This document shows positions 1 through 64,000 of a stretch of 64,000 nucleotides of DNA, piece after piece (position 1 is the first letter of the stretch; each line of letters opens with the position of its first letter). The notes beneath the pieces are model-generated. The model had not been told where the DNA came from. It did no database searches and saw only the letters and a list, made by a program, of their open reading frames with translations. The stretch is from Mizuhopecten yessoensis (lineage: Eukaryota), in the NCBI RefSeq assembly GCF_002113885.1, contig NW_018408899.1:457988-521987 (forward strand), in the 5' to 3' direction. The position numbers and the translations under genes are program-made.

Positions 1-3000
1 TAGCTATATGTGATACATGATTCATCTAGGATATTGAATTACGTGAAGGCCGAGGTTGTTTTGAAACAACCTGTTTACAAACTCCTTCTCGCAGTTTCAC
101 TTCGCTGATCATCTAGATCACCATTTAAACGTGTCATACTATCTCGTGATTCAAATCCGGTCAATCCGGTAGACTTTCTATACGATAGAGTGATGAATGT
201 ATGTAAAGTAGCGGGATTCCCGGAGGAAGTTTTGAAAGAGTGAAAGAGGAAGAGACCATAGCGATTTTCTGGTGCAATCTCCGAGTTGAATTTTCTTATT
301 TATTATGATCATGTTTGTTAGAGTAGTCCTCGTTATGCCTGTGTAATACCATTTCGATATTTATTATTTTTGCGGAAGAACTACTTTCCAGATATTTGAT
401 AGCAATTTGTTTAACAGCTTTGCTCAGAAGATATGCCTTGATATATTATACAATGTAATGATATAATAAACATAAGGAGGAAGAGAGACAGTTTTACATG
501 TTCTCACCTTCATTGAACACATTGTTTTCACAATTTCATAGGTAAAAAAATGAGATGCAGGCACATTTGATATATTACACACATAAGGGTGAAGTAATAA
601 TGAAGAATTTGTACAATATGGATAAACCTTTCGCATTTGGTGGCATTAATGTTCAAATTTGTTTAAAGCACCATTTTCAAAATGATCTTTATTTACAATC
701 AGTAATGTGATTATCATTATCTTAATGATTTGTTAGTAAACGGTTAGTGTTAGTGAATACTAAAAACGGTCAATATAAAAAGGAGGCATATAAATATAAG
801 AAATGAGCTTTTGCATTGATGAGTGATTCTGAACGTATTTTTAAAACGTATCTTAGCGCTATTGACACAGACTTATTGGACTAGTAATTACAAATTACAT
901 ATTGTAATTACGAAAATAATACGTTTAAATGAATTTTAAGTACTAGAATGTAAACATTCAAAAGATTACAACAGGTCCGTAAGGACAAAAGTGTTAAAGA
1001 CCTCCCAGACAGCAATTGTCTCTCATTTCAAAAACTTAAATGTTGACAATGTGCCCAGATCTGTCTAGTCATCGCGGTGTGCCGCAGAGTGGGATATGAG
1101 ATATATCAGTCCAGGGAGGTGAGGTAAGTTGTGTAAAATTCTATGTAAACGCAATATAGAAAATGTTGCTTGTTGTCACCGAATTCCAACTCTGCAAGGG
1201 GTATTATTTGACAGGATTCTTTGTATTATTTTTGTATATCCTGCAAATGATTATTTCAGCTGTGGGTTTGATTATTATTAAATCAGCGAATCACCTTGTC
1301 TAAACATTAATTATAATATCAAAACAAAGTGACCTTTACAAAAAATAGTTTACCCTATACTTATGTACGTATATTGATTCATACTGCAACATAACCTTGA
1401 CATAGTCGTGTTTTCTCCAATTCTACAACAAAGTTCACCAGTGAAGGTTGTACCGACGAAAGTGCGCCAATGGTAAACATAAAAATCCTAATATCTCTAA
1501 CACGTAATTACTGAACCATTGCTAACTATCTCGAAAACTCCATTTGTCATGACCTCAACTACGTCGATATAAAGATATTATATTCTAAGTATATCATGTT
1601 CTAAGTATATTATGTTGTATGTATATAATGTAGTATATTATGTTATAGGTAAGCTGGAAATATATTATATACAAAAGAATTTTAGCACCGGTAGGGATGA
1701 TTTCACTTATCAAACAATTTACATACAATTATAGCGAGGTCTTTTCTCTTTAGAAAGAGATGTCTGATGACACACAATGTTAAGGAACCTAACTTAACTG
1801 ATCAGACCTAAGACTGGCCTACACCCCCTTTCTTAAACACTTTTCAAATTAGCAACATGTCATGGACATTAACAACCTTGTTATACGAATAGTTTTGCCT
1901 ATTAATATAATCCATCTTTCTTTAGGTATTGATTGAATTAAAAAATGAAAGTTATAACAATGAGTCAATATTTAAAGCAATCGAGTTATAAGAAAAATGA
2001 AACATTTGTTTATATATTCATTATGTCATTGCAGAAATCCAGAATATTCCATTTTTACTGCATCAAATGACAATTTTGCCCATTAAAGATTCGTGAGTGG
2101 TAGTAAAGGTCAAACGAACGAAAAGCGATATATACTTGTTCCACAACATGTAAAAATACTACTTAGGGTGAAAAGTACCTTTTATAACGTTTCAGATTTT
2201 CACATTTTGGATACAACAGATACTTCCGAGCTATAGCTAGGGAATAGTATAAAATGTTAACGAAATGCGAAAAATCGAAATTTTTGTCCCCATTTGCTCT
2301 TTGATAGATCATTCCGGGTGGTTCTTGTACCACCCCGGACAGGCCCGGGAGCTGTCAAGGACGTCTCCCGTTCTAACATTATGTTCCCTACTTGAAGATA
2401 GTGGTCTCCACGGGAGTCTTTTTCTCACCTGTATGGTTTCAGCATAGCAAACTATGCCCACCTAGGATCCGTCATACGGGCCCCTGCTTGCAAAGTAATC
2501 AGTGTTGATAACCATTCTGATAGGTGCAATATAATAATAACCCAATCATTATTGGCGTGAAATATAACGACACATTCTTTGCAGATTATTGATAGTGCGG
2601 TTTTGATTATTTTGTACATTGTTTATGTATCACTAATTATCCCTAGTAAGCAAGTGAAGGTAAATTAAAGAGGAGTTCATTAGTTGTTTTTGTCAATTAC
2701 TATCAACCAATTTTCACCGGAACAGTGCATGCATGCAAAATATATTCAGCAATATTTAATATCAATGTATGTCCACCAAGACCGAGAGTTCAGTATTTAC
2801 TGTGACTTTACAAACCAATAATCATATGATAAAATGTCCTCTTTGCAAAAACGTACAACGGGTATTAGTTCCTATACCTAGAAAATTACTAGTGCATGTA
2901 ATTACTTGTTCTTAATGATGTACGATGAATATGTTTGCAAAATACTGTAAACTCTAGTATGAGCAGATATAAATGTATATATTTGAATTGGTACATATCA

Positions 3001-4435
3001 TAAGTTGAAAAGGTGTAAAAGTCAAAAGATAACTCATCTCATTCAGAAATGAAAAAATCAATATAATTTTAATAAATCCTCAATGATTATTTAGAATATT
3101 TTATGCGTATTACTTTCGGTGCATGCATTGATTCAAAACAACGTTTTGTTACTTGCTTGTGTTTTATTTTATTAATTAAAGAAAGAAAACAAAAACACTA
3201 TCCTAGGACTTGAATTGGAATTATTTGGTCGCGTTGAAGAATACCATAACAAATTAAGGTCACCCATGTTATATGATCTATGTCAATCATATATTATCTA
3301 TAGAACTAAACCTTTGGTCATTTACATTTCATAATGTAGGTAATCACGGCCCTCGCGGAGTCTATGAGGTGTCAGAAACATGTAACGCTTTGCTTGATAA
3401 TAATCATTATGCTGATTAGTGAGATAATTTGACCCCACATAAGTCCTTGTCTTACCTTTGTAGTACCGACATTACCTGTCATTTCCTACCTGGTGTTCTG
3501 ACACAGAAATATATCTATCTACAACATCAATGTATATTTATCATAACACCTGTTGGTTATTCCTTGTCTTTACTCAATCAAACAGGTTAAAAAACTGGAA
3601 TTGACGTCCTGAATCATATTTAAAAGCACACATGGGGCCATTTCACGAAAAGTTTCATTCTTTTTGATTTTGTGATGAAATGTAAAATCAAATTCACGTT
3701 TCATCTTACGTTTTCTTGTGGAAGGTCGATAAACAAAACTCTATTTAAGAGCTTTTTGTTTGTATTAAAAAAAAATCAGCTTAATAGAAAATAGCGTTAT
3801 AGAAGCATCTGAATTTATTTTCATATATTTATATTAGAATTATAGAAAATGGCATGGTTTAACTTCTTTCTTAAGTGACATAACATATTCAAAACGAACA
3901 GAAATATTGTTTGTTAACAAAATTATATTTTCCAAGCTCGCGTATTTGCATCTATATAGCAAACCATTTTTTCATTTCCATAATAAAAAATCCGGCAGAA
4001 TTATTAATAAAGGGGGCTTTTCTGTATCAGGATTAAACAAGTATCCTCTGCAAAGGATATGTATATAGATATAAATATACATGTAAAACAAAGCTTGAAA
4101 AAAAAGAGAACGGAACTATATGCAAGACGCAAGCATTCAACCTCAATGCATTAATATTCTTATAGTTCAATGAAAATTCCAAATATTCGTTCCAAACTGC
4201 CCCCCTGCAATTCCACGTTACTTTCTAGGTCACTCTCCATTACTAATTGCTCCAAGGAGGTCCTGTTGTAATGAGTGGTATTGTCTAACATGACTATATT
4301 GTGACAGTAGGAATCGTTAACCCGTTGTTGGGTTCCCCTACTGCGATAAGTATCCCGTCTTTTGTTATATTGTCAATGCATGTCAGGATAAGACAACCAG
4401 CAGACTAATTAATTATATACGTGGGGTCTTAACAC

Positions 4436-4445
4436 TATATATAAA
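4436..4445 (+). promoter_or_regulatory. TATA box of array gene copy 1
   Basis: TATATATAAA about 80 nt upstream of ATG 4525; paralogs have TATA at the same relative position. Confidence 0.65.
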
Positions 4446-4524
4446 TGAAACAACGTTATCAAAATAACAGTATTTGCACAGACATATTTCTAGTGAGTTG
4501 ACAGAAAAAAGACACAGCCTCAAA

Positions 4525-5370
4525 ATGGTAAAGACTGACAATGTTGAAGAAGTTGGAGTTAATATATGCGGGGTAGATAGATATCTCGATGGAATAGACA
4601 TCAACAACAGCTGCCGACGGGTGTATCTGAGGAGGATGGAATCTATTGAGGAATGTAAAAGGTCATCATCGACAGATGACGCAGAAAAACAGTCAACATC
4701 TATTGGAGCAGCCCTGGCACGACTTAGAACGGAGATGGTAAGAATTAACATCACAATAAACAAAATTGCGATTGATGTTGTTTTGTAATGTTGTTGACAG
4801 TAACCGAGGAAACAAGTGACGTAATTGATAAAAACATTTTTTTTTAAATCATAAAAGTACTAATGCAAAAGTTAAATACCAGATACATATACCAATGATT
4901 CAATACCAAAATATTGTTAAAAAACCTTTTTAATATACAGAACTATCAATATAACCTTGATTAACAACAGTGTCATTCCTTTATCTTTGAAGGTTGGACT
5001 AATGGATCAGGACGCCGGACTGATGCGACAGATGCTGATCCTTAACGAGAAAGTGGAGGAACTAAAGGCAAACAACATCTGTCAGATGAGCAAGGAATCC
5101 TTGGATAGTTATGACAGTTTATATCTGATGGAAGGACAGACAGCCAATCATCTTCTGGAGAGCAAAGATAGTCTCTACCACACGGACGAACAGTCGGACG
5201 ACTTATCATCTGATGAAGAAACATTTCAATGTTCTGATTCTGCTTACTCTGATTCAGACGAAGATAAATGTAATATTATCTCCCAATCACGTGATTGCCT
5301 GACTTCTCGAAAGGAGTCTGAGTCGTTGGATTCTGTTTTCGACAGTTTGCTTGAGTTTGACACTATGTGA
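4525..5370 (+). CDS. LURAP/FAM89-like coiled-coil adaptor, copy 1; exons 4525-4737 + 4993-5370, 196 aa
   Basis: Exon 1 ends ..LARLRTEM|gtaaga and exon 2 starts tttgaag|VGLMDQDAGLMRQMLILNEKVEELK. The phase-0 splice joins two track ORFs. The junction and protein are conserved in five other copies. The motif resembles the LURAP1/FAM89/FAM167 core (ALxxLRxEMxxLxxxDxxLxxQLxxLNExIExxK). Confidence 0.85.
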
Positions 5371-5531
5371 CACAGTGATCTGACATGGAATCTAACAGAA
5401 ACCGTTTTACACTGAAAATGGTATCACTTGTTCCCTGATGTCTCCATACAGAGCCCAAACAATGACGTCTATATGAAGACTTTCGGAACAGCGCAAAAAC
5501 AGAAGATGGTCTTAATGATTATTATTAAAAG

Positions 5532-5728
5532 GTAATTTATACATTCAAACTTAAATATATGCACAGTTGAATAAAACATATTTCAAATATAATTTTGAGA
5601 ACATGTAAATTACACCTATTCCTTAGAATTACATCTATTCTTTATTAACTAAATACTATTTTATATACTCCCTGTATATTGTATTATATAGTATTTTAAT
5701 AAGTGTTACACTATTTGTATATTTTCAG
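5532..5728 (+). other. Predicted 3' UTR intron of copy 1; candidate polyA signal AATAAA at 6067-6072
   Basis: aag|gtaatt ... attttcag|aa; positionally equivalent to the clearer 3' UTR introns of copies 3-5. Confidence 0.55.
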
Positions 5729-8700
5729 AAACAGATCAACAACTCGAATTGCAAACAGGCTCGTCGTGGATTGACACACACCATGTGATAGCGCAATTGA
5801 AAGCCTCTAACAGTGACTGAAAGTATGCATTAGAGGGTTCATTCTTACTGAACCAATGCATTTGTCATCGTGTGTTAAATGACAGGAGTGAACAATAACG
5901 GACGAACTCAAAACGATGATGATAATTAAACTGTGGTCTACAATGCAATTTTGCATTAATTATGAACAGTTGCTAAGAGGGATACTCTATCGTTATCCAT
6001 TAAAAGAAATCCATTGCGTTCGTTGTTTTGAAAACAATTGTTCCATACTATTGTATCATCTGATCAAATAAAATACTACACACAACATTCTACGTCGTAT
6101 TTTGGTTTGTATCAACAAATCATATTGGACTGGAAACCATTTGAATTACATTTTTAAACTAGATGCAACGGAATAAGCATTAGTGTAGGTAGTTAGAAAA
6201 TATACATAAACTCGCTTATTGTATAAACATAATAAACTGAACAATCATTATTTTTCCACATTGTATAGTTTATTTTGAATTCGTTCTAATTATCTGCCGA
6301 TTTCCAATATGCTCAAAAAATTTCTTGACTCAACGAAGGTAATTGTGTATGCAGAGAGAAATTCAAATATATAAACGTTTTTTTTTTCAAAATACAATTT
6401 TTGGGGAGATCTTGAATCTTGTTTGTAGCGTATGATCTTAAGAACTGATATAATTAACGTTCAGAAATTCCGGCCGTTTTAGCATCCTACAACATATAAG
6501 CTGCGTTTGAAAAGTATACTTAAATTTAAAATTAATACAAAGATTTTTTTTTTAACCGGATGAAATATTTGCTGACTGATGTGATACACCTTCGAACCCA
6601 TCTCTATATATAAAGTTTTAAGTTTAATTTGATTGAATTTTCGAATTTTGATCTAAACAAAAAATATTATTTGCTGACCAATATTTGACGGTATAAGGAA
6701 CTCCACATTTAATCAGTGGTACATGTACAAGAGAGGGTAACATAAAGAGTCCCTGTAATAACAATTACATTTTTTTGGTGGAAATATATCGACCGCAAAA
6801 AAGCGAAATATAGAAGCACGAGAAAGAGAAGCTTAAAAATATTCGTTTATTTAAATCAATTATTATGATTGCATTTTTTCTGACTATTGCATTGCTATAA
6901 TGGAAATTTAATAATCCGTTATATATGTAAAACAGTTGACTAACACCGACTTTTTGTTTCCGAGTTTCTATGATATTGAAACTGGATTGACATTGTCAAG
7001 GAAAGAAACAATATATATGTACAGGTTGGAAGTTGCAGGAACCTAAACTGGTCAACATGTAGCTAGAATATATATTGTACGCAACAATATCAATTGTTGC
7101 ATAATTCGTCGTTAAGATATATCTAAAAATCTCTCCTATATATCTAATGCCGTCACTTTTGGCATTAACTCTTTTTATTCAATTTATTGTCTTTTGATTT
7201 CGAATGATACAGATGAATGAATGAATTAATCAATCAATCTGTCGCCACTGCACTGATTATAAAAACGGTGGTTGCATTTGAAATGACAAACAACGATCCG
7301 AAGTCGCAGTTCTACAGCAAAATAAAACTACAATGATATTCAACTATAGATACAATAGATGTTCAATGATGCACTAATTTTGTCATCAAATCAGTTTCAT
7401 TTCAATAATATTTGCATTAAAGGAGTAAAAGCGAATAGTCATTAAGATATTGATGTTAACACGAAAATTGAAGGATAATAAAGCGTTATTTTGATAAAAC
7501 TGTAAAACCAATGCATGCACAAACGATGCGTCATAATAGAAGTTTAAATATTCAGTGGCATACAAAATTAGTGGTGTTACCGGTAGTATGTAAGATCGCA
7601 TTGTTTTCCGGATTGATTCGATTATTTTTCAATCGTTACTGATGTGTTTAGCTGCAATGTTATATTGACTAAGGAAACTCATCATTGCTGCTATAGATAA
7701 TTATTGCCATTGTCAGTTAGAATGAGCGATATTACATAAATTGTTTGTCGCGTCATGACTAATTGGAATGAATAAAACTATTATAAAACGTATATGTTTA
7801 ATACTTATTACTGCTTTATCCTTCTTTCAACATTGCCGTTGATTTGATTTCATTACATGATATGCAAGATTCAAGTGGTAAACGTCAAAATTCTTGAGTA
7901 ATTTATTTTGGATTTTTTTTTGTTCAACCGAATGGTATTATTTTTAAGATTCATTTTATCTTGCATTATTTTCTTCTTTTTGTAAAATGCAATGACGAAA
8001 ATAACCATTTCGAACCATATCCAATATACGTATAAATTGTCTTCTATAACCCCAACCTCCGCTCCGTTGGTGAACCCCTTCGATGTACATGCGGGGTCCC
8101 AAAGTATGTCTTTTTCATGAACGGTTTTTTGACCATAGTTGTTAAATATTCTCCATTGCTGGCGTTGCTTTAACTCAGGGGTAATCGGCATGGCATTATA
8201 AATAGCTCACGTGGTGTCGATTAAAGGTAATCATGTAAAAGACATTCTACCAGTAAAAATATATGTCGTTCTTAATGAACCAGACCTCCACACTACTGTT
8301 TTTAACACCAAGCCATTTGACGAGCTGTCAATATTGTTTACGGTCATTAGCATTCTATGTCGACCTCATCGATGGTTTTGTCTCCTACTTGGGTCGGCAT
8401 CGACATTGATAATATCCAACAGATATTAATTCCAGCAGGGACAGGACTAACAATTTTACATAATTATGATGTCGACAAGCCGGATACCTCCTGGATGATG
8501 ATCAATCCAATAAGCAGTGAGCTCCGAATGTGCAAAGGTTATCATTTTTTTATTGAGCATAAATTAGAGCATATATCATTAGACTTCATGTAATTATAAT
8601 AATATATAACCATTAAATAGATCTTGCAACAGTGCCACAAAACATGTGGTTCTTTCTCCTTAACTTATTATCAATGTATATATATATTTTTAAATACGTG

Positions 8701-9296
8701 TTACAAATCATAACTATTCCATTCCTTCGAAATAGAAGATACTACGGTTCAATCTATAGCTTAGCTTTATATTCTAACAACGGATGTAAAATGAAAGTTG
8801 GCCCAATTAATGATGGCAATAGTTTGCTCTTGATATATATCTCTAGTGTTATGTCGATTCTTTCTAGTATTTAAATCGTTCTGAACCGTCCTTTTATGCC
8901 GCTTTTAAAAAAAGAGTGAGGAATATAACTGCCAGAATAACAGAGAATAGTTTGCCGCGAATCCATTGTAATATATTGTCAGAAAACTGTCGTTTAGTTA
9001 GACAACGTTCGCTTGACATGCCATTTGATTGGTTAAATTATAGCATACGATTGTTAACACACGTATTATCTACACGCTTAAAACCACAAGGAAAATACTA
9101 AAAAACATTTTTCAATATACTTGTGTCACACAAAGAGGTTCAATTTTCTGGTGCAGCTTTTAATTCATCAGGATGGGAATTTAAAAAGCATTAAAATGAA
9201 TGTATCTCATTTTGCTATTTTTAATTCCTACAAAAAGAATAAAAGCATGAAAAATATGGAGCTAGTTCGAATAAAAGAAAATGTACCAATCTTTAA

Positions 9297-11474
9297 AGGG
9301 GCATCACGCTGAAGTAACTTTTTTTTTTGTCTTTTTTCCAAATACTACATAAACATATCAAGTGAGGCTCCTTATGGAAAATGCCGATCGGATTTGGCTG
9401 AAATAGATTCATAAAAATGATTAAATCTAAGATAATCATCGGTATTTCTACCTGTCTGACCAACGTTTTGTTCAGGGATTTCCCTCTACTAGCGCATGCG
9501 CATAGCACACCATTTCTTTGTAAACAAAATGACTGGCCGTGTGAAGTAAGCCAAAGAAAAGTGTTGTACCGTGTCAGCTACGAAGCGAATAGTTGCCAAA
9601 TGGTCAAAAGATAGCGCAAGGGGTACGTTACGGAATCATTATTGCCAGTGGGAAGTATTCAAAGCAGAAAATAACTGCCCTAGCAGTCAGTACGGTGCAT
9701 GTTTTCTTCCGGATAGCGGCCGGTTAAGCTGAAATAAAATCGACAGAAATGCTAGCGCTGTTTATGTTATGAATAAATATCTAAAACTATTAACCTCGCT
9801 AGTATCATTGTGTGAGTTTGAACACAGATGAACTTAGTTTAATATGTTAATGGGCATGTATCGGAGAGAGTTTACTTTGTGTTTTTTATAATTATACAGT
9901 GGTTTATGCAAACGAAAGGGATAAGTGACTGGTTAGTTTGATTTTGCCATGAGGCCCCCCAAGGGATAACTGCTGTGATGGCCACGGCGTATTCTGTTCT
10001 CTGATCCTCTGTCGGTGCTCGGGGTCAAATGAGATACGTGCGCTATTAGATTTACATAATTTATAATATTACCGGGATCAGTAAAATGGTATGATTTAAT
10101 TATATTGCTGAATTAAACGATTGTTTTTTGTTTTGACATGCAAGTTTTAAATTAGTACTAATATAATACCCGGCCTGCCCTGGCGCGACGACGCAATATA
10201 TAAAAAAAAAATCGCTCTTCGTCAGAAAGCTACGTTATCGCAGCTAGATTAAAAATGTCAAAATGACGGACCAGGATGAATAACTGAGGAAGGAGAACCT
10301 ACTTCTAGTAAATAGGATCGCATAACACTTTTTTTTTAAATCGTAATTTTTCAACAGTTCATGTTTTCATATGATGTTGACTTAGAATGTATGATCATGT
10401 AACAACCTTTTCTCTATAAAGAATAAATTTTCGACTTCAGATAGAATCGGAATACGTATTGAAAACAGGGGAAAAAATATTTGATTACGTTATAAAAATG
10501 GCGCGTGCTGCCGATAACTACGGCTTCTGTTTCGGACCAAAGGAACTGATTAAAGAAAAGTTGTCTCAGCATAAAAAGGTCCATTTAAAAGTATGCTTTA
10601 ATCTCTGTAAAGTATTGAAAAAATATAATTATCAAGTATCTCAACACGTTCCTTATTGACACATATTCTACATGTACACGTAGTGGTTTTGCCATACAGT
10701 TTATTGTGTGTGATGGTTAATATGACTTCCTAAATGTTAGCGTTTGGAGACAGTGAAAGTGGGAAAGAGAGTATACATAGATTTATATTCATGGTCTAGA
10801 AAAAAAATGGCCAAAGACATTGAGTTGTTTAATGTAATAAATAAATTCACAAACGTTTCCTTTTTATATTCGCGTGTAGTTTGTCATTGCATATATGCAC
10901 TTTATGTAAACATTTGAAAAGGGATATTCGTCTCGTGAATATTCCTTTTTACAGAAAGGTTTGTCCCATTGTTGAGGGAGTGTTTAGCCCCGTACCACCT
11001 GTACCGGTCACGGGAGAAGGCTGTGATAAATTGTAAAAACTTGTGCCCCATCCTTTGTTTAATTTTATTGGCAACAGATTTATGTTAAAAGCTAAATAAA
11101 TTTAAATTCTTAATATTGGCAAGTGTGCAATTAACTTCTGATGATGAATAATTACTGTTCAATAAGTTTGAATACGGAATTAGAAATCATATAACTTGGT
11201 TTCATAGTGCGGTAAGAAGTTGCAGTTGCCTGACGGCCCCTCTCCGAGGGCCCCTTTGTAAACCGTTTCATCTCGCTCGCACCACTTGTGTTTGCTGCCT
11301 AATCAGGTGACGTTATCGGCGCTATTTTTAGCCGGGCTTTCCCGAACAATTCAAGTGGTCAAACTGGACATTTGGAACGGACTATGAATATGGGGATAGC
11401 GAGGTAACATAAGTGGAAGTGCATACAATACATATATTCATTAAAAAAAAAACGCCTTTTCACGTGATGTCCCT
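9297..11474. mobile_element. Non-autonomous TIR DNA transposon with TTAA target duplication (Kolobok-like termini)
   Basis: TTAA|AGGGGCATCACG ... CGTGATGTCCCT|TTAA (11/12 inverted match, with T and A tracts inside each end); no transposase ORF. Confidence 0.6.
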
Positions 11475-11793
11475 TTAAATCGTATGCATCCATTTTACAC
11501 TCGAATATTTTATAATTGCCCCTCTATATATTTAATAATTCCCGGGAGGTTACTTTAATGAGCATCATTGATTCTATTGTGTGTGTTCCATGATTGCGTA
11601 AGAACAATATGAATCACCCCTTCCAAAGCCGGGGTTCCCCTACTGTGCTAAATACAGATGCATAGAATAATTCAGGCCAGGACAGATGAACACACAGAGA
11701 CCCGAAAAGTATCTATATATATATATATATAGGAAACAATCCTATTAACACAGAAACATCGTTAGGAACTAGATAAAGAAAGAACTATTCACC

Positions 11794-12470
11794 ATGGTTA
11801 AAGTCAAAGAGGATAAGATAAACCAGTGTGCTACACACAGATATTTGGATGCTAGTGATAAATAACAGCTGCCGACAAGCGTATCTTAGGAGAATAGAAT
11901 CTATCGAAGATTGTAAAAAGATCAAGATTGTCAGTTGTTGCTGATGTGCATACAACATTTGTCGGTGCAGCTCTGTTGCGTCTAAGAGAAGAAATGATAT
12001 GTTTATCATGTATTTACAATGATTAATTAAAGGAATCACATAAAACATTTTTGTCTTTTTGTATAACAAAAGATGAATTTTCCATTCAAATTACTATCCT
12101 CACGTCACTTCCTCATACAACATTTGTTTGTTAACTTGTAGGTGGAACTGATGGATCAAGACACCGGACTGATGCGACAAATGTTGATCCTGAATGAGAA
12201 GTGGAGGAGCTGAAGGCTAACAATCTCTATCAGATGAGCAAGGAATCCCTCGACAGCCAGGAAAGTCTGTATCAAGCGGACAGACAGACAGACAAAGACT
12301 GTCTGGAAAGCAGATATAGAATCTACACGGACGAACAGTCGGACGGAATATCGTCTGATGAAGAAACAATAACAAATTATAAATATGATTCTGCCTACTA
12401 TGACTCAGACGAAATTACGAGTAATGTCATCTACGGATCAAGTAAATACCTTTGTTTACGGGAAAAGTAA
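11794..12470 (+). pseudogene. LURAP/FAM89-like copy 2, pseudogene; exon relics 11794-11996 + 12142-12470
   Basis: Homologous peptides NNSCRQAYLRRIESIEDCKK, GAALLRLREEM, VELMDQDTGLMRQMLILNE and EELKANNLYQMSKESLDSQESLY lie in different frames (shifts near 11860, 11930-11950 and 12200). The intron donor is mutated to ATATGT. Confidence 0.85.
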
Positions 12471-15400
12471 AACAATTACTTCTATTCGAGGAATCAAAGC
12501 AAACCCCGGTTAGATTCGAGATGGAGTAATTTGTCCTGACGCCACCATGCAGTAACATAACAATAAGTTCGGTTTGGGTAGCAGGACGTAGAACAGACAT
12601 TTGTCAAAGGTAAATATACACATTGACACTCACTTTTGTTAAGTTCTAAGGTTCTTTAGGTATTCTTTTACGAATTGAGATAAGGCATAATACTGTGTGA
12701 ACAAAGTTGCCTTTCTATTTATATAAGGCGGTATTTGGTTTAAGATGCTGAACATTTTCTAAGTTTTCATGATCATAAACAAGGGAATGCATTTATTGAT
12801 GTTAATTAACTATTGTACCAAAACATATTGGGTTCTACAAATAAATCATAGTTTCGATCGAATATAGTTACAGTATTATAATGTTAAACATCTGTATTGA
12901 ATTGAATTGGAGATGACATGCTGTAATAATGATATGTTAAATGTCACCTATTCAAATCTGGAAAATTTCAATGTCTTTATTTATTTTGTGCTTTCAGGAG
13001 CATGCTACATACATGGGACGCAAAACAAGGTAGGACATCTTCCAGAAAATAAGCAACATCTTGAGTGTTTAGTAAGACATGCAAAGTCTTCACAAATGCA
13101 TTTATGGCATATTTTGCTTTGAATGACATATCAAAATAATATAATGGAAACATTTATTTCCAAACGACTTTGAAGTTCCCGATGGAGTTTTATGCATTCA
13201 ATGGATAGTTATCACAAACTGTTTCTGATTCAATAAAACAGATATTGCCATATAATATCGGCCACATAGTTATCAATGAAATATTTTGATGAAAATACGA
13301 AACAAAAAAGTAAACAATGGAAACCCTTACATCAAAACCCCTTATTAGTTCATCATTGACATTTTTATGCATTCAATTGAATGTGTTCTGGTTGAAAAAT
13401 TACAGACTGTTTCCGGTTCAATCAAAACTGATATAACAATTCAATATTACCGTATTCGTCAACAAAGAAATATTTTGAATAAAATGGTTTTAAAGTGAAG
13501 GAGAGAAAAATGAAACACTTAACTTGTTCTGTTCACATAAAAATAACAACCGTTTGTAAAATCTTTGTATGTAAGAGTTTATAAATTTCCACCTGATTGA
13601 TTCCTTAAGATGATTAATTTGAGTTCATTTTTACCTATTTTTAAATAACATTGATAAAAAAAACAATCAAACAAGAAAATTATTAAACATGCAATCATAA
13701 TCAAAATCAAATAAGATAGGAAATCGTATGGCTATAGATTAACATACATTGATAATAATAGTCAAATTAATATTGGAAATTGCATTGAGTTAGATTTAAA
13801 ATCATATTATCTTACTTACTGGGCAATCAATGCAATAAGGTTTTACAGGGTCAGACTAAGCCTTTTAAACTGGGCCCAGTTGCATCAAGCACAATTACTG
13901 CAATAACATATTCAAGCAACACTTTTATACTAGGTTTTTCATATCATTATTAAAACTGGAAACAAAGTACGTAAATTACAGAATGTATTTACCAATCCGA
14001 AAAATCGGATTTTTTGTTTCAACAGATGCTGTAAATAAAACAAAAAAAAACCCTGAATGAGGCCAAAACGCTCAGTATAAATTGGTCCTGATCATACATG
14101 TAACGTTTGTTTGGTACTGTGTCCTAATGTTACTTATGAATCCACGGGTAAGCGAAACACAACAACTGCAAAATTAATTGATTTCACGAGAAAAAAAGAT
14201 ATGAGAAATAAACATATTGATATATGAAAATAAATCATTCGCACAAAACAATTAAAGTAATTTATTTAATAGAGGCGAATTCTACTTGTTATATATGATC
14301 AGGATTTCGTTCTAAGTAATACTAAAGATCACACATCCCTTCGCAGTATAAACTGTTTAGGATAACGACGCGTGTTACGTTTACCTTACAAAAGCTTTCT
14401 ATTGTGTGTAGTTGTTTATGATCCATTGAACTGTAAGTAAGTGAATATAGACAAGAAGAACAGGGCTACCCCATGCTAGGTTAATTATGACAATTACAGG
14501 TAATTAGCAAAATATTGCTTTTGTATCACGTTATTAGTGAAACCAATTAACCTGATTATACGACCTAAATCACTGTATTTTTATGTTACGAGGAGTGCTA
14601 GACTCAGCTTCAAATGAACCCTTTATCCTAAAATGCAAATTTTGATTGACAATGCGTTCAATTGGTTTCGGATTTAGAAAACCGTATTTAAGATATTTAT
14701 TGACATTAGAATGAACTTACTGCGCCAATGCTTACATTCAAATATGACCAAGGTAAGGGCAAATCTTCCCAGCTTTTCAGTATTGTGTATTTCTTTATTG
14801 GATGAATTATTTAAAAAATAAGTCACAACCCAATACATGAACCATGGGGTTTTAACATACAAGTCAGCCAGTTAATACATTTTTGTTAATAATGTTCTGC
14901 ATATAAAGGCTATTTAGTTCATGGCTACATACTCAAAGGAACCTACTTCCTCATCCAACGGACAAAATCTTAAGAAACTTCCGATGTTTAGACAAAAATA
15001 ATAATAAGGGAACACAAGAAAAAAAAAAGAAAAAAAAACCAGGCATCAGTTGTCTCCAAAAACGTTGGAGGCTGTGCTTAGTGCTTCGAAACTAGTTTCA
15101 TGTGCATTATGTGGCGGTCGTCATAATATCACGCGTTATCAATTATCAAAGTCTTAGTGACCAATACAATCGGTATGTTGTTTTCTTCTTGACTGTTTAT
15201 CCTTTGTTTGCATACGTTTTAAGTCCAACACGTCATCAATATATCATACACAAGACTTTCCCCTCATGTGCAACACCCTGTCAGTGCTCAAAAGTACATT
15301 TACTTTGCATAACAAGTTTCAATAAATTCTCTACAGCAGCCGTGGGGAAAACTGATGAAAATATCATTGTCTATTATTTCATTGCATATCTACCTCGGGA

Positions 15401-15618
15401 ATATGTTTATCTAAAAAGCAGAGCCTACGATTGACATATACGTATCAGCTAATTTATATATGATATACTGATTGTAATTTCTTTTGTTGAATGCGACTTA
15501 TTCTGTTATGTGATAGTTTTAACTTTCTATAGTCTTTATTAACATTTGTGATTACTTCTGAAAACATTTTCTGCCGTTAGAAACTGTAAGCAAGTTTTGT
15601 CTCGCTTTTCGATGATAT

Positions 15619-15679
15619 GATCCATCCATCCATCCCATCTGCATCCGATTCCATCCCATCCACCCATCCATCCATCCAT
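15619..15679 (+). repeat. Imperfect (CCAT)n microsatellite
   Basis: tccatccatccatcccatc... directly visible. Confidence 0.8.
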
Positions 15680-15889
15680 ATTCAAAATCGTACATCAAAA
15701 CATTTACTATTTAGTCCATTTGTAAATTAGTCATTTAAATGTCATTTGCGTTTTTCCTTGGCCACATTTATATAAACATTGGTAAGGTAAGCCTTTTAGT
15801 ATATTTATCATGCCATATTTCCAATTGGTCACCTAATTAAGCATACGAATATGTACCACCTACAAGGCACTAAATGTCATTGTCTGAGA

Positions 15890-16246
15890 CACATGTAATT
15901 TAATAGCTCCATGGTGGTCTCATTCCCTCTCATTAACGTTCATGGTATAACTTATAATTACGTACCCAGTGTGGGAGAACATCAGGAGAGCCATTTGGCT
16001 TTTGTTTTGCTCACATAAATTATTGTTAGATCACATAGAGCGAAAATTATTTTCTTTTTTGTAAAAAACAATACTTCGAGTACTCCTGGAGTGAAGGTAT
16101 TCATAATTGTACCACACAGTGGATGTATAATACTACCCACGTGATACTTATTTAGTATAAATATGTCAATTCGCCTTGATTTAGACACTATAGCTAAACA
16201 AACTTACCATAACTGGAACTAGTAGGAAATATATATCACAGTCATT
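15890..16246 (+). promoter_or_regulatory. Conserved promoter and 5' UTR of copy 3 (CACGTG 16138-16143, TATAAATA 16156-16163)
   Basis: The block ATAGCTC..TGGTGGT..CATTCC ... TGTGGGAGA ... TATAAATATG ... ACTGGAACT is alignable with 20160-20496 and 24310-24645. Confidence 0.7.
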
Positions 16247-17034
16247 ATGGTTCACACAACAGAACTAGACGTTACCAGTGGTCCAGCAAATGTTGTTGAC
16301 AGATGTTTAGATGGAATAAACATCAATAACAGTTGTCGACAGGTGTACCTGCGGAGGATGGAATCCATCGAAGAATGTAAAAGAGCAACGAAGAAAACAG
16401 ATACTCACAAAACAACATCCACCATTGATGCCGCTCTAATGAAACTAAGAATCGAAATGGTAAGCATCATAATTTTGTACAATGTATTGGTGACATTATT
16501 GCTATTATTTCATTATCAATCTTTATTGACTGTTCGAATTATATATATATATTCGGAAAGTAATAGAACATATTGACTATACTTTTCTTTTGTTCTCAGG
16601 TGGATCTTATGGATCAAGATGTTGGACTGATGAGGCAGATGTTAATCCTAAACGAGAAAGTCGAGGAACTCAAGGCCAACAACATCTGTCAGATTAGCAA
16701 GGAATCCCTTGACAGTCAGGACAGTCTGTATGAAGAGGAAGGACAGACAAATAAATACCTCATGCAAAGCCAGGACAGCGTGTACCACTCAGACGAACAG
16801 ACAGACGAATCCCTGTTTGATAGCAAGGAAAGTCTCTACAACATGGAGAAAGAGACAAGCAAACTCTTAGGGGACAGTGCTGATAGTTTATACCAGACTG
16901 ACGGATTCTCATCTGATGAAGAGAACAGTGATGCATGTGATATCGAAAGGTCGGTGAGCACAACGGATTCGCAGCCTCACCTTTTATCATATGACTCTTT
17001 GTTTGAAAAGTTGCTTAACTTTGACAAAAAATGA
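16247..17034 (+). CDS. LURAP/FAM89-like copy 3; exons 16247-16459 + 16600-17034, 215 aa
   Basis: ..LMKLRIEM|gtaagc ... ttctcag|VDLMDQDVGLMRQ; frame open; homologous to the other copies. Confidence 0.88.
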
Positions 17035-17223
17035 AACAGACGACATCAATAGAAACACAGGTATCCCAGCTGTTTAAAACATAATCGAGTATATAGATAG
17101 GCGATAAAATGGTGATATTTGACAATATAGTCGATCCATTCCGACATCACCGATGAAAGAACAAGACGGGATCATTTATCATGGAATGGACGAAAAAGGA
17201 TCATCTAAGAATGAATGTAACAG

Positions 17224-17487
17224 GTAAGGATTTTTTTAAACATATGTTAACAACACATAAAATAATATTAAAAATAACTATAGTAATTATTTTTTCAATC
17301 ATCATAGTTTGAACAATATTTTACATATTTCAAAATTCCTCTTCCATATACGCAGTCAAAGTCTACGGAACTCTTTGCTTCAGACACAAATAAAACTACA
17401 TAGATGTGGAGTTTTAGCTTTTTATGACTCCTGAATATGGACTTATGGAAATGAAATAATGACCTTGAATTATTTTATATTTTTCAG
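17224..17487 (+). other. Predicted 3' UTR intron of copy 3; AATAAA at 17865-17870
   Basis: cag|gtaagg ... tttttcag|aa; flanking exonic sequence aligns with copies 4 and 5 while the intron interior is more diverged. Confidence 0.7.
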
Positions 17488-20159
17488 AACACTTGGAGAT
17501 TGAAAGATACGTCAAAGAGTGAGTGGAGTGCTCCCCGGGAACCGTCATGATGTTGAATGACTGACATCCGCTGTGAAAACAAAGTAGTTATTTTTGCAAT
17601 TGTTGCAAAATAGAAATTCAAAGTAAAATCATTTCCAGACCATTCAGTTAAAAACGAATATTGTTCGTGAACTTTGTGAATGGATCAGAAGGCATTTGAA
17701 TAGAACTTGTTAACGATCAGTATAATCATCGTTAGTGATAATTTCAATGGAATGTATATCATTCCCTCTCACCTGATGTAGCAGACACATTCTATTGTGA
17801 TATACATTATCTTAAACAAGATTGTACATTTCTAACATGACATTTGAGTATTGTTTTGAGCTACAATAAAAAAATATCAATGTGAAACGCGTTTTTACTT
17901 ATCAGTTCCTTGCTGCTATTTCACATAATGCTACTATATTTGGGGCCTTATTTTGAACTGAATATTTTGTCATCCTGGTGTTGATGAAAACTGTTTAATG
18001 TTTAATCACATCAAAACATCTTATTTTTTACCTTTGGAACAAATGGGGTTGATAATGGATGAAGTACAGTTTAAATACACACCCTGTGAGTCAAATAATA
18101 TAATAAAATTTGTAGTTCAGTTTTCTTGAACTAAATAAGTATTGTTTAATACGACGTTGATAAATGTATTAATAACACATTTAGATATTCGGAAAACCAA
18201 ACGAGGTTTAAAAATTCAATTTACTCCTAATAAAATAGCCACCGCTGCATCATTAATACTGAGCTGCTTTAGATATCGCGATCACTCTACTGAAATCACA
18301 TATTTAATTTTATGTTTTACATCACTACATGAATACGACGCTAAGCAGGAAATGTTTAAAAATGTAATACTTAAAGTCATATACGTGTGACAGGTGGCAA
18401 AATTTCACAAATCCGATTTAATCACAAATTGTAACTACAATGTACTTTTCTTGATTCGTATGTTTCTTCCGATATTTAGTTTTTGAAACAAATTGTTTCA
18501 TTATGACAATGTGTGCTAATAAGAGTGACACCATGGAATGGCCAGCAGTGTAGTAAAACAGAGTGGTCCTGTAAGGGAAATTGCAGATATATAATGGTCT
18601 GCCATAGGAACCTGAATTTGGAACAAAATGCCGCATGTATTTCTGCAAGGGAATCATATAGGCTCCTTTTGTATATATTTGAACAGCTAAATGGGTGTTT
18701 TGTGGTTTGTTACAGATAGTTATGTTACAATGATCTCAAATACAATAATTTATATTAACCCTATAAGTAAATTCGTTTTGAAACATGCATAAAACAGCAA
18801 AAAGAAATAATTTCAGTGCCCATGTCAACCGTATTACTTTGTATATACTCTCGACCTCTGCTCTTTAGATGAACCCATTCAGTGTGCAAGCGAAGTACCT
18901 ATTTATTCTTTCTTTATTGAATGGTTACACGCACTGTAATGTAGTGCTAATATGACTCCAAAACTGACAATTCTTCATCCTTTGTGATATTAATGTTTAT
19001 TGACGAGTTAGGACACGCGTTGCCGATATCAGTCAATCATGAAAGAGCGATTCTATCAGGTCAAGTCAATGTCGTTATTTATACTACAGACCTCCTCACT
19101 AGTATTTTAACACCTTGTCTTCCGACGAGCTGTCACATACGTTAACGGTTATTGTTAAAACAATTGTAGTGATATGTCCACCTCGTTAGCGGTTTTGTAT
19201 TTACTTTAAACGTTTTTAATAACACATGTATCGGTTTTGAAGCGCTGGAATGTGATGAATAACCTAACATATCATGTCGAGAATTCAAAGCCCTCCCAGA
19301 TGATCTTTAATGCACAAGATATATACACGACTTTAGAATATTTTAGTTATGTTTGTTACTTTGTAGCACCCTGTTTTATTATCAGCCTTCACGGAAGCCT
19401 TCCTCAAATACTTATTATAATTACACGAACCCCAAAAGTAAACTCAAGTTATTTTCCTCATTATTGTGCTACTGTTCAAAAATAATCTTGAGTTTTTACC
19501 GTATTTCTATATAAATTAAGTATCATATAAAAAAAAAACCGCCATTGCAACTCTGTACCAGTTATTCTTTTTCTTCAGAAAAGTTGATAAAAATAAAGTT
19601 ATAACTCTTTGTATTCTATAAAAGGACATTAGCGATAGGGAGTTTTAACTATACATTCACCTTGCTACTGTATGGTACATGGAAGATGTATAGGTCATGT
19701 TAAGTTAATGAGGCTAATTAACTCTATTGTCTCCTCTGATGGAATTTAGATAAAGGAAACACGTTTTCCCATTCAGGAGCTCACCTACTAAGATAAATGC
19801 CGGTTGTGTCAAAAACAGGTCAAGATAGAAAAATCACTACACATTTTTTTTTGAGGCGGAGGGGTCGCTAAATTGCACATACACAATTTCAATTTCAAAG
19901 TGACATAAATTTCATAGGATTAAAATACCCTGTTTCGAAATGGTTCAGACAACAAGATCAACATTGCAGAATAAACCAAAACAAAACTGCCTGCTTTAGA
20001 CAAATGACTGGACATCATTGGCATCAACAAAGTTTTTAACCAAACTGTGACGTTTTAACTGTACAAACCCTTCGTGTTTTTTCGCGTCATATGATACCCT
20101 ATTAAAGAATACAAGAACCCATCTACGTGATACTATGTATTTTAACTGGGACAAGTGTT

Positions 20160-20496
20160 ATCGTATAGCTCTGTGGTGGTAACATTCCTTCTCTTTAACA
20201 TTCACGGCATAATTTAGAATGACGTATACGATGTGGGAGAGCACCAGGAGAGCAGTATGGCTTTTCTTTTGTTTCCAATCATTATTAGATCACATGGATC
20301 GAAAATTACTTTCTTTTTGTTTAAAAGCAATTATGATAGATCACCTGGAGCGAAAGTAGTGTTAAGTTTACCAGACAGTAAATATAACACGTGATGTTTT
20401 AGTATAAATATGCCAATCTTACTTGACTTAAACATTATAGTGAAATACACTTCTGTACTAAAGTACTGGAACTGGATTGAGATATACGAAAGCATC
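20160..20496 (+). promoter_or_regulatory. Conserved promoter and 5' UTR of copy 4 (CACGTG 20388-20393, TATAAATA 20403-20410)
   Basis: Alignable with the promoters of copies 3 and 5. Confidence 0.7.
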
Positions 20497-21509
20497 ATGG
20501 TTCACACGACAGAAGTAGACGTTACCGTATGTCAATCAAATGCTATCGACAGATGTCTAGATGGAATAGACATTAATAACAGTTGTCGACAGGTGTACCT
20601 GCGGAGGATGGAATCCATCGAAGAATGTAAAAGGTCAACGAAGACTGATACTAAAAAGGCAACATCAACCATAGATGCCGCTCTGATGAAACTAAGGACC
20701 GAAATGGTAAGCATTAATATTATGTTCCGTGTTTCGATGTCTTCTCTTTGTTTTTTGAAAATGAGAAAAATGTGTACTACCTACATGTTTGTTTATATAA
20801 ACTAGACTAACAAAAGACATCGTCATCGATTTTATAGACACCTCGTACACAATTTACACCTTTGTTTGTAATCGCTTCATTTGTCATTTGTCTGATGAAG
20901 GTGACACTGTACATATCGTACTAGTCATCGCAACGTCACATCGAAAATGTTATTGGTTGTGTAAAAAGAACTTCTCATAATCCGTACTTACCAACCTGAA
21001 GAAAATGTTAAAAAACAGATTAACAAAAGTTATAGAATGTGTTGCTAAAACTTGCTATTCGTTTTTCTTTTCAGGTGGATCTTATGGACCAGGATGCAGG
21101 ACTTATGCGACAAATGTTAATCCTGAATGAGAAAGTTGAAGAACTCAAGGCCAACAATATCTGTCAGATGAGCAAGGAATCTTTGGATAGCCGAGAAAGT
21201 CTGTACGAAGTTGACGAAAATGCACATAAACTCTTTACACAAAGCAAGGACAGTCTTTACTTCTCGGACGAGCAGACGGACGAATCCCTGTTTGACAGCA
21301 ATGAAAGTCTCTACAACATGAAGAAACAGACAAGCGAACTCGTAGGGAACAGCGTTGATAGCCTATATCAGTCTGATGAATTTTCATCTGATGAAGAGAA
21401 CGTTATTGGTGATATTAAAAAGTCTGTGAGGAAGACGGATTTATTGCCTGACATTGTATCATATGATTTTTTGTTTGAAAAATTGCTTGACTTTGACGAC
21501 AAAATATGA
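20497..21509 (+). CDS. LURAP/FAM89-like copy 4; exons 20497-20706 + 21075-21509, 214 aa
   Basis: ..LMKLRTEM|gtaagc ... ttttcag|VDLMDQDAGLMRQ; frame open. Confidence 0.88.
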
Positions 21510-21700
21510 CGACATGCTATGCAACTTAGGACACAGCTACCCCAGCTGTTATAATCCAATCCGATGACTCCATTATCGGTTTAACTGATAATTAAGGACA
21601 ACATAGACGATCCATGGCGATGTCAGCAATGAAATAACAAACAGGGGTTATTTCTCTTAGAGAGGACGAAAACAGGACAATGGTGGACTGAATGTAACAG

Positions 21701-21985
21701 GTAAGCAGTTTAAATCAGTTACCTTGAAATGAGGTATCTCTGGTAGATTTGTTTCGACATGGATAATATTAAGTTTATTCTTGTTGTTAATGTTTCAATT
21801 AAGGAAATTTGTATAAGTCATGTTTAATGCATTTCTGAATAACCTTTAATAAAAGCGTTCCTATTCTACAATGTTATACGTACAGCTACGTAGAAATGTA
21901 CTAAATTAAAAAGCTACACGTAACACTAATATTAGAATTTAGGACTGAAAATGATTAATGACAACTATTTACTTCTCTTTTTCAG
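21701..21985 (+). other. Predicted 3' UTR intron of copy 4; AATAAA at 22418-22423
   Basis: aatgtaacag|gtaagc ... ctttttcag|aa. Confidence 0.7.
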
Positions 21986-22754
21986 AATGCATGGAGATGG
22001 CATCACATGTCCGTGAATGAGTATCAGTGCTCTCTAGGGAATCGCCATGACGTTAAAAGGAACGAGATTCCCTGCAAAAGACGAGTTGGACGCAAAATAA
22101 GAACTAAAATCAAACGAATTCCTGAACTATTCGATTACTATTGGATGTTGTTTACGAGCTTTGTGCCTAGATCAGTCGGTTTTGTATGCAACTTCTCAAT
22201 ATTCCTAGAGCGTGTTTACGTGGAATTACGCTGATAAAGACGACTCAATGTATTCATGATGTTTAGACTGTTTACGGTTTATCGAATCACTGTTAGTATG
22301 AACTGCAATGGGATGCATATCACTTTCTATCAACTATGGAAGCAGAAACATTCTATTTCGTAATTTCTATTTTATCATATATTGTTAAATTAACGACATT
22401 TGTGTTTTTATGTTTATAATAAAATTGATTGATGTCAAAACATTGGCCTTATTTGTAATTAATAATAAACAGTTGGTGTTTAATTGAATGAGAATATAGT
22501 TGCAGCTTAACTTTAGGGATAACTATTTTGCAAATGCCGCTGGCATATTTCAATATTACAAAGGCACTGCAAAAGTTTCATTGGCTACATATTCAATAGA
22601 TAAACCACTAAAACAAAATCAAAAACAATCTTTTTAAATATGAATATAACCTATTTAAATATTACCAATGACTTAAGTGCTACAGAAGCAGATAATTCAG
22701 TATTGTTACACGAAGTCAGGGAGGATAAAACTAAGATATACACAAACAATTAAA

Positions 22755-22955
22755 TTCGCTGTAGGTGAAAACAGGAAAGAAAATAGGGGTATAGGAAAAA
22801 AAGAAATGATAACGATAAAGGGGAAATGGAAAGGAAAACGATAAACGAAAAAAACAGAAAAAGATAGCGAAGGGAACATGAAAAAAGGGAAAAGGAATGG
22901 GGCAAAGGTGAATACAGTAAATGATAGCGGTATAGGAAAAGGACAGGAAGGGATA
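22755..22955 (+). repeat. Purine-rich degenerate tandem/low-complexity tract
   Basis: Recurrent GAAAAAAGAAATGATA(A/G)CG..AGGG-like units; nearly all A/G. Confidence 0.55.
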
Positions 22956-24309
22956 TATTATGATAACTGAGGGAGCAAATACATTATCGTCCTTTCAAGG
23001 AGCCTGAAATATGACATAGAAGCAACATCTTTATTTTCGTAAGAGAATCACATAAGTTGTGTCTATAACAGAAGCTATGCAGAAAAAAACAGCGATATTT
23101 ATTATTTCTTCCAAAACTGCCTATAGTGAAAAAATTAAGCAGTTGGCAGAAGATATTATGATGTCATCAATTCTATCATAATATATTGAATTCATATACT
23201 TCTACAACACATATAAATGGTAATATTTATCAAGAATAATGTGTGACATATACGTCTCACGGAGTGCTAACGTGACAAAGAGAGATACTTTATTTCTGGT
23301 ATTTAACCAATTATACCTATGGGGTATACACAATTATCTAATTAGCCATTACAAACAATACACACCACACATAAGCATGCCCATTGTCGAACAGACTACG
23401 GCGAAGAAGAGTGTCAAGCTGGTTTCCTATAGCATAATGCTAAATTTGACTACAGTTTTGCTTTAGCAAGCAAAAAAGGATTTCTCTAGAAAACAAAATG
23501 ATTCGGAATAAGAATCATCACTCTGGTATTGTAATTACACGCTTTGTAAATAAAACTATTTGAAATTGTTTTGAGAACGTTTGCGGTCTACATACAGCTG
23601 AAAACAACTGACTAAACAGGTGTGGGCCAAGACGGCGAATTCAATAGACAAACGTTAAAATCGTATCGAGAAATTGCCCCTTAATGGAAGAAAGGAAGTT
23701 AGAATGGGGTTACAGAAAGGTTTCATTTGGTGTACCCTATTTTTTTTATTCTCTTGTCCTATTAGTAAGATGCAATTTTTATTTTTCAATGTCCATTTAT
23801 CCCCGCGCCTTTAGTTTGTCTTTCCACGATTGTACTTTTCTGATTTTACTACCATACCATATGCTCTTTTCTATCGGTCATTTCCACGCAGCCTGATCAA
23901 AACTCGTTCTGGAGCTATGATATCATTATTCATTTATCAAATTTCTTTTTATAGAAACAACAAACACTAATTTCCTTTAACTTATGAACACATTCAGAAA
24001 CCGGGTGCTTTCATATAACACGCTTTCTAACTAACCAAACAGAATTCTAAGAAGTTTCGATCGATCGTTCGTCCAAGCTATTATCAATCAGCCAATTAAT
24101 CAATTAGTTCCAATACATCATAGTAATCAGCAATTTATATCGAATTTTTAATTTGTCTATTCGTCAAGAAAAGCGCTTTGCATTCCCTGTTATGTGTGCA
24201 ATGTCAAACATTATTTATATATTTATTATGCCATATTTTCTAAATGGTATTGTACACTATCATAAGAAGATCAACCTACAACGCAACACATGTGATTATC
24301 TAAGTTACA

Positions 24310-24645
24310 GGGCATGTGATAGCTCTGTGGTGGTCTCATTCCCTCTCATTTGCATTCATGGCATAATTTGGAAGGCGTTCGCACTGTGGGAGAACATTCC
24401 GAGAACAATAGCACTATTCTTTAACTACAATCAATGTAAGATCACCTTTGGCGAAAATTACTTTCCTTTTGTTGAAAACAATATATGTTCAGGTCACCTG
24501 GAGCGAATATATTCTAATTTCACCATACAATGCGACACCGTGTGGTACCCATTTGGTATAAATATGTCTATCCGACTTGGTTTAACCACTAAAGCAAATC
24601 ACACTTACCAGAACTGGAACTAGATTGAGATATACGGCAGTCATC
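24310..24645 (+). promoter_or_regulatory. Conserved promoter and 5' UTR of copy 5 (TATAAATA 24557-24564)
   Basis: Alignable with the promoters of copies 3 and 4. Confidence 0.7.
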
Positions 24646-25528
24646 ATGGTTCACACAACAGAGCTGGATGCTACCATTGACAAATGTCTAGATGGAATAG
24701 ACATCAATAACAGTTGTCGACAGGTATACCTGCGGAGGATGGAATCCATCGAAGAGTGTAAAAGGTCAACGAAGAAAGAAGCTTCTCACAAAACAACATC
24801 CAGCATTGATGCTGCTCTGAGGAAACTAAGAATCGAAATGGTAAGCATCATCATTCTGTTTAACATTTGATATTATGATGTTCTATTTTGTTCCTACGAA
24901 TACTAGATAATCAGACAGAAGGTAACATAATTCATATTGACATAAAATAAAATGTTTTAAAGCATAGGTCCATGATGTAATTGAATATTTTATCCAAATA
25001 TTATTTAAACAGTTTATATTATACATATCTTCTTTGTCACTTAAGGTGAGTTTGATGGATCAGGATGCTGGTCTGATGCGACAGATGTTAATCCTAAACG
25101 AGAAAGTCGAGGAACTCAAGGCCAACAACATCTGTCAGATGAGCAAAGAATCCCTTGACAGCCAGGACAGTCTGTATGAAGAGGAAGGAGAGACAAATAA
25201 ATATCTCATGCAAAGCCAGGACAGCGTGTACCACTCCGACGAACAGACAGACGAATCCCTGTTTGACAGCAAAGAAAGCATTTTCAACATGGATAATCAA
25301 ACTAGCGAACTCTTTCGGCACACCGCTGATAGTCTGTACCAGACCGATGAATTCTCATCTGATGAAGAAAACATCGATATTTTCGATGTTGTAAAGTCTG
25401 GAAGTAAAACGAATCCACCGCCTTTTGTTAACAATAGATGCGTCAGTTGTCAAAAGAACTTAGTTGAGAAGTTTGTCTCATATGACACAATGTTTGAGAA
25501 ATTGCTTGATTTTGACGACAAGATATAA
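24646..25528 (+). CDS. LURAP/FAM89-like copy 5; exons 24646-24840 + 25046-25528, 225 aa
   Basis: ..LRKLRIEM|gtaagc ... cacttaag|VSLMDQDAGLMRQ; frame open. Confidence 0.87.
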
Positions 25529-25720
25529 AGACAGATTACGTTTATTAGGACAAACAGGTATCCCAGCTGTTCAAATCCAATCGGATTCCTAGATAAACCA
25601 CTCCAGTGTCGATAATGGACAATATTGACGATCTATCCGTCGATGAAGAACCGCCAAGGATACTTTATCCCGGAAAGGAAGAAAAGCAATAACTGCAAAT
25701 TCTACTGAGGAATGAAGCAG

Positions 25721-25988
25721 GTAAGTTTAGTATATATAAAACAATGACGATTTACACATGAAGTAGTAACAATTTAATTCTATTTGACATTGTTATCTCA
25801 AGTGAGTCGGATTTAGGTATGTTAAATGCATTTCCCAATAAAGCTGTCAATACATTTGCGCCTATCTTTAAAAAATATTTTAATAAGATATTGACTAGAT
25901 TGGTAAGTTTAACAATTCAACTTTGATATACACATTTTAAACCTAAAGGAAACAATAAATAAGAATCATTTACTTTTATATTTTTCAG
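25721..25988 (+). other. Predicted 3' UTR intron of copy 5; AATAAA at 26399-26404
   Basis: aatgaagcag|gtaagt ... tttttcag|aa. Confidence 0.7.
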
Positions 25989-26987
25989 AATATATGAAGT
26001 TGGTGTCATCGGCAATGACTGAGGGGTAGTGCCAACCATAGCACTCCAATTACTAGACTGACATCCTCTGTGAAAAAACAATGGGGTGGTCCTTTTTGGA
26101 ACTGACGAAGATAAAGACTCGAAATAAACGAACTGCTGGATCATACAGTTTCAACTTGACAGTGTTCGTGAACCCTTTCCAATTGAACTTCCAAATATAT
26201 TTGCGGAATTGTTACTCGCAGTCTTGCTGATATGGACGTTGTTCTGTGTTTGTAATATTTAGACAGTTTACAGTTAATGGATTCACGGCTGCTATGAATA
26301 CAACTTATACAATTTTTTGACCTCCCACCTTTTCCTTGTGGATATTATATTAACTAATACAATTTGTATGTGACATTTGAAATTTTATGCACTGAAATAA
26401 TAAAAAAAATAGTAATCAGTACATAGTTGCTCCGAGTTCCTATATATATATAGCTTTACTTTGAAATGGGCAATTATGCCATTCCGATGCTATTTTGTAC
26501 TATTAAAAATAGATATTTTGCGTTAAAAACGTCTGATCAATTACATGTTTAATAGGTAATCTTTCAATAAAACAACAAGAAAACTGTTCGTTTTAGAATG
26601 GATATATATTGTGATACAGTTGATGTATTTGCTGCGGCTAAAGTGATGCAAAAGATACTATAATTCAGTGTCCTTATAGGAAATAGGCATTATAAAGCAG
26701 AACTTCAGGGAAAGTTGATAAACGACTTACAGATAATCATTTAATAATATGAAGCATGTACTTAAACATTGCGGTAGATGATCATAAATTATAAAATAAA
26801 GATTTTCATATAAACTTTTAGAGATATTTAGGTACCAAATAGTTTAATAAAAACAAATCTGTTAAAATAATGGATAAACAATCAAACACTGATGACAATT
26901 GAAAGTTATTTTTCTAATTCCTTTTGGAAAAGGAAACTTAACAAAACCATGTAAAAAAAAGGATTAAATCAATCCTTTTTGGTTTCA

Positions 26988-27082
26988 TCTTCGCTAGCGA
27001 CGGGTTACGATCCGGTACGATCCGGTCTTCCTAGAGTAGGACGACCGGATCGTACCGGATCGTAACCCGTCGCTAGCGAAGA
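26988..27082. repeat. Perfect inverted repeat with 40-bp arms and a 15-nt spacer (palindromic mini-element)
   Basis: 26988-27027 is the exact reverse complement of 27043-27082; the spacer adds TCCTA/TAGGA pairing. Confidence 0.95.
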
Positions 27083-30000
27083 CGATTTTATTTGTTCTAA
27101 TTGATTTTGACGTTCAAAGGAAGTTATGTGTTCTAAGAGTGACACAAAGGAGACTATCAAAAGATTATAAAACAAGAAAATATGTGTTGTTGTAACGGAT
27201 GCTGCAGATATATTTTCGCTTTTTTAATAGAACCCTTTATTTTATCGAAAGACATTAGTCGGCTATGAATATAGTGCTATAGGACAAAGTGGGCAATATA
27301 ATTAACAAAATCAGCCCACGGAAATTTGTTTTGCAGTATGCGGCAAGTATTACAATAACACCAGTTATTGTGTATTGTTCATAATTAATATGTTAATACA
27401 ATACCAACATATGGGAAGGGGGGATAATCAGGAATGTGTGGCACACATTTGTTGAGCTAATTGGTTTGAAAAGAAAGAGAAATCCACGTGGGGCAAACTT
27501 GACATAGAAAGAAATATATTTTTGGTATGTTAACCAATTATCCCTATGGGGTAGACACAATTATCTAATTAGCTATTGGAGACAATATACACATCATTAC
27601 CATAATCAGTTGTCGTACAGACAACGCCGAGTATTAAGATAGACACATACAGTATATTTGGAAAATATTGATCTACATTTTGCCAAAGTAAGCAAAATTC
27701 TTGGGGGAATAAACTGGTTATGATTCTAAGTAAGAGAAAAAAGAACACTAACACCATAAATCTCTGCTTAAAATAGTTAACTATTTTATATAAATTTTCA
27801 ACATCGAATTTATTTCGCTTGTAAAACACACTTAATGCTATATTTATTTGCTAGATAGTATCTTCATGTGGTTCAAATCCTTTAGCATCGATTTCCTTAA
27901 TGTTTAAAACTTAAAATTTTATAGAGAAGTTCGCAATAAATAGAGAATAATGACTCAGAAAGACAATAAATGTATAGGGATAGTAATATTAGAGAATATT
28001 GTTTATACGTAATACTACATTATCACGTTTATTCTTTGTTATTTATTACGAAATAGAAGTTTTTCACTAGACGGCAGGTGAAATGAAAGATCTATTGAAT
28101 TCAATTTAGGAACTCTAGATATTTCTCTTTCCAAAAATTCGGGAAAAAAGAAATATCGGGACTGCATTACTAAAAATATTACCGATAAGCTTCCTAATAA
28201 CAAAATGTTAATTTAAATATAGTTGATTAGCGACTTCTAGTGATCGGTCAACTATGTGTATCAACACTGTACAACATCAAGATCAACATTTCTGATAACG
28301 CCTCGATACACACGTCAATAGCTCGTCTAGTTGTTTCATTATTTAAGGGTTGTTTATTACGGCGAATCGATTGAAAAGCACTTGTCAATCTTTCGTATCT
28401 TTTTATTTAGAGTCATTGTTCGCTGTTGGAGAGCTGACTTGATTGAGATCATTTGGCCTGATACCTGTTTGATATACTGGGCTATCGACATAAAATCCTA
28501 TACAACACGTCAAAAGGTCTACCCCACGTAGAACCACATATATGATAGACATTATGTAAAATACGCCCCTGAAAACCAATAAAATGATACATAGTAAGAG
28601 ACAACGTTATTTTTCATGGCTGATTCTTGAGATACAGAAAAAATATTTTACCGACTGCTGTCACGAGAATGTTTCCTTATAGTTAGATACAGTATTTTGG
28701 TGTATAATTGTATAAACGGGCTAATTGAGTATCGCATACTAAAATAGGTATATTGAACACTTTTCGGAAAAGGGAATTCACCTGAGTAAAATCAGATAAT
28801 AGATTAACTAACTTTAGGGGGAAACAATTGCGTAATAGTAAGATAAAGATATAAAAGAATATGGTCAGAAAAATTGTTTAGAGCGTATGATAAAATGGAG
28901 CTAGAGGAATACACGAAATACCGTTGGGCGTAGTATAGGAAAACAACACTGCGTATTATATAGGCTTGACTATAAACTGATCGGACCAACTGACAAAACA
29001 GAGATTGCAATGATATCAGAATGAAATGAATAAGAAGGTAGCTCCGTGTATCGTATATGTGTATATAAAATAAAAGCTCATATCTGAATTACGGATGTTC
29101 ACAGATAACATTTTTTGGTAGTATTAAGATATTTCTATTCAGAGCTCAGACTACATTAAACCGGCATATCGGAAAATTAAATCAAATTGCCTTTACGCCA
29201 TTTCCGATCAACACGGACTCTGACATTAATCTCTGGTGAGAACTAATTCGCTGAACAAAAGCAATAGAAAAGCACACCTTAATTCGATTCTGTACGTGAA
29301 GAACAGCTGATAATTTTAAAGTAAGTATACATGAAATCATTAACAATTAAAGTAAACACACATTAAATGTGTCTTGTAAAGTTTTCCAAATAGTATACGA
29401 AAAAGCAGGTGGAAGAAGAGAAAAAATTGAATCAATCTGTTAAAATTCTCAAATTTGCTTCATCCGAAGTACACAAGTCTACCCTGAGAAGTAGGGTATC
29501 ACGGCAGCAAAAACATAACAAACAAACAACGACAAAACAAACCGACATTCTGCGATCAAAACTTCAGAGCTAAATAGATCAACAAATAAACAAACAGATA
29601 AAATACAATTCAGAAATCCTTGCTGTTCCTCTGATTATTCCCTTTTGCACAATTAAACGGAAAGAAAAGACAAACGCACACATTGATAAGTTCTATCAAA
29701 GACAGTTTGCTTCAAGTCTACAAAATTCTAAAATATATGACAACTTCATTCCCCTAGCATGGTAAGATACTTTGTTGACAAGAGACCAGACATGAAATGT
29801 ACAGAATGCCGATAGTTTATGTGTGTTAGTCTGGAATACCCTTGTAATACAATATAACTGTAAGTGTTGTTGACCATATTTTAACAGAGTGACCTTTACC
29901 TTGCTACACACCCAGGGGATGTTATCAAAATGACACAATACCAATACTTATCATACGGAACGAACCAAGTGACAAACGCCTGTTAGTTCATTGTTTCTGG

Positions 30001-32381
30001 TTGACGTGTCGATAATCTACCATATTCAATACATTGATCGCCTTGTTTTATTGCGTGATGGCTAACATGCTCTAAATCTTCACCAGGTTGTGGTATTTGA
30101 ATTATAATATTGCTATCCTGCGTTATTAAAAACAATACAAACTAATGAACACAAAGAAAATATCTGAATGAAACAGTTATAAATTTCTCTTTCAATCATT
30201 TCGAAAAGATTTGAGATTACAAATTTTGTGACGTAAGATTTGTGTCAGATTTTAACCGATCAAAGCATTCAATCTCAGTCAGTTCTATGCATTCGCTCAC
30301 AAACATTTATATAAATAATATAGTTTATCTGTTACCATTAATTAAGCGTGCACGAATTAGCATGCATTTTCTACTAAAGTTCATAGATCACGTATCACCA
30401 AGAGTAATGCAGTTATAAAACACGTTAGCTGCTTCATGTGAAATGAAATGGTTAATTCATAATTTCATAGCATGTCGTATCATAAATATTTTCAAATCAT
30501 AACATTTTGCGTTTTATATCAAAACAAAGTTACACTTCTTTCGTTGTCAACATGGGTAAATAATCTAAAAGTTATACCCATAATTTTGTTTTGCATCACA
30601 CCTTTTCTATAGAATATTATATTTCAAATTTTAATTTTGTGTCATAAAAAGACAGTGGGTATATGATAAAGCGGCTAGTGCCGTATCAAAACTACTGTTT
30701 GAAGATTTTTGCCATTTAGCCTTAAATCCTTTTTTTCACACATCTTTTACATACACTTGCTGTCGCTGAAATATCGTGATAGTGTGTACATGTTTTTTCT
30801 TCTTACTTTAGAGTGAATCTATTAGAAGCGATGATATACTCTATAATTAGCCCAAGTCAATTGTGTATCTTAAAGTTATGAATGGTTATCCAATATAGGT
30901 AACTGAATAGGATAATTGATATGATATTGATCATATCATTTATGTTTTAATAAAATTAAGAACTCGACCAGAATTTATATTCCAAATAACTATATTACTG
31001 TACTAGTATCATATGAAATATGAATATACTTATTTGAGCAAAAACTGTTACAGCGTTATATTTAACCTGATTTCAAGTGATCTTGATCCGACATTGCCCG
31101 AACTTAGACACTCTTAACGCCTAATCCTAGCATTAGATCTTGACCGTATACCCCCTGTGTATACCAAGGCACGTAATGATAGAACATGCTCATGGGTCTT
31201 CCTTCCCCTGAACTTCCCGGGGTATGTGATCGATATGGTCTGTTTTAACACTGATCGTTGGAGATACACAGATATATAGCTGTCAGTTGATTGTTAGTCA
31301 TTGTAAGAGTGTCAATAAAGGAGAGATTTAACAGGCTGATACCTACACGGTAGAGTTATTTCACCGATAAATAGATAGATTCCATGTCAAGACGGGCACG
31401 CTAACAATTAGGTGGTTTGACGAATATTTCAGAAATTCGGTTGACCGGATGGGGCGTCATATTCTATGTCTAAGCAATGACGTTTCAATGCAATGGGACA
31501 TTAAAGCGGCTATTGGCTTGCTACATCCTCTGTAAACGCCATATGTCAATAGCGAAGAGATAAAATCCAATAAATCAATTAGTCAAGGTGTTTTCGCACA
31601 CGGTTAAAATTAAACCAAACACAAACATGTATCATAAGGTTTATACACATTTTATGTAATGAAATCCTAAAATTTGCTAAAATTCACAGACAAAATCAAT
31701 CAGAGGTGGTGATGACAATCAGTAAAACCTGATTATCAAAGCTAAACTGTACAAATGAATATGACTCTCATTTAACACATCGTGTTCATTTGGTACCATA
31801 ATGTAAAAGGGTAATTAATTGAAAACATTACCCCCGACGACCCATATTCTACACCTCCGAAACAAATAATATAAAAAAAGATGATTTCAGGGTCAACTTG
31901 TTACTTGCAAACAAGTAGATTCTGCAGTTCACTTCATGAACTATATACAAGATACAAGAATCTTCATTCAACGTCGCATACAGGTAAACAAGGAACATAA
32001 GCTCCTGAGAGCTATTATTGCGACAAACATAATAATTCAACTATATATAAAGTATCATCATTAAAAATAACATTAGGCGAAGTAAGGTCGTCTCAAAATA
32101 TACAAATAGAATTAATCAATTATATAATGGTACACTAGATTGTGCCAACTCAAAGTCGTAGACAATTGCCAGTTATCTATACTGCACTATATTTTCAGAT
32201 TGTTTTCAAGTAACGTTGCCAATGCATGCTACTCTATTGTTTTAAAGTCGACCTTGCAGTTCATACCAGGGGGCATATTCCCCCAGGATGCGCTCCCTGT
32301 AGACACCACATTGATGAGTTAGATGTAATCAGATTAATTAAATCTAAAGGACGAGCTGCACCCGATCCAAGGTGGTAACAT

Positions 32382-32479
32382 AGACGTCATCGCATATCTC
32401 ACTGCCCATCGCCCAGGGTTTAAGTCAATACAACATTTAGACCAATCAGAGATGTTCTTGTGACTCAGTGGTATATAAG
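32382..32479 (+). promoter_or_regulatory. Core promoter of copy 6: CRE-like AGACGTCA 32382-32389, CCAAT 32442-32446, AP-1 TGACTCA 32461-32467, TATATAAG 32472-32479
   Basis: Four textbook motifs clustered within 100 nt, about 70 nt upstream of ATG 32548. Confidence 0.7.
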
Positions 32480-32547
32480 GCCAGAAAGAGGTACGAGGCG
32501 TCATAACGACTTTCCTGTCTCGGGAACAACTGAACAAACCATATAAA

Positions 32548-33438
32548 ATGGCGCTGACGACACGACAGACCGTGGATTGTACCGATGCCTATACGGCCTC
32601 TATAGATTTGTCCAACTCTTGTCGGGAGTTTTACTTCAGCAGACAGAGGTCAACTGAAGAATTCAAGGACAATGTCTGCAGAGACAGCCACTCGACAAAG
32701 CCTAAATCATTCATGGATGATGCTATGGCGACGCTAAGAAAAGAAATGGTAAGCTTTTAAAAAAAATCTTTTCTCATTATATGCCTAATGCTACATAATT
32801 ACATTTGCTTTACTAAAATATATTTTGCGAATACAAAAGATAAAAACATCCTTTATTTAAATAATTGAATAGCTGTAAGTTATACTTTTTCCGGTTATGG
32901 TTTTGAAACATTTCCCCCCGTCATTTTTCATCAGCCTCCGCCTGGAAACATATATACTTACCAAGTACCTATTTTTGTGTTGCAGGCGAACCTGATGGAC
33001 CAGGACTTGAATCTGATGAAGCAGCTTCTGACCATGAACGACACCATTGAAGAGATCAAATTCCAGCGTTTCCATGGTGGCAGCAAAAACTTGTCAACGA
33101 GTTCCTGTGACGTCTCTGATTCTGACTACGACCTCCGGTCATTGCCATCCGTATCTTCTCTTCCCTCCATGGGTTCCGTTCCGTCTATGTCTTCACTTGT
33201 ATCAATGTCTTCGTTGCCTTCCGTTTTCGATGAAAATGACTACCAGTGCGTCTCTGACGAGGAGTTGGAAGACGAATATCTGTGTTCCGAACTGATTGAG
33301 GAAAATGTGAATACGAACATTGTGTCTGGCAAATGGGAATCATTCAGTTCCAGAAGAGACACCCACGGATCTATTGACTCTGGATTTGGTGACTCACAAA
33401 GTTCAGACGAAAGCACGGACAGTGATTCAGAATGCTAG
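32548..33438 (+). CDS. Divergent LURAP/FAM89-like copy 6; exons 32548-32748 + 32986-33438, 217 aa; AATAAA at 33684-33689
   Basis: ..DDAMATLRKEM|gtaagc ... gttgcag|ANLMDQDLNLMKQLLTMNDTIEEIK; same phase-0 intron; N-terminal DLSNSCREFYFSRQRSTEEFK homologous to the other copies. Confidence 0.88.
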
Positions 33439-34581
33439 ACTTGCTTACCTTCGACTCAGTACATATATGTACGTTGTTTATAACAAGGAGATTATTAAAC
33501 TTTCTCCGCAAACATTTTAACTACGACCTTTCTAGGTCTGCCATGAACTTTATACATTCAACGCATTGACGCCATGATGCAATGTAACGACTGCGAAAAC
33601 TGTCTTTGACATTAAACATTTACAATATATGACACTTATATCGTAATATATTGTATTTAACTGTGAGTAATTATATTTTGTTGAATAAACGTTACGTACT
33701 TAGTTCATGTAGTTAAACTACAGTGTGTTTTACAATTGCAAGCAATTAATTGTATCGTTCATGTTTTTCATTCATTCTTCAGCGGGACTGAGGTCTGTTT
33801 GATATCAATGTTTATACATGTAAATGGTTTTATCTACCTCAGCTGTTAACTGATATTGTGACCGGTCATTGTCATTTGTCCAATCTGTCCTAATAATATT
33901 CACGTATATTTGTTATAGAAAACTGCCAATCAATACATGTATGTTCTTCATGAATCATTGACCTAATAAAAACGGCCAGTACAATTCACTTTAGATTTCT
34001 TGTTTTATGATTTGATTTTCACAATAACATTTTGTTTAGTGAGAGATGCACACTTCGATGTTTTCATCGTTAAATGAGCAATGGGAACATAGCAAACATC
34101 CTAATTTTATGACGGTTAGTAATTTTTTGAGAAGTCAACTTTCCGATGTTTAATTCTGTAAATTATGGCAAAATCTTTACTTACTTTGGAATTCCAATAG
34201 ATAAAAAAATCGAAATGTCTTATATGGATATATTTTTCCTTGGTCATAAAGAGGGATTTTAACGCCTGCTTTACAATATGAATTAAACAGAGACGGGAAT
34301 ATAACAAATACAACACACTAGGATAAAAAGTTGATTTTTGATTTTTTTTTTATCATAGCGATGGCGTCGTGTAGAGATGCAAGGTCAAAGAAATAAAAAA
34401 ACATATGGTGTTTTTTTGCAATAGTACACACATCGCGTTTCCTATAAGTCTATAAGTTCTGGGCCTCATACATACTCATAAATATACATACAGACATTTA
34501 CATGTATACATTATGAATAATGAACGTCTTTAGAAATATGAACAACAGTCAATAGGCATTATATCAAAGTTTTACTTTTTA

Positions 34582-34642
34582 CATCAGAAAGGTTACAGGT
34601 AGGGTGTAGATCTAGCTTCCTCCCCCTGTAACCTATCTGATG
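34582..34642. repeat. Short inverted repeat (18-bp arms, 1 mismatch)
   Basis: CATCAGAAAGGTTACAGG ... CCTGTAACCTATCTGATG. Confidence 0.8.
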
Positions 34643-36178
34643 CAGTGTGTATACGCTCCCTATCGATAGGCGAAACGTCCCTGGTCGAATGACATACAAA
34701 ATTAACAATTTTGTCACATCGTTGTACAGGTAAACAATACAAATCGCTCACTCAGTCACATCTTGTCAAAGGGACCAGTCGGTATTGAAATGTTGCGACA
34801 CATTTAATACGTACATTGTTTGTGAAGAAAGTAAAAATTTGATATACATATTTCCAAACAGATGAATCTTATTGAAGATAGTTAATAGGCATTGCGTTTT
34901 GGCACATTAACAGAATTTTTAAGAAAATCAATATATTAAAATGATTAATACGAAATTGCGGATTTATGAAATCTAAATCGTAGTCGTCGTAAGTGTAACA
35001 TAAAGTCATAAAACATTGTATTCTTAAACTCAACATCAACAAAATTAACGCGATTAAAGCGAACATCGCAAGAAAAGACAATGGTAGACCTATTTTGGCC
35101 CACATACATGCAGTCACATTTTGGCACCAGTTCTTTCCGATTATTTTCTGAGTCATCTGTAAATACATAATTGTCTGAAGATAAGTTTTCTAACTGAGTT
35201 AACTGGAATCTTTGTAATGTTTTACGTGGGGGAAGAACGGTAATAATGTGGCCTTCAATTATTGTTGTTTGATATGAACCATTTTCTCTATCCAGCCCAT
35301 AAACGTCTGCAAGTTAGAACTGGCAAAACTACCTCAGCGGTAAAACACACAAGACCAAGAACGTAGTTTAAAGCCGATTCGGTCAATTGTTGAGGCATCA
35401 ACATAAAAAGAATAGACATTTTCGCAAAAACAGGAGACGATAAGAGGTAGCAGAGAAGGGAGTTCCTGTTTGACATCAATTCGATGTATTAAGTTAAGAT
35501 TTTTAAGCAGTTTTGTCCTTACTTACATAGTTCCGCTGTTAATTCATAAGAACATCTACTGATAGTCCAAGATAGGACTACATGTATCATCTAGACTGAC
35601 AATTATGCAGTAATACGAATTAACAGATATTATTTTGTAGCTTCAGCACAATTCAGCTAGAATTACTATTGACAGGGCATCCAATGAAATGAGTATACAT
35701 TCATTTCATGATCGCTAGTATTACAATTAATAAATTACATTATAATTTAAGTGGACGAACGCCAACAAAGGCATGTGCGGTACATATATGCTTGTCTGCT
35801 TTTTCTGTTTCAAGGGAGGTAACTCAACAAAGTATGGAGTTAGAGAGTTATTCGTAATTAACAAATGTCTAATTGCTGCAATTGTTTACTCTGTGCAGTT
35901 TTTAAAGACAGTCATTTATTGTTTAGAGTTTCCTATTTCAACAAACTATTTTTATTTTTAACCTACTTATTTAAAGATAGAAAATAAACCAAACAAAGTG
36001 TACCAGAACTCTGAATGAACATATCGTAAATTGAATTCTGAACAAACGATGTAACCAAATTTTGCGTTTAATTGTCGTTTTTATGAACGTGTCAAAAATC
36101 TGACATCGACATGATTTCACCCTGCTCAAAGGGACAATTAACATGGCTTGATGTTAAATAAAATATACATAAAGTAAC

Positions 36179-39100
36179 TTTTCCTACGTTGTCTTTGTGA
36201 CACTATCTAACCGAGTCATAGGAGGCAACTCGTATACTTATTTACTGGCTGCGGTCAGGTTTACAATTTCGGACTCTGTCTTGAACAAACTGTATAACCC
36301 TGTTTTAACCTGAACCGGCCTCCTTCTGAATCCGTAGAAAAAAGTGACACCGACGCGTTTATTCAAGGCCTCAGAATGCAATCAAGATATAATATGATCT
36401 ACATTATTTTTGTTGACTGCTTTGTTATGAATATCGGCCTCATTTAGTATTTAGTATATTTTATAAAACTCGACTTTCAACTGGCTGTTTTGCAGGTGTC
36501 AAAAACCTGTCACCGACACAATTTATCCATTTCCGGACCGGTATCTCTCAGTTATTGTTATATCATCTAGGTTAGGGTTTATTATTTTTAACTTATTCCA
36601 ACCTCTGAAACACCCTTATTAAAAAACTGACATCAACGCATTTCATCACTTTCGGGAATACAGTACTTGCATGTTCATGTAGCTTGTTTTGGTATAATCG
36701 AAAAAGTCATCGGGTTCTTTTACATGCTGCATTAAAGTTGTGGTGTTTGCCTCTATCAATATATCCTAGTTTACTTTAATACTCAAATCCACTGAACCTG
36801 TCAAAATATTTGGTATTGGTATGTTTTACCACACAAGATAATGTATAGAGGTTAACTTTACTGGCTGCGCTCAAAGGTTTGGTTCAGAGTGTGAGTTTCT
36901 TTCAATATTGAACCATTTCTCAAAGTTTCCTAGGATCTGTGTTTAACCGCCGTTGTTTTGAACCCCTCAAAAATGTTACAACGACACGTTTGCATTATGG
37001 GTTTTAGCAAATACAGTACTTGCCAATCTGTATTTATTTTAGATGTAATTTATAATAAATGCAAAATGTAGACAGGAAAAACATGAGAGCGTAATTGCAA
37101 AACAATCATGTCTGAAACATGTACTTTAAATATTTTATAAACACAGTGTTGAATTTTATTTAATTTTGGGAATGATATATGCAGATGGATAAAAACTTAC
37201 ATACTAATGCAATCTCTTCTATTAATCAGGGAGGAAATCTTTTTTTTTGTTTTCGAAATTAAAAGGGGCTGTCGTCAGGACGATCCAATCGCACCTCATA
37301 CATTTATTCTAGGTATAAAAGTACTTGCAATAAGATGTAGACTTAATAAGAATACTAAAGACATTGATGTAGATACTGTTCCTACTTTATTAGCTCGGTA
37401 TGCAGATGATACATCAATTATATTAGATGGTACAAAAAGATCTATGAAATAATCATTTAATGAATTAAACAGTTTTGCAAAAAATTCTGGATTAAAAGTA
37501 AATAAAAGTAAAACACAAGTTGTTTGGATTGGCAGTAAAAAATATAGTAATGATACTTACTTTTCAGAGTGGAACTTACAATGGGGAATTACAAAATTTA
37601 CAGCTTTAGGCATTATACTTCATGTGGACTTGGACCAAATTCCAAAACTATGATACAAAATTAGTAAAGCTCAAGGCATTAATTAAGATATGGAATAGAA
37701 AGATTTTAACACCATTAGAATATTATAAAGTCTCTTCTTATATCACACTTTAATCATCTTTTTTATTTATTTACCAAACCCAGAAGAATGCTTTATTAAA
37801 AAACTGAATACTGAACTTTATATTTTTTTATGGAACAGTAAATCAGATAAAATAAAAATAGACACTGTTATTAAGAATTATCTGGAAGGGGGACTCAAAA
37901 TGGTACATTTACAATCATTTATAGAATCTCTATAACGGCTATATACAACAGAAGGAAAGTGGCAGATTTTTTTAAGCTATATGGAAATAGAAATATTATA
38001 TCTAATTGTGGTACTGATTATATGTGAAAATACCGGAAGAGTTATAAAAAATATTTTTTGGAAAGATGTGTTATCAAGTTGTTGCAAGCTAGCTAATAAA
38101 AGTTGTAAATTTTAGAAACAAAAAGGTAAATATATTTTCAAATCACCAATTTGGTAGAACAAATCAATAAAAATACAAAACAAGAGTATATTTAATAGGG
38201 AATGGTAACCATAGTTTATGACTTAATTAAAGAAAGAAGAAATTGTTTTACAGCCATCAAGAGTTTACAGAGAAATTTTACATTCATACCAATTTTCTTA
38301 CTTATCAAGGTATCATTAATTCCATAAAGAAATCCATTTCACAGGAGGATTTTCTAATTTGAATGTAGATTATCCATATATCCCAATTAATTTGGAATTT
38401 TTTCTTAAGCACAAAAAAGGAACTATCGACGTTTACCAGGTTTTATGCCAAAATAATATAATTTTTACCGGTAAAAAGAAGTGGGAGGAAATATTTGAAT
38501 TTAACACAGAGATATGGAGGAAAATCTATACCATTCCCTTCAAAATTAGTAAAAACACAAAACTACAGTGGCTTCAATATAGAATCTATCAACAGATTTT
38601 AACTACTAATTCATATCTTTATAAAATAGGTCTTGTTACTAGTCCATATTGTTTTCATTGTAAAACTGATACGGAAACTATAGTTCATGCATTATGGGAA
38701 TGTAAAGAAGTACAAGTGTTTTTAACAAATTTTGAATCATTGCTAGATGTGTTATGAATTCCATTTGCTTTTAATAAAGAATCTTTTATCTTTGGTATCT
38801 ATGAGAGAAAAAACAATGTTGATAGTTTAGTACTTATTATTATTAAACTGTATATTTATAAGGCTAGATGTCTGCAAACTGGTCTATCAGTTTTAGCTTT
38901 GAAAAACCTGATCAAAGATATTTACAAAAATTAAAAAAAAAAAAAATATTGCTGTAGGTAATGGTGAAAATTATCTCGCTGATTTTAAAAGGAAATGGAA
39001 AAAATTGACACGGAATTGAACAATAAGCCCTTGTCAAATCCTTCGACACCTCTCCAACCTTCCTTTTCTCTCTTGTCCCTTTCTCTCTTTGTTACTCTTT

Positions 39101-39780
39101 TTTCTCTTTCCTATCTTCTTCTAAAACAGTACAATGGTACATAACACTTGCTATCCTGGTTTCAGCATGCAACAATAGTTTAATTGTTGTGGGTTTTTTT
39201 GTTGTGTTTTTGTTTTTATTTTTTATTTGTTTGTTTCTCACCTACAATGCATATAATATTGTTCTATGTATCTTGTTTCAAACTTATATAGAAAATAATT
39301 GTTTTTCTGAATTTGTATCTAGTAGTTTGATGTAATAGATATGAGAATGTTAAGGCAAACAAAAAAACTTGTGTGAAAATTAAAAATGTGTGACTGAAAT
39401 ATAATGTGTTATGTTAAATGAACTGTTGAAAAATTTCAATTTAAAAAAAACCCTCTTTAAACATCATTATATAACATATATTATTAAAAACTAACGATAA
39501 AAACAGATTAACAAAATCCATTTCAACAAACAAAAACTGAAGGCATTTCATAATATGAATGAGTGTAGTATTTTGCAAATTGTTACAAAGAAAAAAAGTT
39601 TGTTTCACTTTATGTTTAACGAACTATGTGTAAAATGACTAAAACAAGATAACTACAATACATTCTAACAAACAACAATGAGATACAATATTACATTAGC
39701 TGTTAATAGATTGTATAATATACACGCATAACACTAATCTATAAATATAATTTATATAATTATAAAACTACACAGAGTTA
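36179..39780 (+). repeat. Segmental duplication copy A (36179-37130 + 39455-39780), interrupted by a LINE; paralogous to 62626-64000
   Basis: Long colinear matches, e.g. GTCTTTGTGACACTATCTAACCGAGTCAT, GGGTTCTTTTACATGCTGCATTAAAGTTGTGGTGTTTGCCTCTAT and TTATTAAAAACTAAC. Confidence 0.9.
37131..39454 (+). mobile_element. 5'-truncated, decayed L1/Tx1-clade LINE (3' part of ORF2, 3' UTR and A tail)
   Basis: RT motifs RGCRQDDP and YADD (37207-37452), continuing ..FAKNSGLKVNKSKT..; C-terminal zinc knuckle CFHCKTDTETIVHALWEC (38359-38757); many stops and frameshifts; A tract near 39443; flanking CTTTAAA duplication at 37124-37130 and 39455-39461. Confidence 0.9.
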
Positions 39781-39960
39781 CCTGGTGGGACGAACATACA
39801 TCATGTTTAGCGGCAGCCTTTTAATGAGAGAAGAACAGTACTCTGGACCTTCTCTACTTCACGTACCATATCTACGAATGTGCCTACCCTCCGTCAAAAG
39901 CTTTGTGATATGGCATGTATACCTTTAAGTCTTTATTATTTTAGCAAAGTTTGCCAATAT

Positions 39961-42900
39961 TTACATTTTTGTATACGTTTGGTCACTGTCAACAATTTCT
40001 TTCCTGTTTGTTTCATCCAAGTCACTGTCAATGATTTCTTTCTCATTTGTTTCATCCGAGTCGTTTGAGGCACCTATCGGGGAAGGACGTTCTGCAAAGA
40101 CATGATTCTGCCTATCTATCAATTCAGAGTAAATGATCGGTCTTGCTATTGCACCTTCGTCATGTGCATGACTCGATGTGCTGCTTTCGTGAAAGACATG
40201 ATTGTGACGTGGTGAAGGTAGTTGTGATCTTCTGCTTCTGACACTGTCATTGGCGACGCTATTGAGCGATAGATATGTGGATTCTGGATTTCTGATATTT
40301 GCATTAAAATGTGAATTCACATTTGCATAACTGCTTCCGGTGGAGATTGTTTCTGGGCAGTCATACGACTGTTCCAGTTCATTACGAGCCATACGTTGGT
40401 ATTCGTGCCCACTTTCAGCATTGGTCATGCCAAATATGTTCAGATCACATAACTCCACATCCACCGTTGCCATGGCCCTGCCCAATCTTAGTGAGAGATT
40501 GGGATCGGTTCGGATTGCTGATAGCGTTTCATACCATTGCTCTTTCTCATCGTCAACGCTTCCTCTAAATAATAAATACATAGTGTGAGGACTATATTTT
40601 ATTTAACAACATACATTATCATTAATATATACAAACCAGATTTTGAAAATTTCTGAAAAAAAATATATACTTGCCGTATACTGTACCATGATATTTAAAT
40701 GTTCTGAATAGGCAACAAAACTGTATATACCAAACAAGTGTATGTGTAGACGAGCCATGTAATGCTATTTCTCTATTGATATTTCTTTTCTATTTATTAT
40801 TCAGAAGGAACAAAAGCATGTTATTTCAACAGGCCTTCCGTTTAATAATCATGCAAAACTTTCCTTCATAATTAAAAACGGTATGTAATATAATTGATCT
40901 TATTGCACGTGATAAAACAACCATCCTGAAATAAAGGCTTTGTTAGTATTGCTATATGCTTACTTATAATAAGTAAACGTTTATATTCTATTAAGAAATC
41001 CAATAACATTATATATTAGTATTGTTTACAATTAAAACGTAACAAATTAAAGAATAACGAATATAACTATTCAAACAATTTTAGTTTTTTTTCATTATGA
41101 AAGTATACTTATTAAAAAAAAAGGTTTATCATATGTGAGTACCTCTCTTGGGTTGATCTCAACTCCAGCACGTCAAGAAGTCCTCGCATTTTGTCATGCC
41201 CAAGGCTATCTATCAAATTCCGTATTGGATCTTGAAACTGAAAATGATAATATGCATATTGAGTGTGTTAAACTACTTTAAATCACAACACACTTACAGT
41301 TCGAATTTTATTTCATTTATATATACTAATAATAGCACTGCTGTGTGTAGCGGTTCTAATTTCTTGTTTCTCTGAATGACCAAACAGGTGAAACGCAGGC
41401 TGAGCTTTTGCTTGTATAGGTCTTCTCTCGGTAGGTTTCAAATATTGCTAATTAAAAGCATATTCGGGAATAAAATATTTTGCTTATTTTCCGTGAAACT
41501 AATATGTGAATCAAAGTGCAAAAATGGTTTAGTAATGCCTTTTGGCTGTAAAAGAACGATAACCTACAGGAACAATACAAACTTATGACCATGAACACAT
41601 ACTGTTACATTAAAATGGACTGATACTTTTTTCACCAGAATTGCCATACAATTTTGAAACAATTCAAATAGAAACTCAGAACCGGACCTGTTTATGATAT
41701 ATATTGTAACTAGCCCTATGTTTTAGGATAAGTATTGTGCTGACGTTGATTTCCATTGTGCTGAAGGACCTCAAATGTAAAGGTTTACAGAGTATGTACG
41801 AATTGAAATTGCAACAAGATAATACATCGCAACAATAGGAATCTGCTAACGTTGCAAGTGTCAGACTTGCGCCTATCTTTTAAGTATATTGTAACTTACC
41901 GTGTTCAGCCCAGTGCTGATGTAACTAACCGTGTTCAGTTCAGTGCTGATGTCGACTTCCATTGTGAAGGTTGTTTGAATCTTCTTATCACATTTAGTTA
42001 AATGACGGGTGTTTTCCACATCGATGACAATTGGTAATCTGTCGCAGTACCTCTTCTCACATTTCAGATACCAGTTTATACAGTAACACAGTTCGTGATC
42101 TCTGTGCCAGCATCTGATCAGTTCTGCAACGTCCACTACCTTGAATACATAATGGAGCAAAATATTTAGTAAATGTTAAACAATAAATCTTATAAAATAT
42201 TCCACATTGAAATATTAACATCGACAGGAAAAGAATACAACCTACCTTACTGAAAGAGTTTTGAAATTATTTGAAAGTGTCAAACCTCTAACCAACTAGC
42301 ACAGATTGCATCACGTCGTCTTTACATATCATTGATTTGCAATATTTTTATGAACAAGAGACCTCAATTTTTGATTGATATGGTATCTTAAAATGTAAAT
42401 ATAAAGATTACCTGTTCAGGCTGATAAATTGGACATTGATCTTCCCCTCGTTTTATGTGTTCCCACTTAGGGCATCTCTCTTCCATCAGTGTTGATAGCC
42501 TGCACTTTAGAAATCCGCTTTTCGTCTTTGAATTTGGTTTCTTCAGCAAATGGATTTCACCACCTTCGATCACATTGAATCCTTTCTTCTTATCGAGCTC
42601 GTTTTCATTTTCCTTCAATAAATACAAAGTGACACATGTCAAATATTGATGTAATTAAAATCCTAAATTAAATATGGTTTTCCATTAAGGCAGAACGTGC
42701 GTGAAACGCGACTAAAACTGATCTGTTTATTTTTATGTATCAAAACAACTCAAACAGCATTCTTTTGATTCAGACACACCTGTCATGGTCATTACACACA
42801 CCACCCTGCAGTAACTAGGATATTATTTGACCACGGGATGTAGACCTTTAGTTTGTATGAGTTTGGTCAAAATTAGGTAGTCTCCCTCTCAATGAAAGAG

Positions 42901-45028
42901 GCTTTGGGGAATATTTGCAGAATAGCAATACTTCATGCATATATGATAAATTATTGCTATTACAGAAGCCTTACCATTTCATGTTTTATTTCTTATCAAA
43001 TAATCACTTTTACATTTACCTCTCGCTTTTTTAACCTGTTCTGCAATCCTTGGAAAAACAATTTAATTTGTAATGTAGGATATCCGTCAATCACACCAAC
43101 ACGAGCACATGTTTGTGCCGAGAGTTCGAATCGGATATTAGATTTACAGCACGTGCAGAAGAACAGAGATAAATGATTTGTGTACACCCTGACAGTACCA
43201 ATATCCAACAACGAGTAAAAACAATCCAAACTTGACGATGTAGGGTCCTTCTCATATGGAATATCTTTCACACTTGCAAACGACGTCAGAGGCGTTGAAA
43301 TTCAGTGGACTCCCAGGGACGAAAATGTTTCAAATTTACAAAGCGGTAGATCTAATATTATATGACCATGTAAGTGTGCTTTAGATAATAAAGTTACTTC
43401 TGCAGCTGGTGACAATAGCATTTGATAGTTTTTTATTTTCAATTCTGATGCCAGAACCTTGAAATTATCATGAACACTACAATACAAAGTGTGCTTTGAT
43501 TCCTGTTCGTTTTGGTTTGAATATTTACGGAAACCTACACTGACACCGGTTTCATTAATATGAATTTGATCTTTCAATGACGACAGCGCTTTTCTGAAAT
43601 CCCACAATCTCCCAAACATATCTTTGTTATTTTCATTTTTGCATAATTTGGGATCGAGATCAATTGAACAACAAGTTTCGTATATTTCTGGGTAATTATC
43701 ATCTTCTTTGATATGCAATCTTATATCATCTGTTTCAGGATGAAATTGACTCGTCCTCTTCCGAGTATCACTCGACCTCGCCACGAAGGAAATTGCCCTC
43801 GTACGTGCCCTCTTCCGTGATAGAAGTACAATAAGTATCGTTACAATGACAACTATTGCGACAACTGATGTCAAAATAAATACAAAAGTTCCAAATTATA
43901 AGATCCCAGTACCAGCAAATATAATGGATAACATATACACATTTTGATACATTTAGATTTATTTATTATTTTAAAGCTGGACTTGATTCTAGCATTGTTT
44001 ATATTGGTAACTAGTTAAGGAATCATTTATCTGTTGAAATTGATATGCCTCTTTTATTTTCTATTTTTTTTTTTTATATCTATTTAGAATCATTGTGGAC
44101 ATAGATTTACATTCTTTGATCAGGAGTACCAGTTATAAATCAAATATGGTTGAAATAGTCATACAGTCGAGTTAAATATCAACCTTGGCTCTTGCTTTGA
44201 CTTACTAAATGGCTAAATACATATCTTGTTGCATCGTTAGTTATTATTGATAAAATTCCATTTCGGTATTTTCTGAGATAAGCGATATAAGCATGCACAT
44301 GTTTCGTATACAACTTTACCCTGGTGTCAGTACCCACATGTTAACAAAACGATAAATCAGTTTATCGACATAACATTTCAAAACTTCATCTTACTTTTGA
44401 CACACTACATAAAAGTAAGGTTTCAGTGCCAATAACTGCTCGTTTTTCTTCCACTTCTTATATATTTATTTGGTATCTCACCCTCTTGTATGTTCAAACA
44501 GTTAGGCCTCTAGCACTGATGGTGATTGACAATGCATGCAAACCCGGAGCAATATCCGTTCTATTTTTCTGTACCATTTAGCTAAATATCTAAAAGATAG
44601 TGAATGTAGTTGAAACGTTTGCGACGTGAAAATGCTTGTAGATTAGTTTTAACATATTCTTACGCAAATAATTCTTTATACATTATACAGATTTGAGGTA
44701 TATAGAATATACATATTTCGTAAATATTGAAAACATTAAAATTTCCACAGCTTGATATTTTTAAAGAATCATTTCCACTTTCAGAGTATAAAGTGTCCAC
44801 GTATTTATTATCGATGACCTTTGCTTAAAGTAACTAGTCCAAGCGTAACATACTTTTGTCGGCGGCAATGGTGTAAGTGATGTTGTCCGTTACTGGGGTA
44901 GTAATGAATGTGACAGATTCCGTATTAGTGGCGGATACTCCTTGGGTGGTGGTTGTTCCTAAAGTTGTTGAGGTCGTTGGGATTAAAGTGATTGGATTTG
45001 CCATCGTGATCGTTGAATAGTTGCAATC
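39961..45028 (-). pseudogene. UNC5/UNC5CL-like single-pass receptor (stalk-TM-ZU5-UPA-death-like-Tyr tail) with in-frame stops; exons 45028-44854, ~44589-44482, ~43935-42975, 42612-42412, 42139-41900, 41237-41143, 40564-39961; 5' end not resolved
   Basis: GT-AG exons with compatible phases (0,0,0,2 for the last four introns). TM VVAIVVIVTILIVLL-SRKR; ZU5-like IHINETGVSV..LYCSVH..LLSPAAEV..IILDLPLC; VYTNHLSLF; helical EQWYETL segment. Stops at 43896-43898, 43302-43304 and 42993-42998. Confidence 0.65.
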
Positions 45029-46479
45029 CTACAACAACGTACTTAGTATTAGTACTTGTATATTGTTTTATTTACTACATAAGCCACTAATTCAAACTAA
45101 CACTTAATCTTAGAGGTTTATACATATATCGTAAAATCACTGTCAGTTGGCTACATGGAGACACGAGGAAAGGCAATGCGCCTTAAAGCGAATTGATGTG
45201 CTCAAAATTTACGTACCTAACACATTCTTCCACTATCATATAACTCCTTCTTTTCCTGAAAAAGTGCTTAAAAATAGCATCACTTACATATTTACCTTAT
45301 TCAAACGACTAAGCTATTATCTTACTTAAATCCAAACAAAAATCTAAGTGTTTTTTTAAAAGAATAATATTACTGATTTGCTGAATTTCCATAGAAACTT
45401 AGTTAAGATTTTTTTCATACAGTAAGTGTACATTTCATCACAAAAAATATATAATTATAAGTTCAAAAGACAAACCAAGTTATTTACAAACCCACAAAAG
45501 AAAAGATTTTTGCGTTTTACTATTTTTATTATCTATGATCATTTTTGCGTTGGACGCGTTGCTACAATAATTCATTTTCAGTCGTAACGTGATGGCGTAC
45601 ATAATTTCGCAATGATTTCGAATTTTGTACTTAATATGTTTTTGATATTTTAATATAAAACGAGAACATGCAACAAAGCTGCTGGACACCAAATCGTTAG
45701 ATAAAAACAATTACCTGCTCGATGCCAACTGAGGAAACGGATCCTAAATACTTATATTAATTCTTCGATTATTTTTGTTAATGACATTAGCAAGGGGTTT
45801 GAAAAAAAAAAAAAAAAAAAAACTTCCTTTGATCTTTTCAAATTGCTTCAAACTTTGAATTATGGAACTATTGGATATTTATTTGTGACAATGCGTAAAA
45901 ATGTATGTTGAAGTTCTTCTTAAGAATATGTTGTCCTAATTGATTATATATTGTTTCAAAGAAAACGTATTTTTTCTTTCTTCGAATATTTTCTGTAAGT
46001 GTGATTTTGATTTTTGATCACAGAGACATTCTACCTTTCTTTTTATTAGCATTCAAATAAGCATGCAGTAATACAGTGGTAACACCAATGTACATATTTA
46101 AATGTTCCTCTGATGCATTGTTGTTATACAATTTGAAAGACAAACCGGCATTCCATTTTAGAATCAGGGAAATAACAGGACCTGACTTCTTATACTTATT
46201 GAAATAATCCTGATACCAACACTAATGCCTGTCTGTTCTTTGTACCAACTCTTTTCCTAAGACAAACCTACACCTTTTTACACTGTTTATTTTTTTAGTA
46301 ATGGCTAGGTTTGTTTTGAACACAAACAGTATTTGAAAACTTATTGTTTGCGAGCTCTCGAAATCGTCTCTTTCCTCTGTCGAGCAAAGTATTAAATAAC
46401 CGGTGTCTCGAATCTAAACCGTTAAATATTATAGGGACGTCTAGCCCAATAGCCCTCTTATACTTCAGATAATCAGGGG

Positions 46480-47060
46480 GACTGGTATGACTATATAATA
46501 CAGACTATATGATTATACCGTAGTCAAGTCTGCCATGCCCAACACTGGTGTGACTATTATACAGACTGTCTGGATGTAATGCAATCAAATCTACCCTGAC
46601 CAACACATTTATGATTATCATATAGACTATATGATAAAAATTTAGCCAAAATATCATTCCCACCACTGGTATGACTATTATATAGACTTTATTTCTGTAA
46701 TACAATCAAATATATCCCGCCTGACACTGGCACGACTAACATGCAGAACAAAGGACAACATACTACAGCTAAGTCTACCCGACCTGACACTGGTGTGACT
46801 GTCATAAAGACCATAGGTCAACATACTACAGGTAAATTCACTTCACCTGACACTGGTGTGATTGTCATACAGACCTTAGGTCAAAATACTAGTGAGTTCT
46901 TACCCACCTGATACTACAGCTAAATCTACACTTCTTGACACTGTATGACCTTCATACACATCTCATGACAACATGCATGTACTGCAGGCAAATCTACCCC
47001 GCTGATACGAGTATGCTTGTATTACAGACCAAAGAGAAATCTACTACAGTCCAATCTACC
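46480..47060 (+). repeat. Degenerate ~50-60 bp minisatellite
   Basis: Recurring CCTGACACTGGTGTGACT..CATA.AGAC..AGGTCAACATACTACAG..AAATCTAC. Confidence 0.7.
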
Positions 47061-47117
47061 ATGGATTCATATATAATAACAAATTATGTTTCAATAAAGA
47101 AAACATATTCACTTACC

Positions 47118-47289
47118 TGCTCTTTTCGATCGTTCCTTGCCCGTAGTGTAAATCTATTTATGGGTTTTCCCGGCAAACACTTTCACTTCCTTAATCATTT
47201 CTTCTTTTATGACACATCTTATCCACACTTAGTAAACAGTATTGAAGATGTCTTTGGAGGGTAGACAATGCTGACCTTAAAACTCGAAT
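47118..47289 (-). pseudogene. Decayed exon, possibly Ig-like extracellular part of the same receptor
   Basis: ctttcag| ... |gtaagt boundaries; VSIVYPP and KCLPGKP..F resemble an Ig linker and B/C strand; contains several stops. Confidence 0.35.
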
Positions 47290-48239
47290 CTGAAAGATGT
47301 GCTGATAGATGCATGCGGATCTATTAAGTATATCGTAAAGATCATGCATTCATTTGGAAATACGTCTATAGAATAGTGTAATTTGAAAAAAAGGTGTTTT
47401 TATGTGAAATCTTAATATAGATTTGGGTAGTCGAGTTGCGCAGTAGGTCTGTTATATCTGCTGCTATTTTCCGATGGGTTCCGTGTTGCTTAGTGCAAAA
47501 GGTTGTGTGAAACGGAGCGGGACTTGACTCAACAAAACACAGCACACTAGGTGATTGTATATCTATATACTAAAGTCGTTGACGTTTGTATAAAAAACAG
47601 CGTTGCCACGAAATTTATACTGAACAAATATGAGTGAAAGTTAATCAAGGAAACTTCAATATGTCAGTACTGGTATTCACAACGTTAATGCTACATAAAA
47701 CATTTGAATAATGACATTTGCAGTAACGACATTAGCATTAAAAGGCCGTAGTCTGTTTTTAACTTATCAATAAAACGCTATTTGTCTAATGTCTAGTTTT
47801 AACTGTACGGCAAATAAAAAAAAAAACGCGTGTGTCTATGTTGACAGGTACTGTGTGTAAGAATCAACCAGGAACACCGTGGATATGTTATTTCTAGTCT
47901 TCTAGTCTTACAATATAAGTAATTAAAAATAAAATTTCTTCATTATCACTTTTATCAGATTTAATTAAAAACATATGAAACCCTCATAGCGTCTATGCAT
48001 CCGAGCTGGATAATTGTATAGTGACATGATGTACTTGTAGTATTGACCGGTAGACACATCATGTATAATAAGCAAAAGATTAGAAATGCCTAAAAATGTA
48101 TGAATTGGGATTCCCCTCAATTTTTATTCCTTTTGATTAACTGAAATACCGTTTCCAGCCTAGTGATATCATCCAGTTCGAGAGTAGTTTAAACACGACA
48201 TAGCATATATGTATCAGCTTAATGTATTATACTACAATT

Positions 48240-48398
48240 ATTTAATCTTGTTGGCACGAGTGTAAAGGCAGGGGTCAGAATGTAGAAGGGAACCGGGGTA
48301 CCCGGGAAAAAACCCCGTGGGCGGGCAGGTGAGCCCAATACCTTTTCATGTCCGATTTGGTAACAGCATGAGCCTACTGCGCAACTCGACTACCCAAA
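48240..48398 (-). mobile_element. tRNA-derived SINE-like fragment
   Basis: Minus strand begins with an A-box-like GGTAGTCGAGTTGCGCAGTAGG and contains GGGTTTTTTCCCGGGTACCCCGGTTCCCT, resembling the central domain common in invertebrate SINEs. Confidence 0.5.
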
Positions 48399-49367
48399 GC
48401 AGATGAAGAAGCATCACAAGACGTAAACCTTTCACTGTTGTACATGTATTGTCTGGTAACAGAAAGTATACCACGGCCATGTTTGTTCATTTACCCCGAT
48501 TTGGCTGTAAGCCCCCAGTTAGTAAGTGTTGTAAAGTGAATCGTAATCAATATTTCAATTATCTTTTTGTATCATTCCAGCTTCATGCTGGAGGGATAGA
48601 CTGTGCCCAATACCGCCAAATACCTTTGTTTATGGAAATAAAATATTTTACTAAAACCTTGCTTATTCTTATTGAGAAACAAATTAATAGAGATAGGCGA
48701 TAGGTAAACACATACGTTTACACAATATTGGTATAAAGTGACCTAACTTTTTCTATAAAACAAATTCAAAATTGTATTGGTTGTGTAAAAAGAACTTCTC
48801 ATAAAACAACTTCAAAATGAGCTCTAGACCCTGAACTTGAATGGTTTCGAACCTCTTGCCAAGGATGCTGTAAAGCTGTCGTTGCAGTGCGAGTTATTCA
48901 TTCTCGATATTTAGAGTTCAATTCTTTATAAAACCCATTCTTGTTTTATAAAAGATGACGGGTATCATTGTAACAAATAATCAAATAACACAAAAAGACT
49001 TAATTCTAAATAATGTTTAAAAATTCAATAAAAAATAAATTTAAAGAAAAAATTAAAAAAAATGAAACAAATTGTTTATTGCCTTTTATATATAGTAAAA
49101 CCGATCAGAGACGGTAAAGAAAGAACTTCATTTTTTTGTTAGATACTGAAAAAAAAGTACACATATTATGAATAATTATGAGTAATTATATATAAAACAA
49201 AAACAAGATATCAATGAAATATTATCACCCATGATATAATATATTTAATGAGCAAGGTTCTTGCAATACATTTTTCAATTCGTGCAACATTGCAAACTGA
49301 TATTACTTTTCATTATACCATTCAAAAAGAGAGTTCTTTAGGTAAACGTAAAGGGACATCTAAAGTT

Positions 49368-52300
49368 TAATAACGTCTGGAAGAAATGGTATAAAAACCT
49401 AAAAGTAAAACTGAATCTCTGTCTGTACAGTAATGAAAAACATTAAAACTATAAAATTTTGATTTTGTTTATATTTATATGAAAATATATAAAAATAGAC
49501 TATGATAACCCACCGTTAGCAAGGAGAAATATTAATTTCTAAGTAATATCTCATAAATATATTAGGATAATGTTACAAATAGAGATACAACTCCTCTCTT
49601 TCTATTTCTTTAATAACGTCTGGCAGAAAAAGTATAAAACCTAAAAGTAAAACCGAATCTCTGTCTGTACAGTAATAAAAAACATTAAAACTATGAAATT
49701 TAGATTTTGTTTTTATTTATATGAAAATATATAAAAATAGACTATGATAACCCACCGTTACCAAGGAGAAATATTAATGCCTAAGTAATATCTCATATAT
49801 CTTATGATAATGTTACAAATAGAGATACAACTCCTCTCTTTATATTTCCTCTTTCTACCTCCTCGTTTTCCCCTGTATGTCTTCTCCCTTTGCCCTCCTT
49901 TATTTCCTCTTTCTACCTCCTCGTTTCCCCCTGTATGTCTTCTCTTTCCCCCTCCTTTTTTTCCTCTTTCTGCCTCCTCGTTTCCCCTGTATGTCTTCTC
50001 CTTCCCCCTCCTTTATTTCCTCTTTCTGCGTCCTCTTTTTCCCCTGAAGCTCTTCTCCCTTTTCCCTCCTTTATTTCCTTTTCTACCTCCTCGTTTCCCC
50101 CTGTATGTCTTCTCTTTCCCCCTCCTTTTTTTCCTCTTTCTGCCTCCTCGTTTCCCCCTGTATGTCTTCTCTTTCCCCCTCCTTTATTTCCTCTTTCTGC
50201 TCCTCTCTTTATATTTCCTCTTTCTACCTCCTCGTTTCCCCCTGTATGTCTTCTCTTTCCCCCTCCTTTTTTTCCTCTTTCTGCCTCCTCGTTTCCCCCT
50301 GTATGTCTTCTCTTTCCCCCTCCTTTTTTTCCTCTTTCTGCCTCCTCGTTTCCCCCTGTATGTCTTCTCTTTCCCCCTCCTTTTTTTCCTCTTTCTGCCT
50401 CCTCGTTTCCCCCTGTATGTCTTCTCTTTCCCCCTCCTTTATTTCCTCTTTCTGCCACCTTGTTTTCCCCTGTATGTCTTCTCCTTTTTCTCCTCCTTTA
50501 TTTCCTCTTTCTACCTCCTCGTTTTCCCCTGAATGTCTTCTCCTTTTCCTCCTCCTTTATTTCCTCTTTGTGCCTCCTCTTTTTCCCCTGAATGTCTTCT
50601 CCCTTTTCCCTCCTTTAGTTCCTCTTTCTACCTCCTCGTTTTACCCTGTATGGTTTCTTCTTTTTCTCCTCCTTTATTTCCTCTTTCTGCCTCTTCGTTT
50701 TCCCCTGTATGTCTTCTGCTTTTCCCCTCCTTTATTTCCTCTTCCTCCTCGTTTCCCCCTGTATGGCTTCTCCTTTTCCTCCTCCTTTATTTCCTCTTTC
50801 TCCCCCCTCGTTTCCCCTGTATGTCTTCTCCTTTTCGCCTCCTTTCTTTCCTCTTTCTACCTCCTCGTTTTCCCCTGGATGTCTTCTCCCTTTGCCCTCC
50901 TTTATTTCCTCTTTCTACCTCCTCGTTTTCCCCTGGATGTCTTCTCCTTTTCCTCCTCCTTTATTTCCTCTTTCTACCTGTACAGTAATAAAAAACATTA
51001 AAACTATGAAATTTAGATTTTGTTTTTATTTATATGAAAATATATAAAAATAGACTATGATACCCCACCGTTACCAAGGAGAAATATTAATGCCTAAGTA
51101 ATATCTCATATATCTTATGGTAATGTTACGAATAGAGATACAACTCCTCTCTTTATATTTCCTCTTTCTACCTCCTCGCTTTCCCCTGTATGTCTTCTCC
51201 TTTTCCCCTCCTTTTTTTCCTCTTTCTGCCTCCTCGTTTCCCCTGTATGTCTGCTCCTTTTCCCCTCCTTTATTTCCTTTTTTCTGCCTCTTCGTTTTCC
51301 CCTGTAGGTCTTCTCCTTTTCCCCTCCTTTATTTTCTCTTTCTTCCTCCTCTTTTTCCCCTGAAGCTCTTCTCCCTTTTCCCCCCTTTATTTCCTCTTTC
51401 TACCTCCTCGCTTTCCCCTGTATGTCTTCTCCCTTTTCCTCCTCCTTTATTTCCTCTTTGTGCCTCCTCTTTTTCCCCTGAATGTCTTCTCTCTTTTCCC
51501 TCCTTTATTTCTTTTTTTCTGCCTCTTCGTTTTCCCCTGTATGTCTTCGCTTTCCCCCTCCTTTATTTCCTCTTTCTTCCTCCTCGTTTTCCCCTGTATG
51601 TCTTCTCTTTCTCCCTCCTTTATTTCCTCTTTCTACCTCCTCGCTTTCCCCTGTATGTCTTCTCCCTTTGCCCTCCTTTATTTCCTCTTTCTACCTCCTC
51701 GTTTCCCCCTGTATGTCTTCTCCTTTTCCCCTCCTTTATTTTCTCTTTCTTCCTCCTCTTTTTCCCCTGAAGCTCTTCTCCCTTTTCCCCCCTTTATTTC
51801 CTCTTTCTACCTCCTCGCTTTCCCCTGTATGTCTTCTCCTTTTTCTCCTCCTTTATTTCCTCTTTCTACCTCCTCGTTTTACCCTGTATGGTTTCTTCTT
51901 TTTCTCCTCCTTTATTTCCTCTTTCTACCTGTACAGTAATAAAAAACATTAAAACTATGAAATTTAGATTTTGTTTTTATTTATATGAAAATATATAAAA
52001 ATAGACTATGATAACCCACCGTTACCAAGGAGAAATATTAATGCCTAAGTAATATCTCATATATCTTATGTTAGTGTTACAAATAGAGATACAACTCCTC
52101 TCTTTATATTTCCTCTTTCTACCTCCTCGTTTCCCCCTGTATGTCTTCTCCTTTTCGCCTCCTTTCTTTCCTCTTTCTACCTCCTCGTTTTACCCTGTAT
52201 GGTTTCTTCTTTTTCTCCTCCTTTATTTCCTCTTTCTACCTCCTCGCTTTCCCCTGTATGTCTTCTCCCTTTGCCCTCCTTTATTTCCTCTTTCTACCTC

Positions 52301-53195
52301 CTCGTTTTCCCCTGTATGTCTTCTCCCTTTCCCCCTCCTTTATTTCCTCTTTCTGCCTCTTCGTTTTCCCCTGTATGTCTTCTCCTTTTCCCCTCCTTTA
52401 TTTCCTCTTTCTACCTCCTCGCTTTCCCCTGTATGTCTTCTCCCTTTCCCCCTCCTTTATTTCCTCTTTCTGCCTCTTCGTTTTCCCCTGTATGTCTTTT
52501 CTTTCCCCCTCCTTTATTTCCTCTTTCTGCCTCCTCGTTTTCCCCTGTATGTCTTCTCCCTTTTCCCTCCTTTATTTCCTCTTTCTACCTCCTCTTTTTC
52601 CCCTGTATGTCTTCTCCCTTTCCCCCTCCTTTATTTCCCCTTTCTGCCTCCTCGTTTTCCCCTAGATGTCTTCTCCTTTTACCCCTCCTTTATTTCCTCT
52701 TTCTACCTCCTCGTTTCCCCCTGTATGTCTTCTCCTTTTCCCCTCCTTTATTTCCTCTTTCTCCCTCCTCGTTTTACCCTGTATGGTTTCTTCTTTTTCT
52801 CCTCCTTTATTTCCTCTTTCTGCCTCCTCTTTTTCCCCTGAATGTCTTCTCCCTTTTCCCTCCTTTATTTCCTCTTTCTGCCTCCTCGTTTTCCCCTGTA
52901 TGTCTTCTCCCTTTCCCCCTCCTTTATTTCCTCTTTCTGCCTCCTCGTTTTCCCCTAGATGTCTTCTCCTTTTCCCCCTCCTTTATTTCCTCTTTCTACC
53001 TCCTCGTTTTACCCTGTATGGTTTCTTCTTTTTCTCCTCCTTTATTTCCTCTTTCTGCCTCCTCTTTTTCCCCTGAATGTCTTCTCCTCTTCCTCCTCCT
53101 TTATTTCCTCTTTCTGCCTCCTCGTTTTCCCCTGTATGTCTTCTCCCTTTTCCTCCTCCTTTATTTCCTCTTTCTGCCTCCTCGTTTTCCCCTTT
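49368..53195 (+). repeat. Composite satellite: four AT-rich ~170-bp units (near 49425, 49665, 50980, 51930) alternating with arrays of a 59-60 bp polypyrimidine unit
   Basis: Unit CCTCCTCGTTTTCCCCTGTATGTCTTCTCCCTTTCCCCCTCCTTTATTTCCTCTTTCT(A/G); spacer GTACAGTAATAAAAAACATTAAAACTATG...GAGATACAACTCCTCTC. Confidence 0.95.
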
Positions 53196-54499
53196 ATGTG
53201 TTTGTTCCCACGAGATGTAGCGTTTATGCACTCTAAATCATAACCATAGCTTTGTTTAAGATGGATTATGAATATACATATTGTGTTTTGTCATCCCGCT
53301 GAAATCATATATATATAATAAACAAGTTTGATTATGGAATAAAATTTTCTTTAAACTAAACATATTTACTCAACTACAGCTGTAATAAGATAACTCATGT
53401 CCCTGCTGGTTACACGGTATGTGGGTGGTTGAAGATATTTTTACGTACATATATTAGTTGTCACATGAAAACATCCCTTTTCATCTACTATCTACGGAGT
53501 AACTTTCCAAACGGTGCATCGGCATCTTCATCGTCATTTGAAAACGAGTTTATGGTCAAATGATGTATGTATATAGTTCATTGACAGAAATGATCAATAA
53601 AGTGTCTCTTGATAAATTCTCCTTTAAAAAATAGTATACAGGCTTAACATTATCATAGATGATACAATAGATACAAATATATGTCAACGAATACTATAGA
53701 TTAATACACAATCCTGTACTTGAATATTAGCTGTCTCAAATTTCTGTTTGCATAGTAGATCAAAAGTGCACTTTTATATACAAGTTATATTCGGCGCTCA
53801 TATCATATTCTACTCACTCTGGTTTAGGTAGAGGTGAGGACAAACGGAACGATACATAAAATATTAGTGAACAATCCTTGCTGGTAACTTCCCAGGCTGA
53901 GTACATACAATAAAGCAACGCACATGGTATAAAAACACCACATGTGCAACACAAGCAAAGTGCTGAGGGATTGATTTTCTCCACTTGAGAACAGCAGATA
54001 GCATAGTTGTGAATCGCTATGCAAGCCGTTTTAGTTCTGAAGTCATATTAGCCTTTGATGCCATAAACGTGATTGTTATCACTCAGGTAACAATATGTAA
54101 TGATTTCTTCGAATCTGAAGCAAAATCGAAAGGTTTTGCATCTATTGAATAAATCTTCGGCAATATGTACTTGTTGGCAAAATGCTTCAACGGATTCCTG
54201 GTGAAATTGATCAATAAGCACAGCAAACTCCTTTGTGTGATCGTGATACCCACTTTTCCTAAAACGGGATTCCACTTTAATAGGCTCCACGTCGACATCA
54301 CCTTATGTTTGATTCGAGTCCATGAACTGCTGTCTTTTACTGTATAGGAATAATAGTCGTCTGTTCTCGTCAAGTCCAGGACGCTTAGGTTCTCAAATGG
54401 ACTCTTGTTTGGCCATTGCTCTAAGCACTCGTGCATTAAACCTGGGTTTTTAATTAATTGATCCAACAACATCACTGTACATGGTGCTATAGAACTTGG

Positions 54500-55882
54500 A
54501 TGATGGATCGGGGTGTATACTGGATCGGGGTGTATACTGACATGACAGGGTGTATCAGGTGTATGCTGGCATTACTGGATAGATCGGGGTGTATACTGGA
54601 TCGGGGTGTATACTGACATGACTGGGTGTATCAGGTGTATACTGACATGACTGGATGGATCGGGATGTATGCTGGCATTACTGGGTGGATCAGGGTGTAT
54701 ACTGACATGACTCGGTGGATCAGGGTGTACAATGTCATGACTGGGTGGATCGGGGTTATACTGACATGCCTGGGTGGATCGGGTTGTATACTGACATGCC
54801 TTGGGTGGATCGGGATGTATACTGACATGCCTCAGTGGATCGGGTAGTATACTAACATGACAGGAGTTATCGGGTATCGGGTAGTATACTAACATGGTAG
54901 GGTGGATCGGGGTGTATACTGACATGCCTGGGTGGATCGGGTTGCATACTGACATGCCTGGATGGATCGGGTTGTATACTGACATTCCTGGGTGGGTCGG
55001 AATGTTTACTGACATGACTTGGTGAATTGGGGTGTATACTGACATGCCTGAGTGGATCGGGTAGTATACTAACATGACAGGAGTTATCGGGTATCGGGTA
55101 GTATACTAACATGGTAGGGTGGATCGGGGTGTATACTGACATGCCTGGGTGGATCGGGTTGCATACTGACATGCCTGGATGGATCGGGTTGTATACTGGC
55201 ATTCCTGGGTGGGTCGGAATGTTTACTGACATGACTTGGTGAATTGGGGTGTATACTGACATGCCTGAGTGGATCGGGTAGTATACTAACATGGCAGGAG
55301 TTATCGGGTATCGGGTAGTATACTAACATGGTAGGGTGGATCGGGGTGTATACTGATATGACTGGGTGGATCGGGTTGTATACTGGCATGATTGGTTAGA
55401 TCGGGGTGTAGACTGAGATAACTGGGTGGATTGGTATGCAAACTGACATGCCTGGGTGGATCGGGTAGTATACTAACATGGTAGGGTGGATCGGGGTGTA
55501 TACTGATATGACTGGGTGGATCGGGTTGTATACTGGCATGATTGGTTAGATCGGGGTTTAGACTGAGATAACTGGGTGGATTGGTATGCAAACTGACATG
55601 CCTGGGTGGATCGGGTAGTATACTAACATGGCAGGGTGAATCTGGGTGTATACTGATATGACTGGGTGGATGGGGGTGTATACTGACATGACTGGGTGGA
55701 TCGGAGTGTATACTGATATGACTGGGTGGATCGGGGTGTATACTGTTATGACTGGGTGGATCGGGATGTATACTGACGTGACTGGGTGGATCGGGGTGTA
55801 TACTGACATGACTGGGTTGATCGGGTAGTAAACTGACATGACTGGGTGGATCGGGGTGTATACTGACATAACTGAGTGGATC
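54500..55882 (+). repeat. 30-bp minisatellite with higher-order repeats
   Basis: Consensus ACTGGGTGGATCGGGGTGTATACTGACATG; about 45 copies. Confidence 0.95.
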
Positions 55883-58034
55883 CTTACAGGTGTAGGTATG
55901 ACAAACTGTGTCGTCTTTGGTAAAGGAATCGACGATATAAATTAGACTGTTGGATTAAATAAAGACGTCTTAATCAACAAACTCTATTTCAAAATAGGCA
56001 ATTGTTGTTATCTAGTCCACCATTACCATGTTTTTGTAATGTCATGCGCAAGTCCACAAAACGTTCAGCATTGTGCAAAGTTGTTTATGTGCGTGCATAT
56101 GTGTAGTATATGTTTTTTCTTGTAAGTTTGCTAATTGTTAAAGGTTAATAGACAAAAAGGAACATTTAGAGCAAATCTTCGATAAAATATTGATGCAGTC
56201 GGTAACTCATTGGAAAAAAGTAATTTGTATAAAAATAAACGGTGCCTCTTGCGTAACGGAAGAGTTTCATTGAGTTAATTCTTTTCGCCGAGCGAACGAT
56301 AAGGATAGATGCTGTTAAACAGCGTCGGTGTACCTGGAAATCAGAGTTATATCCTTGCTATTTAATGTTTTACAAGTCTGTCTACAATGTGGTCCTTATT
56401 TCACTAAGGACGTATGTTGGTAATAACATGATAATACATTCAAATTTGAATTTCTTAATTAGTCAGCAACCTCATCGATATTTCACTAAAATGTTTATCT
56501 ATAATTAAAAATGACTAAAGACATACATGTTTTGTTGTATTCGTTTAAAAAAGATACTTTGTAAGATTTTGTATTATTATTTATTTATTTATTTATGATA
56601 TGCTCAATATCCGGAAACACTTTTTTGACATCCTTCAAATCAATAGAGAAGAGCCTGCTCAGTTCCATAGATATATCTGCAGCCAAAACGTCTAGTTTAC
56701 ATAAGAAGGTAAAGTTTAACGTATATGTTCAATGCCAATTTAAAATACTGGACAATGTGTAGGCTCCCTACAAGTGAGGCATATTCACATAAGGTTCAAA
56801 ATAAGTATTGCTCTTAACTTAATTCCCCTTCTCAAACAGTTCCAATGTTTATCACCGAATATAACGTAGGCATGTTAACTTCACTCATATTTAAACAGGA
56901 GAAACGTGCTGTGAATTCAGGATGTTGTTCCAGAAATTTTTACCTGGATAATGTACACCTGTTGATATCTGCATAGATATCCCCTTCATACAATGACCTC
57001 ATCCGAGTTTATTACTTTACACACACACTTCCTGGTAAGTTAGGGATTTTCAACCCGTAATGCTAGGTATATAAGATAGATATATTCTGTATACGCGCTT
57101 AACGTGGATTACATGTACTGTTCAAGGTATTGTGTTACTCGACTGAACAATTAAAGCGACTTTTCTACATTTCACCCCAATATTTAAAATCGAGCAGGAC
57201 TTGTGTTTAAAGGTTTAGAGATTTAGAAAATTGGTGTTGTTGCTTAGGAAAAGAAAATATATTTCAGAGAAATTAGAAATATGTATTGTAGACATGTGTC
57301 TTTACATGAGACGTTTTAAACGTTTTCCCCACACCACTACAGTAAGATGACATAGTATATTACATGTCTAGTCGATGTTACTACAATGTTACATCACAGG
57401 CCATCCAGTGCACAGTTCCGTATCTTATAACGTAATAATACAAGATGTTGTGTTACCCCAAGACGCATGACTTATTGTTGGCCGGCACAAGCTATCAAAT
57501 GATCAAGAACTTGTTTTAATATGTTAAGCTATGGTACCATTATTCAATTCTCAACTCAAACAATTTGAACATTCCTATAGGTTAATGGAGAGAGATCTAT
57601 TGCAGAAAATAGCAAGCGTGTACCACACGCTATACCACATCTTTTCATCTGACGTCTTAGATTGCATTAGATTAATGGATGTATTTATACAACTATACGG
57701 ACAGAACAACTTTGTATTCTGAGACGTCAGCTGAACATGAGGGAAAGTTAAAAATAAGAGATCGTTTACTTTTTCCACATCACTTACAGTTAGAAAGACA
57801 GAACATACGCACTTCTAGCATAAACGTAGTACACGAGTTCTCCAATATACCTCAGGGGACGTAGAAGATGTATTTCCAACATAACGCACAGTATGGTTGA
57901 CATAATGTGCACATTTCTTACAAAATTCAGTCAGATATAGAGGTATCCATGTTGTTCACAATTACATATAGATGACACGTAATATACGTATCTTAAACAC
58001 TCACAGATTGATACGTTTTAAATGTACTTTCGAC

Positions 58035-58597
58035 GAAGTATACTATTTCAAACATCACTCACAGTTACATGGACAGAGTATACTATTTCCTACACAACTC
58101 ACAGTTACATAGACAGAGTATACTATTTCCAACAAAACTCAAAGTTACATGGACAGAGTATACTATTTCCAACATAACTCACAGTTACACAGACCCAGTT
58201 TACTATTTCCAACATAATTCACAGTTACATAGACACAGTATACTATTACCCACATAATTCACAGTTACATAGACACAGTATACTATTACCAACATAATTC
58301 ACAGTTACATAGACACAGTATACTATTTCCAACAAAACTTACTGTTACATAGATAGAGTATACTATTTCCTACATAACTCACAGTTACATAGACACAGTT
58401 TACTATTACCAACATAACTCACAGTTACATAAACGCAGTATACTATTTCCAACATAACTCACAGTAACAAAGACACAGTATAAAATTTTCCCGACAAAAC
58501 TCACAGTTATATAGACACAGTATAGTATTTCCGACATGACTCACAGTTACATAGATACGGTATGCTTTTTTCCGACATAACTCACAGTTACATAGAC

Positions 58598-58600
<3 letters not shown>
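58035..58600 (+). repeat. 40-bp minisatellite, about 14 copies
   Basis: Consensus TACTATTTCCAACATAACTCACAGTTACATAGACACAGTA. Confidence 0.95.
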
Positions 58601-58643
<43 letters not shown>

Positions 58644-61600
58644 CGACAGACAGACATACATTCTTTATTTCCTCCTTTAGGAGATTTAATATGTCAAAAC
58701 AGTTTTACAAAATGTATTTTAATTTATATATAAACATAGTTTTGAGAAGTAAATGTATTAAATAATGACGTATTTGACATTCATATAACTGCATTATATA
58801 ATTCATAATACAAAATGTTCACTACAATATCTATTCCTCGTACAACTTTTACATATAAACGTATACGCTTACATATACATCAATAGGTTAAATATAGAGA
58901 ACTTTCCATCTCACATACTATTTCCAGCCATATTTATCATTAGTGTTTCCCACTCTATATCAGTCAAGTAACATGTGAATGATCACCAAGTAAAAAGCTG
59001 CATTGGTCTTCAATGCTTAATTCTGAAAACTGTACATATGACAATATTTCTATAGCATTTACAACACCATCCATCATTTTATCACGGCTTAAGTATAAAC
59101 CTGGACATTCTAATATAAAATGCAACACACTATCTTTACTTGTTTTCTCACATAACTTACATATAAACACTTCATTCTCACAAGATATTGAGTATTTAAA
59201 TAACTACTAGATCCCATACATGTTTTTGAGAAATTTGTTTAGTGCTTAGTTGCAATATTGGATTTATTCCCGGGTCACTATGGATAGCAGCATATCTCTT
59301 ATGTTCATCACGTGTATTTAGTTTATCTTTCCAACTTATGTAATAGAAATAATATACAAATCTATTAATGAAACGTTTCCGGCATAACATCGGTGGTACG
59401 AATATAGGATAAATGATTCTATATTAAATTTAACCATTATGTTATATATATCAGGCAGAAATCCTATTTGAGTAGTTGAAGAACTACCATACATAAATTG
59501 GCATAGTTTAATAATAAAAATTGTTTTCCATAAAACCTTAGCACCACCTGAACACAATTTGTTCAAAAATGATAGTTTCCTTCTCTCCACTTCGCTCCAC
59601 ATATCAAATGACCCTAAACACTGAGCAGTCACTGCTGAGGAGGAAGTTTTAGGAAGACCAATCAATACAACGTATGCATGCATATCTTTGTGTACGTTCC
59701 AACTCTTCTACAGCTTTCTTAGTATATGAATTCCAAAGCTCACACCCATAAAACATACTTGAATATACAACACTTTTAATAATATTAAAACTTAATACAG
59801 GGTTCAGCCCATTGGGGTGAATACCAATACTTAAAAGTGAATTTAGGTTAGTCCTTCCTTTCACACAAGCATCAAAAAAACTACTGCTTGATTGTAGGTT
59901 ATGGGTAAACGTTATCCCAGCGTACGTTTTCTGTGATGTCATTGAAATTATATCGGAACCAATTTACATTGTATAGGCCCACATTCTTCTGACATCACAC
60001 GTCGACGTGGATATTGAAATATTACTAGAGAGCTCTTTGTGGAGTTATAGTTGAGATGCCAACAAGTAGAGTATGTATAAGCCCTATAGAGGCTGTCTAT
60101 ACTAATGTGTCGTCCGCTAAAAACACGCATGGTACGTGTATATCTTTTATCGTAAGTCCATATTAGAAATAGCGTGCTTCACTTCTGGTAAGGATACCGG
60201 ATGATCACGTATACCATCAGAGTTGTTATAACTTTCTATATGCATGTTACGTGCGGCATTCTCAATATAGATCTTAAAGTAATCATCGAAATGTGGTTGA
60301 CTTAGGGGACATGCTAGTCTACTAAAGTGATCGTACCACGCTTCTCTCAGAATATCTAAATCACGCGTGATTGAATGGGAATGTTCCCCCATTGACCTCT
60401 TCCGTCGTACGGCCTGGTAAAACGTACCAATATCTATCTCTGCTAATGACTCTAATTCCGCAAATTGTTCACGCTCATAGTTTTCGCGAGCTATATTTAG
60501 TTCATTGCGAAAACTTCTCTTAGCAGACTTATAATTCGAATAAGATTCGTACTCGAAACCTCTTGGTCGACCTTCACCAATCCACAACAATCCACAACAA
60601 CCTGATAGTTCTCATCCTAGCATGCAGTGAATTAACTTGACGAGAATTCCAATACGGTTTTAAGTAATGCTTATATTATTTTATAGACAGCGTTAATTTC
60701 GCTGCATTATTAAACAAATTCACTATATTTTCGATGTCATTTGAATGTAAAGATGTATTTTCAATCATCGCGTCAAGTGATTGTTTATATTTATTGATGT
60801 GCATCTCGGTCACCTTCTTCCAGTTTACAGAGTAGTCAGGAGTTATAGTATGACGCTTAGAAAGTAGTACGCGTAATGTAAGTTGTATAGGTCGATGATC
60901 AGACACGTTAAGAAACTGGTCATCGCATATACGACAAGATTCGACAAGATCAATTTTAGATATCGACACCAGAACATGGTCAATCATAGACACCCTACCA
61001 CCGTCACCAGAAAGGGAAGTGTAATTTGGCCCATCAGACCAGTTTTGGGAATTAGCAGATATCAGAAATCGATCTCGCATAGACTGCTGCAGAATTCGCC
61101 CTCTCTCGTTAGCTTCAGCACTGTTTTTACTACCAAATTCTTTTGATAAATGAGCGTTAAAGTCTCCCATTACTATTACTGATCCATTTTCAACATATTT
61201 ATCACACATATCACATAGACATTGCCTGGTATCTTTATAATCATATAGAGGTAAATTAGTGGACGGCATCAGTACACCAATAATATAATACGACATATTT
61301 TCAATATCAACATATATACCAATTACCCTATCGTTGCCATTTTGTAGTAGAGGCGTCACCTTAAGATGTTTACGCCACAGCATAGCAACTCCTCCAAAAC
61401 CATGACCTTTCCTATTTTCAGGTTCTATTGCTATCCTGTCGTCACATCTTCCGATATATTTGAAATCGTTGTCAAACTATCAAGGAAGCCCAATTGCTCC
61501 GGCATTAACCAGTGTTCTGCTGAAAAAACGATATCAGAATTAAAAAGTGTTTCACATAAATAAGATGTACCAAACATAACACCGCGTATATTCTAGCTCT

Positions 61601-62630
61601 GTAATCTCATGGCAGCTAGAATGATAAGAACAAGCACAGCAATAAGGTATGATATACACTTAATCATTGAGCCAGTCACCTTGGTACCTATCGTAGTTGT
61701 TGCCGCTTTCACTTGCGAATCCTACATTCCAGTAGTTGTCATCCTGTATACCCGTCCATTCGCGATCGTTTTGTTGGTTTGCTGTTACAAATGAGCGTTG
61801 TCCGTCCTTGTCGAATTGGTCCAACCACTCGCGGACTAGCACACCTGGCGGCCAGAATTCATTTTGTATGGTTACATCATAGTCGTTCTCTATAACATTA
61901 ATCCTCGCCGTATATGTAGGCTCTTTGTAGTTGTTCCAGCATTTCAAAATGCGTACATATGTGACTGTAATGCCATTGTCGGCCGCATATCCAATAACGG
62001 ATTCTACGACCTCTTTGTATGAACCGTTAGCCTTAATTCTTGACATTAGTATATATTTTGTGCGTTTCTTGCGTTGAACACCTTGAAACACGTATTTCGA
62101 TTGTTCGTCTGGTTCCTTGTGCGTGTTAATCTTACTGTCCCGCGGACACGTCTGAGGGACCGGTCTATTACGATGGGACGTGATACCATCTTTTTTCACC
62201 CGGTCAGAATAGCTGTCCGTGGTGCCGATGTCTTAGAGTGTACTGTTATTAATAACATCAGATAAACTGTCGATGATTAAAGTGTTATTGTTCTCTGTTG
62301 TTATACCATCTAGTTCAATGTTGTTTACCTTTATTTTTCCATTCGATTGGGTTTTTTTCAAGGTCATTGTTCTCTGCTACCTTTACATTTAGTTGCTTAG
62401 TAATTGAGTCATTGTTGTCAGTTACATTTTGCTTTGTCTGTGTCTTAGTAATGTCCGTTATGTCCGATTTCAACAAACTGGTTTCTTTTCTCAACTTTTT
62501 CGATTCATGTTCTTTTACCTTTCCATTTTGTTGCCTTATAATGATGTCATTCCTGTTCGTTACTTCTGTTCTTAGGATGCTAATTTCCTTGTTTAACTCT
62601 ATTATTTCTTCCGTGTGTTTGTATGTTTTC
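58597..62630 (-). mobile_element. Decayed CR1/L2-group LINE: ORF1 relic, APE endonuclease, largely deleted RT, (TCTG)n tail
   Basis: APE motifs SEHWL (near 61510), VMGDFNAH, MIDHVLVS and SDHRPI (60676-61383); ORF2 linker (60147-60590); LADD relic near 60115; SSMFYGCELW; CKLC..HFILECP; AATAAA at 58664-58669 followed by a tetranucleotide tail; coiled-coil and ..EFWPPGVLVREW ORF1-like peptides at 61660-62630. Confidence 0.85.
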
Positions 62631-64000
62631 CTACGTTAAAATGCCTGCTTTACAGTGTCTTTGTGACACTATCTAACCGAGTCATGGGAGGCAACTCGTA
62701 TATTTATTTACTGGCTGCGGTCATTTTTACAATTTCAGCCTCTGTCTTGAACAAACAGTATAACCCTGTTTAAACCGGAACCGGCCTCCTTCTGAATCCG
62801 TAGAAAAAGTGACACCGACGCGTTTATTTAAGGCCTTAGAATGCAATTCTGATATAAAATGATCTACAACATGTTTCGTTGTCTGTGTTGAATGCGTTGT
62901 TAAAATAGATCGACCTCTCTTAATATTAAGCATATTGTATCTAACTCGACTCTAAACTGGGCTTTTCGTAGTTGTCGAAAACCTGACATCGACACGAATG
63001 AATTATTCCCGGACAGGCATCTCTCAGTTATTTTTATATTAATCATCTAGGTTAAGATTTTTTTTTTTTTTTTTAACTTATTCTAACCTCTAAAACCCCC
63101 TTATTAGAAAAACTGACATCAACGCGTTTCATCGCTTTCCTGAAAACAGTTCTTTCATGTACATGTTGCGTGTATTGGTATAATCGTAATGTCATGGGGT
63201 TCTTTTACATGCTGCATTAAAGTTGTGGTGTTTGCCTCTATTTATATATCCTAGTTTGTTTTATTACTCCATTCAAAATATTTGATAGCGGCATGTTTCA
63301 CCACGCAAGATAATGTATAATGATTAATTTTACTGGCTGCGTTCAAAATTTTGGTTCAGAATGACAGTTTCTTTCAATTTTGAACGATTTTCCAAAGTTT
63401 CGTAGTTTCTGTGTTTCTTTCACCCGCCGTTCTTCTGAACCCCTCAAAAATGTTACGACACATTTCATCATGGTTTGGAGCAAAAGTTAAAAGGAACGTG
63501 TGACAGAATTTAGATTATTAATTATAACCAACACGTTCGAACACCAGCTCTATAGCATGCGTAACCAACGCCAATCTTTATTTATTGATATGTTTAGTTT
63601 GAAACAATTATGAAATGTAAGCAGGAAACCATGTGAGTAATTTCAAATAGCTCTACTCTGAAACATGGACGGTATACATCATTACATAACATACATTATT
63701 AAAAACTAACAATAAAAACAGATAAACACAATCCAGTTCAACAAAAAATCTACAGGCAATTCATATTATGAAAATGTGCAGTATTTCACAAATTGTTACA
63801 CATAAAAAGTTCGTTTTACTTAATGTTTTACGAACTATGTGTAAAATTACTAAAACAAGATAACAACAATATGTTTTTGCAAAAATCAATTTTATACAAT
63901 ATGACATAACTGTGAAATGTTCGGTGTAAATCAGATTGTATAATATACAATATGTACACCAATTACAATAATCTGTAAATAAAACTGATATAATTATAAT
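62626..64000 (+). repeat. Segmental duplication copy B (no LINE insertion), running off the window
   Basis: Colinear with 36179-37130 joined directly to 39455-39780. Confidence 0.9.

Follow-up and report, generated by a model that had tools for sequence, protein, structure and literature searches.

What gene family occupies this part of the Mizuhopecten yessoensis genome, are its members functional, and what might their products do? The window analysed here (the whole stretch of 64,000 nucleotides, which contains no N) carries six similar loci, numbered copies 1 to 6 in order of position. The sequence-only reading had described them as six same-strand paralogues of small leucine-rich adaptors, arisen by lineage-specific duplication.

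Organization of the locus

All six start codons are present on the + strand (Table 1). In five copies exon 1 closes with ...LRxEM and the intron opens with GTAAG; exon 2 begins with xLMDQD directly after a polypyrimidine-AG, the intron being in phase 0. The claim of a common phase-0 intron behind LRxEM thus held for five copies and failed for copy 2, in which the donor GT has been replaced. RefSeq models exist for copies 1, 3, 4, 5 and 6, all annotated as "uncharacterized proteins", and their exon joints are exactly as predicted; the RefSeq protein of copy 1, for example, corresponds to the two exons joined at ..LRTEM/VGLMDQD. These public RefSeq proteins served as the full-length sequences in place of joined exons. 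For copy 4, RefSeq places the ATG at 20410, immediately next to the TATA box and ahead of the point where the earliest contig begins, and position 20497 is therefore the more likely start. Literature searches with the LOC identifiers, or for leucine rich adaptor proteins in molluscs, returned nothing relevant.

Not all of the six loci proved to be intact members of a single group. Copy 2 is a pseudogene: its exon 1 carries a 2-bp deletion and a 1-bp insertion, a 1-bp deletion shifts the frame of exon 2, the C-terminal motif is gone, and a RefSeq word search returned no protein model. Copy 6 has 1:1 orthologues in Pecten, Ylistrum and Argopecten (83-87% identical) and is placed by the phylogenetic tree in a clade separate from the array, i.e. 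it is a conserved LURAP-family gene of another orthogroup, outside the young expansion. The array proper therefore consists of four intact genes and one pseudogene, located beside copy 6.

Table 1. Coordinates of the six loci and their parts within the window.
Locus	Position	Strand	RefSeq gene, product and type	Parts
Copy 1	4525..5370	+	LOC110466581, 196 aa, short type	exon 1 4525-4737; intron 4738-4992; exon 2 4993-5370 (including stop)
Copy 2	11794..12470	+	short-type pseudogene	exon-1 remnant 11794-~12005; exon-2 remnant from 12142
Copy 3	15795..17034	+	LOC110466617, 215 aa, long type	upstream promoter block 15795-16246; exon 1 16247-16459; exon 2 16600-17034
Copy 4	20165..22470	+	LOC110466661, long type	upstream block 20165-20496; TATA 20403-20409; contigs from ~20450; exon 1 20497-20706; intron 20707-21074; exon 2 21075-21509; 3'UTR intron 21701-21985; 3' end near 22400-22470
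Copy 5	24214..25528	+	LOC110466601, 225 aa, long type	upstream block 24214-24645; exon 1 24646-24840; intron 24841-25045; exon 2 25046-25528
Copy 6	32548..33438	+	LOC110466652, 217 aa	exon 1 32548-32748; exon 2 32986-33438

Transcription and splicing

Assembled contigs from two runs, belonging to two studies, carry the GT..AG joints 20706/21075 of copy 4 and 24840/25046 of copy 5, as the sequence-only reading had predicted. The RNA nature of these runs is a guess, hence we refer to the contigs as "likely-RNA". A third joint in copy 4 excises 285 nt (21701-21985) from the 3'UTR, beginning 191 nt past the stop codon; contigs occur both with and without this excision. The previously proposed 3'UTR intron is thus real for copy 4, the one copy in which it was seen. 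Contig depth was 13-40 in the two contig-bearing runs, compared with 0-1 in two raw RNA runs, both of which indicate very low expression. An inverted repeat was sought in a high-depth element of the copy 4 intron and none was found.

Relationship to the LURAP family

LURAP1 belongs to the same Pfam/InterPro family as FAM89A and FAM89B (LRAP25), the last of which connects MRCK to LIMK1. The corresponding Pfam profile (LURAP, PF14854; LURAP1/LURAP1L/FAM89) has a gathering cut-off of 25 bits. Copy 6 exceeds it (35.1 bits), as do its orthologues (31-33 bits), while the full RefSeq proteins of copies 1, 3, 4 and 5 (18.7-22.5 bits) and the Argopecten array paralogues (13-23 bits) remain below. Scanned exon by exon, the copies yielded only sub-threshold matches to FAM167 or LURAP, because the intron splits the helix. 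A LURAP profile search of the scallop's own genome gave 0 matches at E <= 0.01 and, with the domain split by the intron, is uninformative on copy number.

The link between the array and the family is provided by copy 6. Profile-profile comparison of the array alignment with the copy-6 alignment (hhalign) gave a probability of 98.9% and an E-value of 3.4e-17 over 90 columns, and BLASTP detected 44% identity over 85 residues (1e-18). The array profile also retrieved LURAP-positive mollusc proteins, with E-values down to 1e-20. Copy 1, copy 6 and the relatives that the array profile picked up were aligned, and of these 57 proteins 56 match LURAP at E <= 0.001; the named relatives come from molluscs and annelids, and some are labelled "leucine rich adaptor protein 1-like". 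Judged by these sequence comparisons, the array copies are homologues of copy 6 and hence of the LURAP (LURAP1/FAM89) family. The earlier family call stands in its LURAP part, with FAM167 as a distant relative only.

Like LURAP1 (LRAP35a) and LURAP1L, the scallop proteins are small adaptors in which a leucine-repeat helix carries the pattern LRxEM...D...L. Unlike the low-copy LURAP1, they are encoded by tandemly expanded genes, and together with the mollusc and annelid proteins they add an NxCRxxY helix N-terminal to the Pfam-matched stretch. Nothing suggests that the scallop genes provide a link of the LRAP25 type between MRCK and LIMK1.

Protein architecture

Structure prediction gives the array proteins two long helices and, behind them, a disordered tail rich in acidic residues and serine. 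In the AlphaFold model the helices span residues 19-50 and 59-109, with block-mean pLDDT values of 79-94, as against ~50 for the tail, which fits the earlier description of small, mostly disordered proteins. Helix 1 bears the NxCRxxY motif. In helix 2 an a/d heptad of leucines runs unbroken from L64 to L95 (copy 1 numbering here and below), R68-x-E70 directly precedes the intron, and an invariant D78 occupies a core heptad position. This D is unchanged across the 57 relatives, in which the L and E of the LRxEM motif are also almost invariant. Since NxCRxxY is common to mollusc and annelid relatives, the extra conserved motifs previously ascribed to the cluster are not specific to it.

The tails contain 19-26% Ser+Thr and 23-26% Asp+Glu, and carry 4-6 [DE]S[LVIA][YF] motifs in place of a single DSG-hydrophobic motif. 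The previously suggested phospho-relay tail thus reduces to an acidic serine-rich segment with repeated DS-hydrophobic-Y/F motifs. At the C-terminus a conserved peptide, [FY][ED]KLL[DN]FD, is followed by ..FDTM, ..FDKK or ..FDDKI endings; its LLxFD part is a match to the clathrin-box pattern L[IVLMF]x[IVLMF][DE], and an LC3-interaction-like core overlaps with it. Many relatives end in hydrophobic, PDZ-ligand-like residues, which the array clade lacks; the C-terminus of copy 6, DSEC, is ambiguous as a PDZ ligand. In vertebrate LURAP1 a class I PDZ-binding C-terminus serves MYO18A and Dishevelled (PMC5677176), and the absence of such a terminus is a further difference of the array proteins.

Evolution of the array

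An exhaustive search with the array profile returned 89 representatives at E <= 0.001; array-type sequences account for only two of them (313-326 bits), and no other match scores above 89 bits. Phylogenetic analysis unites the array copies with five Argopecten paralogues in one clade (support 100/100) on a long stem of 2.57 changes per column. Within it, the long type (copies 3, 4 and 5 with one Argopecten gene) is supported at 98/99 and the four Argopecten short-type genes at 100/99, and species-specific duplications are evident. The order from the array to the copy-6 orthologue is kept on one strand in Argopecten and recurs in Pecten, whose array-type copy lacks an annotation and has tail matches spread over three reading frames. 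From these sequence data the array clade appears to be restricted to scallops (Pectinidae). With the species-specific duplications and one pseudogene, this bears out the proposed lineage-specific birth-and-death evolution.

Among copies 3-5 the dN/dS ratio is 0.18-0.24 (dS 0.5-0.8). The helix core, with dN/dS of 0.01-0.15, is the most constrained part, and the array motifs are kept between scallop genera. The array genes are transcribed, spliced as predicted and under purifying selection.

A possible role in MRCK regulation

The only known binders of the regulatory coiled coil of MRCK are LURAP1, LRAP25 and DIORA1 (PMC12519202). The leucine repeats of vertebrate LURAP1 bind MRCK (PMC5677176). 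The DIORA1 helix binds the kinase-inhibitory motif, with R124, E126 and D134 being essential (PMC12519202), and LRAP25 is cited in that paper as binding the same motif via an equivalent helix. Matched through the residue numbers given there, the scallop residues R68, E70 and D78 have the same spacing as the DIORA1 triad (0/+2/+10). A comparable arrangement of R, E, intron and D recurs in one scallop FAM167 gene, described below. An MRCK-type KELK domain is present in the M. yessoensis genome, with a hit near 1.85 Mb of contig C5595.

We propose that helix 2 may pair with the coiled-coil kinase-inhibitory motif of scallop MRCK, as the helices of vertebrate LURAP1, LRAP25 and DIORA1 do, and that the tail would decide what reaches MRCK or is kept off it. 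In the course of array evolution the single ancestral DSG-hydrophobic motif would have been multiplied to the present repeats, and the new C-terminal peptide would have replaced the hydrophobic end residues. As the helix has been kept and the tail rebuilt, the most likely role of the paralogues is to act as MRCK/actomyosin adaptors, or to compete with such adaptors, after redirection to a different partner. Taken as a whole, we regard the locus as a Pectinidae-specific, fast-diverged LURAP tandem array encoding putative MRCK adaptors or competitors with a redirected tail, and assign this reading a probability of roughly 60%. Points that weigh against it are the sub-threshold Pfam LURAP scores of copies 1-5, the very long stem of the array clade, the missing class I PDZ-binding end and the very low expression in the two raw RNA runs.

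A more elaborate version is improbable in our view. According to it, the MRCK-binding helix was kept and the output module swapped for the multiplied motifs and the LLxFD peptide, so that the paralogues would link MRCK to membrane traffic or autophagy, or hold it away from them, in a regulated and short-lived manner; this last property is suggested by the TATA promoters and the 3'UTR intron. LURAP and FAM167 would also constitute one ancient MRCK-binding superfamily, as might be argued from the phase-0 intron and the R-x-E...D triad that they have in common.

Alternative interpretations

Two alternatives concern the nature of the genes and are both highly improbable. If the copies were functionless, decaying duplicates, the broken copy 2 and the scattered frames of the Pecten copy would be expected, but four copies retain intact frames despite dS values of 0.5-2, dN/dS is about 0.2, splicing is seen in the contigs and the motifs are conserved between genera; for copies 1, 3, 4 and 5 the intact frames, purifying selection and splicing contradict decay. 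Membership of the FAM167 (DIORA) family was considered on account of exon 2, which in copies 1, 3, 4 and 5 matches the FAM167 profile (PF11652, gathering cut-off 25 bits) at 17-21 bits (16.5-20.7 bits when the proteins are included). By Pfam register, moreover, the phase-0 intron lies at a position common to the array and four scallop FAM167 genes; one of these has the array layout of R-x-E-x, intron, six residues and D, the upstream exon having been found at one locus only. The array proteins also resemble FAM167A/B (DIORA1/2) in being disordered with one helix of the kind that, in DIORA1, binds the MRCK kinase-inhibitory motif. However, every array score is below the cut-off, the four genuine FAM167 loci (44-94 bits) are located elsewhere in the same genome, and none of the 57 aligned relatives matches FAM167 at E <= 0.001, against the 56 that match LURAP. 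The array matches end at profile positions 39-57 of 85, i.e. the C-terminal region (~60-85) is absent, whereas in DIORA1 the C-terminal FAM167 part binds the C1-PH and CNH modules. FAM167 identity was dropped on the grounds of the sub-threshold scores, the true loci elsewhere and the LURAP matches of the relatives.

The remaining alternatives concern function. It is unlikely, if conceivable, that the helix was kept while its partner was switched, the array proteins modulating, instead of MRCK, another pathway attributed to relatives, such as NF-kB signalling (LURAP1, LURAP1L, FAM167A), and perhaps representing an immune-type expansion in scallops. The very long stem of the array clade means that the partner may have changed, and the tail has been remodelled; the titles of published papers tie LURAP1L and FAM167A to NF-kB signalling. 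Bivalve immune gene families are typically tandemly expanded. Against this, constraint on the proteins is strongest in the helix core, which retains the R/E/D residues implicated in binding the MRCK kinase-inhibitory motif, and no immune-type domain or promoter element was found. Very improbable is the proposal of the sequence-only reading that the genes form an inducible pulse-response module, spelled out here as a set of immediate-early-type regulators in which a stress or infection promoter would start expression, nonsense-mediated decay triggered by the 3'UTR intron would limit it, and tail phosphorylation would relay or end the signal. A TATA box lies 76-94 nt upstream of the ATG of every copy (89 nt in copy 1), and the ~450 nt upstream of copies 3, 4 and 5 are mutually 75-78% identical, a level that neutral sites would not be expected to keep at a dS of 0.5-0.8. 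The copy 4 intron with its spliced and unspliced contigs, the strong difference in depth between runs and the tail composition also agree with this proposal. Yet a scan of the six promoters for heat-shock, NF-kB, AP-1, CRE, SRE, STAT and hypoxia elements revealed nothing consistent beyond the TATA box and an RCGTG/E-box in three copies, which copies 5 and 6 lack. Heat-shock triplets, CREs and SREs are absent upstream of every copy, and the sole NF-kB-like site precedes the pseudogene copy 2 and none of the intact genes. Similarity between the 3'UTRs of the copies stops ~60-70 nt past the stop codon, the 3'UTR intron was seen in copy 4 only, and a phospho-relay has no sequence correlate besides composition. 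The inducible promoters thus come down to TATA boxes and, in three copies, an RCGTG/E-box, and nothing was found in support of a pulse-response module.

Significance

The array is a new variant within the known LURAP family and as such will be of little surprise to the specialist. The intron position shared with the scallop FAM167 genes supports the view that LURAP and FAM167 descend from a common ancestor. In scallops, the locus adds one more lineage-specific tandem family, so far annotated only as "uncharacterized protein". Its paralogues form a natural comparison set, in which the predicted binding helix is strongly constrained and the tail has been rebuilt, and which bears on the question of how the differing tails of LURAP1, LRAP25 and DIORA1 yield opposite effects on cell motility (PMC12519202).

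Gene structure of the array

The window lies within a 988-Mb assembly of 82,659 contigs, has a G+C content of ~33% and contains no N. Proteins encoded in it match RefSeq proteins of the Yesso scallop (Mizuhopecten yessoensis) at 99% or 100% identity. No tRNA gene was found in the window. Two minisatellites are present (Table); the longer accounts for the extreme skew in GC and AT in its part of the window.

Translation from the ATGs of copies 1, 3, 4, 5 and 6 yields 65-71 codons to a conserved LRxEM, followed at once by GTAAG. All six downstream exons are preceded by polypyrimidine-AG and start with xLMDQD in phase 0. The sequence-only reading had assigned an identical phase-0 intron after LRxEM to six genes; this holds for five, in which the exon joins of the RefSeq models are those predicted, and fails in copy 2. 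Compared with its paralogues, copy 2 has lost 2 bp and gained 1 bp in exon 1, where the donor GT is also missing, and it lacks 1 bp in exon 2 as well as the C-terminal motif. This broken copy is a pseudogene. Public RefSeq proteins were used throughout for full-length analyses.

Coordinates of the LURAP-like genes and other features (window positions unless a contig or locus is named; C5572 is the contig containing the window)
Feature	Position	Gene	Remarks
Window	C5572:457988-521987
Copy 1	ATG 4525	LOC110466581	array
Copy 2	ATG 11794		array, pseudogene
Copy 3	ATG 16247	LOC110466617	array
Copy 4	ATG 20497	LOC110466661	array
Copy 5	ATG 24646	LOC110466601	array
Copy 6	ATG 32548	LOC110466652	adjoins array
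LURAP-like gene	C5572:574 kb		unnamed
LURAP-like gene	C5572:632 kb	LOC110466649
LURAP-like gene	C2066	LOC110448697
FAM167 genes (L012-L015)	C5563:271.9 kb and 167.7 kb, C2776:561.6 kb, C5522:584.7 kb		44-94 bits
Unannotated Pecten array-type copy	L017:2884-3729 (LR736841.1)		two exons
Minisatellite	49843-53199		3.4 kb, pyrimidine-rich, unit 57-59 nt, ~57 copies, 71-88% matches
Minisatellite	54597-55882		unit 30 nt (period 217 nt also called), ~42 copies

Family assignment

In Pfam scans of single exons all scores were sub-threshold: 17-21 bits for FAM167 in copies 1, 3, 4 and 5, and 18.5 bits for LURAP in copy 6. The full RefSeq protein of copy 6 scores 35.1 bits for LURAP, above the cut-off of 25 bits. 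The full proteins of copies 1, 3, 4 and 5 and of five Argopecten irradians paralogues remain below the cut-offs for both LURAP (13-23 bits) and FAM167 (16-20 bits). Despite these scores, profile and pairwise comparisons argue clearly for homology between the array and the copy-6 group (hhalign, 98.9%, E 3.4e-17 over 90 columns; BLASTP, 44% identity, E 1e-18).

When 1.84 billion representatives were searched exhaustively with HMMER, using the array alignment as query, 89 proteins matched at E <= 0.001. Two of these belong to the array type (313-326 bits); the next best falls to 89 bits. Named molluscan matches include Mytilus, Pinctada, Haliotis and Dreissena, some labelled “leucine rich adaptor protein 1-like”, as well as Mya, Sinanodonta, Ruditapes, Babylonia, Biomphalaria, Aplysia, Elysia, Lymnaea, Bulinus, Solemya and Tegillarca; two annelids, Owenia and Capitella, were also matched. 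In a 57-protein alignment (copy 1, copy 6 and 55 of the HMMER matches), 56 proteins reach E <= 0.001 against LURAP and no protein does so against FAM167. The LURAP/FAM89-like assignment proposed from the sequence is thus upheld. Membership of the array copies in FAM167 was rejected on their low scores, the lack of FAM167 matches among the 57 and the presence of true FAM167 genes elsewhere in the genome. A literature search found no paper naming these loci or tying the family to molluscs.

Protein anatomy and putative partners

AlphaFold2, using the 57-sequence alignment, predicted helices at residues 19-50 and 59-109 (block-mean pLDDT 79-94) and disorder elsewhere (~50). Helix 1 bears an NxCRxxY motif, located upstream of the Pfam-matched stretches (residues 47-54 onward in copy 6 and its orthologues). 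Since conservation of its N, C, R and Y reaches 90% or more at each position over the 57 relatives, NxCRxxY is a feature of the whole family in molluscs and annelids, and as such not an “extra conserved motif” peculiar to the cluster. Helix 2 of copy 1 forms an unbroken a/d heptad (L64, L67, M71, L74, D78, L81, M85, L88, V92, L95), with the invariant Asp (D78) in a core position.

The tails are composed of 23-26% Asp+Glu and 19-26% Ser+Thr. Each array tail contains four to six [DE]S[LVIA][YF] motifs and copy 6 has one DSGF; in most non-array relatives a single DSG-hydrophobic motif lies 6-25 residues before the end, and many of these relatives terminate in a hydrophobic residue. All array proteins carry [FY][ED]KLL[DN]FD 2-3 residues before the C-terminus, a motif found near the end of none of the non-array relatives. 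The LLxFD with which they end matches the clathrin-box pattern, and an LC3-interaction-like core overlaps it; both patterns are permissive, and the matches may serve as leads only.

DIORA1 (FAM167A) uses a helical segment, alignable with the binding motifs in LURAP1 and LRAP25, to bind the kinase-inhibitory motif of MRCK, and the R124A/E126A/D134A substitutions abolish this binding (PMC12519202). R68, E70 and D78 of the scallop proteins show the same 0/+2/+10 spacing. The upstream exon of the scallop FAM167 gene L013 ends in R-K-E-L directly before GT, and six residues follow the intron before D, the same layout (R-x-E-x, GT intron, six residues, D) as in the LURAP-like scallop genes. The helix exons of all four scallop FAM167 genes begin at the Pfam register column at which exon 2 of the LURAP-like genes begins. 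The common layout points to an ancient intron shared by the two families. On the basis of the R/E/D spacing, the matching FAM167 layout and an MRCK-type KELK domain encoded in the scallop genome, helix 2 would be expected to bind scallop MRCK and the remodelled tail to pick a different partner.

Transcription and regulatory elements

Fourteen presumed-RNA runs from five studies hold 31-42% of the words sampled from a 5.4-kb stretch over copies 4 and 5. Three GT..AG joints were identified in contigs of two such runs from two studies. Two correspond to the coding introns of copy 4 (20706/21075) and copy 5 (24840/25046), and the third excises a 285-nt intron (21701-21985) starting 191 nt past the copy 4 stop codon. 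An unspliced contig spanning this intron is also present, and a short one stops at 21858, just past one of two intronic AATAAA signals (21848 and 21905). An intronic polyadenylation isoform of copy 4 may compete with splicing. In two raw RNA runs the exon depth was only 0-1x, and expression is therefore not ubiquitous.

The RefSeq start of LOC110466661 (20410) comes immediately after a TATA box (20403-20409), and the earliest copy 4 contigs begin downstream of it, at ~20450. Position 20497 is therefore the likelier start codon, and the 28-residue N-terminal extension of the model is probably an annotation artefact. Within intron 1 of copy 4, a segment of ~180 nt (20843-21023) has a contig depth of 830-930 in two runs versus 13-40 on exons, many loose contig ends into unrelated sequence and an opposite-strand joint at 20889. 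This segment, in which no inverted repeat was found, probably represents a dispersed repeat element that is transcribed.

A TATA box lies 76-94 nt upstream of the ATG in each copy, with an RCGTG/E-box ~15 nt further upstream in copies 1, 3 and 4. The promoter scan revealed no heat-shock triplet, CRE or SRE upstream of the copies, and its sole NF-kB-like site precedes pseudogene copy 2. Similarity between the copies in the 3′UTR stops 60-70 nt past the stop codon. The TATA boxes, the RCGTG/E-boxes and the copy 4 3′UTR intron are compatible with regulated expression and do not establish regulation. The “pulse-response module” suggested earlier does not follow from them, and the 3′UTR intron, taken as a layer of the whole cluster, was demonstrated for copy 4 only.

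Evolution of the array

A maximum-likelihood tree built from 37 proteins unites the five Argopecten paralogues with the four intact array copies in one clade (support 100/100; stem of 2.57 changes per column). Within it, a “long” type comprises copies 3, 4 and 5 and one Argopecten gene (98/99), and a “short” type four Argopecten genes (100/99), to which copy 1 is nearest by identity. Copy 6 clusters with single orthologues of Pecten, Ylistrum and Argopecten. From this topology, at least two array lineages are older than the Mizuhopecten/Argopecten split. Each species later duplicated a different lineage and at least one copy died, a pattern that bears out the lineage-specific birth-and-death proposed from the sequence.

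The order of the array and the copy-6 orthologue is kept in Argopecten and Pecten. In Argopecten the copy-6 orthologue comes after three array copies, all on one strand, and in Pecten maximus an array-type copy without a called gene lies ~7 kb upstream of the orthologue LOC117325790. Tail matches of this Pecten copy are spread over three reading frames, indicating either a pseudogene or an assembly error.

The duplicates are old, with a dS of 0.5-0.8 among copies 3-5 and saturation in comparisons with copy 1, and they are under constraint: overall dN/dS is 0.18-0.24, dropping to 0.01-0.15 over the 35 codons at the start of exon 2. Upstream of copies 3-5, ~450 nt show 75-78% identity, exceeding the neutral-site expectation from these dS values. 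Exon 2 of copy 3 (16609-16927) and of copy 5 (25055-25373) are 89% identical over 319 nt, versus ~75% in exon 1 and upstream; gene conversion may have occurred between these non-adjacent copies.

Three more LURAP-like genes share the intron position (Table), which brings the intact family members in the genome to at least eight, and seven of these fall within ~170 kb. The array is a genuine, expressed and selectively maintained scallop-specific tandem expansion, consisting of four genes and one pseudogene adjoining a conserved family member. The family-level interpretation stands and that of a “module” falls; this divergent LURAP subfamily is an addition to an already known family.

What the first reader, a model, noticed from the sequence alone, without database searches (positions are those of the whole stretch)
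5371..25988. Conserved intron in the 3' UTR, far enough from the stop to trigger NMD
Seen: strong donor/acceptor pairs 161 (copy 1), 189 (copy 3), 191 (copy 4) and 192 nt (copy 5) after the stop codon, plus a candidate in the pseudogene (12610-12997). The last exon has no shared ORF and ends at AATAAA. Known: an exon junction more than 50-55 nt downstream of the stop marks mRNAs for EJC-dependent NMD, used deliberately by genes such as Arc. Inference: translation-coupled mRNA decay limits output to bursts. Copy 6 seems to lack this intron, giving a natural control.
Basis: partly seen in the sequence, partly recalled or inferred. Interest (0 to 1): 0.72.

Follow-up and report, generated by a model that had tools for sequence, protein, structure and literature searches.

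The report
Conserved 3' UTR intron, scallop gene family
A tandem family of small LURAP-like genes in the Yesso scallop really does carry an old, efficiently spliced intron 140-190 bases after the stop codon, but this is a known kind of gene architecture, and the idea that it triggers mRNA decay could not be tested here.

Summary
The window is Mizuhopecten yessoensis (Yesso scallop). It carries four intact genes and one pseudogene of a fast-evolving LURAP-like family, plus a slower paralog (copy 6).

- **RNA evidence.** Exon depth is about 37-40 and intron depth about 2. One poly(A) RNA read crosses the copy 5 junction.
- **Copies 1, 3 and the pseudogene.** They have the same G|GTAA...TTTCAG pair and the same drop in G+C, but they have no read evidence.
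- **Conservation.** Six orthologs in Argopecten irradians have the same pair 139-161 nt after the stop. The surrounding UTR and intron sequence has diverged to randomness, so the intron predates the split of the two genera and its splice sites are under constraint.
- **Copy 6.** It has no conserved pair. Its 3' UTR is collinear and 78% identical between the genera.

The NMD and translation-burst reading is untested. EJC and UPF3 genes are present in the genome, I found no mollusc NMD data, and the spliced mRNAs accumulate. This is a new member of a known kind, of low to moderate interest.

The parts
4525..4737 (+). Copy 1 (LOC110466581) coding exon 1
   Evidence: Exact mapping of database protein P0005 onto the window
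4993..5531 (+). Copy 1 exon 2: CDS 4993-5370 (stop 5368-5370) plus 161 nt of 3' UTR up to the donor
   Evidence: No read evidence for this copy
5532..5728 (+). Copy 1 predicted 3' UTR intron (197 nt, GTAATT...TTTCAG, G+C 0.20)
   Evidence: The acceptor context is shared with the A. irradians copy-1-like genes
5729..6090 (+). Copy 1 predicted last (non-coding) exon, AATAAA at 6067
12136..12609 (+). Copy 2 pseudogene exon 2 (one-base loss in the conserved helix, early stop at 12468-12470) plus UTR up to the candidate donor
12610..12997 (+). Copy 2 pseudogene candidate 3' UTR intron (GTAAAT...TTTCAG, G+C 0.28)
   Evidence: Sequence only
16247..16459 (+). Copy 3 (LOC110466617) coding exon 1
   Evidence: P0002
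16600..17223 (+). Copy 3 exon 2: CDS to stop 17032-17034 plus 189 nt of 3' UTR
17224..17487 (+). Copy 3 predicted 3' UTR intron (264 nt, GTAAGG...TTTCAG, G+C 0.25)
   Evidence: The 0.29-0.34 share of words in runs X1-X14 fits three expressed genes
17488..17885 (+). Copy 3 predicted last exon, AATAAA at 17865
   Evidence: Similar to the last exons of copies 4 and 5 (z 6.6-10)
20497..20706 (+). Copy 4 (LOC110466661) coding exon 1, counted from the conserved MVHTTE start (the NCBI model starts at 20410)
   Evidence: The junction 20706/21075 is seen in an X1 contig
21075..21700 (+). Copy 4 exon 2: CDS to stop 21507-21509 plus 191 nt of 3' UTR
   Evidence: One continuous X1 contig piece, 21074-21697
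21701..21985 (+). Copy 4 3' UTR intron (285 nt), shown to be spliced out
   Evidence: the joint skips 285 nt, GT..AG, depth 37, against depth 2.1 for an intron-retaining contig
21986..22440 (+). Copy 4 last exon, AATAAA at 22418
   Evidence: The contig covers 21983-22312. The end is predicted from AATAAA
24646..24840 (+). Copy 5 (LOC110466601) coding exon 1
   Evidence: The junction 24840/25046 is seen in an X1 contig and in 2 X24 reads
25046..25720 (+). Copy 5 exon 2: CDS to stop 25526-25528 plus 192 nt of 3' UTR
25721..25988 (+). Copy 5 3' UTR intron (268 nt), shown to be spliced out
   Evidence: the joint skips 268 nt, GT..AG, contig depth 40, plus one raw poly(A) RNA read
25989..26420 (+). 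Copy 5 last exon, AATAAA at 26399
   Evidence: The contig covers 25986-26341 and X24 reads reach the last bin. AATAAA
32548..33990 (+). Copy 6: slower-evolving LURAP-like paralog. CDS exons lie within 32548-32760 and 32986-33438. It has an uninterrupted 3' UTR of about 530 nt with a conserved AATAAA region near 33965
   Evidence: No RNA evidence

Best explanation
Copies 1-5 are a scallop-lineage tandem expansion of a LURAP-like adaptor gene. Each has two coding exons and a third, non-coding exon.

The intron before that last exon lies wholly in the 3' UTR. It is removed efficiently, which is shown for copies 4 and 5. It was inherited from the common ancestor of the family, before Mizuhopecten and Argopecten diverged and before the copy-1-like and copy-3/4/5-like subfamilies split.

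Its splice signals are kept by purifying selection while the UTR and intron sequence around them has been randomised. The simplest reason (inferred) is that splicing is needed to reach the functional last exon and poly(A) site and to skip the AATAAA hexamers inside every one of these introns. No special adaptive role for the intron is required.

As a consequence, every mature mRNA carries an exon junction 139-192 nt downstream of its stop codon. If scallops use the EJC mode of NMD, these mRNAs would be natural, partial NMD substrates. I put that at roughly 40%. I put deliberate burst-limiting regulation at about 10%.
For: - **Spliced contigs.** They have exact GT..AG joints at the predicted places, with exon depth 37-40, intron depth about 2 and intergenic depth 0. 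One poly(A) RNA junction read also crosses the copy 5 junction.
- **No retrocopy.** No processed retrocopy in the genome could mimic the joints: the own-genome search finds only the copies in this cluster plus one distant paralog.
- **Shared architecture.** The donor and acceptor pattern is the same in all five M. yessoensis copies.
- **Orthologs.** The same pattern occurs in six A. irradians genes, 139-161 nt after the stop, with introns of 235-274 nt.
- **Divergence around the sites.** Between the species, and between copy 1 and copy 3, local alignment of the UTR exons and introns is at shuffle level (z about 0-2). Within copies 3, 4 and 5, UTR exon a scores z 15-24, the last exon z 6.6-10 and the intron only z 1-3.
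- **Composition.** Intron G+C is 0.20-0.28 against 0.33-0.42 in the UTR exons, every intron has an AATAAA, and the last exons share no ORF.
- **Machinery and literature.** UPF3, Mago nashi and Btz genes are present. The EJC mode of NMD is reported in plants, fungi and animals (PMC6173133).
Against: - Copies 1 and 3 and all A. irradians genes have no transcript evidence; their introns are inferred from sequence.
- Run X1 is only guessed to be RNA by its record, although its exon-only, intron-skipping coverage says that it is.
- Only one raw read crosses a 3' UTR junction.
- Transcript 3' ends were not seen.
- The pseudogene also keeps good splice sites, so persistence alone is weak proof of selection over short times.
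- Nothing here measures mRNA stability, so the NMD consequence is pure inference. NMD in Drosophila and C. elegans depends little on the EJC.
Confidence: 0.62

Rival explanations
1. The 3' UTR intron is maintained because it makes these mRNAs EJC-dependent NMD substrates, so each mRNA gives only a short burst of protein, as in Arc.
For: The junction lies 139-192 nt after the stop in every copy and in both genera. The splice sites are conserved although their flanks are randomised. EJC and UPF3 genes are present. The EJC mode of NMD is widespread. Arc and zebrafish precedents exist (PMC5934489, PMC7310861).
Against: There are no stability data and no mollusc NMD literature. The spliced mRNA is the abundant form. 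Introns are inherited passively by tandem duplicates, and their splice sites are constrained for ordinary reasons. Nothing indicates inducible or burst-like expression of these genes.
Confidence: 0.12
2. The intron acts positively. Splicing of a terminal intron, and the EJC it deposits, enhance 3'-end processing, export, translation or localisation of these short transcripts, without NMD.
For: Splicing is efficient and the spliced mRNA accumulates. The splice sites are conserved. Arc 3' UTR splicing is reported to have antagonistic effects that include a positive one (PMC5934489 title and abstract).
Against: Each gene already has one coding intron that can provide the benefits of splicing. Copy 6 does without the 3' UTR intron. 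There is no direct evidence.
Confidence: 0.13
3. The intron is a switch between splicing and intronic polyadenylation. Use of an AATAAA inside the intron gives a short-UTR isoform, and splicing gives the long isoform with the last exon.
For: Every one of the five introns has at least one AATAAA or ATTAAA, while the upstream UTR exon of copies 3-5 has none. Low-depth contigs extend from the exon into the intron of copy 4 (21699-21858).
Against: AT-rich introns (G+C 0.20-0.28) contain such hexamers by chance. No poly(A)-ended reads or clustered ends were reported (table 6: none). Intron depth is only about 5% of exon depth.
Confidence: 0.08
4. The feature is not real. The joints come from a processed retrocopy, a DNA deletion allele or an assembly artefact rather than from RNA splicing.
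For: The record of run X1 does not state that it is RNA.
Against: The joints are exact GT..AG. The same contig also skips the coding intron. Intergenic depth is zero. A raw poly(A) RNA read shows the same joint. No retrocopy is present in the genome.
Confidence: 0.02

Closest known systems
Genes with distal 3' UTR introns (50 nt or more after the stop) in their principal isoform, such as vertebrate Arc and SRSF4. PMC7310861 lists 582 such genes in zebrafish, 489 in human and 649 in mouse.
   Same: The intron lies wholly downstream of the stop. The junction is well beyond 50-55 nt from the stop. The intron is constitutively spliced, and its position is conserved across species.
   Different: NMD sensitivity is demonstrated for the vertebrate examples and is untested here. 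The host is a mollusc, where I found no data on the EJC mode of NMD. The feature is shared by a whole tandem paralog family rather than by a single gene.
LURAP / FAM167 / FAM89 leucine-repeat adaptor proteins (Pfam PF14854, PF11652)
   Same: They share the conserved helix (LR.EMV-LMDQD..LM.Q.L.LNE..EE.K). The coding intron splits this helix at the same place in copies 1-5 and in copy 6. The A. irradians ortholog of copy 6 carries a recorded PF14854 hit.
   Different: Copies 1-5 score below the Pfam cut-off (13-22.5 bits against 25). They have their own acidic tail with repeated (D/E)S(L/V)(Y/F) motifs and a C-terminal FEKLLDFD motif. They were found only in the two scallop genera.

Membership tests
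Distal 3' UTR-intron gene (structural class) | The intron lies entirely downstream of the stop codon of the main ORF in the mature transcript's precursor | tested here: met
   One contig runs unbroken through the stop (21507-21509) to 21697/21700 and then joins 21983/21986. The same holds for copy 5. The ORF end (FEKLLDFD..) is conserved in both species.
Distal 3' UTR-intron gene (structural class) | The exon junction is 50-55 nt or more downstream of the stop | tested here: met
   161, 189, 191 and 192 nt in M. yessoensis; 139-161 nt in A. irradians
EJC-dependent NMD target (Arc type) | The organism has the EJC core and the UPF3 bridge | tested here: met
   Matches above the Pfam cut-off in the window's own genome to Smg4_UPF3, Mago_nashi and Btz. 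This shows the genes are present, not that they act this way.
EJC-dependent NMD target (Arc type) | The EJC mode of NMD operates in this lineage | not testable with these tools
   No mollusc NMD study was found. The review PMC6173133 lists many lineages as uncharacterised.
EJC-dependent NMD target (Arc type) | The transcript is stabilised when translation, SMG1 or UPF1 is inhibited | not testable with these tools
   No such data set could be reached.
EJC-dependent NMD target (Arc type) | Inducible, short-lived burst expression | not tested
   Only steady-state depth was seen. Depth is near zero in three raw RNA runs and 37-40 in X1 contigs.
LURAP (PF14854) | Score at or above the Pfam gathering cut-off (25 bits) | tested here: not met
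   Copies 1-5 and their A. irradians orthologs score 13.3-22.5 bits. Exon 2 of copy 6 alone scores 18.5 bits. The full-length A. irradians ortholog of copy 6 has a recorded hit.
LURAP (PF14854) | Homology to a bona fide family member over the conserved helix, with a shared intron position | tested here: met
   hhalign of the family alignment against copy 6 gives probability 96.6% for exon 1 and 93.4% for exon 2. The coding intron falls after ..EM in all copies.

The most novel reading that the evidence does not exclude
The intron has been kept for a very long time, since before the two scallop genera split, because it makes a whole family of adaptor mRNAs constitutive EJC-NMD substrates. That would be the first documented, selected use of 3' UTR-intron NMD in a lophotrochozoan, with an intron-less paralog (copy 6) next door as a built-in control.
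Probability: 0.1. Interest if true: 0.6.

Novelty: new member of a known kind. Interest (0 to 1): 0.3.

Why it matters
Whether the exon-junction mode of NMD is ancestral in animals is still argued. It is clear in vertebrates and weak in flies and worms, and I found no data for molluscs. A tandem family with a verified junction far downstream of the stop, next to a paralog without one, is a convenient natural test set for that question in a bivalve.

It is not unique, however. Any scallop gene with a distal 3' UTR intron would serve, and vertebrates have hundreds of such genes. The structural fact itself is ordinary gene annotation. The NCBI transcript models for these loci may already show it, which I could not check.

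Tried and rejected
- **Transcript contigs for copies 1 and 3.** An exact-protein look-up gave nothing on record. The single read-laying run had gone to copies 4 and 5, so copies 1 and 3 stay unverified.
- **Relatives outside scallops.** The word search with one protein and then with a 9-sequence profile returned only the same nine M. yessoensis and A. irradians proteins. I did not run the large exhaustive protein search, because the claim does not rest on the protein's family.
- **A 3' UTR intron in copy 6.** A GTGAGT at 33663 and a CTTCAG at 33780 looked possible. I rejected the pair because the donor is not conserved in A. irradians and the interval between them is as conserved as the rest of the UTR.
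- **Global identities per segment.** These were uninformative because lenient gap settings give a background of about 0.55. I replaced them with local-alignment z-scores against shuffles.
- **A coding last exon or hidden downstream ORF.** Rejected: no shared ORF.
- **Literature.** There are no papers naming the four LOC identifiers and no mollusc NMD experiments.
- **Joined models.** I built and searched no joined (spliced) model of my own. Exons were searched by reference and database proteins by id, so that joined step is left out.
Full report
**What the window is**

Protein look-up identifies the window as Mizuhopecten yessoensis, the Yesso scallop. Exon 2 of copy 5 is 100% identical to LOC110466601. 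Copies 3, 4 and 1 are LOC110466617, LOC110466661 and LOC110466581.

ORF and repeat scans show a head-to-tail array on the + strand:
- copy 1, about 4525-6090
- a frameshifted pseudogene, about 11850-13250
- copy 3, 16247-17885
- copy 4, 20497-22440
- copy 5, 24646-26420
- a more distant paralog, copy 6, 32548-33990

Each gene has two coding exons. They are split inside a conserved helix, after ..LR.EM and before V.LMDQD.

Pfam gives only sub-threshold hits to LURAP and FAM167, at 13-22.5 bits against a cut-off of 25. Profile comparison nevertheless ties copies 1-5 to copy 6, with 96.6% probability for exon 1 and 93.4% for exon 2. The A. irradians ortholog of copy 6 has a recorded LURAP hit. 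The family is therefore a divergent, lineage-restricted expansion of a LURAP-like adaptor gene. In the window's own genome it is confined to this cluster, plus one distant paralog about 110 kb beyond the window's end.

**Checking the observation**

| Copy | Stop to junction | Donor | Acceptor | Intron length |
|---|---|---|---|---|
| 1 | 161 nt | AAAAG\|GTAATT | TTTCAG\|A | 197 nt |
| 3 | 189 nt | AACAG\|GTAAGG | TTTCAG\|A | 264 nt |
| 4 | 191 nt | AACAG\|GTAAGC | TTTCAG\|A | 285 nt |
| 5 | 192 nt | AGCAG\|GTAAGT | TTTCAG\|A | 268 nt |

Each acceptor follows a T-rich tract. The pseudogene has a GTAAAT...TTTCAG candidate at 12610-12997.

**Transcript evidence**

In run X1, held as Logan contigs:
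- A 1056-nt contig at depth 37 lies on 20604-20705, 21074-21697 and 21983-22312.
- An 867-nt contig at depth 40 lies on 25207-25717 and 25986-26341.
- Both downstream skips are GT..AG with the cut shifted by 3. The junctions are therefore 21700/21986 and 25720/25989, exactly as predicted.

The copy 4 contig runs unbroken through the stop codon, so the intron is in the 3' UTR of the main transcript. Contigs that retain intron sequence have depth about 2, and the intergenic bins have depth 0.

The record of X1 does not say that it is RNA. Exon-only coverage that skips both the coding intron and the UTR intron shows that it is. No retrocopy in the genome could imitate the joints. In a raw poly(A) RNA-seq run (X24), one read crosses the copy 5 UTR junction and two cross its coding junction. 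Expression in the three raw runs is otherwise near zero, so the genes are probably tissue-restricted.

Their introns rest on three things: homologous splice pairs; a drop in G+C from 0.33-0.42 in the UTR exons to 0.20-0.28 in the intron, seen in all five copies; and, for copy 3, the 0.29-0.34 share of sampled words held by 14 runs from 5 studies. That share is what three sets of exons, rather than two, would give. This last point is inference.

**Conservation**

Argopecten irradians has the orthologous array (loci L001 and L002).
- Three nearly identical genes of the copy-3/4/5 type have AAGCAG|GTAAGC 139 nt after the stop and TTTTGCAG| 235-237 nt further on.
- Three genes of the copy 1 type have ATAG|GTAATT 154-161 nt after the stop and TTTGTA.ACTTTCAG|AAACA 237-274 nt further on. 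This acceptor context is the same as in M. yessoensis copy 1.

The rest of the UTR and intron has diverged to noise, both between the genera and between copy 1 and copy 3. Local-alignment z-scores against shuffles are about 0-2. Within the younger group of copies 3, 4 and 5, the first UTR exon scores z 15-24, the last exon z 6.6-10 and the intron only z 1-3.

Three conclusions follow. The intron is older than the split of the two genera and of the two subfamilies. Its splice signals are constrained. The UTR exons evolve more slowly than the intron.

**Copy 6 as a control**

The 3' UTR of copy 6 aligns collinearly with its A. irradians ortholog at 78% identity over about 530 nt, up to a conserved AATAAA region. 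The only plausible donor, GTGAGT at 33663, is not conserved, and the interval it would remove is as conserved as the rest. I agree that copy 6 lacks the intron, although no RNA was examined for it.

**Interpretation**

The junction meets the positional rule for EJC-dependent NMD. Several points are compatible with that reading:
- The review PMC6173133 reports the EJC mode in plants, fungi and animals, including later work in flies, and calls it probably ancient. It also notes that many lineages are uncharacterised.
- The scallop genome encodes UPF3, Mago nashi and Btz/CASC3.
- Vertebrates have roughly 500-650 genes with distal 3' UTR introns in their principal isoforms, many of them NMD-sensitive (PMC7310861).
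- Arc is the classic example of burst expression (PMC5934489).

Against this, I found no NMD experiments in any mollusc. Nothing here measures decay. The spliced form is by far the most abundant form detected.

Tandem duplicates inherit introns passively. Splice sites of any intron are constrained, because retention would here expose intronic AATAAA hexamers, present in all five introns, and cut off the last exon.

My best reading is therefore an ordinary, old, constitutively spliced 3' UTR intron. I give about 40% to a measurable NMD consequence and about 10% to selected burst-limiting.

**What was left out**

Exons were used by reference and database proteins by id.

**Verdict**

It is direct for two copies and comparative for the rest. 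This is a new member of a known kind, of low to moderate interest.

Noticed in passing
L003:2033-2256 (- strand) = G000:C5572, near 631500-631750: A distant LURAP-like paralog about 110 kb beyond the window's end (exon 2 at C5572:632226-632546, - strand) also has a candidate 3' UTR intron: AAG|GTAGCT 359 nt after its stop and TATACTTTCAG| 224 nt further on. If real, the 3' UTR intron may be older than the copy 1-5 expansion and may have been lost in copy 6.
   Followed up: partly
window:33436-33990 against L001:18210-18700: The 3' UTR of copy 6 is 78% identical and collinear between the two scallop genera, whereas the 3' UTRs of copies 1-5 are randomised. That is strong constraint on the UTR of the slower paralog.
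   Followed up: partly
window:20850-21049: A dispersed repeat sits inside the coding intron of copy 4. Its depth is very high in all four runs (up to 757 in X1), reads run on into many different flanks, and joints link opposite strands. It looks like an abundant, transcribed, hairpin-forming mobile element.
   Followed up: no
window:49843-53199 and window:54597-55882: There are two satellite arrays: a C/T-rich 59-nt unit (about 50 copies, extreme GC and AT skew) and a 30-nt unit (about 42 copies).
   Followed up: no
window:20410-20496: The NCBI protein model for copy 4 (P0003, 243 aa) starts 29 codons upstream of the MVHTTE start that all other family members share. This is probably an over-extended start.
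   Followed up: no
window:25046-25528 and the family alignment A2: The tails of the proteins carry repeated acidic (D/E)S(L/V)(Y/F) motifs and an invariant C-terminal ..F(E/D)KLL(D/N)FD.. motif, which suggests short linear binding motifs. Copy 5 and A. irradians P0004 share an extra Cys-containing insert before that motif.
   Followed up: no
L001:531-1016, 5807-6289, 10327-10806: A. irradians has three nearly identical units of about 4.5 kb of the copy-3/4/5 type, including their UTR introns. This points to very recent tandem duplication or gene conversion, independent of the M. yessoensis copies.
   Followed up: no
I did not examine it.
   Followed up: no
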